Positions 1 through 64,000 of a DNA stretch of 64,000 nt are shown here, piece by piece; the stretch's first letter is position 1, and each line of letters opens with the position of its first letter. Made by a program: the position numbers and the translations under genes. Under the pieces are notes generated by a model that searched no databases, was not told the DNA's origin, and saw nothing but the letters and a program-made list of their open reading frames with translations. The DNA comes from Somniosus microcephalus (Eukaryota), in the NCBI GenBank assembly GCA_052327205.1, contig CM126204.1, positions 212,970,001-213,034,000 on the forward strand, in the 5' to 3' direction.

Positions 1-444
1 CAGCAATCACAAGACACACTGATCGTTTAGACACAGCAATCACCAGACACACTGTGCGTCTAGACCACAGCAATCACCAGATACACTGAGCATCTGGACA
101 CAGCAATCACTAGACACACTGGGCATCTGCACACAACAATCACCTGACACATCGAGCATGTAGACACAGCAATCACAAGACACACTGAGCATCTAGACAC
201 AGCAATCATCTGACACACTGAGCGCCTGGACACAGCAATCACCAGACACACTGAGTGTCTAGACACATCAATCACAAGACACACTGACTCTCTAGACACA
301 GCAATGATAGGACACACTGAGGGTCTAGACACAGCAATCACCAGACACACTGAGTGTCTAGGCCACAACAATCACCAGACACACTGAGCATCTGGACATA
401 GCAATCACTAGATACACTGAGCGTCTAGACAGAGCAAACACCAG
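1..444 (+). repeat. 33-bp satellite array, segment 1
   Basis: Tandem copies of GACACAGCAATCACCAGACACACTGAGCRTCTA. Ends at ...gcaaacaccag, where it is fused to Harbinger-internal sequence. Confidence 0.97.
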
Positions 445-1071
445 GAGTATCAGGCAGATTTTGTCTCCAGGGTCGCTGCGAGTGTGTAGCGAATGGAGGA
501 GTCCATAGCGACCAAGGTGTCCCATGCTTCTCGTAGATGCCTCCGCTGAGGAAGCGCTGAGTGAGGGTGGCGAGAGGGGCTTCCCAGGAGAACGCATTGG
601 AGAAGTGTGTGAGGCTCCAACCTTCCACAGCTGTGCCTAAGACTTGAAGAAGTAGCCCCAAACCTGCAACAACAAGGTCCTTCAACATACAAGTGCTGTC
701 CCTTTAAATCGCAGCTTCTCCGATTGACCTGCAGCTGACAGCAAGCAAGCCGGCAAGCTTCACGCCAGGTCTCAGCAGCGGGGTTCCCCGCAGGCGGGTT
801 TGATGTGGGGAAAGCCCCAAAGTTGCAACGGCCCCGGAATAACTACCTCAACAAGCTGATAATTGGTAATTAGTGTGCCGATGACCAGTCCCGCCAGCGG
901 CGGCCGGGACTGAAGCGGGTCGCGGGGAAACGGCAGTCCGAAAGTCGGACGGGGCAGGGAATCAGGCGCGGGGGGGTCCCGACCCGCTTTTTCGCCCGAC
1001 CCGCTTTTTCGCCGATTTTCGGCCCCCGGCCACATGAAAAGCCGCCCGACGGCGGCCAGAAAATTGACCCC
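442..1071 (+). mobile_element. Truncated, internally deleted non-autonomous Harbinger (copy A; right part only)
   Basis: 442-514 matches 2203-2275 and 514-1071 matches 2677-3215 of copy B. Ends in GAAAATTGACCCC, followed by TGA-GTGTCT satellite. The left TIR is missing. Confidence 0.88.
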
Positions 1072-1338
1072 TGAGTGTCTAAACAAAGTAATAACAAGAC
1101 ACACTGAGCGTGTAGACACAGCAATCACCAGACACACTGAGCATCTGGACATAGCAATCACCGGACACACTGAGCATCTGGACATAGCAATCACCAGACA
1201 CACTGAGCATCTAGACACAGCAATCACTAGACACAGTGAGCGTCTAGACACAACAATCACCACAAACACTGAGCGTCAAGAAATAGCAATTACAAGACAC
1301 ACTGAGCGTCTGGACACAGCAACCACCAGAAACACTGA
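1072..1338 (+). repeat. 33-bp satellite array, segment 2 (~8 units)
   Basis: Same monomer. Begins and ends with the TGA trinucleotide used as the Harbinger target. Confidence 0.97.
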
Positions 1339-1593
1339 GGCCCCGATTTTCGGCTTGTGTGGGAAATGGTCGGGTTTCCCCGAATGTGGGGTTTCTGACA
1401 CACATAAAAATGTGTCAGCCAGCTCCATGCAATTTTCCCTCAAGTGGCCAATTAATTCCCAGCATGTGGGAAGCCTTGCTAATTGTCCAATTCGAGTCAG
1501 AAATCCCCACAGTATGATGTCATCATTCGTGGTGCTTTCAAGGTCCATCGCAAGCACTGCAGCCTCTGAAGGCTTCCAAACAAAGCATACAGG

Positions 1594-2500
1594 ATGACAG
1601 AGGAGCCTGCAGCAGCTGTGGCCAGTGCCAGACCCCGAGCTGCCTTCAAATTCGACGAGGCTTTACTGCAGGCATTATTGGATGGGATTAGTGCCCACAG
1701 GGAGGTCCTCTTCCCTAGGTCAGGGAGGAAGAGGCCTCCCACTGAGGCCAATGCTGCATGGATGCAGGTGTCAGCAGATGCCAACTCGCTGGGAATCACC
1801 AGAAGAACCTTGGCATTACATCTCTAACTCCTTCCTTTACTCCCCCACCGTACCATCCAGAGCCCCCGTCCTCACTGTGGAGGAGGAAGAGGCTGTGCTG
1901 CCAGACTCCTCAGAGGAAGCTCCAACCTCTGAGGGTGCAGCGTCAGCAGAAGTAAGCGCACCCAGCACCAGCGCAGACACTCACACCTCGGGGGGACCTT
2001 CGAGACATAGAGTAGTGTTGTCACCTGGTGTTTCACAGCTCACAAGTGAGCTTCAGCAGATTCTGGAGACAGGGACAACAGTAGAGAGTCCTCGTCAGAG
2101 GGTGCAGGACTCTGCCAGTGCAGCTCAGCTGCGCTGCATGTCGACCCTCTGCCTCTGGGTCCATCCGCAAGAGAAGAGGTGATGGATCTCCATGCACAGA
2201 TGCAGGAGTCTCTGGCAGGTTTTGTCTCCAGGGTCATTGCGAGTGTGGAGCGTATGGAGGAGTCCATAGCGACCATGAGCAGAGCCTTTGTGGAGTCATT
2301 GGCGCATGAACGCATCACCATGGAAAGGTTGGCAACCTCCATGGAGGAGATAACTCGCCAGGGGACGGAAAACATGGTGAGTGCTCATAAGAGAATGACA
2401 TCTCTTGAGCGTTGGCCATCTGTTGAACAGAGAAACCAGATCTTCATGGAAGTCATTCTGAGTAGGACTGCCAGTGCCGAAACGGGTCCCCATGGCCCCC
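1594..2500 (+). pseudogene. Disrupted Harbinger Myb/SANT-like gene remnant
   Basis: MTEEPAAAVASARPRAAFKFDEALLQALLDGISAHREVLFPRSGRKRP...AWMQVS resembles the N-terminal half of the Myb/SANT domain at 59876-60112 (RAQRFSEHDLRVLVGAVEKRRHILFP..GKKP...AW). It breaks off before the QCRKK helix. An acidic/Ser-rich segment and a coiled-coil-like segment follow (2179 onward) in other frames. Confidence 0.75.
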
Positions 2501-2520
2501 TAAAGCACAGCAAGGTGCTC

Positions 2521-2688
2521 TCAAGCCACTTCCAAGCGCTGGCCCCTTCTGGCCTGTGCAGCTTCAGGTGAGTGAGCAGCAGCCTGGTGCTCCTGGTGCT
2601 CATCCTGCTGTTCCTGGTTCTGCTGCTGCCGCCTCTGCTGCTGGAGATCCTGTAATGGCAAGAAGGGAAGGAAAAAAAGGCGTCCCAT
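2521..2688 (-). pseudogene. Probable N-terminal remnant of the Harbinger transposase gene
   Basis: Short MG...QQQRRQQQ...RRGQR ORF convergent on the Myb remnant, downstream of a TTTAAA box. It lies where the transposase lies in the full-length element. No catalytic core remains, so the call rests on position. Confidence 0.45.
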
Positions 2689-3215
2689 GCTTCTCGTAGA
2701 TGCCTCCGCTGAGGAAGCGCTGAGTGAGGGTGGCGAGAGGGGCTTCCCAGGAGATCGCATTGGAGAAGTGTGTGAGGCTCCAACCTTCCACAGCTGTGCC
2801 TAAGCCTTGAAGATGTAGCCCCAAACCTGCAACAGCAAGGTCCTTCAACATACAAGTGCTGTCCCTTTAAATCGCAGCTTCTCCGATTGACCTGCAGCTG
2901 ACAGCAAGCAAGCCGGCAAGCTTCACGCCAGGTCTCAGCAGCGGGGTTCCCCGCAGGCGGGTTTGATGTGGGGAAAGCCCCAAAGTTGCAACGGCCCCGG
3001 AATAACTACCTCAACAAGCTGATAATTGGTAATTAGTGTGCCGATGACCAGTCCCGCCAGCGGCGGCCGGGACTGAAGCGGGTCGCGGGGAAACGGCAGT
3101 CCGGAAGTCGAACGGGGCGGGGAATCAGGCGGGGGAGTCCCGACCCACTTTTACGGCGATTTATGGCCCCCGACCGCCTGAAAAGCCGCCCGGTGGCGGC
3201 CAGAATATTGACCCC

Positions 3216-3914
3216 TGAGCGTCTAGACTACAGCAATCACCAGACAGATTGAGCATCTGGACACAGCAATCACCAGACACACTGAGCGTCTAGACACAGC
3301 AATCACTAGACACACTGAGCATCTACACACAACAATCACCAGACACACTGACCGTCTGGACACAGGGATCACCACAAACACTGAACATCAAGAAACAACA
3401 ATCACCAGACACACTGAGCGTCTGGACACGACAATCACCAGACACACTAAGTGTCTAGACACAGCAATCACCTGACACACTGAGCGTCCAGACACAGCAA
3501 TCACCAGACACACTGAGCGTCTAGCCACAGCAATCACCAGACACACTGAGCATCTAGCCACAGCAATCACCAGACACACTGAGCGTCTAGCCACAGCAAT
3601 CACCAGACACAATGAGCATCTAGACACAGCAATCAATAGACACACTGAGCGTCTAGAAAACAGCAATCACCAGACACACTGAGCATCTGGACACAGCAAT
3701 CACCAGACACACTTAACATCTAGACACAGCAATCACCTGACACACTGCGTGTCTAGACACAGCAATCACAAGACACACTGAGCGTCTAGACACAGCAATG
3801 ACAGGACACAATGAGCGTCAAGACACAGCAATCACCAGACAAACTGAGCATCTAGACCACAGCAATCACCAGACACACTGAGCGTCTGGACACAGAAATC
3901 ACCAGAAACACCAA
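3216..3914 (+). repeat. 33-bp satellite array, segment 3 (~21 units)
   Basis: Same monomer; spacer between the two inverted Harbinger copies. Confidence 0.97.
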
Positions 3915-5796
3915 GGCCCCGATTTTCGGGCAGCTGTCGGGCGGCTTTTCATGCGGCCGTGGTCCGAAAATCGCGGAAAAAGCGGGTCGGGACCCCCCCC
4001 GCCTGATTCCCCGCCCCGTCCAACTTTCGGACCGCCGTTTCCACGCGCCCCGCTTCAGTCCCGCCCGCCGCTGGCGGGACTGCTCGTCGGAGCACTAATC
4101 ACCAATGATCACCTTGTTAAGGACGATTTTCCCGTGCCGTTGCGACTTTGGGGCTTTCCCCACCTGAAACCCGCCTGCGGGGAACCCCGCCGATGAGAGC
4201 TGGCGTGAAAACAGCTGGCTTGCTTGCTTGCAGCAGCAGGGCTGAGGGCTGAAGATATTTAAAGAGGCAGCATTTGTAGGCTGCAGGGCCTTGTTGATCA
4301 AGGCTTGGGGGAACTATTTGAAGCCTTAGGAGCAGCTGCAGAAAGTTGGAGCCTCACACACTTCTTCAGTGTGAGCTCCTGGGAAGCCCCTCTCACCACC
4401 CTAACTCAGGACCTCCTCAACCGAGGCATCTGCTAGAAGCATGGGAGGCCTTTGGCACCTTCCCTTCCTGGCATTAGAGGATCTCCAACAGCAGAGGTGG
4501 CAGCAGCAGAACCAGGAACAGCATGATGATTACCAGGAGCACCAGGCTGCTGCTCACTCACCTGAAGCTGCACAAGCCAGAAGGGGCCAGCGCTTGGAAG
4601 TGGCTTGAGAGCACCTTGCTGCGCTTTAGGGGGCCAGTGGGACCCGTTTCTGCACTGGCAGTCCGACTCAGAAGGACTTCCATGAAGATCTGGTTTCTCT
4701 GTTCAACAGATGGCCAACGCTCCTCAAGAGATGTCATTCTCTTATGAGCACTCACCATGTTTTCCGTACCCTGGCGAGTTATCTCCTCCATGGAGGTTGC
4801 CCACCTTTCCATGGTGCTGCGTTCATGCACCAATGACTCCACAAAGGTTCTGCTCATAGTCGCTATGGACTCCTCCATTCGCTCCACACTTGCAGCGACC
4901 CTGGAGACAAAACCTGCCAGAGACTCCTGCATCTGTGCATGGAGATCCATCACCTCTTCTCTTGCGGATGGACCCAGAGGCAGAGGGTCGAGATGCAGCG
5001 CAGCTGAGCTGAGCTGGCAGAGCCCTGCGCCCTCCGACGAGGACTCTCCACTGTTGTCCCTGTCTCCAGAATCTGCTGAAGCTCACTTGTCAGCTGTGAA
5101 ACACCAGGTGACAACACTACTCTATGTCCCAAAGGTCCCCCCGAGGTGTGAGTGTCTGCGCTGGTGCTGGGTGCGCTTACTTCTGCTGACGCTGCGCCCT
5201 CAGAGGTTGGAGCTTCCTCTGAGGAGTCTGGCTGCACAGCCTCGCCTCTTCTCCTCCACAGTGAGGACGGGGGCTCTGGATGGTACTGTGGGGGAATAAA
5301 GGAAGGAGTTACAGATGTAATGCCAAGGTTCCTCTGGTGACTCCCAGCGAGTTGGCATCTGCTGACACCTGCATCCATGCAGCATTGGTCTCAGTGGGAG
5401 GCCTTTTCCTCCCTGACCTGGGGAAGAGGACCTCCCTGTGGGCCCTAACCCCATCCAATAATGCCTGCAGTGAAGCCTCGTCGAATTTGAAGGCAGCTCG
5501 GGGTCTGGCACTGGCCACAGCTGCTGCAGCTCCTCTGCCATCCTGTATGGTTCATTTGGAAGCCTTCAGAGAATGCACTGCTTGCCATGGACCTTGAAAG
5601 CACCACGAATGATGACATCATACTGTGGGGATTTCTGACTCGAATTGGACAATTAGCAAGGCTTCCCACATGCTGGGAATTAATTGGCCAATTGAGGGAA
5701 AATTGTGTGGGGCTGGCTGACACTTTTTTATGTGTGTCAGAAACCCCACATTCGGGGAAATCCGACCATTTCCCACACAAGCCGAAAATCGGGGCC
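3915..5796 (-). mobile_element. Non-autonomous PIF/Harbinger DNA transposon (copy C, ~1.88 kb)
   Basis: Perfect 15-bp TIRs GGCCCCGATTTTCGG (3915-3929) / CCGAAAATCGGGGCC (5782-5796). 3-bp TSD CAA (3912-3914, 5797-5799). Same internal structure as copy B, inverted. Confidence 0.95.
4630..5541 (-). pseudogene. Disrupted Harbinger Myb/SANT-like gene remnant (copy C)
   Basis: ARPRAAFKFDEASLQALLDGVRAHREVLFPRSGRKRPP..AAWMQVS plus downstream acidic and coiled-coil-like segments. Has frameshifts and the same truncation point as copy B. Confidence 0.75.
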
Positions 5797-8700
5797 CAAG
5801 TGTCTAGACACAGCAATCACAAGGCACACTGAGCGTGTAGACAAAGCAATCACCAGACACACTCAGCATCTGTATACAGCAGTCACCAGACACACTGAGC
5901 GTCTAGACACAGCAATCTCCAGAAACACTGAGCACCAAGAAACAGCAATCACCAGACACACTGAGCGTCTGGACACGACAATCATCAGGCACACTGAGCG
6001 CCTAGGCACAGCGATCACCAGACACACTGAGCGTCTGGGCACAGCAATCACCAGACACACTGAGCGTCTGGACACAGCAATCACCAGACACAGAGCGTCT
6101 GGACAGAGCAATCACTAGACACACTGAGTGTCTAGACACAGCAACCTCCAGAAACACTGAGTGTCTAAACACAGCAATCATCAGACACACTGAGCATCTG
6201 GAGACAGCAATCACCAGACACACTGAGCATCTAGGCACAGCAATCACGAGACACACTGAGCGTCAAGAAACAGCAATCCCCAGACACACTGAGCATCTGG
6301 ACATGACAATCACCAGACACACTGAGTGTCCAGCCACAGCAATCACCAGACACACTGAGCGAGTAGCCACAACAATCACCAGACACAATGAGCATCTAGA
6401 CACATCAATCACCAGACACACTGAACAGCTAGTAAAAGAGCAATCACCAGACGCACTGAACATCTGGACACAGCAATCACTAGACACACTGAGCGTCTAG
6501 ATACAACAATCACCAGACACACTGAGCGTCTGGACACAGCAATCACTACAAACACTGAGTGTCAAGAAACAGCAATCACCAGACTAACTGAGTGTCTAGA
6601 CGCATCAATCACCAGACGCACTGAGCATCTAGACACAGCAATCACCTGACACACTTAGCATCTAGACACGGCAATCACCTGACACACTGAGTGTCTAGAC
6701 ACAGCAATCACAAGACACACTGAGCATCTAGACACAGCAATGACAGGACACAATGAGCACCTGGACACAGCAATCACTAAACACACTGAGCATTGAGAGC
6801 ACAGCAATCACCAGACACACTGAGCATCTGGACACAGCAATCACCAGAAACACTGAGCGTGTAGACAAAGGAATCACCAGACACGCTCAGCATCTGGACT
6901 CAGCAATCACCAGGCACACTGAGCACCTAGACACAACAATCACCAGACACACTGAGCGTCTGGACACAGCAATCACCAAAAACACTGAGTGTCAAGAAAC
7001 AGCAATCACAAGACACACTGAGAATCTAGACACAGCAATCACAACAGGCACTGAGCGTCTAGACACAGCAATCACCAGACACACTGAGCGTCGAGACACA
7101 GCAATCATCAGACACACTGAGCGTCTGGAGACAGCAATCACCAGACACACTGAGCATCTAGGCACAGCAATCACGAGACACACTGAGCGTCAAGAAACAG
7201 CAATCCCCAGACACACTGAGCGTCTGGACATGACAATCACCAGACACACTGAGTGTCCAGCCACAGCAATCACCAGACACACTGAGCGAGTAGCCACAAC
7301 AATCACCAGACACAATGAGCATCTAGACACGTCAATCACCAGACACACTGAACAGCTAGTAAAAGAGCAATCACCAGACGCACTGAACATCTGGACACAG
7401 CAATCACTAGACACACTGAGCGTCTAGATACAACAATCACCAGACACACTGAGCGTCTGGACACAGCAATCACTACAAACACTGAGTGTCAAGAAATAGC
7501 AATCACCAGACTAACTGAGTGTCTAGACGCATCAATCACCAGACACACTGAGCATGTAGACACAGCAATCACCTGACACACTAAGCGCCCAGACACAGCA
7601 ATCCGCAGACACACTGAGTGTCTAGCCACAGCAATCACCAGACACAATGAGCATCTAGACACAGCAATCACCAGACACACTTAGCATCTAGACACGGCAA
7701 TCACCTGACACACTGAGCATCTAGACACAGCAATGACAGGACACAATGAGCGCCTGGACACAGCAATCACTAGACACACTGAGCATCTAGACACAGCAAT
7801 GACAGGACACAATGAGCGCCTGGACACAGCAATCACTAGACACACTGAGCATTGAGAGCACAGCAATCACCAGACACACTGAGAATCTAGACACAGCAAT
7901 CACAACAGGCACTGAGCGTCTAGACACAGCAATCACCAGACACACTGAGCGTATAGACACAGCAATCACAATACACACTGAGCATCTAGACACAGCAATC
8001 ACCAGACACACCGAGCATCTGGACAGATCAATCACAGGACACTATGAGTGTCTAGACACAGCAATGACAGGACACACTGAGCATCTATACACAGCAATCA
8101 CCAGACACACTGAGCATGAAACATAGCAATCACCAGGCATACTGAGTGTCTGAACAGAGCAATCACCAGACATACTGAGCATCTAGACATAGCAATCACC
8201 AGACATATTAAGCGTCTGGACACAGCAATCACAAGACACACTGAGCATCTAGACACAGCAATCCCCAGACACCTGAGCGTCTAGACACAGCAATCACAAG
8301 GCACACTGAGCATCTGGACACAGCAATCACTAGACACACTGAGCGTCTAGACACAGCAATCACCTGACACACCAAGCACCCAGACACAGCAATCAGCAGA
8401 CACACTGAGCGTCTAGCCACAGCAATCACCAGACACAATGAGCATCTGGACACAGCAATCACCAGACACACTTAGCATCTAGAAACAGCAGCACAAGACA
8501 CACTGAGCGTCTAGACACAGCAATGACAGGACACAATGAGCGTCAAGACACAGCAATCACCAGACACACTGAGCATCTAGACCACAGCAATCACCAGACA
8601 CACTGAGCGTCTGGACACAGCAATCATCAGAAACACTGAGTGTCTAGACACAGCAATCACAAGGCGCACTGAGCGTGTAGACAAAGCAATCACCAGACAC

Positions 8701-11700
8701 ACTCAGCATCTGGACACAGCAATCACCAGGCACACTGAGCGCCTAGACACAACAATCACCAGACACACTGAGCGTCTGGATACAGCAATCACCACAAACA
8801 CTGAGCGTCAAGAAACAACAATCACCAGACACACTGAGCGTCTGGACACAGCAATCACCAGACACACTGAGCGTCTAGACACAGCAATCAGCAGACACAG
8901 CGAGTGTCTAGACACAGAAATCACCAGACACGCTGAGCGTCTGGACACAGCAATCACCAGACACACTGAGCATCTAGACACAGCAATCACCAGACACCTT
9001 GAGGTGCTAGACAGCAATCACAAGACACACTGTGCATCTAAACACAGCAATCTCCAGACACACTGAGCATCTGAACACAGCAATCACAAGACACACCAAA
9101 CATCTAGACACAGCAATCACCAGACACACTGAGCAGCTGGACACAGCAATTACAAGACACGCTGAAAGTCTAGACACAGCAATCACAAGACACACTGAGC
9201 GTCTGGACACAGCAATCAAAAGAGACAGGGCGTCTGGACACAGCAATCACAAAACGCACTGAGCATCTGGACACAGCAATCACCAAAGACACTGAGCGTC
9301 TAAACACAGCAATCACCAGACACACTGAGCGTATAGACACAGCAATCACAATACACACTGAGCATCTGGACAGATCAATCACAGGACAATGTGAGTGTCT
9401 AGGCACTGCAATCACCTGACACACTGAGCGTCTGGACACAGCAATCACCAGACACACTGAGCATCTAGACAGAGAAATCAGCAGACACAGCCCGCGTCTA
9501 GACACAGTAATCACCAGACACACTGAGCGTTTGCACACAGCAATCACCTGACTCATCGAACATCTAGACACAGCAATCACAAGACACACTGAGCATCTAG
9601 AGACAGCAATCATCTGACACACTGAGCGCCTGGACACAGCAATCACCAGACAAACTGAGTGTCTGGACACAGCAATCACCAGACACACTGAGCTTCTACA
9701 CACAGCAATCACAAGACACACTGAGAGTCTAGACACAGCAATGACAGGACAAACTGAGCATCTAGACACAGCAATCACCAGGCACACCGAGTGTCTAGAC
9801 CACAGCAATCACCAGACACACTGAGCATCTAGACACGGCAATCACCAGACACACTGAGCGACTAGACATAGCAATCACCAGACATACTGAGTGTCTGGAC
9901 AGAGCAATCACCAGACTTACTGAGCGTCTAGACATAGCAATCGCCAGACATACTGAGTGTCTGGACACAGCAATCACAAGACACACTGAGCATCTAGACA
10001 CAGCAATCACCAGACACCTGAGCGTCTAGACACAGCAATCACCAGACACACTGAGCGACTGGACACAACAATCAGCAGCCACACTGAGCTTCTACATACA
10101 GCAATCACCAGACACCTTGAGGTGCTAGACAGCAATCACTAGACACACTGTGTGTCCAGACACAGCAATCTCCAGACACACTGAGCGTGTGGACACAGCA
10201 ATCACTAGACACAGTGAGCGTCTAGACACAACAATCACCACAAACACTGAGCGTCATGAAACAGCAATCACAAGACACACTGAGCATCTGGACACATCAA
10301 TCACAAGACACACTGAGCATCTGGACAGATCGATCACAAGACACACTGAGCGTCTAGACACTGCAATCACCTGACACACTGAGCGTTTGGACACAGCAAT
10401 CACTAGATTCACTGAGCGTCTAGGCACAGCAATCACAAGACACACTAAGCATCTAGACACAGCAATCACCAGACACACTGAGCGGCTGGACACAGCAATT
10501 ACAAGATACACTGAGCCTTTAGACACATCAAACACAAGACACAATGAGAGTCTAGACATAGCAATCACCAGACACACTGAGCGTCTAGACACAGCAATCA
10601 CACGACACACTGAGTGTCTGGACACAGCATTCAACAGACACACTGAGCGTCTAGACGCAGCAATCACCAGACACACCGAGCATCTGGACAGATCAATCAC
10701 CAGACACATTGAGTGTCTAGACACAGCAATCACCAGACAAAACTGAGTGTCTACACACAGCAATCACCAGACACACTCAGCGTCTGGACACAGCAATCAC
10801 CACAAAAACTGAGGGTGAAGAAACAGCAATCACAAGACACACTGAGAATCTAGACACAGCAATCACCACAGACACTGAGCGTCTAGACACAGTAATCAGC
10901 AGATACACCGAGCATCTAGACACAGCAATCACCAGACACATTGAGCATCTAAACACAGCAATTACAAGACACACTGAGTGCCTAGACACAGCAATCACCA
11001 GACACACTGAGTGTCTGTACACAGCAATCACCACGCACACTGAGCGCCTAGACACAGCAATCACCAGACACACTGAGTGTCTGGACACAGCAATCACCAC
11101 AAACACTGAGCGTCAAGAAACAACAATCACAAGACACACTGAGCGTCTAGACACAGCAATCACAAGACACACTGAGCGTCTGGACACAGCAATCAAAAGA
11201 GACAGAGCGTCTGGACACAGCAATCACAAAACGCACTGAGCATCTGGACACAGCAATCACCAAAGACACTGAGCGTCTAAACACAGCAATCACTAGACAC
11301 AGTGAGCATCTAGACACAGCAATCACCAGACACACTGAGCGTATAGACACAGCAATCACAATACACACTGAGCATCTGGACAGATCAATCACAGGACAAT
11401 GTGAGTGTCTAGACACTGCAATCACCTGACACACTGAGCGTCTGGACACAGCAATCACCAGACACACTGAGCATCTAGACAGAGCAATCAGCAGACACAG
11501 CCAGCGTCTAGACACAACAATCACCAGACAAACTGAGTGTCTGGACACAGCAATGACAAGACAAACTGAGCTTCTACACACAGCAATCACAAGACACACT
11601 GAGAGTCTAGACACAGCAATGACAAGACAAACTGAGCATCTAGCCACAGCAATCACCAGACACACTGAGCGACTAGACATAGCAATCACCAGACACACTG

Positions 11701-14700
11701 AGCATCTAGACACGGCAATCACCAGACACACTGAGCGACTAGACATAGCAATCACCAGACATACTGAGTGTCTGGACAGAGCAATCACCAGACTTACTGA
11801 GCGTCTAGACATAGCAATCGCCAGACACACTGAGCGACTGGACACAACAATCAGCAGCCACACTGAGCTTCCAGACACAGCAATCACCAGACACCTTGAG
11901 GTGCTAGACAGCAATCACAAGACACAATGTGTGTCTCGACACAGCAATCTCCAGACACACTGAGCGTGTGGACACAGCAATCACTAGACACAGTGAGCGT
12001 CTAGACACAACAATCACCACAAACACTGAGCGTCATGAAACAGCAATCACAAGACACACTGAGCATCTGGACACATCAATCACAAGACACACTGAGCATC
12101 TGGACAGATCGATCACAAGACACACTGAGCGTCTAGACACTGCAATCACCTGACACACTGAGCGTTTGGACACAGCAATCACTAGATTCACTGAGCGTCT
12201 AGGCACAGCAATCACAAGACACACTAAGCATCTAGACACAGCAATCACCAGACACACTGAGTGGCTGGACACAGCAATTACAAGACATGCTGAAAGTCTA
12301 GACACAGCAATCACAAGATACACTGAGCGTCTGGACACAGCAATCATAAGACACAGAGCGCCCGGACACAGCAATCATAAGACACACTGAGCCTTTAGAC
12401 ACATCAAACACAAGACACAATGAGAGTCTAGACATAGCAATCACCAGCCACACTGAGCGTCTAGACACAGCAATCACACGACACACTGAGTGTCTGGACA
12501 CAGCAATCACCAGACACACTGAGTGTCTACACACAGCAACCACAAGACACACTGAGCATCGAGACACAGCAATCACCAGACACACTGAGTGTCTACACAC
12601 AGCAACCACAAGACACACTGAGCGCCTAGACACAGCAATGACAGGACACACTGCGCATCTAGACACAGCAATCGCCAGACACACTGAGCGTCTAGACCAC
12701 AGCAATCACCAGACACACTGAGCGACAAAACATAGCAATCACCATACATACTGAGTGTCTGCACAGAGCAATCACCAGACATACTGAGCGTCTAGACAAA
12801 GCAATCACCAGACATACTGAGTGTCTGGACACAGCAATCACATGACACACTGAGCATCTAAACACAGCAATCACCAGACATACTGAGCGTCTACACGACA
12901 GCAATCACCAGACACACTGAGCGTCTGGAGACAGCAATCACCACAAACACTGAGGGTCAAGAAACAGCAATCACAAGACGCACTGAGAATCTAGACACAG
13001 CAATCACCACAGACACTGAGCGTCTAGACACAGCAATCACTAGATACACCGAGCGTCTACACACAGCAATCACAAGGCACACTGAATGTCTAGACATAGC
13101 AATCACCAGACACACTGAGTGTCTGGACACAGCAATCACAAGAGACACTGAGCATCTGGACACAACAATCAGCAGCCACACTGAGCTTCTAGACACAGCA
13201 ATCACTAGACACACTGAGGTGCTTGACAGCAATCACAAGACACACTGTGCGTCTAGACACAGCAATCTCCAGACACACTGAGCGTCTGGACACAACAATC
13301 ACTAGACTCAATGAGCATCTAGGCACAGCAATCACAAGACACACTTAGCATCTAGACACAGCAATCACCAGACACACCGAGCATCTGGGCAGATCAATCA
13401 CAGGACACTATGAGTGTCTAGACACGGCAATCACCTGACATGCTGAGCGTCTGGACACAGCAATCACCAGACACACTGAGCATCTAGACACAGCAATCAG
13501 GAGACACACCGAACATCTAGACACAGCAATCACCAGACACACTGAGCATCTTTACACAGCAATCACAAGACACACTGAGCATCTAGACACAGCAATGACA
13601 GGACACACTGCGCATCTAGACACAGCAATCACCAGACACACTGAGCGTCTAGACCACAGCAATCACCAGACACACTGAGCATCTAGATACTGCAATCACC
13701 AGACACACTGAGCGACTAGACACAGCAATCACCGGACACACTGAGCGTTTGCACACAGCAATCACCTGACACATCGAACATCTAGACACAGCAATCACAA
13801 GATACACTCAGCATCTAAACGCAGCAATCACCAGACACACTGAGCATCTTGACACAGCAAGCACAAGACACACTGAGCATCTAGACACAGCAATGACAGG
13901 ACACACTGAGCATCTAGACACAGCAATCACCAGACACACTGAGCGACTAGACATAGCAATCACCAGACATACTGAGTGTCTGGACAGAGCAATCACCAGA
14001 CATACTGAGCGTCTAGACATAGCAATCACCAGACACACTGAGAATCTAAACACAGCAATCACCAGACATACTGAGCATCTAGACCACAGCAATCACAAGA
14101 CGCACTGAGAATCTAGACACAGCAATCACCACAGACACTGAGCGTCTAGACACAGCAATCACCAGATAAACCGAGCGTCTACACACAGCAATCACCAGGC
14201 ACATTGAGCATCTAAACACAGCAATTACAAGACACACTAAGTGCCTAGACACAGCAATCACCAGACATACTGAGTGTCTGGACACAGCAATCGCATGACA
14301 CACTGAGCATCTAAACACAGCAATCACCAGACACACTGAGAGTCTAGAAAACAGCAATCACCAGACACACTGAGCTTCTGGACAGATCAATCACAGGACA
14401 CTATGAGTGTCTAGACACTGCAATCACCTGACACGCTGAGCGTCTGGACACAGCAATCACCAGACACACTGAGCATCTAGACACAGCAATCAGCAGACAC
14501 ACCGAGCGTCTGCACACAGCAATCACCTGACACATCGAACATCTCGACACAGCAATCACAAGACACACTGAGCATCTAGACACAGCAATCATCTGACACA
14601 CTGAGCGTCTAGGCACAGCAATGACAGGACACACTGAGCATCTAGCCACAGCAATCAGCAGACACAATGAGCATCTAGACACAGCAATCACCAGACAAAC

Positions 14701-17700
14701 TTAGCATCTAGACACGGCAGCACAAGACACACTGAGCGTCTAGACACAGCAATGACAGGACACAATGAGCGTCAAGACACAGCAATCACCAGACACACTG
14801 AGCGTCTGGACACAGCAATCACCAGACACACTGAGCATCTTGACCACAGCAATCACCAGACACACTGAGCGCCCGCACACAGCAATCATCAGAAACACTG
14901 AGTGTCTAGGCACAGCAATCACAAGGCACACTGAGCGTGTAGACAAAGCAATCACCAGATACACCCTGCATCTGGACACAGCAATCACCAGGCACACTGA
15001 GCACCTAGACACAACAATCACCAGACACACCGAGCGTCCAGACACAGCAATCACCACAAACACTGAGCGTTCAAGAAACAGCAATCACAAGACACACTGA
15101 GAATCTAGACACAGCAATCACCACAGACACTGAGCGTCTAGACACAGCAATCACCAGACACACCGAGCGTCCAGACACAGCAATCACCAGACACACTGAG
15201 CATATAGACACAGCAATCACAATACACACTGAGCATCTAGACACAGCAATCACCAGACACACCGAGCATCTGGACAGATCAATCACAGGACACTATGAGT
15301 GTCTAGACACTGCAATCACCTGACACGCTGAGCGTCTGGACACAGCAATCACCAGACACACTGAGCATCTAGACACAGCAATCAGCAGACACACCGAGCG
15401 TCTGCACACAGCAATCACCTGACACATCGAACATCTCGACACAGCAATCACAAGACACACTGAGCATCTAGACACAGCAATCACCAGACAAACTTAGCAT
15501 CTAGACACGGCAGCACAAGACACACTGAGCGTCTAGACACAGCAATGACAGGACACAATGAGCGTCAAGACACAGCAATCACCAGACACACTGAGCATCT
15601 AGACCACAGCAATCACCAGACACACTGAGCCTCTGGACACAGCAATCATCAGAAACACAGTGTCTAGGCACAGCAATCACAAGGCACACTGAGCGTGTAG
15701 ACAAAGCAATCACCAGATACACCCTGCATCTGGACACAGCCTTCACCAGGCACACTGAGCGCCGAGACACAACAATCACCAGACACACTGAGCGTCTGGA
15801 CACAGCAATCACCACAAACACTGAGCATTCAAGAAACAGCAATCACAAGACACACTGAGAATCTAGACACAGCAATCACCACATACACTGAGCGTCTAGA
15901 CACAGCAATCACCAGACACACCGAGCGTCCAGACACAGCAATCACCAGACACAATGAGCATATAGACACAGCAATCACAATACACACTGAGCATCTAGAC
16001 ACAGCAATCACCAGACACACCGAGCATCTGGACAGATCAATCACAGGACACTATGAGTGTCTAGACACTGCAATCACCTGACACGCTGAGCGTCTGGACA
16101 CAGCAATCACCAGACACACTGAGCATCTAGACACAGCAATCAGCAGACACACCGAGCGTCTGCACACAGCAATCACCTGACACATCGAACATCTCGACAC
16201 AGCAATCACAAGACACACTGAGCATCTAGACTCAGCAATCATCTGACACACTGAGCGTCTAGGCACAGCAATGACAGGACACACTGAGCATCTAGACACA
16301 GCAATCACCAGACACAGTGAGCATCTAGACCACAGCAATCACCAGACACACTGAACATCTAGACACTGCAATCACCAGACACACTGAGCGTCTAGACATA
16401 GCAATCACCAGACATATTGAGTATCTGGACAGAGCAATCACCAGACATACTGAGCGCCTAGACATAGCAATCACCAGACATACTGAGTGTCTGGACACAG
16501 CAATCACCAGACACACTGAGCATCTAGACACAGCAATCAGCAGACACACCGAGCGACTGCACACAGCAATCACCTGACACATCGAACATCTCGACACAGC
16601 AATCACAAGACACACTGAGCATCTAGACACAGCAATCATCTGACACACTGAGCGTCTAGGCACAGCAATGACAGGGCACACTGAGCATCTAGACACAGCA
16701 ATCACAAGACACAGTGAGCGTCTAGACCACAGCAATCACCAGACACACTGAGCATCTAGACATTGCAATCACCAGACACACTGAGCGTCTCGACATAGCA
16801 ATCACCAGACATATTGAGTATCTGGACAGAGCAATCACCAGACATACTGAGCGTCTAGACATAGCAATCACCAGACATACTGAGTGTCTGGACACAGCAA
16901 TCACAAGACACACTGAGCATATAGACACAGCAATCACCAGACACCTGAGCGTCTATACACAGCAATATCAAGACACACCGAATGTCTAGACACAGCAATC
17001 GCCAGACACACCGAGTGTCTAGACACAACAATCACCAGACACACTGTGCGTCTGGACACAACAATCTCCAGACACACTGAGCTTCTGGACACAGCAATCA
17101 CAAGACACACCAAACATCTAGACACAGCAATCACCAGACACACTGAGCAGCTGGACACAGCAATTACAAGACACGCTGAAAGTCTAGACACAGCAATCAC
17201 AAGACAAACTGAGCGTCTGGACACAGCAATCAAAAGAGACAGAGCGTCTGGACACAGCAATCATAAAACACACTGAACATCTGGACATAGCAATCACCAA
17301 AGACACTGAGCATCTAAACACAGCAATCACTAGACACAGTGAGCATCTAGACACAGCAATCACCAGACACACTGAGCGTATAGACACAGCAATCACAATA
17401 CACACTGAGCATCTAGACACAGCAATCACCAGACACACTGAGCATCTGGACAGATCAATCACAGGACACTATGAGTGTCTAGACACTGCAATCACCTGAC
17501 ACACTGAGCGTCTGGACACAGCAATCACCAGACACACTGAGCATCTAGACAGAGCAATCACCAGACACACTGAGCGTATAGACACAGCAATCACAATACA
17601 CACTGAGCATCTAGACACAGCAATCACCAGACACACTGAGCATCTGGACAGATCAATCACAGGACACTATGAGTGTCTCGACACTGCAATCACCTGACAC

Positions 17701-20700
17701 GCTGAGCGTTTGCACACAGCAATCACCTGACTCATCGAACATCTAGACACAGCAATCACAAGACACACTGAGCATCTAGAGACAGCAATCATCTGACACA
17801 CTGAACGCCTGGACACAGCAATCACCAGACACACTGAGCATCTAGACACAGCAATCACTAGATACACCGAGCGTCTACACACAGCAATCACAAGGCACAC
17901 TGAATGTCTAGACACAGCAATCACCAGACACACTGAATGTCTAGACACAGCAATCACCAGACACACTGAGTGTCTGGACACAGCAATCACAAGAGACACT
18001 GAGCATCTGGACACAACAATCAGCAGCCACACTGAGCTTCCAGACACAGCAATCACCAGACACCTTGAGGTGCTAGACAGCAATCACAAGACACAATGTG
18101 TGTCTCGACACAGCAATCTCCAGACACACTGAGCGTGTGGACACAGCAATCACTAGACACAGTGAGCGTCTAGACACAACAATCACCACAAACACTGAGC
18201 GTCATGAAACAGCAATCACAAGACACACTGAGCATCTGGACACATCAATCACAAGACACACTGAGCATCTGGACAGATCGATCACAAGACACACTGAGCG
18301 TCTAGACACTGCAATCACCTGACACACTGAGCGTTTGGACACAGCAATCACTAGATTCACTGAGCGTCTAGGCACAGCAATCACAAGACACACTAAGCAT
18401 CTAGACACAGCAATCACCAGACACACTGAGTGGCTGGACACAGCAATTACAAGACATGCTGAAAGTCTAGACACAGCAATCACAAGATACACTGAGCGTC
18501 TGGACACAGCAATCATAAGACACAGAGCGCCCGGACACAGCAATCATAAGACACACTGAGCCTTTAGACACATCAAACACAAGACACAATGAGAGTCTAG
18601 ACATAGCAATCACCAGCCACACTGAGCGTCTAGACACAGCAATCACACGACACACTGAGTGTCTGGACACAGCAATCACCAGACACACTGAGTGTCTACA
18701 CACAGCAACCACAAGACACACTGAGCATCGAGACACAGCAATCACCAGACACACTGAGTGTCTACACACAGCAACCACAAGACACACTGAGCGCCTAGAC
18801 ACAGCAATGACAGGACACACTGCGCATCTAGACACAGCAATCGCCAGACACACTGAGCGTCTAGACCACAGCAATCACCAGACACACTGAGCAACAAAAC
18901 ATAGCAATCACCATACATACTGAGTGTCTGCACAGAGCAATCACCAGACATACTGAGCGTCTAGACAAAGCAATCACCAGACATACTGAGTGTCTGGACA
19001 CAGCAATCACATGACACACTGAGCATCTAAACACAGCAATCACCAGACATACTGAGCGTCTACACGACAGCAATCACCAGACACACTGAGCGTCTGGAGA
19101 CAGCAATCACCACAAACACTGAGGGTCAAGAAACAGCAATCACAAGACGCACTGAGAATCTAGACACAGCAATCACCACAGACACTGAGCGTCTAGACAC
19201 AGCAATCACTAGATACACCGAGCGTCTACACACAGCAATCACAAGGCACACTGAATGTCTAGACATAGCAATCACCAGACACACTGAGTGTCTGGACACA
19301 GCAATCACAAGAGACACTGAGCATCTGGACACAACAATCAGCAGCCACACTGAGCTTCTAGACACAGCAATCACTAGACACACTGAGGTGCTTGACAGCA
19401 ATCACAAGACACACTGTGCGTCTAGACACAGCAATCTCCAGACACACTGAGCGTCTGGACACAACAATCACTAGACTCAATGAGCATCTAGGCACAGCAA
19501 TCACAAGACACACTTAGCATCTAGACACAGCAATCACCAGACACACCGAGCATCTGGGCAGATCAATCACAGGACACTATGAGTGTCTAGACACGGCAAT
19601 CACCTGACATGCTGAGCGTCTGGACACAGCAATCACCAGACACACTGAGCATCTAGACACAGCAATCAGGAGACACACCGAACATCTAGACACAGCAATC
19701 ACCAGACACACTGAGCATCTTTACACAGCAATCACAAGACACACTGAGCATCTAGACACAGCAATGACAGGACACACTGCGCATCTAGACACAGCAATCA
19801 CCAGACACACTGAGCGTCTAGACCACAGCAATCACCAGACACACTGAGCATCTAGATACTGCAATCACCAGACACACTGAGCGACTAGACACAGCAATCA
19901 CCGGACACACTGAGCGTTTGCACACAGCAATCACCTGACACATCGAACATCTAGACACAGCAATCACAAGATACACTCAGCATCTAAACGCAGCAATCAC
20001 CAGACACACTGAGCATCTTGACACAGCAAGCACAAGACACACTGAGCATCTAGACACAGCAATGACAGGACACACTGAGCATCTAGACACAGCAATCACC
20101 AGACACACTGAGCGACTAGACATAGCAATCACCAGACATACTGAGTGTCTGGACAGAGCAATCACCAGACATACTGAGCGTCTAGACATAGCAATCACCA
20201 GACACACTGAGAATCTAAACACAGCAATCACCAGACATACTGAGCATCTAGACCACAGCAATCACCAGACACACTGAGCGTCTGGACACAGCAATCACCA
20301 CAAACACTGAGGGTCAAGAAACAGCAATCACAAGACGCACTGAGAATCTAGACACAGCAATCACCACAGACACTGAGCGTCTAGACACAGCAATCACCAG
20401 ATAAACCGAGCGTCTACACACAGCAATCACCAGGCACATTGAGCATCTAAACACAGCAATTACAAGACACACTAAGTGCCTAGACACAGCAATCACCAGA
20501 CATACTGAGTGTCTGGACACAGCAATCGCATGACACACTGAGCATCTAAACACAGCAATCACCAGACACACTGAGAGTCTAGAAAACAGCAATCACCAGA
20601 CACACTGAGCTTCTGGACAGATCAATCACAGGACACTATGAGTGTCTAGACACTGCAATCACCTGACACGCTGAGCGTCTGGACACAGCAATCACCAGAC

Positions 20701-23700
20701 ACACTGAGCATCTAGACACAGCAATCAGCAGACACACCGAGCGTCTGCACACAGCAATCACCTGACACATCGAACATCTCGACACAGCAATCACAAGACA
20801 CACTGAGCATCTAGACACAGCAATCATCTGACACACTGAGCGTCTAGGCACAGCAATGACAGGACACACTGAGCATCTAGCCACAGCAATCAGCAGACAC
20901 AATGAGCATCTAGACACAGCAATCACCAGACAAACTTAGCATCTAGACACGGCAGCACAAGACACACTGAGCGTCTAGACACAGCAATGACAGGACACAA
21001 TGAGCGTCAAGACACAGCAATCACCAGACACACTGAGCGTCTGGACACAGCAATCACCAGACACACTGAGCATCTTGACCACAGCAATCACCAGACACAC
21101 TGAGCGCCCGCACACAGCAATCATCAGAAACACTGAGTGTCTAGGCACAGCAATCACAAGGCACACTGAGCGTGTAGACAAAGCAATCACCAGATACACC
21201 CTGCATCTGGACACAGCAATCACCAGGCACACTGAGCACCTAGACACAACAATCACCAGACACACCGAGCGTCCAGACACAGCAATCACCACAAACACTG
21301 AGCGTTCAAGAAACAGCAATCACAAGACACACTGAGAATCTAGACACAGCAATCACCACAGACACTGAGCGTCTAGACACAGCAATCACCAGACACACCG
21401 AGCGTCCAGACACAGCAATCACCAGACACACTGAGCATATAGACACAGCAATCACAATACACACTGAGCATCTAGACACAGCAATCACCAGACACACCGA
21501 GCATCTGGACAGATCAATCACAGGACACTATGAGTGTCCAGACACTGCAATCACCTGACACGCTGAGCGTCTGGACACAGCAATCACCAGACACACTGAG
21601 CATCTAGACACAGCAATCAGCAGACACACCGAGCGTCTGCACACAGCAATCACCTGACACATCGAACATCTCGACACAGCAATCACAAGACACACTGAGC
21701 ATCTAGACACAGCAATCACCAGACAAACTTAGCATCTAGACACGGCAGCACAAGACACACTGAGCGTCTAGACACAGCAATGACAGGACACAATGAGCGT
21801 CAAGACACAGCAATCACCAGACACACTGAGCATCTAGACCACAGCAATCACCAGACACACTGAGCCTCTGGACACAGCAATCATCAGAAACACAGTGTCT
21901 AGGCACAGCAATCACAAGGCACACTGAGCGTGTAGACAAAGCAATCACCAGATACACCCTGCATCTGGACACAGCCTTCACCAGGCACACTGAGCGCCGA
22001 GACACAACAATCACCAGACACACTGAGCGTCTGGACACAGCAATCACCACAAACACTGAGCATTCAAGAAACAGCAATCACAAGACACACTGAGAATCTA
22101 GACACAGCAATCACCACATACACTGAGCGTCTAGACACAGCAATCACCAGACACACCGAGCGTCCAGACACAGCAATCACCAGACACAATGAGCATATAG
22201 ACACAGCAATCACAATACACACTGAGCATCTAGACACAGCAATCACCAGACACACCGAGCATCTGGACAGATCAATCACAGGACACTATGAGTGTCTAGA
22301 CACTGCAATCACCTGACACGCTGAGCGTCTGGACACAGCAATCACCAGACACACTGAGCATCTAGACACAGCAATCAGCAGACACACCGAGCGTCTGCAC
22401 ACAGCAATCACCTGACACATCGAACATCTCGACACAGCAATCACAAGACACACTGAGCATCTAGACTCAGCAATCATCTGACACACTGAGCGTCTAGGCA
22501 CAGCAATGACAGGACACACTGAGCATCTAGACACAGCAATCACCAGACACAGTGAGCGTCTAGACCACAGCAATCACCAGACACACTGAACATCTAGACA
22601 CTGCAATCACCAGACACACTGAGCGTCTAGACATAGCAATCACCAGACATATTGAGTATCTGGACAGAGCAATCACCAGACATACTGAGCGCCTAGACAT
22701 AGCAATCACCAGACATACTGAGTGTCTGGACACAGCAATCACCAGACACACTGAGCATCTAGACACAGCAATCAGCAGACACACCGAGCGACTGCACACA
22801 GCAATCACCTGACACATCGAACATCTCGACACAGCAATCACAAGACACACTGAGCATCTAGACACAGCAATCATCTGACACACTGAGCGTCTAGGCACAG
22901 CAATGACAGGACACACTGAGCATCTAGACACAGCAATCACAAGACACAGTGAGCGTCTAGACCACAGCAATCACCAGACACACTGAGCATCTAGACATTG
23001 CAATCACCAGACATACTGAGTGTCTGGACACAGCAATCACAAGACACACTGAGCATATAGACACAGCAATCACCAGACACCTGAGCGTCTATACACAGCA
23101 ATATCAAGACACACCGAATGTCTAGACACAGCAATCGCCAGACACACCGAGTGTCTAGACACAACAATCACCAGACACACTGTGCGTCTGGACACAACAA
23201 TCTCCAGACACACTGAGCTTCTGGACACAGCAATCACAAGACACACCAAACATCTAGACACAGCAATCACCAGACACACTGAGCAGCTGGACACAGCAAT
23301 TACAAGACACGCTGAAAGTCTAGACACAGCAATCACAAGACAAACTGAGCGTCTGGACACAGCAATCAAAAGAGACAGAGCGTCTGGACACAGCAATCAC
23401 AAAACACACTGAACATCTGGACATAGCAATCACCAAAGACACTGAGCATCTAAACACAGCAATCACTAGACACAGTGAGCATCTAGACAGAGCAATCACC
23501 AAACACACTGAGCGTATAGACACAGCAATCACAATACACACTGAGCATCTAGACACAGCAATCACCAGACACACTGAGCATCTGGACAGATCAATCACAG
23601 GACACTATGAGTGTCTAGACACTGCAATCACCTGACACGCTGAGCGTTTGCACACAGCAATCACCTGACTCATCGAACATCTAGACACAGCAATCGCAAG

Positions 23701-26700
23701 ACACACTGAGCATCTAGAGACAGCAATCATCTGACACACTGAACGCCTGGACACAGCAATCACCAGACACACTGAGCATCTAGACACGGCAATCACCAGA
23801 TACACTGAGCGACTAGACATAGCAATCACCAGACATACTGAGTGTCTGGACAGAGCAATCACCAGACATACTGAGCGTCTAGACATAGCAATCGTCAGAC
23901 ATACTGAGTGTCTGGACACAGCAAACACAAGACACACTGAGCATCTAGACACAGCAATCACCAGACACACTGAGCGTCTACACACAGCAATCACAAGACA
24001 CACTGAGCGTCTAGACACAGCAATGACAGGACAAACTGAGCATCTAGACACACCAATCACCAGGCACACTGAGTGTCTAGACCACAGCAATCACAAGACA
24101 CACTGAGCATCTAGACACGGCAATCACCAGATACACTGAGCGACTAGACATAGCAATCACCAGACATACTGAGTGTCTGGACAGAGCAATCACCAGACAT
24201 ACTGAGCGTCTAGACATAGCAATCACCAGACATACTGAGTGTCTGGACACAGCAATCACATGACACACTGAGAATCTAAGCACAGCAATCACCAGACATA
24301 CTGAGCGTCTAGACCACAGCAATCACCAGACACACTGAGCGTCTGGACACAGCAATCACCACAAACACTGAGGGTCAAGAAACAGCAATCACAAGATGCA
24401 CTGAGAATCTAGACACAGCAATCACCACAGACACTGAGCGTCTAGACACAGCAATCACCAGATAAACTGAGCGTCTACACACAGCAATCACCAGGCACAT
24501 TGAGCATCTAAACACAGCAATTACAAGACACACTGAGTGCCTAGACACAGCAATCACCAGTCATACTGAGTGTCTGGTCACAGCAATCACATGACACACT
24601 GAGCATCTAAACACAGCAATCACCAGACACACTGAAAGTCTAGAAAACAGCAATCACCAGACATACTGAGCATCTGGACACAGCAATCACTAGACACACT
24701 GAACATGTAGACACAGCAATCACCTGGCACACCAAGCGCCCAGACACAGCAATCAGCAGACACACTGAGCGTCTAGACACAGCAATCACCAGACACAATG
24801 AGCATCTAGACACAGCAATCACCAGACAAACTTAGCATCTAGACACGGCAGCACAAGACACACTGAGCGTCTAGACACAGCAATGACAGGACACAATGAG
24901 CGTCAAGACACAGCAATCACCAGACACACTGAGCATCTAGACCACAGCAATCACCAGACACACTGAGCGTCTGGACACAGCAATCATCAGAAACACTGAG
25001 TGTCTAGGCACAGCAATCACAAGGCACATGAGCGTGTAGACAAAGCAATCACCAGATACACCCTGCATCTGGACACAGCAATCACCAGGCACACTGAGCG
25101 CCTAGACACAACAATCACCAGACACACTGAGCGTCTGGACACAGCAATCACCACAAACACTGAGCGTTCAAGAAACAGCAATCACAAGACACACTAAGAA
25201 TCTAGACACAGCAATCACCACATACACTGAGCGTCTAGACACAGCAATCACCAGACACACCGAGCATCCAGACACAGCAATCACCAGACACACTGAGCAT
25301 ATAGACACAGCAATCACAATACACACTGAGCATCTAGACACAGCAATCACCAGACACACCGAGCATCTGGACAGATCAATCACAGGACACTATGAGTGTC
25401 TAGACACTGCAATCACCTGACACGCTGAGCGTCTGGACACAGCAATCACCAGACACACTGAGCATCTAGACACAGCAATCAGCAGACACACCGAGCGTCT
25501 GCACACAGCAATCACCTGACACATCGAACATCTCGACACAGCCATCACAAGACACACTGAGCATCTAGACGCAGCAATCATCTGACACACTGAACGTCTA
25601 GGCACAGCAATGACAGGACACACTGAGCATCTAGACACAGCAATCACCAGATACAGTGAGTGTCTAGACCACAGCAATCACCAGACACACTGAGCATCTA
25701 GACACTGCAATCACCAGACACACTGAGCGTCTAGACATAGCAATCACCAGACATATTGAGTATCTGGACAGAGCAATCACCAGACATACTGAGCGTCTAG
25801 ACATAGCAATCACCAGACATACTGAGCGTCTGGACACAGCAATCACAAGACACACTGAGCATATAGACACAGCAATCGCCAGGCACACCAAGTGTCTAGA
25901 CACAACAATCACCAGACATACTGAGCTTCTAGACACAGCAATCACCAGACACCTTGAGGTGCTAGACAACAATCACAAGACACACTGTGCGTCTAAACAC
26001 AGCAATCTCCAGACACACTGAGCTTCTGGACACAGCAATCACAAGACACACCAAACATCTAGACACAGCAATCACCAGACACACTGAGCAGCTGGACAAA
26101 GCAATTACAAGACACGCTGAAAGTCTAGACACAGCAATCACAAGACAAACTGAGCGTCTGGACACAGCAATCAAAAGAGACAGAGCGTCTGGACACAGCA
26201 ATCACAAAACACACTGAACATCTGGACATAGCAATCACCAAAGACACTGAGCGTCTAAACACAGCAATCACTAGACACAGTGAGCATCTAGACACAGCAA
26301 TCACCAGACACACTGAGCGTATAGACACAGCAATCACAATACACACTGAGCATCTAGACACAGCAATCACCAGACACACTGAGCATCTGGACAGATCAAT
26401 CACAGGACACTATGAGTGTCTAGACACTGCAATCACCTGACACACTGAGCGTCTGGACACAGCAATCACCAGACACACTGAGCATCTAGACAGAGCAATC
26501 AGCAGACACAGCCAGCGTCTAGACACAGCAATCACCAGACACACTGAGCGTTTGCACACAGCAATCACCTGACTCATCGAACATCTAGACACAGCAATCA
26601 CAAGACACACTGAGCATCTAGAGACAGCAATCATCTGACACACTGAGCGTCTAGACACAGCCATCACCAGACACACTGAGCGTCTAGACAACAGCAATGA

Positions 26701-29700
26701 CAGGACAAACTGAGCATCTAGACACACCAATCACCAGATACACTGAGTGACTAGACATAGCAATCACCAGACATACTGAGTGTCTGGACAGAGCAATCAC
26801 CAGACATACTGAGTGTCTAGACATAGCAATCGCCAGACATACTGAGTGTCTGGACACAGCAATCACAAGACACACTGAGCGTCTAGACACAGCAATCACC
26901 AGACACACTGAGCATCTGGACACAGCAATCACTAGACACAGTGAGCGTCTAGACACAACAATCACCACAAACACTGAGCGTCAATAAAACAGCAATCACA
27001 AGACACACTGAGCATCTGGACACATCAATCACAAGACATGCTGAAAGTCTAGACACAGCAAACACAAGACACACTGAGCGTCTGGACACAGCAATCATAA
27101 GACACAGAGCGCCCAGACACAGCAATCACAAGACACACTGAGCCTTTAGACACATCAAACACAAGACAAAATGAGACTCTAGACATAGCAATCACCAGAC
27201 ACACTGAGTGTCTAGACACAGCAATCACAAGACACTCTGAGTGTCTAGACACAGCATTCAACAGACACACCGAGCATCAGGACAGTTCAATCACCAGACA
27301 AACTGAGTGTCTAGACACAGCAATCACCAGACAAAACTGAGTGCCTACACACAGCAATCACCAGACACACGGAGCGCCTGGACACAGCAATCACCAGACA
27401 CACTGAGTGTCTAGACACATCAATCACCAGACACACTGACTGTCCAGACATGGCAATGACAGGACTCACTGAGGGTCTAGACACAGCAATCATCTGACAC
27501 ACTCAGCATCTTGACACAGCAATCATCTGACACACTGAGCGCCTGGACACATCAATCACAAGACACACTGATTGTGTAGACACAGCAATGACAAGACACA
27601 CCAAGGGTCTAGACACAGCAATCACCAGACACACTGAGTGTCTAGACCACAACAATCACCAGACACACTGAGCGACTAGCCACAGCAATCACCTGACACA
27701 CTGAGTGTCCAGACACAGCAATCACCAGACACACTGAGTGTCCAGACACAGCAATCACCAGACACACTGAGCGATTAGCCACAGCAATCACCAGACACAA
27801 TGAGCATCTAGACACAGCAACCACCAGACACACTGAGTGTCTAGAAAACAGCAATCACAAGACACACTGAGCATCTGGACACAGCAATCACTAGACGCAC
27901 TGAGCGTCTAGACACAGCAATCACCTGACACACTAAGCGCCCGGACACAGCAATCAGCAGAAACACTGAGTGTCTAGACACAGCAATCACAAGGCACACT
28001 GAGCGTGTAGACAAAGCAATCACCAGACACACTCAGCATCTGGACACAGCAATAACCAGGCACACTGAGCTTCCAGACACAGCAATCACTGGACACACTG
28101 AGTGCCCAGACACAACAATCACCAGACACACTGAGCGTCTAGACGCAGCAATCACCACAGACATTGAGCATCTAGAAACAACAATCACCAGACACACCGA
28201 GCGTTTAGACACAGCAATCACCAGACACACTGAGCGTATAGACACAGCAATCACAATACACACTGAGCATCTAGACAGAACAATCACCAGACACACCGAG
28301 CATCTGGACAGATCGATCACAGGACACTATGAGTGTCTAGACACTGCAATCACCTGACATGCTGAGCGTCTGGACACAGCAATCACCAGACACACTGAGC
28401 ATCTAGACACAGCAATCAGCAGACACACCAGGCATCTAGACACAGCAATCACCAGACATACTGAGCGTCTGCACACAGCAATCACCTGACACATCGAACA
28501 TCTAGACACAGCAATCACAAGACACACTGAGTGTCTAGACACAGCAATCACCAGACAAACTTAGCATCTAGACACGGCAGCACAAGACACACTGAGCGTC
28601 TAGACACAGCAATGACAGGACACAATGAGTGTCAAGACACAGCAATCACCAGACACACTGAGCGTCTGGACACAGCAATCATCAGAAACACTGAGTGTCT
28701 AGGCACAGCAATCACAAGGCACATGAGTGTGTAGGCAAAGCAATCACCAGATACACCCTGCATCTGGACACAGCAATCACCAGGCACACTGAGCGCCTAG
28801 ACACAACAATCACCAGACACACTGAGCGTCTGGACACAGCAATCACCACAAACACTGAGCGTTCAAGAAACAGCAATCACAAGACACACTGAGAATCTAG
28901 ACACAGCAATCACCACATACACTGAGCGTCTAGACACAGCAATCACCAGACACACCGAGCGTCCAGGCACAGCAATCACCAGACACACTGCGCATATAGA
29001 CACAGCAATCACAATACACACTGAGCATCTAGACACAGCAATCACCAGACACACCGAGCATCTGGACAGATCAATCACAGGACACTATGAGTGTCTAGAC
29101 ACTGCAATCACCTGACACGCTGAGCGTCTGGACACAGCAATCACCAGACACACTGAGCATCTAGACACAGCAATCAGCAGACACACCGAGCGTCTGCACA
29201 CAGCAATCACCTGACACATCGAACATCTCGACACAGCAATCACAAGACACACTGAGCATCTAGACACAGCAATCATCTGACACACTGAACGTCTAGGCAC
29301 AGCAATGACAGGACACACTGAGCATCTAGACACAGCAATCACCAGATACAGTGAGTGTCTAGACCACAGCAATCACCAGACACACTGAGCATCTAGACAC
29401 TGCAATCACCAGACACACTGAGGATCTAGACACTGCAATCACCAGACACACTGAGCGTCTAGACATAGCAATCACCAGACATATTGAGTATCTGGACAGA
29501 GCAATCACCAGACATACTGAGCGTCTAGACATAGCAATCACCAGACATACTGAGTGTCTGGACAGAGCAATCACAAGACACACTGAGCATATGGACACAG
29601 CAATCGCCAGACACACCAAGTGTCTAGACACAACAATCACCAGACACACTGTGCGTCTGGACACAACAATCAGCAGCCACACTGAGCTTCTAGACACAGC

Positions 29701-32700
29701 AATCACCAGACACCTTGAGGTGCTAGACAGCAATCACAAGACACACTGTGCGTCTAAACACAGCAATCTCCAGACACACTGAGCTTCTGGACACAGCAAT
29801 CACAAGACACACCAAACATCTAGACACAGCAATCACCAGACACACTGAGCAGCTGGACACAGCAATTACAAGACACGCTGAAAGTCTAGACACAGCAATC
29901 ACAAGACAAACTGAGCGTCTGGACACAGCAATCAAAAGAGACAGAGCGTCTGGACACAGCAATCACAAAACACACTGAACATCTGGACATAGCAATCACC
30001 AAAGACACTGAGCGTCTAAACACAGCAATCACTAGACACAGTGAGCATCTAGACACAGCAATCACCAGACACACTGAGCGTATAGACACAGCAATCACAA
30101 TACACACTGAGCATCTAGACACAGCAATCACCAGACACACTGAGCATCTGGACAGATCAATCACAGGACACTATGAGTGTCTAGACACTGCAATCACCTG
30201 ACACACTGAGCGTCTGGACACAGCAATCACCAGACACACTGAGCATCTAGACACAGCAATGACAGGACAAACTGAGCATCTAGACACACCAATCACCAGG
30301 CACACTGAGTGTCTAGACAACAGCAATCACCAGACACACTGAGCATCTGGACACGGCAATCACCAGATACACTGAGCGACTAGACATAGCAATCACCAGA
30401 CATACTGAGTGTCTGGACAGAGCAATCATCAGACATACTGAGCGTCTAGACATAGCAATCGCCAGACATACTGAGTGTCTGGACACAGCAATCACAAGAC
30501 ACACTGAGCGTCTAGACACAGCAATCACCAGACACCTTGAGGTGCTAGACAGCAATCACAAGACACACTGTGTGTCTAGACACAGCAATCTCCAGACACA
30601 CTGAGCATCTGGACACAGCAATCACTAGACACAGTGAGCGTCTAGACACAACAATCACCACAAACACTGAGCGTCAAGAAACAGCAATCACAAGACACAC
30701 TGAGCATCTGGACACATCAATCACAAGACACACTGAGTGTCTAGACACAACAATCAACAGACACACTGAGCACCTAGACACAACAATCACCAGACACACC
30801 GACCATCTGGACAGATCGATCACAAGACACACTGAGCGTCTAGACACAGCAATCACCTCACACACAGCGCGTTTGGACACAGCAATCACTAGACTCACTG
30901 AGCATCTAAGCACAGCAATCACAAGACACACTGGCTGGCTGGACACAGCAATTACAAGACATGCTGAAAGTCTAGACACAGCAAACACAAGACACACTGA
31001 GCGTCTGCACACAGCAATCATAAGACACAGAGCGCCCAGACACAGCAATCACAAGACACACTGAACCTTTAGACACATCAAACACAAGACAAAATGAGAC
31101 TCTAGACATAGCAATCACCAGACACACTGAGCGTCTAGACACAGCAATCACAAGACACTGAGTGTCTAGACACAGCATTCAACAGACACACTGAGTGTCT
31201 AGACGCAGCAATCACCAGACACACCGAGCATCAGGACAGTTCAATCACCAGACAAACTGAGTCTCTAGACACAGCAATCACCAGACAAAACTGAGTGTCT
31301 ACACACAGCAATCACCAGACACACTGAGCGCCTAGACACAACAATCACCAGACACACGGAGCGCCTGGAGACAGCAATCACCAGACACACTGAGTGTCTA
31401 GACACATCAATCACAAGACACACTGACTGTCCAGACATGGCAATGACAGGACTCACTGAGGGTCTAGACACAGCAATCATCTGACACACTCAGCATCTAG
31501 ACACAGCAATCATCTGACACACTGAGCGCCTGGACACATCAATCACAAGACACACTGACTGTCTAGACACAGCAATGACAAGACACACCAAGGGTCTAGA
31601 CACAGCAATCACCAGACACACTGAGTGTCTAGACCACAACAATCACCAGACACACTGAGTGTCCAGACACAGCAATCACCAGACACAGCAATCACCAGAC
31701 ACACTGAGCATCTAGCCACAGCAATCACCAGACACACTGAGCGACTAGCCACAGCAATCACCTGACACACTGCGTGTCCAGACACAGCAATCACCAGACA
31801 CACTGAGTGTCCAGACACAGCAATCACCAGACACACTGAGTGTCCAGACACAGCAATCACCAGACACACTGAGCATCTAGCCACAGCAATCACCAGACAC
31901 ACTGAGCGACTAGCCACAGCAATCACCTGACACACTGAGTGTCCAGACACAGCAATCACCAGACACACTGAGCATCTAGCCACAGCAATCACCAGACACA
32001 CTGAGCGACTAGCCACAGCAATCACCTGACACACTGAGTGTCCAGACACAGCAATCACCAGACACACTGAGTGTCCAGACACAGCAATCACCAGACATAC
32101 TGAGCGATTAGCCACAGCAATCACCAGACACAATGAGCATCTAGACACAGCAACCACCAGACACACTGAGCGTCTAGAAAACAGCAATCACAAGACACAC
32201 TGAGCATCTGGACACAGCAATCACTAGACGCACTGAGCGTCTAGACACAGCAATCACCTGACACACTAAGCGCCCAGACACAGCAATCAGCAGAAACACT
32301 GAGTGTCTAGACACAGCAATCACTGGACACACTGAGTGCCCAGACACAACAATCACCAGACACACTGAGCGTCTAGACGCAGCAATCACCACAGACATTG
32401 AGCATCTAGAAACAGCAATCACCAGACACACCGAGCGTTTGGACACAGCAATCACCAGACACACTGAGCGTATAGACACAGCAATCACAATACACACTGA
32501 GCATCTAGACACAACAATCACCAGACACACCGACCATCTGGACAGATCGATCACAGGACACTATGAGTGTCTAGACACTGCAATCACCTGACATGCTGAG
32601 CGTCTGGACACAGCAATCACCAGACACACTGAGCATCTAGACACAGCAATCATAAGACACAGAGCGCCCAGACACAGCAATCACAAGACACACTGAGCCT

Positions 32701-35700
32701 TTAGACACATCAAACACAAGACAAAATGAGACTCTAGACATAGCAATCACCAGACACACTGAGCGTCTAGACACAGCAATCACAAGACACACTGAGTGTC
32801 TAGACACAGCATTCAACAGACACACTGAGTGTCCAGACGCAGCAATCACCAGACACACCGAGCATCAGGACAGTTCAATCACCAGACAAACTGAGTGTCT
32901 AGACACAGCAATCACCAGACAAAACTGAGTGTCTACACACAGCAATCACCAGACACACTGAGCGCCTAGACACAACAATCACCAGACACACGGAGCGCCT
33001 GGACACAGCAATCACCAGACACACTGAGTGTCTAGACACATCAATCACAAGACACACTGACTGTCCAGACATGGCAATGACAGGACTCACTGAGGGTCTA
33101 GACACAGCAATCATCTGACACACTCAGCATCTAGACACAGCAATCATCTGACACACTGAGCGCCTGGACACATCAATCACAAGACACACTGACTGTCTAG
33201 ACACAGCAATGACAAGACACACCAAGGGTCTAGACACAGCAATCACCAGACACACTGAGTGTCTAGACCACAACAATCACCAGACACACTGAGTGTCCAG
33301 ACACAGCAATCACCAGACACAGCAATCACCAGACACACTGAGCATCTAGCCACAGCAATCACCAGACACACTGAGCGACTAGCCACAGCAATCACCTGAC
33401 ACACTGCGTGTCCAGACACAGCAATCACCAGACACACTGAGTGTCCAGACACAGCAATCACCAGACACACTGAGTGTCCAGACACAGCAATCACCAGACA
33501 CACTGAGCGATTAGCCACAGCAATCACCAGACACACTGAGCATCTAGCCACAGCAATCACCAGACACACTGAGCGACTAGCCACAGCAATCACCTGACAC
33601 ACTGAGTGTCCAGACACAGCAATCACCAGACACACTGAGTGTCCAGACACAGCAATAACCAGACACACTGAGCGATTAGCCACAGCAATCACCAGACACG
33701 ATGAGCATCTAGACACAGCAACCACCAGACACACTGAGCGTCTAGAAAACAGCAATCACAAGACACACTGAGCATCTGGACACAGCAACCACTAGACGCA
33801 CGGAGCGTCTAGACACAGCAATCACCTGACACACTAAGCGCCCGGACACAGCAATCAGCAGAAACACTGAGTGTCTAGACACAGCAATCACAAGGCACAC
33901 TGAGCGTGTAGACAAAGCAATCACCAGACACACTCAGCATCTGGACACAGCAATACCCAGGCACACTGAGCTTCTAGACACAGCAATCACTAGACACACT
34001 GAGTGCCCAGACACAACAATCACCAGACACACTGAGCGTCTAGACGCAGCAATCACCACAGACATTGAGCATCTAGAAACAGCAATCACCAGACACACCG
34101 AGCGTTTAGACACAGCAATCACCAGACACACTGAGCGTATAGACACAGCAATCACAATACACACTGAGCATCTAGACACAACAATCACCAGACACACCGA
34201 CCATCTGGACAGATCGATCACAGGACACTATGAGTGTCTAGACACTGCAATCACCTGACATGCTGAGCGTCTGGACACAGCAATCACCAGACACACTGAG
34301 CATCTAGACACAGCAGTCATAAGACACAGAGCGCCCAGACACAGCAATCACAAGACACACTGAGCCTTTAGACACATCAAACACAAGACAAAATGAGACT
34401 CTAGACACAGCAATCATAAGACACAGAGCGCCCAGACACAGCAATCACAAGACACACTGAGCCTTTAGACACATCAAACACAAGACAAAATGAGACTCTA
34501 GACATAGCAATCACCAGACACACTGAGCGTCTAGACACAGCAATCACAAGACACACTGAGTGTCTAGACACAGCATTCAACAGACACACTGAGTGTCCAG
34601 ACGCAGCAATCACCAGACACACCGAGCATCAGGACAGTTCAATCACCAGACAAACTGAGTGTCTAGACACAGCAATCACCAGACAAAACTGAGTGTCTAC
34701 ACACAGCAATCACCAGACACACTGAGCGCCTAGACACAACAATCACCAGACACACGGAGCGCCTGGACACAGCAATCACCAGACACACTGAGTGTCTAGA
34801 CACATCAATCACAAGACACACTGACTGTCCAGACATGGCAATGACAGGACTCACTGAGGGTCTAGACACAGCAATCATCTGACACACTCAGCATCTAGAC
34901 ACAGCAATCATCTGACACACTGAGCGCCTGGACACATCAATCACAAGACACACTGACTGTCTAGACACAGCAATGACAAGACACACCAAGGGTCTAGACA
35001 CAGCAATCACCAGACACACTGAGTGTCTAGACCACAACAATCACCAGACACACTGAGTGTCCAGACACAGCAATCACCAGACACAGCAATCACCAGACAC
35101 ACTGAGCATCTAGCCACAGCAATCACCAGACACACTGAGCGACTAGCCACAGCAATCACCTGACACACTGCGTGTCCAGACACAGCAATCACCAGACACA
35201 CTGAGTGTCCAGACACAGCAATCACCAGACACACTGAGTGTCCAGACACAGCAATCACCAGACACACTGAGCGATTAGCCACAGCAATCACCAGACACAC
35301 TGAGCATCTAGCCACAGCAATCACCAGACACACTGAGCGACTAGCCACAGCAATCACCTGACACACTGAGTGTCCAGACACAGCAATCACCAGACACACT
35401 GAGTGTCCAGACACAGCAATAACCAGACACACTGAGCGATTAGCCACAGCAATCACCAGACACGATGAGCATCTAGACACAGCAACCACCAGACACACTG
35501 AGCGTCTAGAAAACAGCAATCACAAGACACACTGAGCATCTGGACACAGCAACCACTAGACGCACGGAGCGTCTAGACACAGCAATCACCTGACACACTA
35601 AGCGCCCGGACACAGCAATCAGCAGAAACACTGAGTGTCTAGACACAGCAATCACAAGGCACACTGAGCGTGTAGACAAAGCAATCACCAGACACACTCA

Positions 35701-38700
35701 GCATCTGGACACAGCAATACCCAGGCACACTGAGCTTCTAGACACAGCAATCACTAGACACACTGAGTGCCCAGACACAACAATCACCAGACACACTGAG
35801 CGTCTAGACGCAGCAATCACCACAGACATTGAGCATCTAGAAACAGCAATCACCAGACACACCGAGCGTTTAGACACAGCAATCACCAGACACACTGAGC
35901 GTATAGACACAGCAATCACAATACACACTGAGCATCTAGACACAACAATCACCAGACACACCGACCATCTGGACAGATCGATCACAGGACACTATGAGTG
36001 TCTAGACACTGCAATCACCTGACATGCTGAGCGTCTGGACACAGCAATCACCAGACACACTGAGCATCTAGACACAGCAGTCATAAGACACAGAGCGCCC
36101 AGACACAGCAATCACAAGACACACTGAGCCTTTAGACACATCAAACACAAGACAAAATGAGACTCTAGACATAGCAATCACCAGACACACTGAGCGTCTA
36201 GACACAGCAATCACAAGACACACTGAGTGTCTAGACACAGCATTCAACAGACACACTGAGTGTCTAGACACAGCAATCACCAGACAAAACTGAGTGTCTA
36301 CACACAGCAATCACCAGACACACTGAGCGTCTAGACACAACAATCACCAGACACACGGAGCGCCTGGACACAGCAATCACCAGACACACTGAGTGTCTAG
36401 ACACATCAATCACAAGACACACTGACTGTCCAGGCATGGCAATGACAGGACTCACTGAGGGTCTAGACACAGCAATCATCTGACACATTCAGCATCTAGA
36501 CACAGCAATCATCTGACACACTAAGCGCCTGGACACATCAATCACAAGACACACTGACTGTCTAGACACAGCAATGAAAAGGCACACCAAGGGTCTAGAC
36601 ACAGCAATCACCAGACACACTGAGTGTCTAGACCACAGCAATCACCAGACACACTGAGCGACTAGCCACAGCAATCACCAGACACACTGAGTGTCCAGAC
36701 ACAGCAATCACCAGACACACTGAGTGTCCAGACACAGCAATCACCAGACACACTGAGCATCTAGCCACAGCAATCACCAGACACACTGAGCGACTAGCCA
36801 CAGCAATCACCTGACACACTGAGTGTCCAGACACAGCAATCACCAGACACACTGAGTGTCCAGACACAGCAATCACCAGACACACTGAGCGATTAGCCAC
36901 AGCAATCACCAGACACAATGAGCATCTAGACACAGCAACCACCAGACACACTGAGCGTCTAGAAAACAGCAATCACAAGACACACTGAGCATCGGGACAC
37001 AGCAATCACTAGACGCACTGAGCGTCTAGACACAGCAATCACCTGGCACAATAAGCGCCCGGACACAGCAATCAGCAGAAACACTGAGTGCCTAGACACA
37101 GCAATCACAAGGCACACTGAGCGTGTAGACAAAGCAATCACCAGACACACTCAGCATCTGGACACAGCAATAACCAAGCACACTGAGCTTCTAGACACAG
37201 CAATCACCAGACACACTGAGTGCCCAGACACAACAATCACCAGACACACTGAGCGTCTAGACGCAGCAATCACCACAGACATTGAGCATCTAGAAACAGC
37301 AATCACCAGACACACCGAGCGTTTAGACACAGCAATCACCAGACACACCAAGCGTTTAGACACAGCAATCACCAGACACACTGAGCATCTAGACACAACA
37401 ATCACCAGACACACTGAGCATATAGACACAGCAATCACAATACACACTGAGCATCTGGACAGATCGATCACAGGGCACTATGAGTGTCTAGACACTGCAA
37501 TCACCTGACATGCTGAGCGTCTGGACACAGCAATCACCAGACACACTGAGCATCTAGACACAGCAATCAGCAGACACACCAGGCGTCTAGACACAGCAAT
37601 CACCAGACATACTGAGCATCTGCACACAGCAATCACCTGACACATCGAACATCTAGACACAGCAATCACAAGACACACTGAGTGTCTAGACACAGCAATG
37701 ACAGGACACACTGAGCATCTAGACACAGCAATCACCAGACATACTGAGCGTCTAGACCACAGCAATCACCAGACACACTGAGCATCTAGACACGGCAATC
37801 ACCAGACATACTGAGCATCTAGACATAGCAATCACCAGACATACTGAGTGTCTGGACAGAGCAATCACCAGACATACTGAGCGTCTAGACATAGCAAACA
37901 CCAGACATACTGAGTGCCTGGACACAGCAATCACAAGACACACTGAGCATCTAGACACAGCAATCACCAGACACCTGAGCATCTAGACACAGCAATCACC
38001 AGACATGCTAAGCGTCTGGACACAGCAATCGCCTGTCACATCGAACATCTAGACACAGCAATCACAAGACACACTGAACGTCTAGACACAGCAATGACAG
38101 GACACACTGAGCATCTAGACACAGCAATCACAAGACACACTGAGCGTCTAGACCACAGCAATCACCAGACACACTGAGCATCTAGACACTGCAATCACCA
38201 GACACACTAAGCATCTAGACATAGCAATCACCAGACACACTAAGCATCTAGACACAGCAATCACCAGACACCTGAGCGTCTAGACACAGCAATCACCAGA
38301 CACACTGAGCATCTGGACACAACAATCAGCAGCCACACTGAGCGTCTGGACACAACAATCAGCAGCCACACTGAGCATCTAGACACAGCAATCACCAGAC
38401 ACCTTGAGGTGCTAGACAGCAATCACAAGACAAACTGTGCGTCTAGACACAGCAATCTCCAGACACACTGAGCGTCTGGACACAACAATCACTAGACTCA
38501 ATGAGCATCTAGTCACAGCAATCACAAGACACACCAAACATCGAGACACAGCAATCACCAGACACACTGAGTGGCTGGACACAGCAATTACAAGACACGC
38601 TGAAAGTCTAGACACAGCAATCACAAGACACACTGAGCGTCTGGACACAGCAATCAAAAGATACAGAGCGTCTGGACACAGCAATCACAAAACACACTGA

Positions 38701-39585
38701 GCATCTGGACATAGCAATCACCAGACACACTGAGCGTCTAAACTCAGCAATCACTATACACAGTGAGCGTCTAGACACAGCAATCACCAGACACACTGAG
38801 CGTATAGACACTGCAATCACCTGAGACGCTGAGCATCTGGACACAGCAATCACCAGACACACCGAGCATCTGGAAAGATCAATCAGAGGACACTATGAGT
38901 GCCTAGACACTGCAATCACCTGAGACGCTGAGCGTCTAGACACAGCAATCACCAGACACACTGAGCCTTTGCACACAGCAATCACCTGACACATCGAACA
39001 TCTAGACACAGCAATCACAAGACACACTCAGCATCTAGACACAGCAATCACCAGACACACTGAGCGTCTTCACACAGCAATCACAAGATACACTGAGCGT
39101 CTAGACCACAGCAATCACTAGACACACTGAGCATCTAGACACTGCAATCACCAGACACACAGAGCGACTGGACATAGCAATCACCAGACATACTGAGTGT
39201 CTGCACAGAGCAATCACGAGACATACTGAGCGTCTAGACAAAGCAATCACCAGACACCTGAGTGTCTAGAAACAGCAATCACAAGACAGACTGAATGTCT
39301 AGACACGACAATCAGCAGCCACGCTGAGCTTCTAGACACAGCAATCACCAGACACCATGAGGTGCTAGACAGCAATCACAAGACACACTATGTGTCTAGA
39401 CACAGCAATCACAAGACACACTGAGCATCTGGACACATCAATCACAAGACACACAGTGTCTAGACACAGCAATCACAAGACACACTGAGCGCCTAGACAC
39501 TGCAATCACCGGACACACTGAGCGTTTGGACACAGCAATCACTAGACTCACTGAGCATCTAGGCACAGCAATCACAAGACACACC
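5797..39585 (+). repeat. 33-bp satellite array, main segment (~33.8 kb, about 1000 units) with higher-order duplications
   Basis: Uninterrupted A/C-rich monomers with recurrent 31-34 bp variants. Identical ORF-track peptides recur at offsets of 927, 758, 6169-6235, 3695 and 1764 bp. Confidence 0.98.
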
Positions 39586-39819
39586 TGTTGTGTATGTAAC
39601 CTGTTCCACCTTAAGAGAGCTTAAGCCTGTTCCACCTTAAGAGATGTACTACTTTCTCAGGCTGCTGTAGACGTAATACCGGGGGTGAACACACCGGTAT
39701 ATAAGCACTGTGCAGTAATCTTGTATTCAGTATAGTCCCTACCTCCAACCAGTAAAGACCTGTTTTTATTGTTACTCATTAGTCTGTTTTAATTAACTAA
39801 ATAATTCACAGACTTAACA
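39586..39819 (+). repeat. 5' LTR (234 bp)
   Basis: TGTTGTG...CTTAACA. Differs from the 3' LTR at one position by eye (A39741 vs G42123). Contains TATATAA and AGTAAA. Confidence 0.97.
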
Positions 39820-39820
39820 C

Positions 39821-39830
39821 TGGCGACGAG
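39821..39830 (+). promoter_or_regulatory. Primer-binding site, probably for tRNA-Ser(GCU)
   Basis: TGGCGACGAG lies 1 nt after the 5' LTR and is complementary to ...CUCGUCGCCA, the 3' end of vertebrate tRNA-Ser(GCU) as I recall it. Confidence 0.8.
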
Positions 39831-40237
39831 TCAGGTTCTTACCCTGCGGCAGTTATTCCACGGCGGTTGAAGAGAGGTTTCAAACCTCACCACTCACCAC
39901 CCCACTGGAAGTGACAGGCATTAGGACCCTGAAGCCTCCACCAGCTTGTGAACCGGAGTAGAAGACAGGACTGGGGAAGAGAGAGGTATAGGGCGATAGC
40001 GATCGGCAGATAAGGGCCGGGCCACTTTCAAGTGCGAGGCGCAGCCGGGCTATCGATCGCATCCGCTGATAAGGGCCACACTCGGGGGCTGAAGGGAGAC
40101 GGCGTCGGGGGACGGGTGAAGACCGCCAAGCGCGGGAAAACCGCCATTTTGTGGGCGGAGGACGACGGCAAGAGCGGGAAGCCGCCATCTTTGATAACAA
40201 GTAAAGAAAATAAAATCTGAGAAATTGCAAATCTACA

Positions 40238-41683
40238 ATGCCTAAACACGGGAATATTAGCACCTTTGATAGTGACCTCGAAGATTGGGCCATATATGTT
40301 GAAAGAGTAAAAAATTATTGTAAGGCCAATAAAATTCGTGACCAAGATAAAGCTCTAACATTATTAAATTTAATGGGTGCGAAGACATACGGGCAATTGA
40401 AACACCTGTTATCACCAGATGAACCGGCGGATAAGACGTTCGATGAGATTGTTACTGTCCTGAAAGATCATCTAAACCCCACGCCGCTGATGCTAGCGGA
40501 ACGATTTAAATTTTACGACAGAAGGCAGCTACAGCATGAAAGCAATGCTGAATATTTGCTGGAATTGCGTAAATTAGCGAAATATTGCCAGTTTGGAACG
40601 GGACTGTCAGATGCACTTCGAGACAAATTTGTGTGTGGTTTATTTAAACAGGATACACAAAAGCGACTGCTCGAGGAGAATGAGCTGACGCTTGAGAAGG
40701 CGGTCACTATGGCAGCAGCACACGAAGCCGCAGCGAGAGGCACGGCAGTAATGCAGCTACGGTCACCGGAGCTCAGTGCACACAAATTGGGTGTGAGTTC
40801 TGGCAAATGTTATCGTTGTGGAAAGACAACGCATGATCAGAACCAGTGTTGGTTTAAAAACCAAGAATGTAGAACTTGTGGTAGGCTTGGACATATAGCT
40901 AGAGTATGCAGGTCAGCGAAGAAGACCAGCAACAAGAAGTCACCGCAAGGGAAATACGCAAAGGTACACAAGGTGGCCGAACAGGAGTCCGATTCAGACG
41001 CAAGCAGTATTGAACTGGCTAGCTTAAGGGTACTCAACGTTGGTAAGGGTGCAGACCTCCAGACAATTTGGGTTACTCTTCAGATAGAAGGAGTCCAAGT
41101 AAAAATGGAATTGGACACTGGATCGGCATTGTCGGTCATGAATAAGAAAGATTACAGAAGGTTATTCCAACATATTCCCCTACAGGATACGGAGATTATA
41201 TTGACAACCTACACGGGGCAGAGAGTGTACCCCATCGGGACAATAAAGGTTGCAGTGGCCAACAAGGGCGAAGGAAGTCAAATAATGGACTTATATGTGC
41301 TACCGGAGGGAGGTCCACCACTACTAGGCCGGGAGTGGTTTAGAAACATAAATATGGACTGGCATTCGCTAAAAGCCATAAAGAGTGAGAACTCGGTGCA
41401 GATAATCAGCCCAGACTCTAGAACTGATGATGGTAAGACCAACCCATGTGCAAAAGACAAAGTTTCAGCACAGAATTCCACTGAGCAACAACAACATAGT
41501 TTAACAGAGAATTCTGAGTCTGTCAAGTCTACTGATATGCACATTCTTGAGGGACACTGGGCTCGAACTCAACTCCATTTCAAACTACAACAGCAATTAG
41601 AACAAATGATTCGCCGTTTTGAGCAAGAGATGAATGAAATAAAAAAGTTCTTTGTTACAGAGTGGGAGAATCTGGAAAAGTAA
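40238..41683 (+). CDS. gag-pro: Gag-aspartic protease polyprotein (481 aa)
   Basis: Gag core (W..Y.ER, ERFKFY.R.Q, LRDKFVCGL), two zinc knuckles (CYRCGKTTHDQNQC, CRTCGRLGHIARVC) and protease motifs LDTGS and LLGREW. The ORF is uninterrupted. Confidence 0.93.
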   Translation: MPKHGNISTFDSDLEDWAIYVERVKNYCKANKIRDQDKALTLLNLMGAKTYGQLKHLLSPDEPADKTFDEIVTVLKDHLNPTPLMLAERFKFYDRRQLQHESNAEYLLELRKLAKYCQFGTGLSDALRDKFVCGLFKQDTQKRLLEENELTLEKAVTMAAAHEAAARGTAVMQLRSPELSAHKLGVSSGKCYRCGKTTHDQNQCWFKNQECRTCGRLGHIARVCRSAKKTSNKKSPQGKYAKVHKVAEQESDSDASSIELASLRVLNVGKGADLQTIWVTLQIEGVQVKMELDTGSALSVMNKKDYRRLFQHIPLQDTEIILTTYTGQRVYPIGTIKVAVANKGEGSQIMDLYVLPEGGPPLLGREWFRNINMDWHSLKAIKSENSVQIISPDSRTDDGKTNPCAKDKVSAQNSTEQQQHSLTENSESVKSTDMHILEGHWARTQLHFKLQQQLEQMIRRFEQEMNEIKKFFVTEWENLEK

Positions 41684-41954
41684 AAACAGAAGATGACCCA
41701 TCTGAACCATTATCACCTCTACCAGATCACACACGTGGTCCCTCCGAACGGAGCCAAATCAGTTCGGAAGTTCAAGCTGTTAAATCCATGAAAGGACTAT
41801 TGAATGAGTAACGTGAACCGACTACACCACAGAGATTGAATCTGTGAACTGTTTTCCGCAGAGACTGAATCTGTGATATGTTATGTTAAACATGAAGTTA
41901 TATATGTATATATGTTATTACGTTATGTTAAATGGGGGGGATGACTATAAAGCT

Positions 41955-41967
41955 AAGAAGGGAGGAG
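41955..41967 (+). promoter_or_regulatory. Polypurine tract
   Basis: AAGAAGGGAGGAG directly before the 3' LTR. Confidence 0.9.
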
Positions 41968-42201
41968 TGTTGTGTATGTAACCTGTTCCACCTTAAGAGA
42001 GCTTAAGCCTGTTCCACCTTAAGAGATGTACTACTTTCTCAGGCTGCTGTAGACGTAATACCGGGGGTGAACACACCGGTATATAAGCACTGTGCAGTAA
42101 TCTTGTATTCAGTATAGTCCCTGCCTCCAACCAGTAAAGACCTGTTTTTATTGTTACTCATTAGTCTGTTTTAATTAACTAAATAATTCACAGACTTAAC
42201 A
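41968..42201 (+). repeat. 3' LTR (234 bp)
   Basis: Direct repeat of 39586-39819. Confidence 0.97.
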
Positions 42202-43638
42202 ACACCAAACATCTAGACACAGCAATCACCAGACACACTGAGCGGCTGGACACAGTAATTACAAGACACGCTGAAAGTCGAGACACAGCAATCACAAGAC
42301 ACATTGAGCATCTGGACAATGCAATCAAAAGACACAGAGCGTCTGGACACAGCAATCACAAGACATGCTGAGCATCTAGACACATCAAACACAAGACACA
42401 CTGAGAGTCTAGACACAGCAATCACCAGACACACTGAGCGTCTAGACACAGCAATCACAAGACACACTGAGTGGCCAGACACAGCATTCAACAGACACAC
42501 TTAGCATCTGGACACAGCAATCACCAGACACACCGAGCATCTGGAAAGATCAATCATGAGTGTCTAGACACTGCAATCACCTGTCACGCTGAGCATCTGG
42601 ACACAGCAATCACCAGACACACTGAGCATCTAGACACAGCAATCAGCAGACACACCGAGCGTCTAGACACAGCAATCACCAGACACACTGAGCGTTTGCA
42701 CACAGCAATCACCTGACACATCGAACATCTAGACACCGCAATCACAAGATACACTCAGCATATAGACGCAGTAATCACCAGACACACTGAGCGTCTTCAC
42801 ACAGCAATCACAAGAAACACTGAGCGTCTAGACACAGCAATGACAGGACACACTGAGCATCTAGACACAGCAATCACCAGACACACTGAGCGTCTAGACC
42901 ACAGCAATCACCAGACACACTGAGCATCTAGAAACTGTAATCACCAGACACACAGAGCGACTAGACATAGCAATCACCAGACATACTGAGTGTCTGGACA
43001 GAGCAATCATGAGACATACTGAGCGTCTAGACAAAGCAATCACCAGACATACTGAGTGTCTGGACACAGCAATCACAAGACACACTGAGCATCTAGACAC
43101 AGCAATCACCAGACACCTGAGTGTCTAGACACAGCAATCACACGACACACTGAATGTCTAGACACAATCAGCAGACACACTGAGCGGCTGGACACAGCAA
43201 TCACAAGACACACTGAGCATCTGGACAATGCAATCAAAAGACACAGAGCGTCTGGACACAGCAATCACCAGACACACTGAGCGTCTAGACACAGCAATCA
43301 CAAGACACACTGAGTGGCTAGACACAGCATTCAACAGACACACTGAGTGTCTAGACACAGCAATCACCAGACAAACCAAGCATCTGGACAGATCAATCAC
43401 AAGACACACTGAGCGTCTAGACATAGCAATCACCAGACACACAGAGCATCTAGACACAGCAATCAGCAAACACACTGAGCGTCTGCACACAGCAATCACC
43501 TGACACATCGAGCATCTAGACACAGCAATCACAAGACACACTGAGCATCTAGACAGAGCAATCATCTGACACACTGAGCGCCTGGACACAGCAATCACCA
43601 GACACACTGAGTGTCTAGACACAGCAATCACCAGACAA
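42202..43638 (+). repeat. 33-bp satellite array segment
   Basis: Same monomer. Confidence 0.97.
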
Positions 43639-43969
43639 TAGTGGTTAGCACTGTTGCCTCGCAGCGCCAGGGACCCGGGTTCAAATCCGGCCTCGGGTGA
43701 CTGTCTGTGTGGAGTTTGCACATTCTCCCCGTGTTTGCGTGGGTTTCCCCCGGGTGCTCCGGTTTCCTCCCACAGTCCAAAGATGTGCGGGTTAGGTTGA
43801 TTGGCTATGATAAAATTGACCCTTAGTGTTAGGGGGATTAAATACGGGGATAGGGTGGGATATGTGTTGGTGTAGGGGTTACGGGGATCGGGTGGGATAT
43901 GTGTCGGTGCAGGCTCGATGGGCCGAAATGGCCTCTATCTGCATTGTGGGGTTTCTGTGATTTCTGTGA
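43639..43969 (+). mobile_element. tRNA-derived V-SINE (HE1-like), slightly 5'-truncated
   Basis: tRNA-like head with partial A box (TAGTGGTTAG) and B box (GGTTCAAATCC). V-domain core TGTGTGGAGTTTGCACATTCTCCCCGTG...TCCGGTTTCCTCCCACAGTCCAAAGA. LINE-like 3' end with a (TTTCTGTGA)2 tail. Confidence 0.92.
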
Positions 43970-46900
43970 AAACTGAGTGTCTACACACAGCAATCACATG
44001 ACACACTGAGCATCTAAACACAGCAATCACCAGACATACTGAGCGTCTAGAACACAGCAATCACCAGACACACTGAGCGTCTAGGCAACAATAATGACAG
44101 GACACACAGAGCATCTGGACATAGCAATCACTAGACACACTGAGCGTCTAGACAGGGCAATCACCAGACACACTGAGAGTCTAGACACAGCAATCACCAG
44201 ACACACTGAGCGCCTGGACACAGCAATCACCAGACACACTGAGCATCTAGACACATCAATCAAAAGACACACTGACTGTCTGGACACAGCAATGACAGGA
44301 CACACTGATGGTCTAGACCACAACAATGACAGGACCCACTGAGCATCTGGACATAGCAATCACTAGACACACTGAGCGTCTAGACAGAGCAATCACCAGA
44401 CACACTGACCGTCTGGACACAGCAACCACCAGAAGCACTGAGTGACTAGACACAGCAATCACAAGACACACTGTGCGTGTAGATACAGCAATCACCAGAC
44501 ACACTGAGCATCTGGACATAGCAATCACGAGACACACTGAACGTCTAGACACAGCAATCACTAGACACAGTGAGCATCTAGATACAACAATCACCACAAA
44601 CGCTGAGCATCAAGAAACAGCAATCACAAGACACACTGAGAATCTAGACACAGCAATCGCCACAGACACTGAGCGTCTAGACACAGCAATCACCAGACAT
44701 ACTGAGCATCTGGATACAGCAATCACCAGATAAACTGAGCGTCTAGACACAGCAATCACTAGACACACTGAGTGTCTAGGCACAACCATCACCAGACACA
44801 CTGAGCGTCTGGACAAAGCAATCACCAGACACACTGAGCGTCAAGAAACAGCAATCACCAGACACACTGAATGCGTAGACACAGCAATCAACTGACACAC
44901 TGAGCGTCCAGACAGAGCAATCACCAGACACACTGAACGTTTAGCCACAGCAATCACCAGACACAATGAGCATCTGGACACAGCAATCACCAGACACACT
45001 GAGCGTCTACACACAGCAATCACAAGACACACTGAGCGTCTAGACACAGCAATGACAGGACAAACTGAGTATCTAGACACAGCAATCACCAGGCACACTG
45101 AGTGTCTAGACCATAGCAATCACCAGACACACTGAGCATCTAGACACGGCAATCACCAGATACACTGAGCGACTAGACATAGCAATCACCAGACATACTG
45201 AGTGTCTGGACAGAGCAATCACCAGACATACTGAGCGTCTAGACATAGCAATCGCCAGACATACTGCGTGTCTGGACACAACAATCATCAGCCACACTGA
45301 GCTTCTAGACAGAGCAATCACCAGACACCTTGAGGTGCTAGACAGCAATCACAAGACACACTGTGTGTCTAGACACAGCAATCTCCAGACACACTGGGCG
45401 TCTGGACACAGCAATCACTAGATACAGTGAGCGTCTAGACACAACAGTCACCACAACATTGAGTGTCAAGAAACAGCAATCACAAGACACACTGAGCGTC
45501 TGGACACATCAATCACAAGACACACTGAGTGTCCAGACACAACAATCAACAGACACACTGTGCCTCTAGACACAGCAATCACCAGACACACCGACCATCT
45601 GGACAGATCGATCACAAGACACACTGAGCATCTAGACACAGCAATCACCTGACACACTGAGCGTTTGGACACAGCAATCACTAGACTCACTGAGCGTCTA
45701 GGCACAGCAATCACAAGACACACCAAGCATCTAGACACAGCAATCACCAGACACACTGAGCGGCTGGACACAGTAATTACAATACATGCTGAAAGTCTAG
45801 ACACAGCAATCACAAGACACACTGAGCATCTGGACACAGCAATCATAAGACACAGAGCGCCCGGACACAGCAATCACAAGACACACTGAGCCTTTAGACA
45901 CATCAAACACAAGACACAATGAGAATCTAGACATAGCAATCACCAGACACACTGAGTGTCTAGACACAGCATTCAACAGACACACTGAGCGTCTAGACGC
46001 AGCAATCACCAGACACACTGAGCATCAGGACAGGTCAATCACCAGACACACTGAGTGTCTAGACACAGCAATCACCAGACAAAACTGAGTGTCTACACAC
46101 AGCAATCACCAGACACACTGAGCGTCTGGACACAGCAATCACCACAAAAACTGAGGGTCAAGAAACAGCAATCACAAGACACACTGAGAATCTAGACACA
46201 GCAATCACCACAGACACTGAGCGTCTAGACACAGCAATCACCAGAAACACCGAGCGTCTAGACACAGCAATCACCAGACACATTGAGCATCTAAACACAG
46301 CAATTACAAGACACACTGAGTGCCGAGACACAGCAATCACCAGAAACACCGAGTGACTAGACACAGCAATCACAAGGCACACTGAGCGTGTAGACAAAGC
46401 AATCACCAGACACACTCCACATCTAGAGCACAGCAATCACAAGGCACATTGTGCTTCTAGACACAACAATCACTAGACACACTGAGCGATTAGCCACAGC
46501 AATCACCAGACACAATGAGCATCAAGACACAGCAATCACAAGACACACTGAGTGTCCAGACACAGCAATGACAGGACACACTGAGCATCTAGACACAGCA
46601 ATCACCAGACATACTGAGCGTCTAGACCACAGCAATCACCAGACACACTGAGCATCTAGACACGGCAATCACCAGACATACTGAGCATCTAGACATAGCA
46701 ACCACCAGACATACTGAGTGTCTGGACAGAGCAATCACCAGACATACTGAACGTCTAGACATAGCAACCACCAGACATACTGAGTGTCTGGACACAGCAA
46801 TCACAAGACACACTGAGCATCTAGACACAGCAATCACCAGACACCTGAGCGTCTAGACACAGCAATCACCAGACATGCTAAGCGTCTGGACACAGCAATC

Positions 46901-49900
46901 ACCAGACACACTGAGCATCTAGACACAGCAATCACAAGACACACTGAGCATCTAGACACGGCAATCACCAGACATACTGAGCATCTAGACACAGCAATCG
47001 CCAGACATACTGAGTGTCTGGACAGAGCAATCATCAGACATACTGAGCATCTAGACATAGCAATCACCAGACATACTGATTGTCTGGACACAGCAATCAC
47101 AAGACACACTGAGCATCTAGACACAGCAATCAGCAGACACACCGAGCATCTAGACACAGCAATCACCAGACATAATGAGCGTCTGCACACAGCAATCACC
47201 TAACACATCGAACATTTAGACACAACAATCACAAGACACACTGAACGTCTAGACACAGCAATGACAGGACACACTGAGCATCTAGACACAGCAATCACAA
47301 GACACACTGAGCGTCTAGACCACAGCAATCGCCAGACACACTGAGCATCTAGACACTGCAATCACCAGACACACTGAGCATCTAGACATAGCAATCACCA
47401 GACATACTGAGTGTCTGGACAGAGTAATCACCAGAAATACTGAGCGTCTAGACATAGCAATCACCAGACATACTGAGTGACTGGACACAGCAATCACAAG
47501 ACACACTGAGCATCTAGACACAGCAATCACCAGACACCTGAGCGTCTAGACACAGCGATCACAAGACACACTGAATGCCTAGACACAGCAATCATCAGAC
47601 ACACTGAGCGTCTGGATACAACAATCAGCAGCTACACTGAACGTCTGGACACAACAATCAGCAGCCACACTGAGCATCTAGACACAGCAGTCACCAGACA
47701 CCTTGAGGTGCCAGACAGCAATCACAAGACAAACTGTGCGTCTAGACACAGCAATCTCCAGACGCACTGAGCGTCTGGACACAACAATCACTAGACTCAA
47801 TAAGCATCTAGTCACAGCAATCACAAGACACACCAAGCATCGAGAAACAGCAATCACCAGACACACTGAGCGGCTGGGCACAGCAATTACAAGACACGCT
47901 GAAAGTCTAGACACAGCAATCACAAGACACACTGAGCGTCTGGACACAGCAATCAAAAGAGACAGAGCGTCTGGACACAGCAATCACAAAACACACTGAG
48001 CATCTGGACATAGCAATCACCAAACACACTGAGCGTCTAAACTCAGCAATCACTATACACAGTGAGCGTCTAGACACAGCAATCACCAGACACACTGAGC
48101 GTATAGACACAGCAATCACCAGACACACTGAGCATCTAGACACAGCAATCACCAGACACACCGAGCATCTGGACAGATCAATCACAGGACACTATGAGTG
48201 TCTAGACACTGCAATCACCTGACACGCTGAGCATCTGGACACAGCAATCACCAGACACACTGAGCATCTAGACACAGCAATCACCAGACACACTGAGCCT
48301 TTGCACACAGCAATCACCTGACACATCGAACATCTAGACACAGCAATCACAAGACACACTCAGCATCTAGACACAGCAATCACCAGACACACTGAGCGTC
48401 TTCACACAGCAATCACAAGATACACTGAGCGTCTAGACCACAGCAATCACTAGACACACTGAGCATCTAGACACTGCAATCACCAGACACACAGAGCGAC
48501 TAGACATAGCAATCACCAGACATACTGAGTGTCTGGACAGAGCAATCACGAGACATACTGAGCGTCTAGACAAAGCAATCACCAGACATACTGAGTGTCT
48601 GGACACAGCAATCACAAGACACACTGTGCATCTAGACACAACAATCACCAGACACCTGAGCTTCTAGACACAGCAATCACAAGACACACTGAATGTCTAG
48701 ACACAGCAATCACCAGACACACCGAGCGTCTAGACACAGCAATCACCAGACACACTGAACATCTGGACACGACAATCAGCAGCCACGCTGAGCTTCTAGA
48801 CACAGCAATCACCAGTCACCATGAGGTGCTAGACAGCAATCACAAGACACACTGAGCATCTGGACACATCAATCACAAGACACACTGAGTGTCACGACAC
48901 AGCAATCACAAGACACACTGAGTGCCTAGACACTGCAATCACCGGACTCACTGAGCGTTTGGACACAGCAATCACTAGACTCACTGAGCATCTAGGCACA
49001 GCAATCACAAGACACACCAAACATCTAGACACAGCAATCACCAGACACCGTTAGCGGCTGGACACAGCAATTACAAGACACGCTGAAAGTCTAGACACAG
49101 CAATCACAAGACACACTGAGCATCTGGACAATGCAATCAAAAGACAGAGCGTCTAGACACAGCATTCACCAGACACACTGAGCGTCTAGACACATCAAAC
49201 ACAAGACACACTGAGTGGCTGGACACAGCATTCAACAGATACACTGAGCATCTAGACACAGCAATCACCAGACACACCGAGCATCTGGAAAGATCAATCA
49301 CAGGACACTATGAGTGTCTAGACACTGCAATCACCTGACACGCTGAGCATCTGGACACAGCAATCAGCAGACACACCGAGCGTCTAAACACAGCAATCAC
49401 CAGACACACTGAGCGTTTGCACACAGCAATCACCTGACACATCGAACATCTAGACACAGCAATCACAAGATACACTCAGCATATAGACGCAGCAATCACC
49501 AGACACACTGAGCGTCTTCACACAGCAATCACAAGACACACTGAGCGTCTGGACACAGCAATGACAGGACACACTGAGCATCTAGACACAGCAATCACCA
49601 GACACACTGAGCGTCTAGACCACAGCAATCACCAGATACACTGAGCATCTAGATACTGCAATCACCAGACACACAGAGCGACCAGACATAGCAATCTCCA
49701 GACATACTGAGTGTCTGGACAGAGCAATCACGAGACATACTGAGCGTCTAGACAAAGCAATCACCAGACATACTGAGTGTCTAGACACAGCAATCACAAG
49801 ACACACTGAATGTCTAGACACAGCAATCACCAGACGCACCGAGCATCTAGACACAGCAATCACCAGACACACTGAACGTCTGGACACGACAATCAGCAGC

Positions 49901-52900
49901 CACGCTGAGCTTCTGGACACCAGACACCATGAGGTGCTAGACAGCAATCACAAGACACACTGTGTGTCTAGACACAGCAATCACAAGACACACTGAGCAT
50001 CTGGACACATCAATCACAAGACACACTGAGTGCCTAGACACAGCAATCACCAGACACACTGAGTGTCTGGACACAGCAATCACCAGACACACTGAGCGTC
50101 TAGACACAGCAATCACCAGACACACCGAGCGTCTGGACACAGCAATCACCAGACACACTGAGATTCTAGACATAGCAATGAAAAGACACACCGAGCATCA
50201 AGACAGAGCAATCAACAGACACACTGAGCATCTAGACACAGCAATCACCGGATACACTGAGCGTTTAGACACAGCAATCACCAGGCACACTGAGCATCTA
50301 GACACATCAATCACCAGGCACACTGAGCATCTAGACACAGCAATCACCGGATACACTGAGCGTTTAGACACAGCAATCACTAGTCACACCGAGCGTCTGC
50401 ACACAGCAATCACCTGAAACATCGAGCATGTAGACACAGCAATCACAAGACACACTGAGTGTCTAGACACATCAATCACAAGACACACTGACTGTCTAGA
50501 CACAGCAATGACAGGACACACTGAGGGTCTAGACACAGCAATCAACAGACACACTGAGCATCTAGACCACAACAATGACAGGACACACAGAGCATCTGGA
50601 CATAGCAATCACTAGACACACTGAGCGTCTAGACAGGGCAATCGCCAGACACACTGAGCGTCTAGACACAGCAATCACGAGACACACCGAGCGTCTGCAC
50701 ACAGCAATCACCTGACACATCGAGCATGTAGACACAGCAATCACCAGACACACTGAGCACCTGGAAACAGCAACCACCAGACACACTGAGCATCTAGACA
50801 CATCAATCAAAAGACACACTGACTGTCTGGACACAGCAATGACAGGACACACTGATGGTCTAGACCACAACAATGACAGGACTCACTGAGCATCTGGACA
50901 TAGCAATCACTAGACACACTGAGCGTCTAGACAGAGCAATCACCAGACACACTGACCGTCTGGACACAGCAACCACCAGAAGCACTGAGTGACTAGACAC
51001 AGCAATCACAAGACACACTGAGCGTGTAGATACAGCAATCACCAGACACACTGAGCATCTGGACATAGCAATCACGAGACACACTGAGCGTCTAGACACA
51101 GCAATCACTAGACACAGTGAGCATCTAGATACAACAATCACCACAAACGCTGAGCGTCAAGAAACAGCAATCACAAGACACACTGAGAATCTAGACACAG
51201 CAATCGCCACAGACACTGAGCGTCTAGACACAGCAATCACCAGACACACTGAGCATCTGGATACAGCAATCACCAGATAAACTGAGCGTCTAGACACAGC
51301 AATCACTAGACACACTGAGTGTCTAGAAACAGCAATCACCAGACACACTGAGCGTCTGGACACAGCAATCACCAGACACACTGAGCTTCTAGATATAGCA
51401 ATGAAAAGACACACCGAGCATCTAGACAGAGCAATCAACAGACACACTGAGCGTCTAGACACATCAATCACCAGGCACACCAAGCATCTAGATAAAGCAA
51501 TGAAAGGACACACAGAGCGTCTAGCCACAACAATCACCAGACACACTGAGCATCTAGACACATCAATCACCAGGCACACTGAGCATCTAGACACAGCAAT
51601 CACCTGACACACTGAGCATCAAGACACAGCAATCACCTGACACACTGAGCGTCTCGACACAGCAATCACCAGGCACACTGAGCATTTAGACACAGCAATC
51701 ACCTGACACACTGAGCGTCTCGACACAGCAATCACCAGGCACACTGAGCATTTAGACACAGCAATCACCAGACACACTGAGCGTCGAGACCACAGCAATC
51801 ACCAGACACACTGAGCATCTAGACACAGCAATCACTAGTCACACCGAGCGTCTGCACACAGCAATCACCTGAAACATCGAGCATGTAGACACAGCAATCA
51901 CAAGACACACTGCCTGTCTAGACACAGCAATGACAGGACACACTGAGGGTCTAGACACAGCAATCAACAGACACACTGAGCGTCTAGACCACAACAATGA
52001 CAGGACACACAGAGCATCTGGACATAGCAATCACTAGACACACTGAGCGTCTAGACAGGGCAATCACCAGACACACCGAGCGTCTGCACACAGCAATCAC
52101 CTGACACATCGAGCACGTAGACACAGCAATCACAAGACACACTGAGCATCTAGACACATCAATCAAAAGACACACTGACTGTCTGGACACAGCAATGACA
52201 GGACACACTGATGGTCTAGACCACAACAATGACAGGACTCACTGAGCATCTGGACATAGCAATCACTAGACACACTGAGCGTCTAGACAGAGCAATCACC
52301 AGACACACTGACCGTCTGGACACAGCAACCACCAGAAGCACTGAGTGACTAGACACAGCAATCACAAGACACACTGAGCGTGTAGATACAGCAATCACCA
52401 GACACACTGAGCATCTGGACATAGCAATCACGAGACACACTGAGCGTCGAGACACAACAATCACCAGACACCTGAGCGTCTAGACACAGCCATCATAAGA
52501 CACACTGAATGTCTAGACACAACAATCACCAGACACACCGAGTGTCTGGACACAGCAATCACCAGACACACTGAGCGCCTGGACAAAACAATCAGCAGCC
52601 ACACTGAGCTTCTAGACACAGCAATCACCAGACACACTGAGTGTCTACACACAGCAATGATAAGACACACTAAGCATCTAGACAGAGCAATCACCTGACA
52701 CACTGAGCGTCTAGACACAGCAATCACCAGAAACACTGAGTGTCCAGACACAGCAATCACAAGACATACTGAGCGTTTAGACACAGCAATCACCAGACAC
52801 ACTGAGCGTCTAGACCACAGCAATCACCAGATACACTGAGCATCTAGACACAGCAATCATCTGACACACTGAGCGCCTGGAAACAGCAACCACCAGACAC

Positions 52901-53326
52901 ACTGACTGTCTAGACACAGCAATGACAGGACACACTGAGGGTCTAGACACAGCAATCACCAGACACACTGACCGTCTAGACCACAACAATGACAGGACAC
53001 ACTGAGCATCTGGACATAGCAATCACTAGACACACTGAGTGTCTAGACAGAGCAATCACCAGACACACTGAACGTCTGGACACAGCAATCACAGGACACA
53101 CTGAGAATCTAGACACAGCAATCACTACAGACACTGAGTGTCTAGACACAGCAATCACCAGACACACTGTGCGTCTAGACACAGCAATCACAGGACACAC
53201 TGAGCGTCTAGACAGAGCAATCAACAGACACACTGAGAATCTAGATATGACAATCACCAGACACACTGAGCGTCTAGACACATCAATCACCAGGCACACC
53301 GAGCATCTAGATACAGCAATGACAGG
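43970..53326 (+). repeat. 33-bp satellite array segment (~9.4 kb)
   Basis: Same monomer; includes a paralog of the block that flanks the LTR element. Confidence 0.97.
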
Positions 53327-55728
53327 ACATAAGAACATAAGAACATAAGAAATAGGAGCAGGAGTAGGCCAATCGGCCCCTCGAGCCTGCTCCACCATTC
53401 AATAAGATCATGGCTGATCTGATCCTAACCGCCAATCCACTATCACAGAACCATCTCCTGAATCTAACAGAATTAGACACATGAAATAGGAGCAGGATCA
53501 GGCTACATGGCCCCTGGGCCCGCTCCGCTACCCACAGGGCCATGTCCGATCCGAACCTAGACTCATGTCCAAATTCCTGCCCGCTCCCCGTAACCCTTAA
53601 TTCCCTTTACTTCTAGGAAACTGTCTATTTCTGTTTTAAATTTATGTAATGATGTAGCTTCTACAGTTTTTTGGGGCAGCATATTCCATGGACCTACCAC
53701 CCTCTGAGTGAAGTACTTCCTCCTCATCTGAGTTTTGAAAGAGCAGCCCCTTATTCTAAGACTATGCCCCCTAGTTCTAGTTTCACCCATCATCGGGAAC
53801 ATCTTCCCCGGATCCACACGATCCAACCCCTTCACAATCTTATATGTTTCAATAAGATCGCCTCTCATTCTTCTGAACTCCAATGAGTAGAGTCCCAATC
53901 TACTCAACCTCTCCTCATATGTCCATCCCCTCATCCCCGGGATTAACCAAGTGAACCTTCTTTGTACTGACTCGAGAGCAAGTATGTCCTTTCTTAAGTA
54001 TGGACACCAAAACTGTACGCAGTATTCCAGGTGCGGTCTCACCAATACCTTGTACAACTGAAGCAATACCTCCCTATTTTTATATTCTATCCCCCTAGCA
54101 ATGAAAGCCAACATTCCATTGGCCTTCTTAATCACTTGCTGCACCTGCATACTAACCTTTTGAGTTTCGTGCACCAGGACCCCCAGATCCCTTTGTACTT
54201 CAGTACTTTCCAGTTTCTTGCCATTAAGATAATAACTTGCTCTACGATTTTTCCTGCCAAAGTGCATAACCTCACACTTTCCAGTATTGTATTCCATCTG
54301 CCAAATCTCTGCCCACTTACTTAGCCTGTCGATGTCCCCTTGCAGGTTTTTTATGTCCTCCTCACTCACTACTTTCCCTCCCATCTTAGTATCATCTGCA
54401 AACTTTGATATGTTACACTCGGTCACCTCCTCCAAATCGTTAATATAGATTGTAAAGAGTTGGGGACCCATCAGTGACCCCTGCGGAACACCACTAGTTA
54501 CTGATTGCCAGTCTGAGAAGGAACCATTTATCCCAACTCTCGGCCTTCTGTTAGATAGCCAATCCTCTATCCATGCCAGAATATTACCCCCAATCCCGTG
54601 ATTTTTTATCTTAAGCAATAATCTTTTGTGTGGCACCTTGTCAAATGCCTTTTGGAAGTCTAAATACACTACGTCCACTGGTTCCCCTTTATCCACCCTA
54701 TACGTTACTTCCTCAAAGAACTCCAGCAAATTTGTCAAACATGTCTTCCCCTTCATAAAACCATGCTGACTTTGTCCTATTAAATTATGATTGTCCAAAT
54801 GTCCTGTTACTGTCTCCTTAATAATGGACTCCAAAATTTGACCAACCACAGATGTTAGGCTAACCGGTCTATAGTTTCCAGCCTTCTGTCTACTGCCCTT
54901 TTTAAATAAGGGTGTTACATTAGCAGTTTTCCAGTCTGCCGGGACCTTTGCCGAGTCCAGGGAGTTTTGGAAAATTATTACCAATGCACCCACAATCTCT
55001 ACCGCCACTTCCCTCAAGACCCTAGGATGTAAGCCATCAGGTCCAGGTGATTTATCCGCCTTGAGTCCCATTATTTTACCGAGTACCACTTCCTTAGTGA
55101 TTTTGATCGTGTTTAGTTCCTCCCCCCCTTTAGCCCCCTGTTTGTCCAGTGTTGGGATATTCTTAGTGTCTTCTACTGTAAAGACTGATGTAAAATATTC
55201 ATTCAGTGTTTTTGCCATCTCCATATTTCCCACCATTAATTTCCCGGTCTCATTCTCTAAGGGACCAACATTTACTTTAGCCACCCTTTTTCTTTTTATA
55301 TAACTGTAAAAACTCTTACTATCTGTTTTTATATTTTTTGCTAATTTACTTTCATAATCTATCTTCCCTTTCTTAATCAATCTTTTTGTTATTTTTTGCT
55401 GTCTTTTAAAGTTTTCCCAATCCTCTATCCTCCCACTAGATTTGGCTACCTTATATGCCCTTGTTTTTAGTCGAATACTATCCTTAATTTCTTTACTTAG
55501 CCACGGATGGCTGTCTTTTCTTTTACACCCTTTTCTTCTCAGTGGAATATATATTTTTTGGAAGCAGTAAAATAACTCCGTAAATGTACACCACTGATCA
55601 TGTATCGTCTTACCCTTTAATCTATTTTCCCAATCCACTCTACTCAATTCCGCTCTCATACCTTCATAGTCTCCTTTATTCAAGCTTAGCATGCTTGTTT
55701 GAGATCCAACCTTCTCACCTTCAAACAG
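53327..55728 (-). mobile_element. 5'-truncated CR1-clade LINE
   Basis: 3' tail (TTCTTATG)3 on the minus strand, 3'UTR stem-loop and an RT ORF. Truncated downstream of the endonuclease domain; no clear TSD. Confidence 0.95.
53563..55728 (-). CDS. CR1 ORF2 fragment (reverse transcriptase and C-terminus), open but lacking its start and the APE domain
   Basis: KSPGPDG, NYRPVSLTS, QHGF, YLDFQKAFD, GVPQGS, KFADD, RDLGV, RPHLEYC and RRMRGDLI motifs; no stops over ~720 codons. Confidence 0.9.
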   Translation of the reverse strand: MFEGEKVGSQTSMLSLNKGDYEGMRAELSRVDWENRLKGKTIHDQWCTFTELFYCFQKIYIPLRRKGCKRKDSHPWLSKEIKDSIRLKTRAYKVAKSSGRIEDWENFKRQQKITKRLIKKGKIDYESKLAKNIKTDSKSFYSYIKRKRVAKVNVGPLENETGKLMVGNMEMAKTLNEYFTSVFTVEDTKNIPTLDKQGAKGGEELNTIKITKEVVLGKIMGLKADKSPGPDGLHPRVLREVAVEIVGALVIIFQNSLDSAKVPADWKTANVTPLFKKGSRQKAGNYRPVSLTSVVGQILESIIKETVTGHLDNHNLIGQSQHGFMKGKTCLTNLLEFFEEVTYRVDKGEPVDVVYLDFQKAFDKVPHKRLLLKIKNHGIGGNILAWIEDWLSNRRPRVGINGSFSDWQSVTSGVPQGSLMGPQLFTIYINDLEEVTECNISKFADDTKMGGKVVSEEDIKNLQGDIDRLSKWAEIWQMEYNTGKCEVMHFGRKNRRASYYLNGKKLESTEVQRDLGVLVHETQKVSMQVQQVIKKANGMLAFIARGIEYKNREVLLQLYKVLVRPHLEYCVQFWCPYLRKDILALESVQRRFTWLIPGMRGWTYEERLSRLGLYSLEFRRMRGDLIETYKIVKGLDRVDPGKMFPMMGETRTRGHSLRIRGCSFKTQMRRKYFTQRVVGPWNMLPQKTVEATSLHKFKTEIDSFLEVKGIKGYGERAGIWT

Positions 55729-56159
55729 CGCGTCTCGCCACAGCAATCACCAGACACACTGAGCGTCTAGACACTGCAATCACCAGGCACGCTGAGCGTT
55801 TAGCCACAGCAATCACAAGACACAATTAGCATCTAGACAAAGCAATCACCAGACACACTGAGCGTCTAGAAAACAGCAATCACCAGAAACACTGAGCATC
55901 TAGACACAGCAATCACTAGACAAACTGCGCATCGAGACACAGCAATCACCAGACACACTGAGCATCTGGACACAGCAATCACTAGGCAAACTGAGCATCG
56001 AGACACAGCAATCACCAGACACACTGAGCATCTGGACACAGCAATCACCACACTCACTGACTGTCTAGACACAGCAATCACGAGACACACTGTGTGTTTA
56101 GACACAACAATTACAAGAGACACTGAGTGCCTAGACACAGCAATCACCAGACACACTGA
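55729..56159 (+). repeat. 33-bp satellite array segment (~13 units)
   Basis: Same monomer. Confidence 0.96.
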
Positions 56160-56475
56160 GGCCTAGAAATTCAGTTGGCTGCACCAGCCGTTAGCACCTT
56201 AGGAGGAGCAGATCTCGAGCGCTAGGCGCTTAGCGCCCGGGCGCAGCGCGATCTGCGCCTCGTCCCAACTTCAGTAGACATTTAGCGCCGGTGCAAAGTC
56301 ATTGCGCGCACTCATCTGCGCGCGCAGATCATGACGTCATTTCGTCGTGCAACGCCCTTTGTGCGCCCAGAACCGGAACTTCACTCGCGCCGCCCCATTG
56401 TGCGCCGGGCGGCCCTAACGACTGTTGAGTGGAACGGTACACAGCCGAGGCGGGCCGTGGGCACTTACCCTGCAC

Positions 56476-56481
56476 TATAAA
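56476..56481 (+). promoter_or_regulatory. Putative TATA box of the transposase gene
   Basis: TATAAA about 170 bp upstream of the ATG at 56650, next to a CpG-rich subterminal region. Confidence 0.5.
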
Positions 56482-56649
56482 GGGCAGCCATTTTGCAGCA
56501 CTCACTCTTGTGCAACGGATTTTTGGAGCGAGACCAAGGAAGAGAGCTTACTGCTTTGGCCCAACACTGGGACAGGTATTTTTGGCTTCAGGCCAGAGCT
56601 TTGCAATTCTCTTTGCCTTCATTGAGATCTCAGTGTTTGCCAGCATATT

Positions 56650-57785
56650 ATGGGGCTGCATTGGGTGCCAACGCTGAGTTCCAGCATTATGTCGGAAGGG
56701 CTTACAGACGCCGTGAGAGAGTGGCAGCCCTGGCTAGACGCAGAGGGGGCAACAGGCGTCGCCAAGGGAGGCCTTACCCACCCAGGGTATACCGCCAGCA
56801 GTTCTCCTATCTCAACATGTCTGCCGCGCAGTGTGTTAGGAGGCTGCAATTCAGAAGGGAGGTGGTTGCAGAGATCTGCCAGCTGCTTCACAGAGATCTG
56901 CGTCCACAGCTGAGGCGCAGGACGTCTCTGTCGGTGGCAGTGAAGGTGACGGTGGCTCTCAACTTCTATGCCACCGGCTCCTTCCAATCCGCTGCTGGGG
57001 ACATCGCTAACATCTCCCAGTTCGCCGTGCATTGCTGCATCCGCCAGGTGACCAGTGCCCTTTTCAGAAGGAGACGTCAATTCATCTCCTTCCCCATGAC
57101 CCTGGACAAGCAGCAGCGTGCAGTGGGATTTGCAAGAATAGCGGGCTTCCCCATGGTGCAGGGCGCCATTGACTGCACGCATGTGGCTTTGCGGGCACCT
57201 CTGGAGCATGCCGAGGATTACCGCAACCGGAAGGGCTACCATTCCCTCAACGTACAGCTGGTGTGTGACCACAGGCAGCGCATCCTAGCTGTCAATGCCC
57301 GCTTTCCAGGCAGCAGCCACGATGCCTTTATCCTGCGACAGACAACTGTGGCTGACATGTTCCAGGCACAGCCTCACCGAAGAGGATGGCTTATCGGGGA
57401 CAAAGGCTATCCTTTGTGTACCTGGCTCATGACCCCGCTCCGCGCGCCCAGGACCCCTGCTGAAGAGGCATACAACGAGAGCCATCAAGCGACCAGGAAC
57501 ATCATCGAACAAACAATCGGCATCCTGAAGCAACGGTTCCGCTGTCTGGATCGCTCCGGTGGAGCCCTCCAGTATTCGCAGGAGTGAGTCTCCCAATTCG
57601 TCGTCGTTTGCTGCATGCTGCACAACCTGGCTATCCGCAGGACTCAGGCACTGCCACCTCACGATGGACCACCACCTCAGGAGGAGGAGCAGGAGGAGCA
57701 TGAGGAGGAGGAGGAGTACCAGCCCAGGAGGGAGGCAGAAGGTCTAAGGGCCGCCCGTCGGCGGCTTATTGAACGTCACTTCTAG
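56650..57785 (+). pseudogene. Harbinger DDE transposase (HARBI1-like, DDE_Tnp_4 type) with one nonsense codon and a probable 5' frameshift
   Basis: GAIDCTHV, YRNRKGYHSLNVQ, PGSSHDAFI, GDKGYP and RNIIEQTIGILKQRFRCL motifs. After TGA at 57585-57587 the same frame continues VSQFVVVCCMLHNLAIRR...ERHF to TAG at 57783-57785. The ATG at 56650 is one base out of frame in a G run. Confidence 0.92.
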
Positions 57786-57898
57786 GCCCCCTGTCAGGGA
57801 ATGGCTTGTGCCAATGAAGGAACATGATTGCAGCCGCTCCGCAAGCCCTCAGCCGGTTAAGGCAACAAACACTTCAAAGATCAAACATGGACAATCTG

Positions 57899-57918
57899 AA
57901 TAAATAAAATGGTTTATT
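57899..57918. terminator. Back-to-back polyadenylation signals for the convergent genes
   Basis: AATAAATAAA on + (57899-57908) and AATAAA on - (TTTATT at 57913-57918), between the two stop codons. Confidence 0.65.
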
Positions 57919-58102
57919 GTACAAACTCAGGGCCCTTCCCACATGAAAACCAAAAACAGACGAAACCCCCAAAAAACACTCACACACATGACTCACTCCC
58001 ACAACCTGAGGAGGATTAACAAAAGATGTAAACAAAAATGGCCTTCATCCTCGGCCTTCACAAAACACCCATTCCAAAAAACAAAACATTTGGCCACACC
58101 CT

Positions 58103-60112
58103 CTACTTTGTGGCCCGTGAGGGCGATGCCTTCTGCAAACTTTGGCGGCCCCTGCACGCCCTGCTGCTCCTCCTCAAAGTGAGGCCAGTGGCTGCTGCAA
58201 GGCTGGGGGCAGGCTCCTGAGGGGCACATGTCGTGACGGCAGATGCCCTTGGGGGTCGGCCTAGACGAGGTCTGGCCCTCGAGGGACCGGCTGGTGAATG
58301 CTGCAGCTGTGGCTGGGCAGCATCAGTCGCTGCAGCAGCTTGTGGCAGCTCCACTGGGGGAGTGGCAGTGGTGGCTGGAGGAATGGGGACAAGCTGGCGG
58401 ATGGCAGGCGCTCGCTGGTCGCCTGAGACACTGGCACTCGCCCGGGCCAGCACTGCAGCATGCGCAGCAATCTGCCGAGGGACAGACCGCTGTGCTGCTG
58501 CAGCGCGGCGGGTGCCCTGGCGATGCCTGGCTGACACAGCGAGTGTGGCAGCAGTGAGTGCCCGTGTTGCCCTGTTCTGTGACCGCATCAGAGCAGCCAG
58601 TGACTGCACGGCACCACTGATCACCTGGCCAGTCGCTGCCTGAGCTGCCCCGAATTCCGCCCGACTCGCTGCCTGATCTGCCCCGAATTCCGCCAAACTG
58701 GTGGCCTGTGAGGCCCCGAATTCGGTCACACTCCGAGACAGGGACTCAATGGCCTCAGGCATCCATGCCACTACCCCCATGAGCTGCGTGTGCCGGCGCT
58801 CCGAGTCCGCGGACATATCCTTGAGGAGGCGCAGCTCCTCGGCGGTGACCGTCTCCGGACTGGAGGCCGGACTCTCCCTCTGGGGAGAAGGCCGCCGAGC
58901 TGCCCGACCCTTCCTGCGTTGCTGGACGCCGCTGGGCCCAGCAATTGGACTCCCCTCCGACCCTTCCCCCCTCTGGGGAGAAGGCCGCTGAGCTTCCACC
59001 CCCCTCTCGCGTTTCTGCAGGCCGCTGGTCCCAGGAGCTACACTCCCCTCCGACACTTCCCCCAGGCTCCCCTCCAGGGAAGACGTGTCCCCTACATTGG
59101 CATGGCTTGCCGCGGCTGAGGGTTCCCCTGATGGGCCGCCTTCCTCTTCCTCCTCCTCCTCCTCCTCTTCTGAGGGGCTGTCACTGGCAACTTCAGGGAC
59201 CTCCTCCTCACCATCTGAAAGCAGGAAGGCACAAGAGTAGCTTTAGAGTGAGGAGAGGGCGTCAGCGAGGGATGCATGAGTGGTGGCATTCAGCGCATTG
59301 GTCGGACAGTGGCAAAGGATGTAGATCTGATGTGCAAGTGGGACGAGAGAGGTCCAAAGGGTGATGTCCTTACCATTGGTGCCCAGAACAGGGTCGGCAT
59401 CTCCAGATGCAACGGGGCCAATCACCCGGGCACCCATGATGCGCTCCACGCGCTATTGCAGCTCAGTGAGCTGCTGGATCTGGAGTCCGCTTCCCCCGGT
59501 CTCAGTCCGGCTCCTCTTATTATTGGCCAGCTTGGCCTGCAAGAGAAAGGACGGCCTCTAAGTACAGTGTGTAGCCCTGATCTTGTGTGCACTGCCTCTC
59601 ATGCTGGAATAGCCTGGCCAGTGTGTAGCCCTGATCTTGTGTGGACTGCCTCCCATGGTGGAATAGCCTGGCCAGTGTGTTGCCCTGATCTTGTGTGCAC
59701 TGCCTCCCATGGTCGAATAGCTTGGCCAGTGTGTTAAGTGCAGAATGTGCAATTGATGTTCATGACTGTCCCATAGCTGCTGCATGAGGGCTGGCCATTA
59801 GGGCTTTCAGGTCCCTTTGCCCATAATGTGAGGTGCACATGCAAGGATGAGGAGGACACTGGAAAGGGTACTCACCCTGACAATCCTGGCGAGGTCATTT
59901 AGCTTTTTGCGGCATTGTACAGAGCTCCTGGGGTCCTCACTGTTGGATGTCACCCTGGTGGCGACATGCCTCCAGGCTTTCCGGTAGACACGGGCCGCCG
60001 GCTTCTTCCCATTGTCCGGAAACAAGATATGGCGTCTCTTCTCCACAGCGCCAACCAGCACCCTCAGATCATGCTCTGAGAAGCGCTGCGCTCGTTCACG
60101 GGCCTTCTCCAT
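58103..60112 (-). pseudogene. Harbinger Myb/SANT-like DNA-binding protein, 3 exons (60112-59876, 59536-59374, 59214-58103; ~503 aa) with one internal stop
   Basis: Exon 1 encodes the Myb/SANT domain (RF..DL..L....E....LF...AW..VA..V......R...QCRKK.NDL). Donors GTGAGT and GTAAG, acceptors TTGCAG and TTTCAG. Phases join in frame (237+163+1112=1512 nt). TAG at 59453-59455 in exon 2. Confidence 0.88.
59565..59734. repeat. 3 x 54-bp tandem repeat in Myb intron 1
   Basis: CAGTGTGTAGCCCTGATCTTGTGTGCACTGCCTCYCATGSTGGAATAGCCTGGC starting at 59565, 59619 and 59673. Confidence 0.95.
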
Positions 60113-60473
60113 CCTTTCAGGCGCTATTTAGGTCCAGCAGCAGTGTTCAGGCCTAGCTGGAGGGCTGCAGTGTCCAGGGCGTGGCAGCAGACCAACTCGA
60201 CCCTTCCCCCTTAAGAGCTGGCCGGCGCCAGGGTGTCTGCTGTCAATCAAGAAATGACCGCACCTGCGCTGCGCCCGGCCTCGGCGGTAACGCTCAGCAC
60301 CGCTGGCTTAGCGCCTAAAGAGAGTCGTGCATCGCCAGTTTTAGCGCTCGAGCAAACTCTTAGGGCGAAGCTACTGAATATCGGCGAAGTGGCCTCGACT
60401 TTGCGCCGGGCGCAAACTTTAGTGGCCGCCCGACTTTACCGCCCCAAAAGTGGCTATAATGAATTTCTAGGCC

Positions 60474-63400
60474 CGAGTGTCTGGACACAGCAATCACCAG
60501 ACACACTGAGCGTCTAGACACAGCAATCACCTGACACACCGAGCGTCTGGACACAGCAATCACCAGATACACTGAGCTTCTAGACATAGCAATGAAAGGA
60601 CACACCGAGCATCTAGACACAGCAATCACCAGACACACCGAGCATCTGGACACAACAATCACTAGACACACTGAGCATCTGGACACAGCAATCACAAGGT
60701 ACACAGAGTGTTTAGACACATCAATCACCAGACACACTGAGCGTCTAGACACAGCAATCACAGGACACACTGAGCGTCTAGACAGAGCAATCAACAGACA
60801 CACTGAGAATCTAGACATGACAATCACCAGACACACCGAGTGTCTAGACACATCAATAAACAGGCACACCAAGCATCTAGATACAGCAATGACAGGACAC
60901 ACAGAGCGTCTAGCCACAGCAATCACCAGACACACTGAGCATCTAGACACATCAATCACCAGGCACACTGAGAATCTAAACACAGCAATCACCTGACACA
61001 CTGAGCGTCTAGACACAGCAATCACCAGACACACTGAGCGTCTAGACCACAGCAATCACCAGATAAACTGAGCGTCCAGGCACAGCAACCACCAGACATA
61101 CAGAGCGTCAAGCCACAACAATCACCAGACACACTGAGCATGTAGACACAGCAATCATCTGACACACTGGGCACCTGAAAACAGCAACCACCAGGCACAC
61201 TGAGCATCTAGACACATCAATCACAAGACACACTGACAGTCTAGACACAGCAATGACAGGACACACTGAGGGTCTAGACACAGCAATCACCAGACACACT
61301 CAGCATCTAGACCACAACAATGACAGGACACACTGAGCATCTGGACATAGCAATCACTAGACACACTGAGCGTCTAGACAGTGCAATCACCAGACACACT
61401 GAGCATCTGGAAACAGCAACCACCAGAAACACTGAGTGTCTAGACACAGCAATCACAAGACACACTGAGCGTGTAGACACAGCAATCACCAGACACACTA
61501 AGCATCTGGACATAGCAATCACCAGACACACTGAGCGTCTAGACACAGCAATCACTAGACACACTGAGCGCCTAGACACAGCAATCAACTGACACACTGA
61601 GCATACAGACAGAGCAATCACCAGACACACTGAGCGTCTAGACACTGCAATCACCAGACACACTGAGCGTTTAGCCACAGCAATCACCAGACACAATGAG
61701 CATCTAGACACAGCAATCACCAGACACACTGAGCGTCTGGACACAGCAATCACCACACACACTGAGCGTCTAGACACAGCAATCACTAGACACACTGTGC
61801 GTCTAGACACAACAATCACCAGACACACTGAGTGTCTGGACACAGCAATCACCACAAACACTGAGCGTCTAGACACATCAAACACCAGACACACTGAGCA
61901 TCTAGACACAGCAATCACCAGACACACTGAGCGTCTAGAGACAGCAATCACCTGACACACTGAGTGTTTGACACAGCAATCACAAGACACACTGAGCGTC
62001 TAGACACAGCAATGACAGGACACAATGAGCATCTAGACCACAGCAATCACCAGACACACTGAGCATCTAGACCACAGCAATCACTAGACACACTGAGCAT
62101 CTAGACACAACAATCGCCAGACACACTGAGCGTCTGGACACAGCAATCACCACAAACACTGAGGGTCAAGAAACAGCAATCACAAGACACACTGAGAATC
62201 TACACACATCAATCACCACAGACACTGAACGTCTAGGCACAGCAATCACCAGACACATTGAGCGTCTGGACACAGCAAACACAAGACACACTGAGTGCAT
62301 AGACACAGCAATCACCAGACAAACTGAGTGCTTGGACACAGCAATCACCAGACACACTGAGCGTCTAAACACACCAATCACCAGACACACTGAGCGTCTA
62401 AACACACCAATCACCAGACACACTGAGCTTCTAGACATAGCAATGAAAAGACACACCGAGCATCTAGACACAACAATCACCAGACATACTGAGCGTCTAG
62501 ACACAGCAATCAGAAGATACACTGAGTGTCTACACACAGCAATCACAAGACACACTCAGTGTCTAGACACAGCAATGATAGGACACACTGAGCGTCTAGA
62601 CACAGCAATCACCAGACACAATGAGCATCTAGACAACAGCAATCACCAGACACACTAAGCGTCTGGACACAGCAATCACCAGACACACTGAGCGTCTGGA
62701 CACAGCAATCACTAGAAACACCGAGTGTCTAGACACAACAATCACCAGAAACACTGAGCGTGTAGACACAGCAATTACCCGACACACTGAGCATCTGGAC
62801 ATAGCAATCACCAGACACACTGAGCGTCTAACACAGCAATCACTAGACACAGTGAGCGTCTAGACACAACAATCACCAAAAACACTGAGTGTCAATAAAC
62901 AGCAATCACAAGACACACTGAGCATCTGCACACATCAATCACAAGACACACTGAGTGTCTAGACACAGCAAACACCAGACACACTGAGTGTCTAGACACA
63001 GCAATCGCCAGACACACCAAGCGTCTGGACACAGCAATCACCAGACACACTGAGTGTCTAGACACAGCAATCACAAGACACACTGAGCGTTTAGACACAT
63101 CAATCACCAGACAGACTGAGTGTCTAGACCACAGAAATCAGCAGATAAACTGAGTGTCTGGACACAGCAATCACTAGACACATCGAGCATGTAGACACAG
63201 CAATCACAAGACACACTGAGCATCTCGACACAGCAATCATCTGACACACTCAGGGCCTGGACACAGCAATCACCAGACACACTGAGTGTCTAGACACATC
63301 AATCACAAGACACACTGACTATCTAGACACAGCAATGACAGGACACACTGAGGGTCTAGACAAAGCAATCACCAGGCACACTGAGCATCTGGACATAGCA

Positions 63401-63975
63401 ATCACTAGACACACTGAGCGTCTAGACACAACAATCACCAGAAACACTGAGCGTGTAGACACAGCAATTACCCGACACACTGAGCATCTGCACACATCAA
63501 TCACAAGACACACTGAGTGTCTAGACACAGCAAACACCAGACACACTGAGCGTTTAGACACAGCAATCACCCGACACACTGAGCGTGTAGACACAGCAAT
63601 TACCCGACACACTGAGCATCTGGACATAGCAATCACCAGACACACTGAGCGTCTAACACAGCAATCACTAGACACAGTGAGCGTCTAGACACAACAATCA
63701 CCACAAACACTGAGTGTCAAGAAACAGCAATCACAAGACACACTGAGCATCTGCACACATCAATCACAAGACACACTGAGTGTCTAGACACAGCAATCGC
63801 CAGACACACCGAGCGTCTGGACACAGCAATCACCAGACACACTGAGCTTCTAGACATAGCAATGAAAAGACACACTGAGTGTCTAGACACAGCAAACACC
63901 AGACACACTGAGTGTCTAGACACAGCAATCACCAGACACACCGAGCATCTAGACACAGCAATCATCAGACACATT
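60474..63975 (+). repeat. 33-bp satellite array segment (~3.5 kb)
   Basis: Same monomer. Confidence 0.97.
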
Positions 63976-64000
63976 GGGGGAGAAATTCAGTTGTGAGCGC
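63976..64000. mobile_element. Terminus of a further Harbinger element (runs off the window)
   Basis: GGGGGAGAAATTCAGTTG matches the left end GGCCTAGAAATTCAGTTG of the 56160 element. Only 25 bp are visible. Confidence 0.7.

What the first reader, a model, noticed from the sequence alone, without database searches (positions are those of the whole stretch)
1069..60480. Harbinger transposons inserted at exactly the same 3 bp of the 33-bp satellite monomer: a satellite-targeting DNA transposon system
Seen: copy A (right end, TGA-GTGTCT at 1072), copy B (AAACAC[TGA]...[TGA]GCGTCT), copy C (AAACAC[CAA]...[CAA]GTGTCT, opposite orientation) and the full-length element (ACACAC[TGA]...[CGA]GTGTCT) all use the same trinucleotide of the unit. 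That trinucleotide is the centre of a quasi-palindrome, ACAC-NNN-GYGT. The TSD sequence varies (TGA, CAA, CGA) while the register does not, so the flanks rather than the TSD appear to be read. Two families with different TIRs and both orientations are involved, so this is not one insertion amplified along with the array. Known: Harbingers make 3-bp TSDs and some vertebrate families have extended target consensus sequences. Inference: this satellite is an array of roughly 1500 target sites acting as a Harbinger landing pad or sink. Copies A and B may not be independent events.
Basis: partly seen in the sequence, partly recalled or inferred. Interest (0 to 1): 0.85.

Follow-up and report, generated by a model that had tools for sequence, protein, structure and literature searches.

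The report
Harbinger target preference phases satellite insertions
Jumping genes of the Harbinger family do land at fixed positions of this 33-base repeat, but likely only because the repeat happens to contain the short sequence they prefer all over the genome, an already known trait, and the repeat holds just 6 of an estimated 150,000 copies, so it is not a special target.

Summary
The junctions are real. Copies A, B, C and D share one trinucleotide of the 33-bp monomer, and a copy beyond the window (F) does too.

Satellite targeting is not supported. The satellite is one 117-kb locus (286 of 286 exact 24-mers). It holds 11 of 326,599 TIR-like ends, against 5.6 expected from genome density. 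None of 29 D-family and none of 24 B-family copies inspected elsewhere has this satellite as flank.

Dispersed copies show a 15-bp consensus, ARASWC-NNN-GWSTYT, like zebrafish Harbinger3_DR (AAACAC-CWG-GTCTTT). Genome-wide, 15,188 ends follow ARACAC-NNN (about 180 by chance). A matrix built from dispersed copies predicts two registers, 64% and 36%; observed 5 and 1. It also predicts the phase of 5 of 5 copies in an unrelated 19-bp array.

Perfect sites in the array are less often filled (2 of 30) than a rough genome estimate (26%), so it is not a sink. This is the known extended target preference seen through a periodic sequence. Unexplained: three unrelated LTR elements also share one phase.

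The parts
1..63975 (+). 33-bp tandem array, 1,495 monomers in the window, mean 88% identity to the consensus unit; part of a single 2,313-monomer locus running from window coordinate -26,374 to about 91,000
442..1071 (+). Copy A: right-hand fragment of a B-family non-autonomous Harbinger; left end lost at a CAG microhomology, one internal deletion; right junction at register 28, [TGA]GTGTCT
1339..3215 (+). Copy B: 1,877-bp non-autonomous Harbinger with imperfect TIRs; duplication TGA at 1336-1338 and 3216-3218; site AAACAC[TGA]GCGTCT
1570..1824 (+). Myb/SANT-like remnant in copy B
   Evidence: PF13873 E=3.2e-4, 21.0 bits, just under the 21.7 cut-off; 33% identical to D's Myb exon over 54 aa
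3915..5796 (-). Copy C: 1,882-bp B-family copy in opposite orientation, 90.6% identical to B; duplication CAA; site AAACAC[CAA]GTGTCT
39586..42201 (+). LTR retroelement (gag-protease frame, LTRs 99.6% identical) with 5-bp duplication ACACC at monomer register 24; not a Harbinger
43638..43973 (+). Short interspersed insert (SINE-like by my reading; ends approximate)
53330..55724 (-). 5'-truncated LINE (CR1-like by my reading) with reverse-transcriptase frame; ends approximate
   Evidence: PF00078 E=4.3e-29
56160..60473 (+). Copy D: 4,314-bp two-gene Harbinger with perfect 14-bp TIRs; flanks ACACAC[TGA]..[CGA]GTGTCT
56481..57584 (+). D transposase frame (stop to stop); broken near its start and by an in-frame stop at 57,585
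   Evidence: PF13359 DDE_Tnp_4 E=1.7e-32
59810..60127 (-). D Myb/SANT-like first exon; later exons likely run to about 58,106
   Evidence: PF13873 E=1.5e-11
63976..64000 (+).
   Evidence: transposase PF13359 E=2.6e-32

Best explanation
Several abundant Harbinger transposon families in this genome insert at a loose 15-bp palindrome (ARASWC-NNN-GWSTYT), and the 33-bp monomer contains two overlapping matches to it, which likely accounts for the fixed insertion phase with no satellite-specific targeting. Shown: the consensus at dispersed copies, the two predicted registers, their use by 5 and 1 copies, and the small share of copies in the array. Inferred from the known family mechanism: the Myb-like protein binds the TIRs, the DDE transposase cuts and pastes with a 3-bp stagger, and the complex reads 6 bp on each side of the duplication. 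Inferred: the array is emptier than its sequence would allow because recent array duplications made new empty monomers, and precise excision or unequal crossing-over can remove copies.
For: Dispersal: 0 of 29 D-family and 0 of 24 B-family non-window copies have a satellite monomer as left flank. Exact left-end counts are 2,019 and 1,520, and the D-satellite junction occurs once in the genome. Consensus: 167 half-sites give A62 R82 A84 S70 W94 C70 percent. 15,188 TIR ends follow ARACAC-NNN, against 3 for the reversed control and about 180 by chance; 8 of them are in this array. Prediction: 64% register 28 and 36% register 26 (159 sites), observed 5 and 1. Insertions favour rare best-fit monomers: AAACAC (4.1% of monomers) in 3 of 4 left flanks, GTGTCT (13.1%) in 4 of 5 right flanks. 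Independent test: an unrelated 19-bp array on C1, 93.5% predicted at one phase, 5 of 5 observed, at least 4 distinct subfamilies. Literature: extended preference of 15 bp in vertebrates (PMC2836001); Harbinger3_DR consensus AAACACCWGGTCTTT (PMC3016246).
Against: The array has more copies than average: 6 against 2.8 expected by locus length (P=0.066) or 1.8 by satellite DNA alone (P=0.011), though the window was picked for having them. The matrix predicts about 27- to 30-fold enrichment, well above what is seen, so loss or array youth must be invoked. Three unrelated LTR elements share register 24, which the one LTR family tested does not predict (3%, rank 8 of 33), so DNA shape or chromatin may contribute. 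Satellites are often collapsed in assemblies, so arrays could be missing. The TIR pattern count is a proxy for copy number. The two monomer-variant tests were chosen after seeing the junctions.
Confidence: 0.88

Rival explanations
1. The Harbingers are targeted to this satellite, which acts as a landing pad or sink.
For: Six copies from three TIR types, in both orientations, phase-locked. 28 of the genome's 1,071 empty perfect sites lie in 0.002% of the genome. Two- to three-fold more copies than average.
Against: 11 of 326,599 ends. 0 of 53 inspected dispersed copies are in it. One locus only. Perfect sites filled 2 of 30, against a rough 26% genome-wide (Fisher P=0.011 in the opposite direction; the estimate assumes independent half-sites). 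Other repeats show the same behaviour.
Confidence: 0.04
2. Sequence preference plus a structural hot spot: the ACACTGA stretch of the monomer is bendable or faces outward on nucleosomes (33 bp is about three helical turns), and this draws both Harbinger transposases and LTR integrases.
For: All 9 independent Harbinger and LTR duplications lie within registers 24-30. Three LTR elements only 64-71% alike share register 24; chance is 0.001 if uniform and 0.02 under the LTR matrix.
Against: Post hoc, n=3. The Harbinger phases need no such term. Only one LTR family's matrix was built (71 half-sites, about 2 bits, a few contaminated by internal ends). Two of four non-LTR inserts lie elsewhere in the monomer (read by eye).
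Confidence: 0.25
3. The shared phase comes from one insertion duplicated with the array.
For: The array does duplicate inserts: a 9,388-bp duplication carries a 100% identical LTR element. A and B are 2.1 kb apart, share 6 non-majority bases and pair in a tree on a zero-length branch.
Against: B, C, D, E and F differ in family or orientation. A-B distance is 4.1%, while A is 2.8% and B 3.9% from a dispersed copy; 5 of the 6 shared bases are common polymorphisms. The right flanks of A and B differ by 15%, like unrelated pairs (13-20%).
Confidence: 0.03

Closest known systems
Zebrafish Harbinger3_DR / Harbinger3N_DR (PIF/Harbinger superfamily)
   Same: Two genes (DDE transposase plus Myb-like), short TIRs, 3-bp duplication, 15-bp palindromic target starting AAACAC. 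Its consensus scores in the top 2% of register-28 monomers under the matrix built here. Consensus read in PMC3016246 (passages).
   Different: Here the central triplet is free and A/T-rich rather than CWG, the consensus is looser (about 7 bits), and there are several families totalling about 154,000 copies. Protein similarity to Harbinger3_DR itself was not tested.
Plant PIF and Ping/mPing
   Same: Insertion preference extends beyond the 3-bp duplication; excision usually perfect (PMC2836001, passages and section 11).
   Different: 9-bp rather than 15-bp preference.
Dada DNA transposons (repeat-targeting)
   Same: DNA transposons found at a fixed position in a multicopy sequence (PMC13565253, passages).
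   Different: [quoted passage not shown] Here more than 99.99% of copies are outside the satellite.
NuwaI / NuwaII groups of the PHIS superfamily
   Same: DDE plus Myb/SANT two-ORF elements with a conserved C before and G after a 3-bp core (PMC4482050, passages).
   Different: Those groups are defined by CWG or C|TNA|G. Here the triplet varies. No tree was built to place these families.

Membership tests
PIF/Harbinger | DDE transposase of the DDE_Tnp_4 type | tested here: met
   D E=1.7e-32; E E=2.6e-32
PIF/Harbinger | Separate Myb/SANT-like gene | tested here: met
   D PF13873 E=1.5e-11; B remnant E=3.2e-4, just below cut-off
PIF/Harbinger | Short terminal inverted repeats | tested here: met
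   13-14 bp, perfect in C, D, E, F and imperfect in B; shorter than the 25-50 bp given as usual in PMC9179366
PIF/Harbinger | 3-bp target site duplication | tested here: met
   27 of 38 paired copies; 6 of 6 B-family pairs, with 7 of 13 fetched lacking a right TIR match; 9 of 11; 4 of 5 in the array
PIF/Harbinger | Extended 9-15 bp target preference | tested here: met
PIF/Harbinger | Two-protein transposition and precise excision | not testable with these tools
   needs a transposition assay
PIF/Harbinger versus Nuwa groups | Phylogenetic placement of the transposase | not tested
   no reference transposases were fetched; no solved relative found by sequence
Repeat-targeting transposon (Dada-like) | Most copies lie in the target repeat | tested here: not met
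   11 of 326,599 ends; 0 of 29 and 0 of 24 inspected copies
Repeat-targeting transposon (Dada-like) | One fixed position in the repeat unit | tested here: not met
   two registers used, 5 and 1
Repeat-targeting transposon (Dada-like) | Target sites in the repeat are filled more often than equal sites elsewhere | tested here: inconclusive
   2 of 30 against a rough 26%; points against, but the genome figure is a model estimate

The most novel reading that the evidence does not exclude
Expanding tandem arrays and LINE copies are then the main renewable source of top-grade targets. In this monomer a 7-bp segment is also a shared structural hot spot for two unrelated integrase classes (9 of 9 independent insertions).
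Probability: 0.2. Interest if true: 0.45.

Novelty: new member of a known kind. Interest (0 to 1): 0.2.

Why it matters
A true satellite-targeting Harbinger would have been a new safe-haven strategy for a DNA transposon and a lead for site-directed integration; the data do not support that. What remains is a clean natural example of a known property. A 15-bp Harbinger target close to the zebrafish one is shared by several families with about 150,000 copies, and a matrix from dispersed copies predicts insertion phase in two unrelated tandem arrays. It is also a caution for scans: phase locking in a satellite does not show targeting.

Tried and rejected
Satellite monomer as a coding repeat: one frame is open per strand in the consensus unit, but 31-, 32- and 34-bp spacings are frequent; rejected.

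A 5-bp duplication (CTGAG) for B: possible at B alone, but C, D, E, F and dispersed pairs give 3 bp; rejected.

Satellite-TIR junctions elsewhere: one search gave 9 matches, 2 in this array; the other 7 strings do not continue as the monomer (read by eye).

Satellite derived from a dispersed repeat holding the same 15-mer: the 14 sites fetched lie in a LINE ORF2 tail and share only the 15-mer by eye; rejected.

A's internal deletion as a subfamily mark: not found among the fetched loci.

LTR matrix to explain the shared LTR phase: failed. No solved structure matched the transposase.

The primary Harbinger3_DR paper is not held, so its consensus is cited from a review. Paper searches for an earlier report of phase-locked Harbinger insertions in satellites (listings only) showed none; this does not cover subscription journals or Repbase. 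Earlier scan findings: none.

Full report
Observation. The window is a 33-bp tandem array (1,495 monomers) with inserts. D is a two-gene Harbinger (DDE_Tnp_4 E=1.7e-32, Myb/SANT E=1.5e-11), broken near its start and by a stop. A, B and C are a non-autonomous family with a Myb remnant. Its duplication is ATT in AGACAC[ATT]GAGCAT, two bases upstream of the shared site. A sixth copy, F (83,284-83,999, beyond the window), uses the shared site, AAACAC[TGA]GTGTCT.

The satellite. A 24-mer of the unit has 286 exact matches in the 6.45-Gb assembly, all on one strand. All 286 lie in this locus: 68 upstream, 192 in the window, 26 downstream. The locus has 2,313 monomers over 117 kb. 37% of it lies in exact duplicates of 150 bp or more, including a 9,388-bp duplication, so much of it is likely young.

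The transposons. Exact left-end 22-mers occur 2,019 times (D family) and 1,520 times (B family). A degenerate 13-bp TIR pattern matches 326,599 times against 18,091 for its reversed control: about 154,000 elements, one per 42 kb. That most matches are real ends is supported by paired copies with 3-bp duplications (27 of 38; 6 of 6 paired among 13 fetched; 9 of 11). Of the 30 best D hits fetched (of 40 listed), 0 of 29 non-window copies had a monomer in the left flank. Of the 30 best B hits, 25 were parsed and 0 of 24 non-window copies had one. The D-satellite junction occurs once in the genome.

Target consensus. 167 non-redundant half-sites from outside this array, out of 177 loci examined, give A, A/G, A, C/G, A/T, C at -9 to -4 and a free, A/T-rich triplet; about 7 bits in all. 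D and B families agree. Genome-wide, 15,188 TIR ends follow ARACAC-NNN, against 3 for the reversed control and about 180 from hexamer frequency. Eight of them are in this array.

Phase is predicted by that consensus. Scored over 1,874 regular monomers, the matrix puts 60.5% at register 28 (ACACAC[TGA]GCGTCT) and 39.0% at register 26 (AGACAC[ACT]GAGCGT). After dropping 8 sites from another array the figures are 63.7% and 35.8%. Observed: five and one. The copies also sit in rare best-fit monomers: AAACAC (4.1%) in 3 of 4 left flanks, P=2.6e-4; GTGTCT (13.1%) in 4 of 5 right flanks, P=1.3e-3 (chosen after seeing the junctions). An unrelated 19-bp array on C1, met among the first matches, is an independent test: 93.5% predicted at ATATAC[AGT]GAGTCC, and 5 of 5 copies are there, 69-83% identical to each other except one pair at 96%.

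No sink. The locus has 11 TIR ends (6 copies) against 2.8 copies expected by locus length (P=0.066) or 1.8 by satellite DNA alone (P=0.011), in a window chosen for having them. The matrix would predict about 27- to 30-fold enrichment, so the array is under-filled. Empty ARACAC-NNN-GTGTYT sites number 1,071 in the genome (reversed control 2,369); 28 are in the array and 2 more are filled. The genome-wide filling estimate is 26% if half-sites are independent; 0 of 11 pairs tested had both halves perfect, so this figure is rough. The 19-bp array is denser, 5 copies in about 30 kb against 0.7, in line with its predicted 8-fold. Arrays can therefore be passive local hot spots.

Independence. B, C, D, E and F cannot be one event. 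A and B differ by 4.1%, no less than each differs from a dispersed copy (2.8% and 3.9%); they share one rare variant and pair on a zero-length branch. Their right flanks differ by 15%, like unrelated pairs. They are likely independent; a very early duplication is not excluded.

Mechanism. Shown: consensus, registers, dispersal. From the literature: the Myb-like protein binds the TIRs and both proteins are needed; the target preference is 9 bp in plants and 15 bp in vertebrates; mPing excision is usually perfect (PMC2836001, passages and section 11). Harbinger3_DR integrates into AAACACCWGGTCTTT (PMC3016246, passages; the primary paper is not held). Inferred: a symmetric complex reads six bases on each side, so a periodic sequence yields a periodic insertion pattern.

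Against my reading. Three LTR elements, 64-71% alike, all have 5-bp duplications ACACY at register 24 (a fourth is a duplicate). The matrix of one of these families (71 half-sites from 70 loci) gives that register 3%. A structural contribution is possible. Unassembled arrays cannot be excluded.

Known systems and novelty. The elements meet the PIF/Harbinger features tested and fail the test for repeat-targeting elements such as Dada (PMC13565253, passages). Other papers seen as passages: PMC4482050, PMC9179366, PMC12498223, PMC5753468. No supplements were read. Searches (listings only) showed no report of this exact case. The labels SINE and CR1 are my reading, not a database result. Verdict: new families showing a known trait; interest 0.2.

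Noticed in passing
window 39586-42201; window coordinates about -16,478 to -11,587 and 68,657 to 73,962 (L083-L084, L086): Three LTR elements only 64-71% alike all have 5-bp duplications ACACY at the same monomer register (24); one family's genome-wide matrix does not predict it.
   Followed up: partly
G000:C1:1,422,448-1,451,950 (L240-L243): 19-bp tandem array with five Harbinger MITE-size copies, all at one predicted phase, about 7-fold above average density.
   Followed up: yes
G000:C1:1,455,601-1,473,808 (L243-L245): Another 33-bp array with a different unit that also contains ACACAC-NNN-GCATCT; three Harbinger right ends share one flank, and two full copies are 99.6% identical, so probably duplicated. 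Relation to this window's unit not tested.
   Followed up: partly
L019 and L020 (G000:C3 9.88 Mb and 1.58 Mb): D-family copies at the same position of a 42-bp minisatellite at two loci, with near-identical flanks; probably a duplication.
   Followed up: no
L289-L303; L039, L049: 25 of the first 50 listed empty perfect sites have one 15-mer; 14 of 14 fetched lie in the ORF2 tail of one LINE subfamily. Two B-family copies sit in that same LINE site.
   Followed up: partly
whole genome G000: Empty perfect target palindromes are about half as frequent as the reversed control (1,071 against 2,369), as expected if many have been filled.
   Followed up: partly
dispersed paired copies: 11 of 38 paired copies have mismatched 3-bp duplications, 6 of them at two positions; ectopic recombination or asymmetric repair is possible.
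   Followed up: no
window coordinates about -20,900 to -2,100 (L082-L085): 9,388-bp tandem duplication with a 100% identical 4.9-kb LTR element; very recent, or an assembly artefact.
   Followed up: no
whole genome G000: About 154,000 Harbinger-type elements. If the host is a cartilaginous fish (a guess, not tested), this contrasts with reports of absence in sharks (PMC4482050, PMC9179366), while PMC12498223 lists Harbinger among a reef shark's commonest DNA transposons.
   Followed up: no
copy E, window coordinates 63,976-68,554 (L086): The Myb-side gene of E appears to contain a LINE 3' fragment.
   Followed up: no

Follow-up and report, generated by a model that had tools for sequence, protein, structure and literature searches.

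The target of the zebrafish transposon Harbinger3_DR is given in a review as the consensus AAACACCWGGTCTTT, i.e. AAACAC-CWG-GTCTTT (PMC3016246); an earlier note on the DNA analysed here had correctly described this consensus as AAACAC followed by a 3-bp TSD. Han et al. 2015 placed Harbinger3_DR in NuwaI (CWG) and defined NuwaII by C|TNA|G (PMC4482050); the running text of that paper gives NuwaII one conserved flanking base per side, and its logo figures might show longer motifs. For barley Harbingers, a short TAA preference has been reported (PMC5738225). The presence of Harbingers in sharks is not new: two papers report their absence from sharks or elephant shark, and two shark genome papers list them (PMC12498223, PMC8455134). 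No paper on the target sites of shark Harbingers was found in the literature searched, whose scope did not extend to Repbase reports and subscription papers.

Here, a window of 64,000 nucleotides (the whole stretch of Somniosus microcephalus DNA that was analysed) is considered together with its surroundings. It contains three copies, A, B and C, of a non-autonomous Harbinger family of about 1.9 kb, inserted in a satellite array. It is highly probable that these copies derive by deletion from a Nuwa-like Harbinger, and that a loose palindromic target, nearly matched by the satellite monomer, explains their bias towards the monomer variant AAACAC.

Results

The satellite array and the non-autonomous family

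A 33-bp satellite fills most of the window (the genome is 6.4 Gb), and its exact 27-mer occurs 196 times in the genome, 196/196 within the 264 kb surrounding the window. Monomers with AAACAC in register number 46/1466 in the window and 89/2281 over the whole array, where ACACAC monomers are 16 times commoner; by window count, CCAGAAACAC is present 12 times and CCAGACACAC 446 times. The right half-site GTGTCT is carried by 276/2209 array monomers. Harbinger insertions in the array number six (A, B, C, F, G and H), and inserts are duplicated along with the array, as one 4.9-kb LTR element present twice demonstrates. Three LTR elements in the array also have one register in common. The features of the array and of the non-autonomous copies are as follows.

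about -26380 to about 90990 (window coordinates): whole 33-bp array, about 117 kb, a single locus
5806..63973, + strand: main satellite run in the window, interrupted by other insertions
about 445..1071, + strand: copy A, right-hand 0.6 kb with a GGGGTC-type end (start approximate)
1072..1080, + strand: copy A, surviving TSD TGA and right half-site GTGTCT
1330-1335 and 1336-1338, + strand: copy B, left half-site AAACAC and TSD TGA
1339..3215, + strand: copy B, 1877-bp non-autonomous Harbinger of the unlike-ends subfamily (GGCCCCGATTTTC / GGGGTCAATWTTC)
1594..1812, + strand: copy B, remnant of the Myb/SANT-like first exon (PF13873, E 3e-4, 21.0 bits, slightly below the 21.7 cut-off)
3216..3224, + strand: copy B, right TSD TGA (3216-3218) and half-site GCGTCT
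3906..3914, + strand: copy C, left half-site AAACAC (3906-3911) and TSD CAA (3912-3914)
3915..5796, - strand: copy C, 1882-bp non-autonomous Harbinger with GGCCCCGATTTTCGG at each end, inverted relative to B
4441..4608, + strand: copy C, remnant of the transposase N-terminus, with the same start as the 416-aa DDE_Tnp_4 frame of the relative L150
5797..5805, + strand: copy C, right TSD CAA (5797-5799) and half-site GTGTCT
61427..61441, + strand: uninterrupted monomer AAACAC-TGA-GTGTCT, best paralog of the copy A site (122/132 on the right flank)

Copies B and C keep the Myb-like exon, in each case just under the Pfam cut-off, and only the N-terminal start of the transposase. In L150, a related element from a different contig, the ends are 84-85% identical to those of B and C, and there is a 416-aa DDE_Tnp_4 frame (E 5.9e-37). 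Copy C is 90.6% identical to copy B, in the opposite orientation and with a different TSD. Copy A lacks its left end, some of the adjoining flank and a further internal segment; it is 93% identical to B (over element positions 1339-1877 and a 65-bp piece) and 96% identical to two copies on other contigs. By these differences in orientation, TSD and identity, the three are separate insertions. They fall into two subfamilies, A and B with unlike ends and C with like ends; a chimeric origin of B, suggested by the edges of the locus, was dropped, unlike ends being a subfamily trait.

The earlier note had observed that B and C are both preceded by the rare AAACAC variant, and this was confirmed against the monomer frequencies given above (two of two, p = 0.0015, post hoc). 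It had also proposed the same site for copy A by comparison with an uninterrupted block, and here the two flanks differ in what they say. The best ungapped match of the 132-bp right flank is indeed the block near 61436 (122/132), preceded by AAACAC-TGA, against 119/132 for a runner-up that carries AAGCAC, but the left flank fits that block no better than a different one (90/100 vs 91/100). Copy A was thus likely inserted at AAACAC, and the array evidence for the non-autonomous family consists of two observed insertions and one inferred.

The uninterrupted paralogous blocks of copy C read AAACAC-TGA-GTGTCT, so there the variant is older than the insertion. The best-matching paralogous blocks of B and H carry other hexamers, mostly ACACAC, and at these two sites AAACAC could be private or a later change; the monomer spelling of copy B recurs at 61418. 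A map of the 264 kb and a pattern search revealed no further copies of the family in the satellite beyond A, B and C (the search retrieved B alone, C being missed by one flank variant), and the monomer preference was therefore tested genome-wide.

Other Harbinger elements in the same array

The other three Harbinger insertions carry different ends and lie in or beyond the right-hand part of the window.

56151..56159, + strand: F, left half-site ACACAC and TSD TGA
56160..60473, + strand: F, 4314-bp full-length Harbinger with TIR GGCCTAGAAATTCA
56631-57785, + strand: F, transposase with an in-frame stop at 57585-57587 (PF13359, E 1.7e-32)
within 56160..60473, - strand: F, Myb-like (Myb/SANT) gene (PF13873, E 1.5e-11)
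60474..60482, + strand: F, right TSD CGA (one mismatch vs TGA) and half-site GTGTCT
63967..64000, + strand: start of G, with AGACAC, TSD ATT and TIR GGGGGAGAAATTC, extending beyond the window
63976-68554: G, 4579-bp Harbinger, 73% identical to F and two bases off the usual register
about 83284-83999: H, 716 bp with F-type ends, 19 kb past the window

The TSD is exact in B, C, G and H and has one mismatch in F. Together with short TIRs and the 3-bp TSD, the DDE_Tnp_4 domains of F and L150 and the Myb/SANT gene of F place these elements in the PIF/Harbinger (PHIS) superfamily. The F and L150 transposases are 59% identical over 286 aa; the best database relatives of the F transposase are shark and ray 'putative nuclease HARBI1' proteins, at most 70% identical, and among solved structures the transposase had no match at E 0.01.

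The H site reads AAACAC-TGA-GTGTCT; H lies outside the window and was absent from the earlier reading. Three of the four observed in-register left flanks are therefore AAACAC (B, C and H, with F at ACACAC; p = 2e-4). GTGTCT forms four of the five in-register right flanks (p = 0.001 against its frequency among array monomers). The right half-site is also selected, a point that the earlier note had overlooked.

A shared target motif across the genome

Ends were counted genome-wide as exact motifs, which excludes mutated ends and includes the window's own four matching ends. The extended target preference that had been proposed exists. The non-autonomous end GGCCCCGATTTTCGG has 2205 exact occurrences, of which 187 follow A?ACAC-NNN, and the variable base before this GGCCCC end is A in 111, G in 64, T in 8 and C in 4 (the 76 non-A rows were split by hand), i.e. 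111 AAACAC vs 4 ACACAC ends. The GGGGTC end follows A?ACAC in 56 cases (27 A, 25 G, 3 T, 1 C; by hand). AAACAC exactly precedes 5.0% of the 2205 ends, the remaining 95% lying elsewhere, and with AGACAC also common it is a purine that is favoured at -5. Among 100 non-autonomous ends not conditioned on the hexamer, that position is A in 41, G in 35, C in 12 and T in 12 (by hand; A at -9 was excluded by the pattern).

F-type ends number 78,560, about one per 82 kb, with 6570 after A?ACAC, including 3426 after AAACAC (4.4% of all) and 369 after ACACAC. For G-type ends, 1369 follow A?ACAC; among the first 100 listed, 5 have C and 4 have T as the variable base (by hand). In a background of 552,552 positions AAACAC occurs 240 times and ACACAC 457 times (198 of these inside longer AC runs); AAACAC being the rarer, abundance cannot account for the skew of A over C. 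Relative to this background, the enrichment at the ends of both families is about 100-fold for AAACAC and about 2- to 6-fold for ACACAC.

Part of the AAACAC count comes from a hot spot. Of the AAACAC-ATA loci fetched, 15/16 fall on a single position in a different repeat, where most continue with GTGTTA, and rough removal of this site reduces the non-autonomous ratio of AAACAC to ACACAC to 94:5. The copies there occur in both orientations (2/12 reversed), belong to both subfamilies and have a mean identity of 93.7%, which points to repeated targeting; the idea of a single insertion carried along in a different element was discarded because of the copies' orientations and their places in the tree. 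The host repeat resembles a retrotransposon pol gene by eye, and a 30-aa Pfam scan of it was blank.

A flank logo was built from 86 non-autonomous half-sites (29 + 29 + 19 + 9, some being both ends of one copy, with one locus lacking a second end dropped). It gives R at -5 in 76, A at -4 in 77, S at -3 in 65, A at -2 in 54 and C at -1 in 63, so that the half-site is (A/G)-R-A-S-A-C in a loose palindrome around an A/T-rich 3-bp TSD (80% A/T in these half-sites, 80-83% across both families). Among 39 fetched copies, 19 have an exact TSD, 11 show the end motif but no exact TSD, and in 9 no second end was found; in the 19 with an exact TSD the right flank is the mirror image of the left, with G at +1 in 13. 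The logo of 29 F half-sites is the same.

The earlier note had supposed that the full-length family, sitting at plain ACACAC, has a specificity of its own. In its strict form, with the non-autonomous family requiring AAACAC and the full-length family accepting ACACAC, this is unlikely. The non-autonomous family has AAACAC and ACACAC in a ratio of 138:5, whereas at F-type ends the ratio is 3426:369 (odds ratio 3.0, Fisher p = 0.009), and the divergence of the two transposase lineages leaves room for such a difference. However, both families favour AAACAC at nearly equal proportions of their ends, no logo position differs between them (chi-square p 0.24-0.91, 86 vs 29 half-sites), and H has F-type ends yet is located at AAACAC in the same array. 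When a rough estimate of the hot spot is taken off both sides, the family difference falls to p = 0.051, and the F-type end motif lumps several subfamilies. What stands of the supposition is a roughly 3-fold difference in tolerance of ACACAC, one of degree and in the same direction, behind which age or pooled subfamilies may lie.

Insertion sites within the array

A matrix built from sites outside the array was applied to 70,602 array positions. The register of five insertions (A, B, C, F and H) receives 82% of the matrix weight and that of one (G) 17%, and the sites of A, C and H are among the 28 best-scoring positions. With positions treated as independent, AAACAC monomers receive 26% of the weight and ACACAC monomers 34%; an estimate from conditional counts gives AAACAC monomers 55-78% for the non-autonomous family and 29-54% for F. 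Three of three non-autonomous insertions at AAACAC are thus favoured, yet not predicted by the matrix, and AAACAC at B, C and H with ACACAC at F is compatible with one common preference.

It is less likely still that the satellite itself is targeted, via chromatin or tethering, with monomer choice secondary. Six Harbinger insertions in one array and the register shared by its three LTR elements would suit such targeting, as would the clustering of A, B and C, all from the rarer family, in 6 kb, which exceeds that family's genome average; but this local excess could be explained by dense good sites or local hopping, and the four F-type ends in the array are not far above the genome average. Moreover, none of the outside end loci (29 + 29 + 29) comes from the satellite array, whose exact 27-mer is confined to one locus. 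Chance or array history (small numbers, a single insertion copied along with the flanking DNA, or later mutation) is the least credible account and is largely refuted by the genome-wide counts: the association was noticed post hoc on few insertions, the array does duplicate with its inserts, the best paralogs of B and H lack AAACAC and, the step from GCGTCT to GTGTCT being of the CpG type, the count of right halves could be inflated, but A, B, C and H are unlike in subfamily, orientation, TSD or flanks, H is an independent match against a 3.9% background, and the identical bias is seen at thousands of ends outside the array.

Discussion

Element anatomy, TSDs, the flank motif, phasing and the counts were observed directly, and the preference for AAACAC is well supported; a special role of the non-autonomous family mostly is not. 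The preferred reading, deletion derivatives of a Nuwa-like Harbinger with a loose palindromic target, can be set out as a model. Insertion sites throughout the genome have in common a loose palindromic motif of 15 bp, (A/G)RASAC-WWW-GTSTY(T/C), probably read by the transposase, and the satellite monomer is by chance a near match to it. The common ACACAC presents a disfavoured C at -5 whereas the rare AAACAC fits, so that the few insertions collect on AAACAC monomers, particularly where GTGTCT lies opposite. Families F and G share the preference of the non-autonomous family, and F at ACACAC is to be expected, because ACACAC monomers are so much commoner and the right half-site of F is optimal. 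The transposase probably reads the half-sites, perhaps as a symmetric complex that contacts six bases on either side of a staggered 3-bp cut; an A/T-rich centre may be favoured for bending.

The principle is already known; what is gained is one more example, well counted, and no new mechanism. An extended Harbinger target akin to that of the zebrafish element can be measured in three Harbinger families of a cartilaginous fish, two of whose lineages have the divergent transposases described above, and insertion phasing in a satellite is explained from sequence alone. The motif may plausibly be conserved across jawed vertebrates, as the earlier note had suggested, on a comparison that covers two lineages. 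A more specific idea is tentative, with somewhat less than an even chance of being right: vertebrate Nuwa-type transposases may have kept one RRASAC half-site since the shark/bony-fish split while the central 3 bp (CWG, TNA, WWW) changed freely. If so, grouping by TSD would mask a conserved mode of flank reading, and the shark insertions, in their tens of thousands, would form a natural specificity map for the transposase family.

Harbinger3_DR (NuwaI-2_DRer) resembles the shark elements in having a DDE_Tnp_4 transposase and a Myb/SANT gene, a 3-bp TSD and a palindromic 15-bp target. The comparison of its consensus with the shark flank logo, which the earlier note had called for, holds for the half-sites: AAACAC and AAAGAC both lie within the logo, the consensus flanks reaching 13.3 of the 14.4 bits that the pooled matrix allows. 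It fails at the centre, since the zebrafish TSD is CWG and that of the shark is A/T-rich and variable (CWG in 2/86 non-autonomous and 1/29 F half-sites). About 50/92 residues, or 54%, match between Harbinger3_DR and F in the printed DDE blocks (by eye). The two motifs may be homologous. Harbinger3_DR is described as highly specialised, whereas 5% of shark ends follow AAACAC. The TIR of NuwaI elements usually begins GGG; all sampled shark ends begin GG, with GGG in GGGGTC and GGGGGA but not in GGCCCC and GGCCTA.

With NuwaII (PHIS) the shark elements share two ORFs, TIRs starting GG, and C before and G after the TSD, in the proportions noted above (63/86 and 13/19). F matches NuwaII-4_XTro at about 52/92 block residues (by eye), or 57%, but the NuwaII TSD is TNA, which is found in only 11/86 non-autonomous and 4/29 F half-sites. 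PIF/Harbinger proper (mPing, Tourist) has the superfamily, a 3-bp A/T-rich TSD and non-autonomous derivatives in common with the shark elements, but its TWA occurs in 4/86 and 4/29, respectively. The HARBI1 names of the shark and ray relatives are gene-model names and carry no target-site information. The flanks are thus common to these elements and the TSD is not, a pattern that cuts across the TSD-based Nuwa classes.

Other insertions in the satellite array

Besides Harbingers, the 33-bp satellite array hosts the following insertions, in window coordinates, where negative values and those above 64000 lie outside the window:

39586-42201; about -16478 (second copy at -7090); 68657: LTR-element insertions
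43640-43972 and 53332-55725: insertions presumed to be SINE-like and LINE-like, in other monomer registers

All three LTR-element insertions occupy a single monomer register, each with a 5-bp duplication (ACACY), and two of the three have LTR ends in common. The second copy at -7090 reflects duplication of the array, not a separate insertion, and the element at 39586-42201 contains a gag-protease-like frame (Pfam hits weak). A target preference of LTR elements for one monomer register is possible (n=3). At its right end, about 90990, the array passes from an AAACAC-TGA-GTGTTT monomer into another repeat.

Target sites of the non-autonomous Harbingers

Copy C of the 1.9-kb non-autonomous family is flanked by CAA at both 3912-3914 and 5797-5799, in place of the TGA present in uninterrupted paralogs. 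Among monomers of the window, CGA is a frequent variant (116/1466, counts that are not independent because the satellite at 12000-22800 carries a higher-order duplication with offsets of ~6.2 kb), and CpG decay is therefore a possible route to the CAA duplication of C.

Beyond the array, 15 of the 16 fetched AAACAC-ATA loci (L151-L164, L166) fall at one position of a different dispersed repeat, an insertion hot spot that Harbingers have entered in both orientations. Judged by eye, this host repeat resembles retrotransposon pol; a Pfam scan of 30 aa from it gave no match.

Relatives and family size

L150, a 2681-bp element on another contig that is related to B and C, keeps the transposase, but most of its Myb-like part is gone, the converse of what survives in B and C:

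L150:1120-2367, - strand: open transposase frame, 416 aa

One-gene variants have likewise been described for Harbinger-Snek (PMC8437027). The family of the full-length element is very large, since its end motif occurs 78,560 times genome-wide, in a lineage from which Harbingers were once reported absent.
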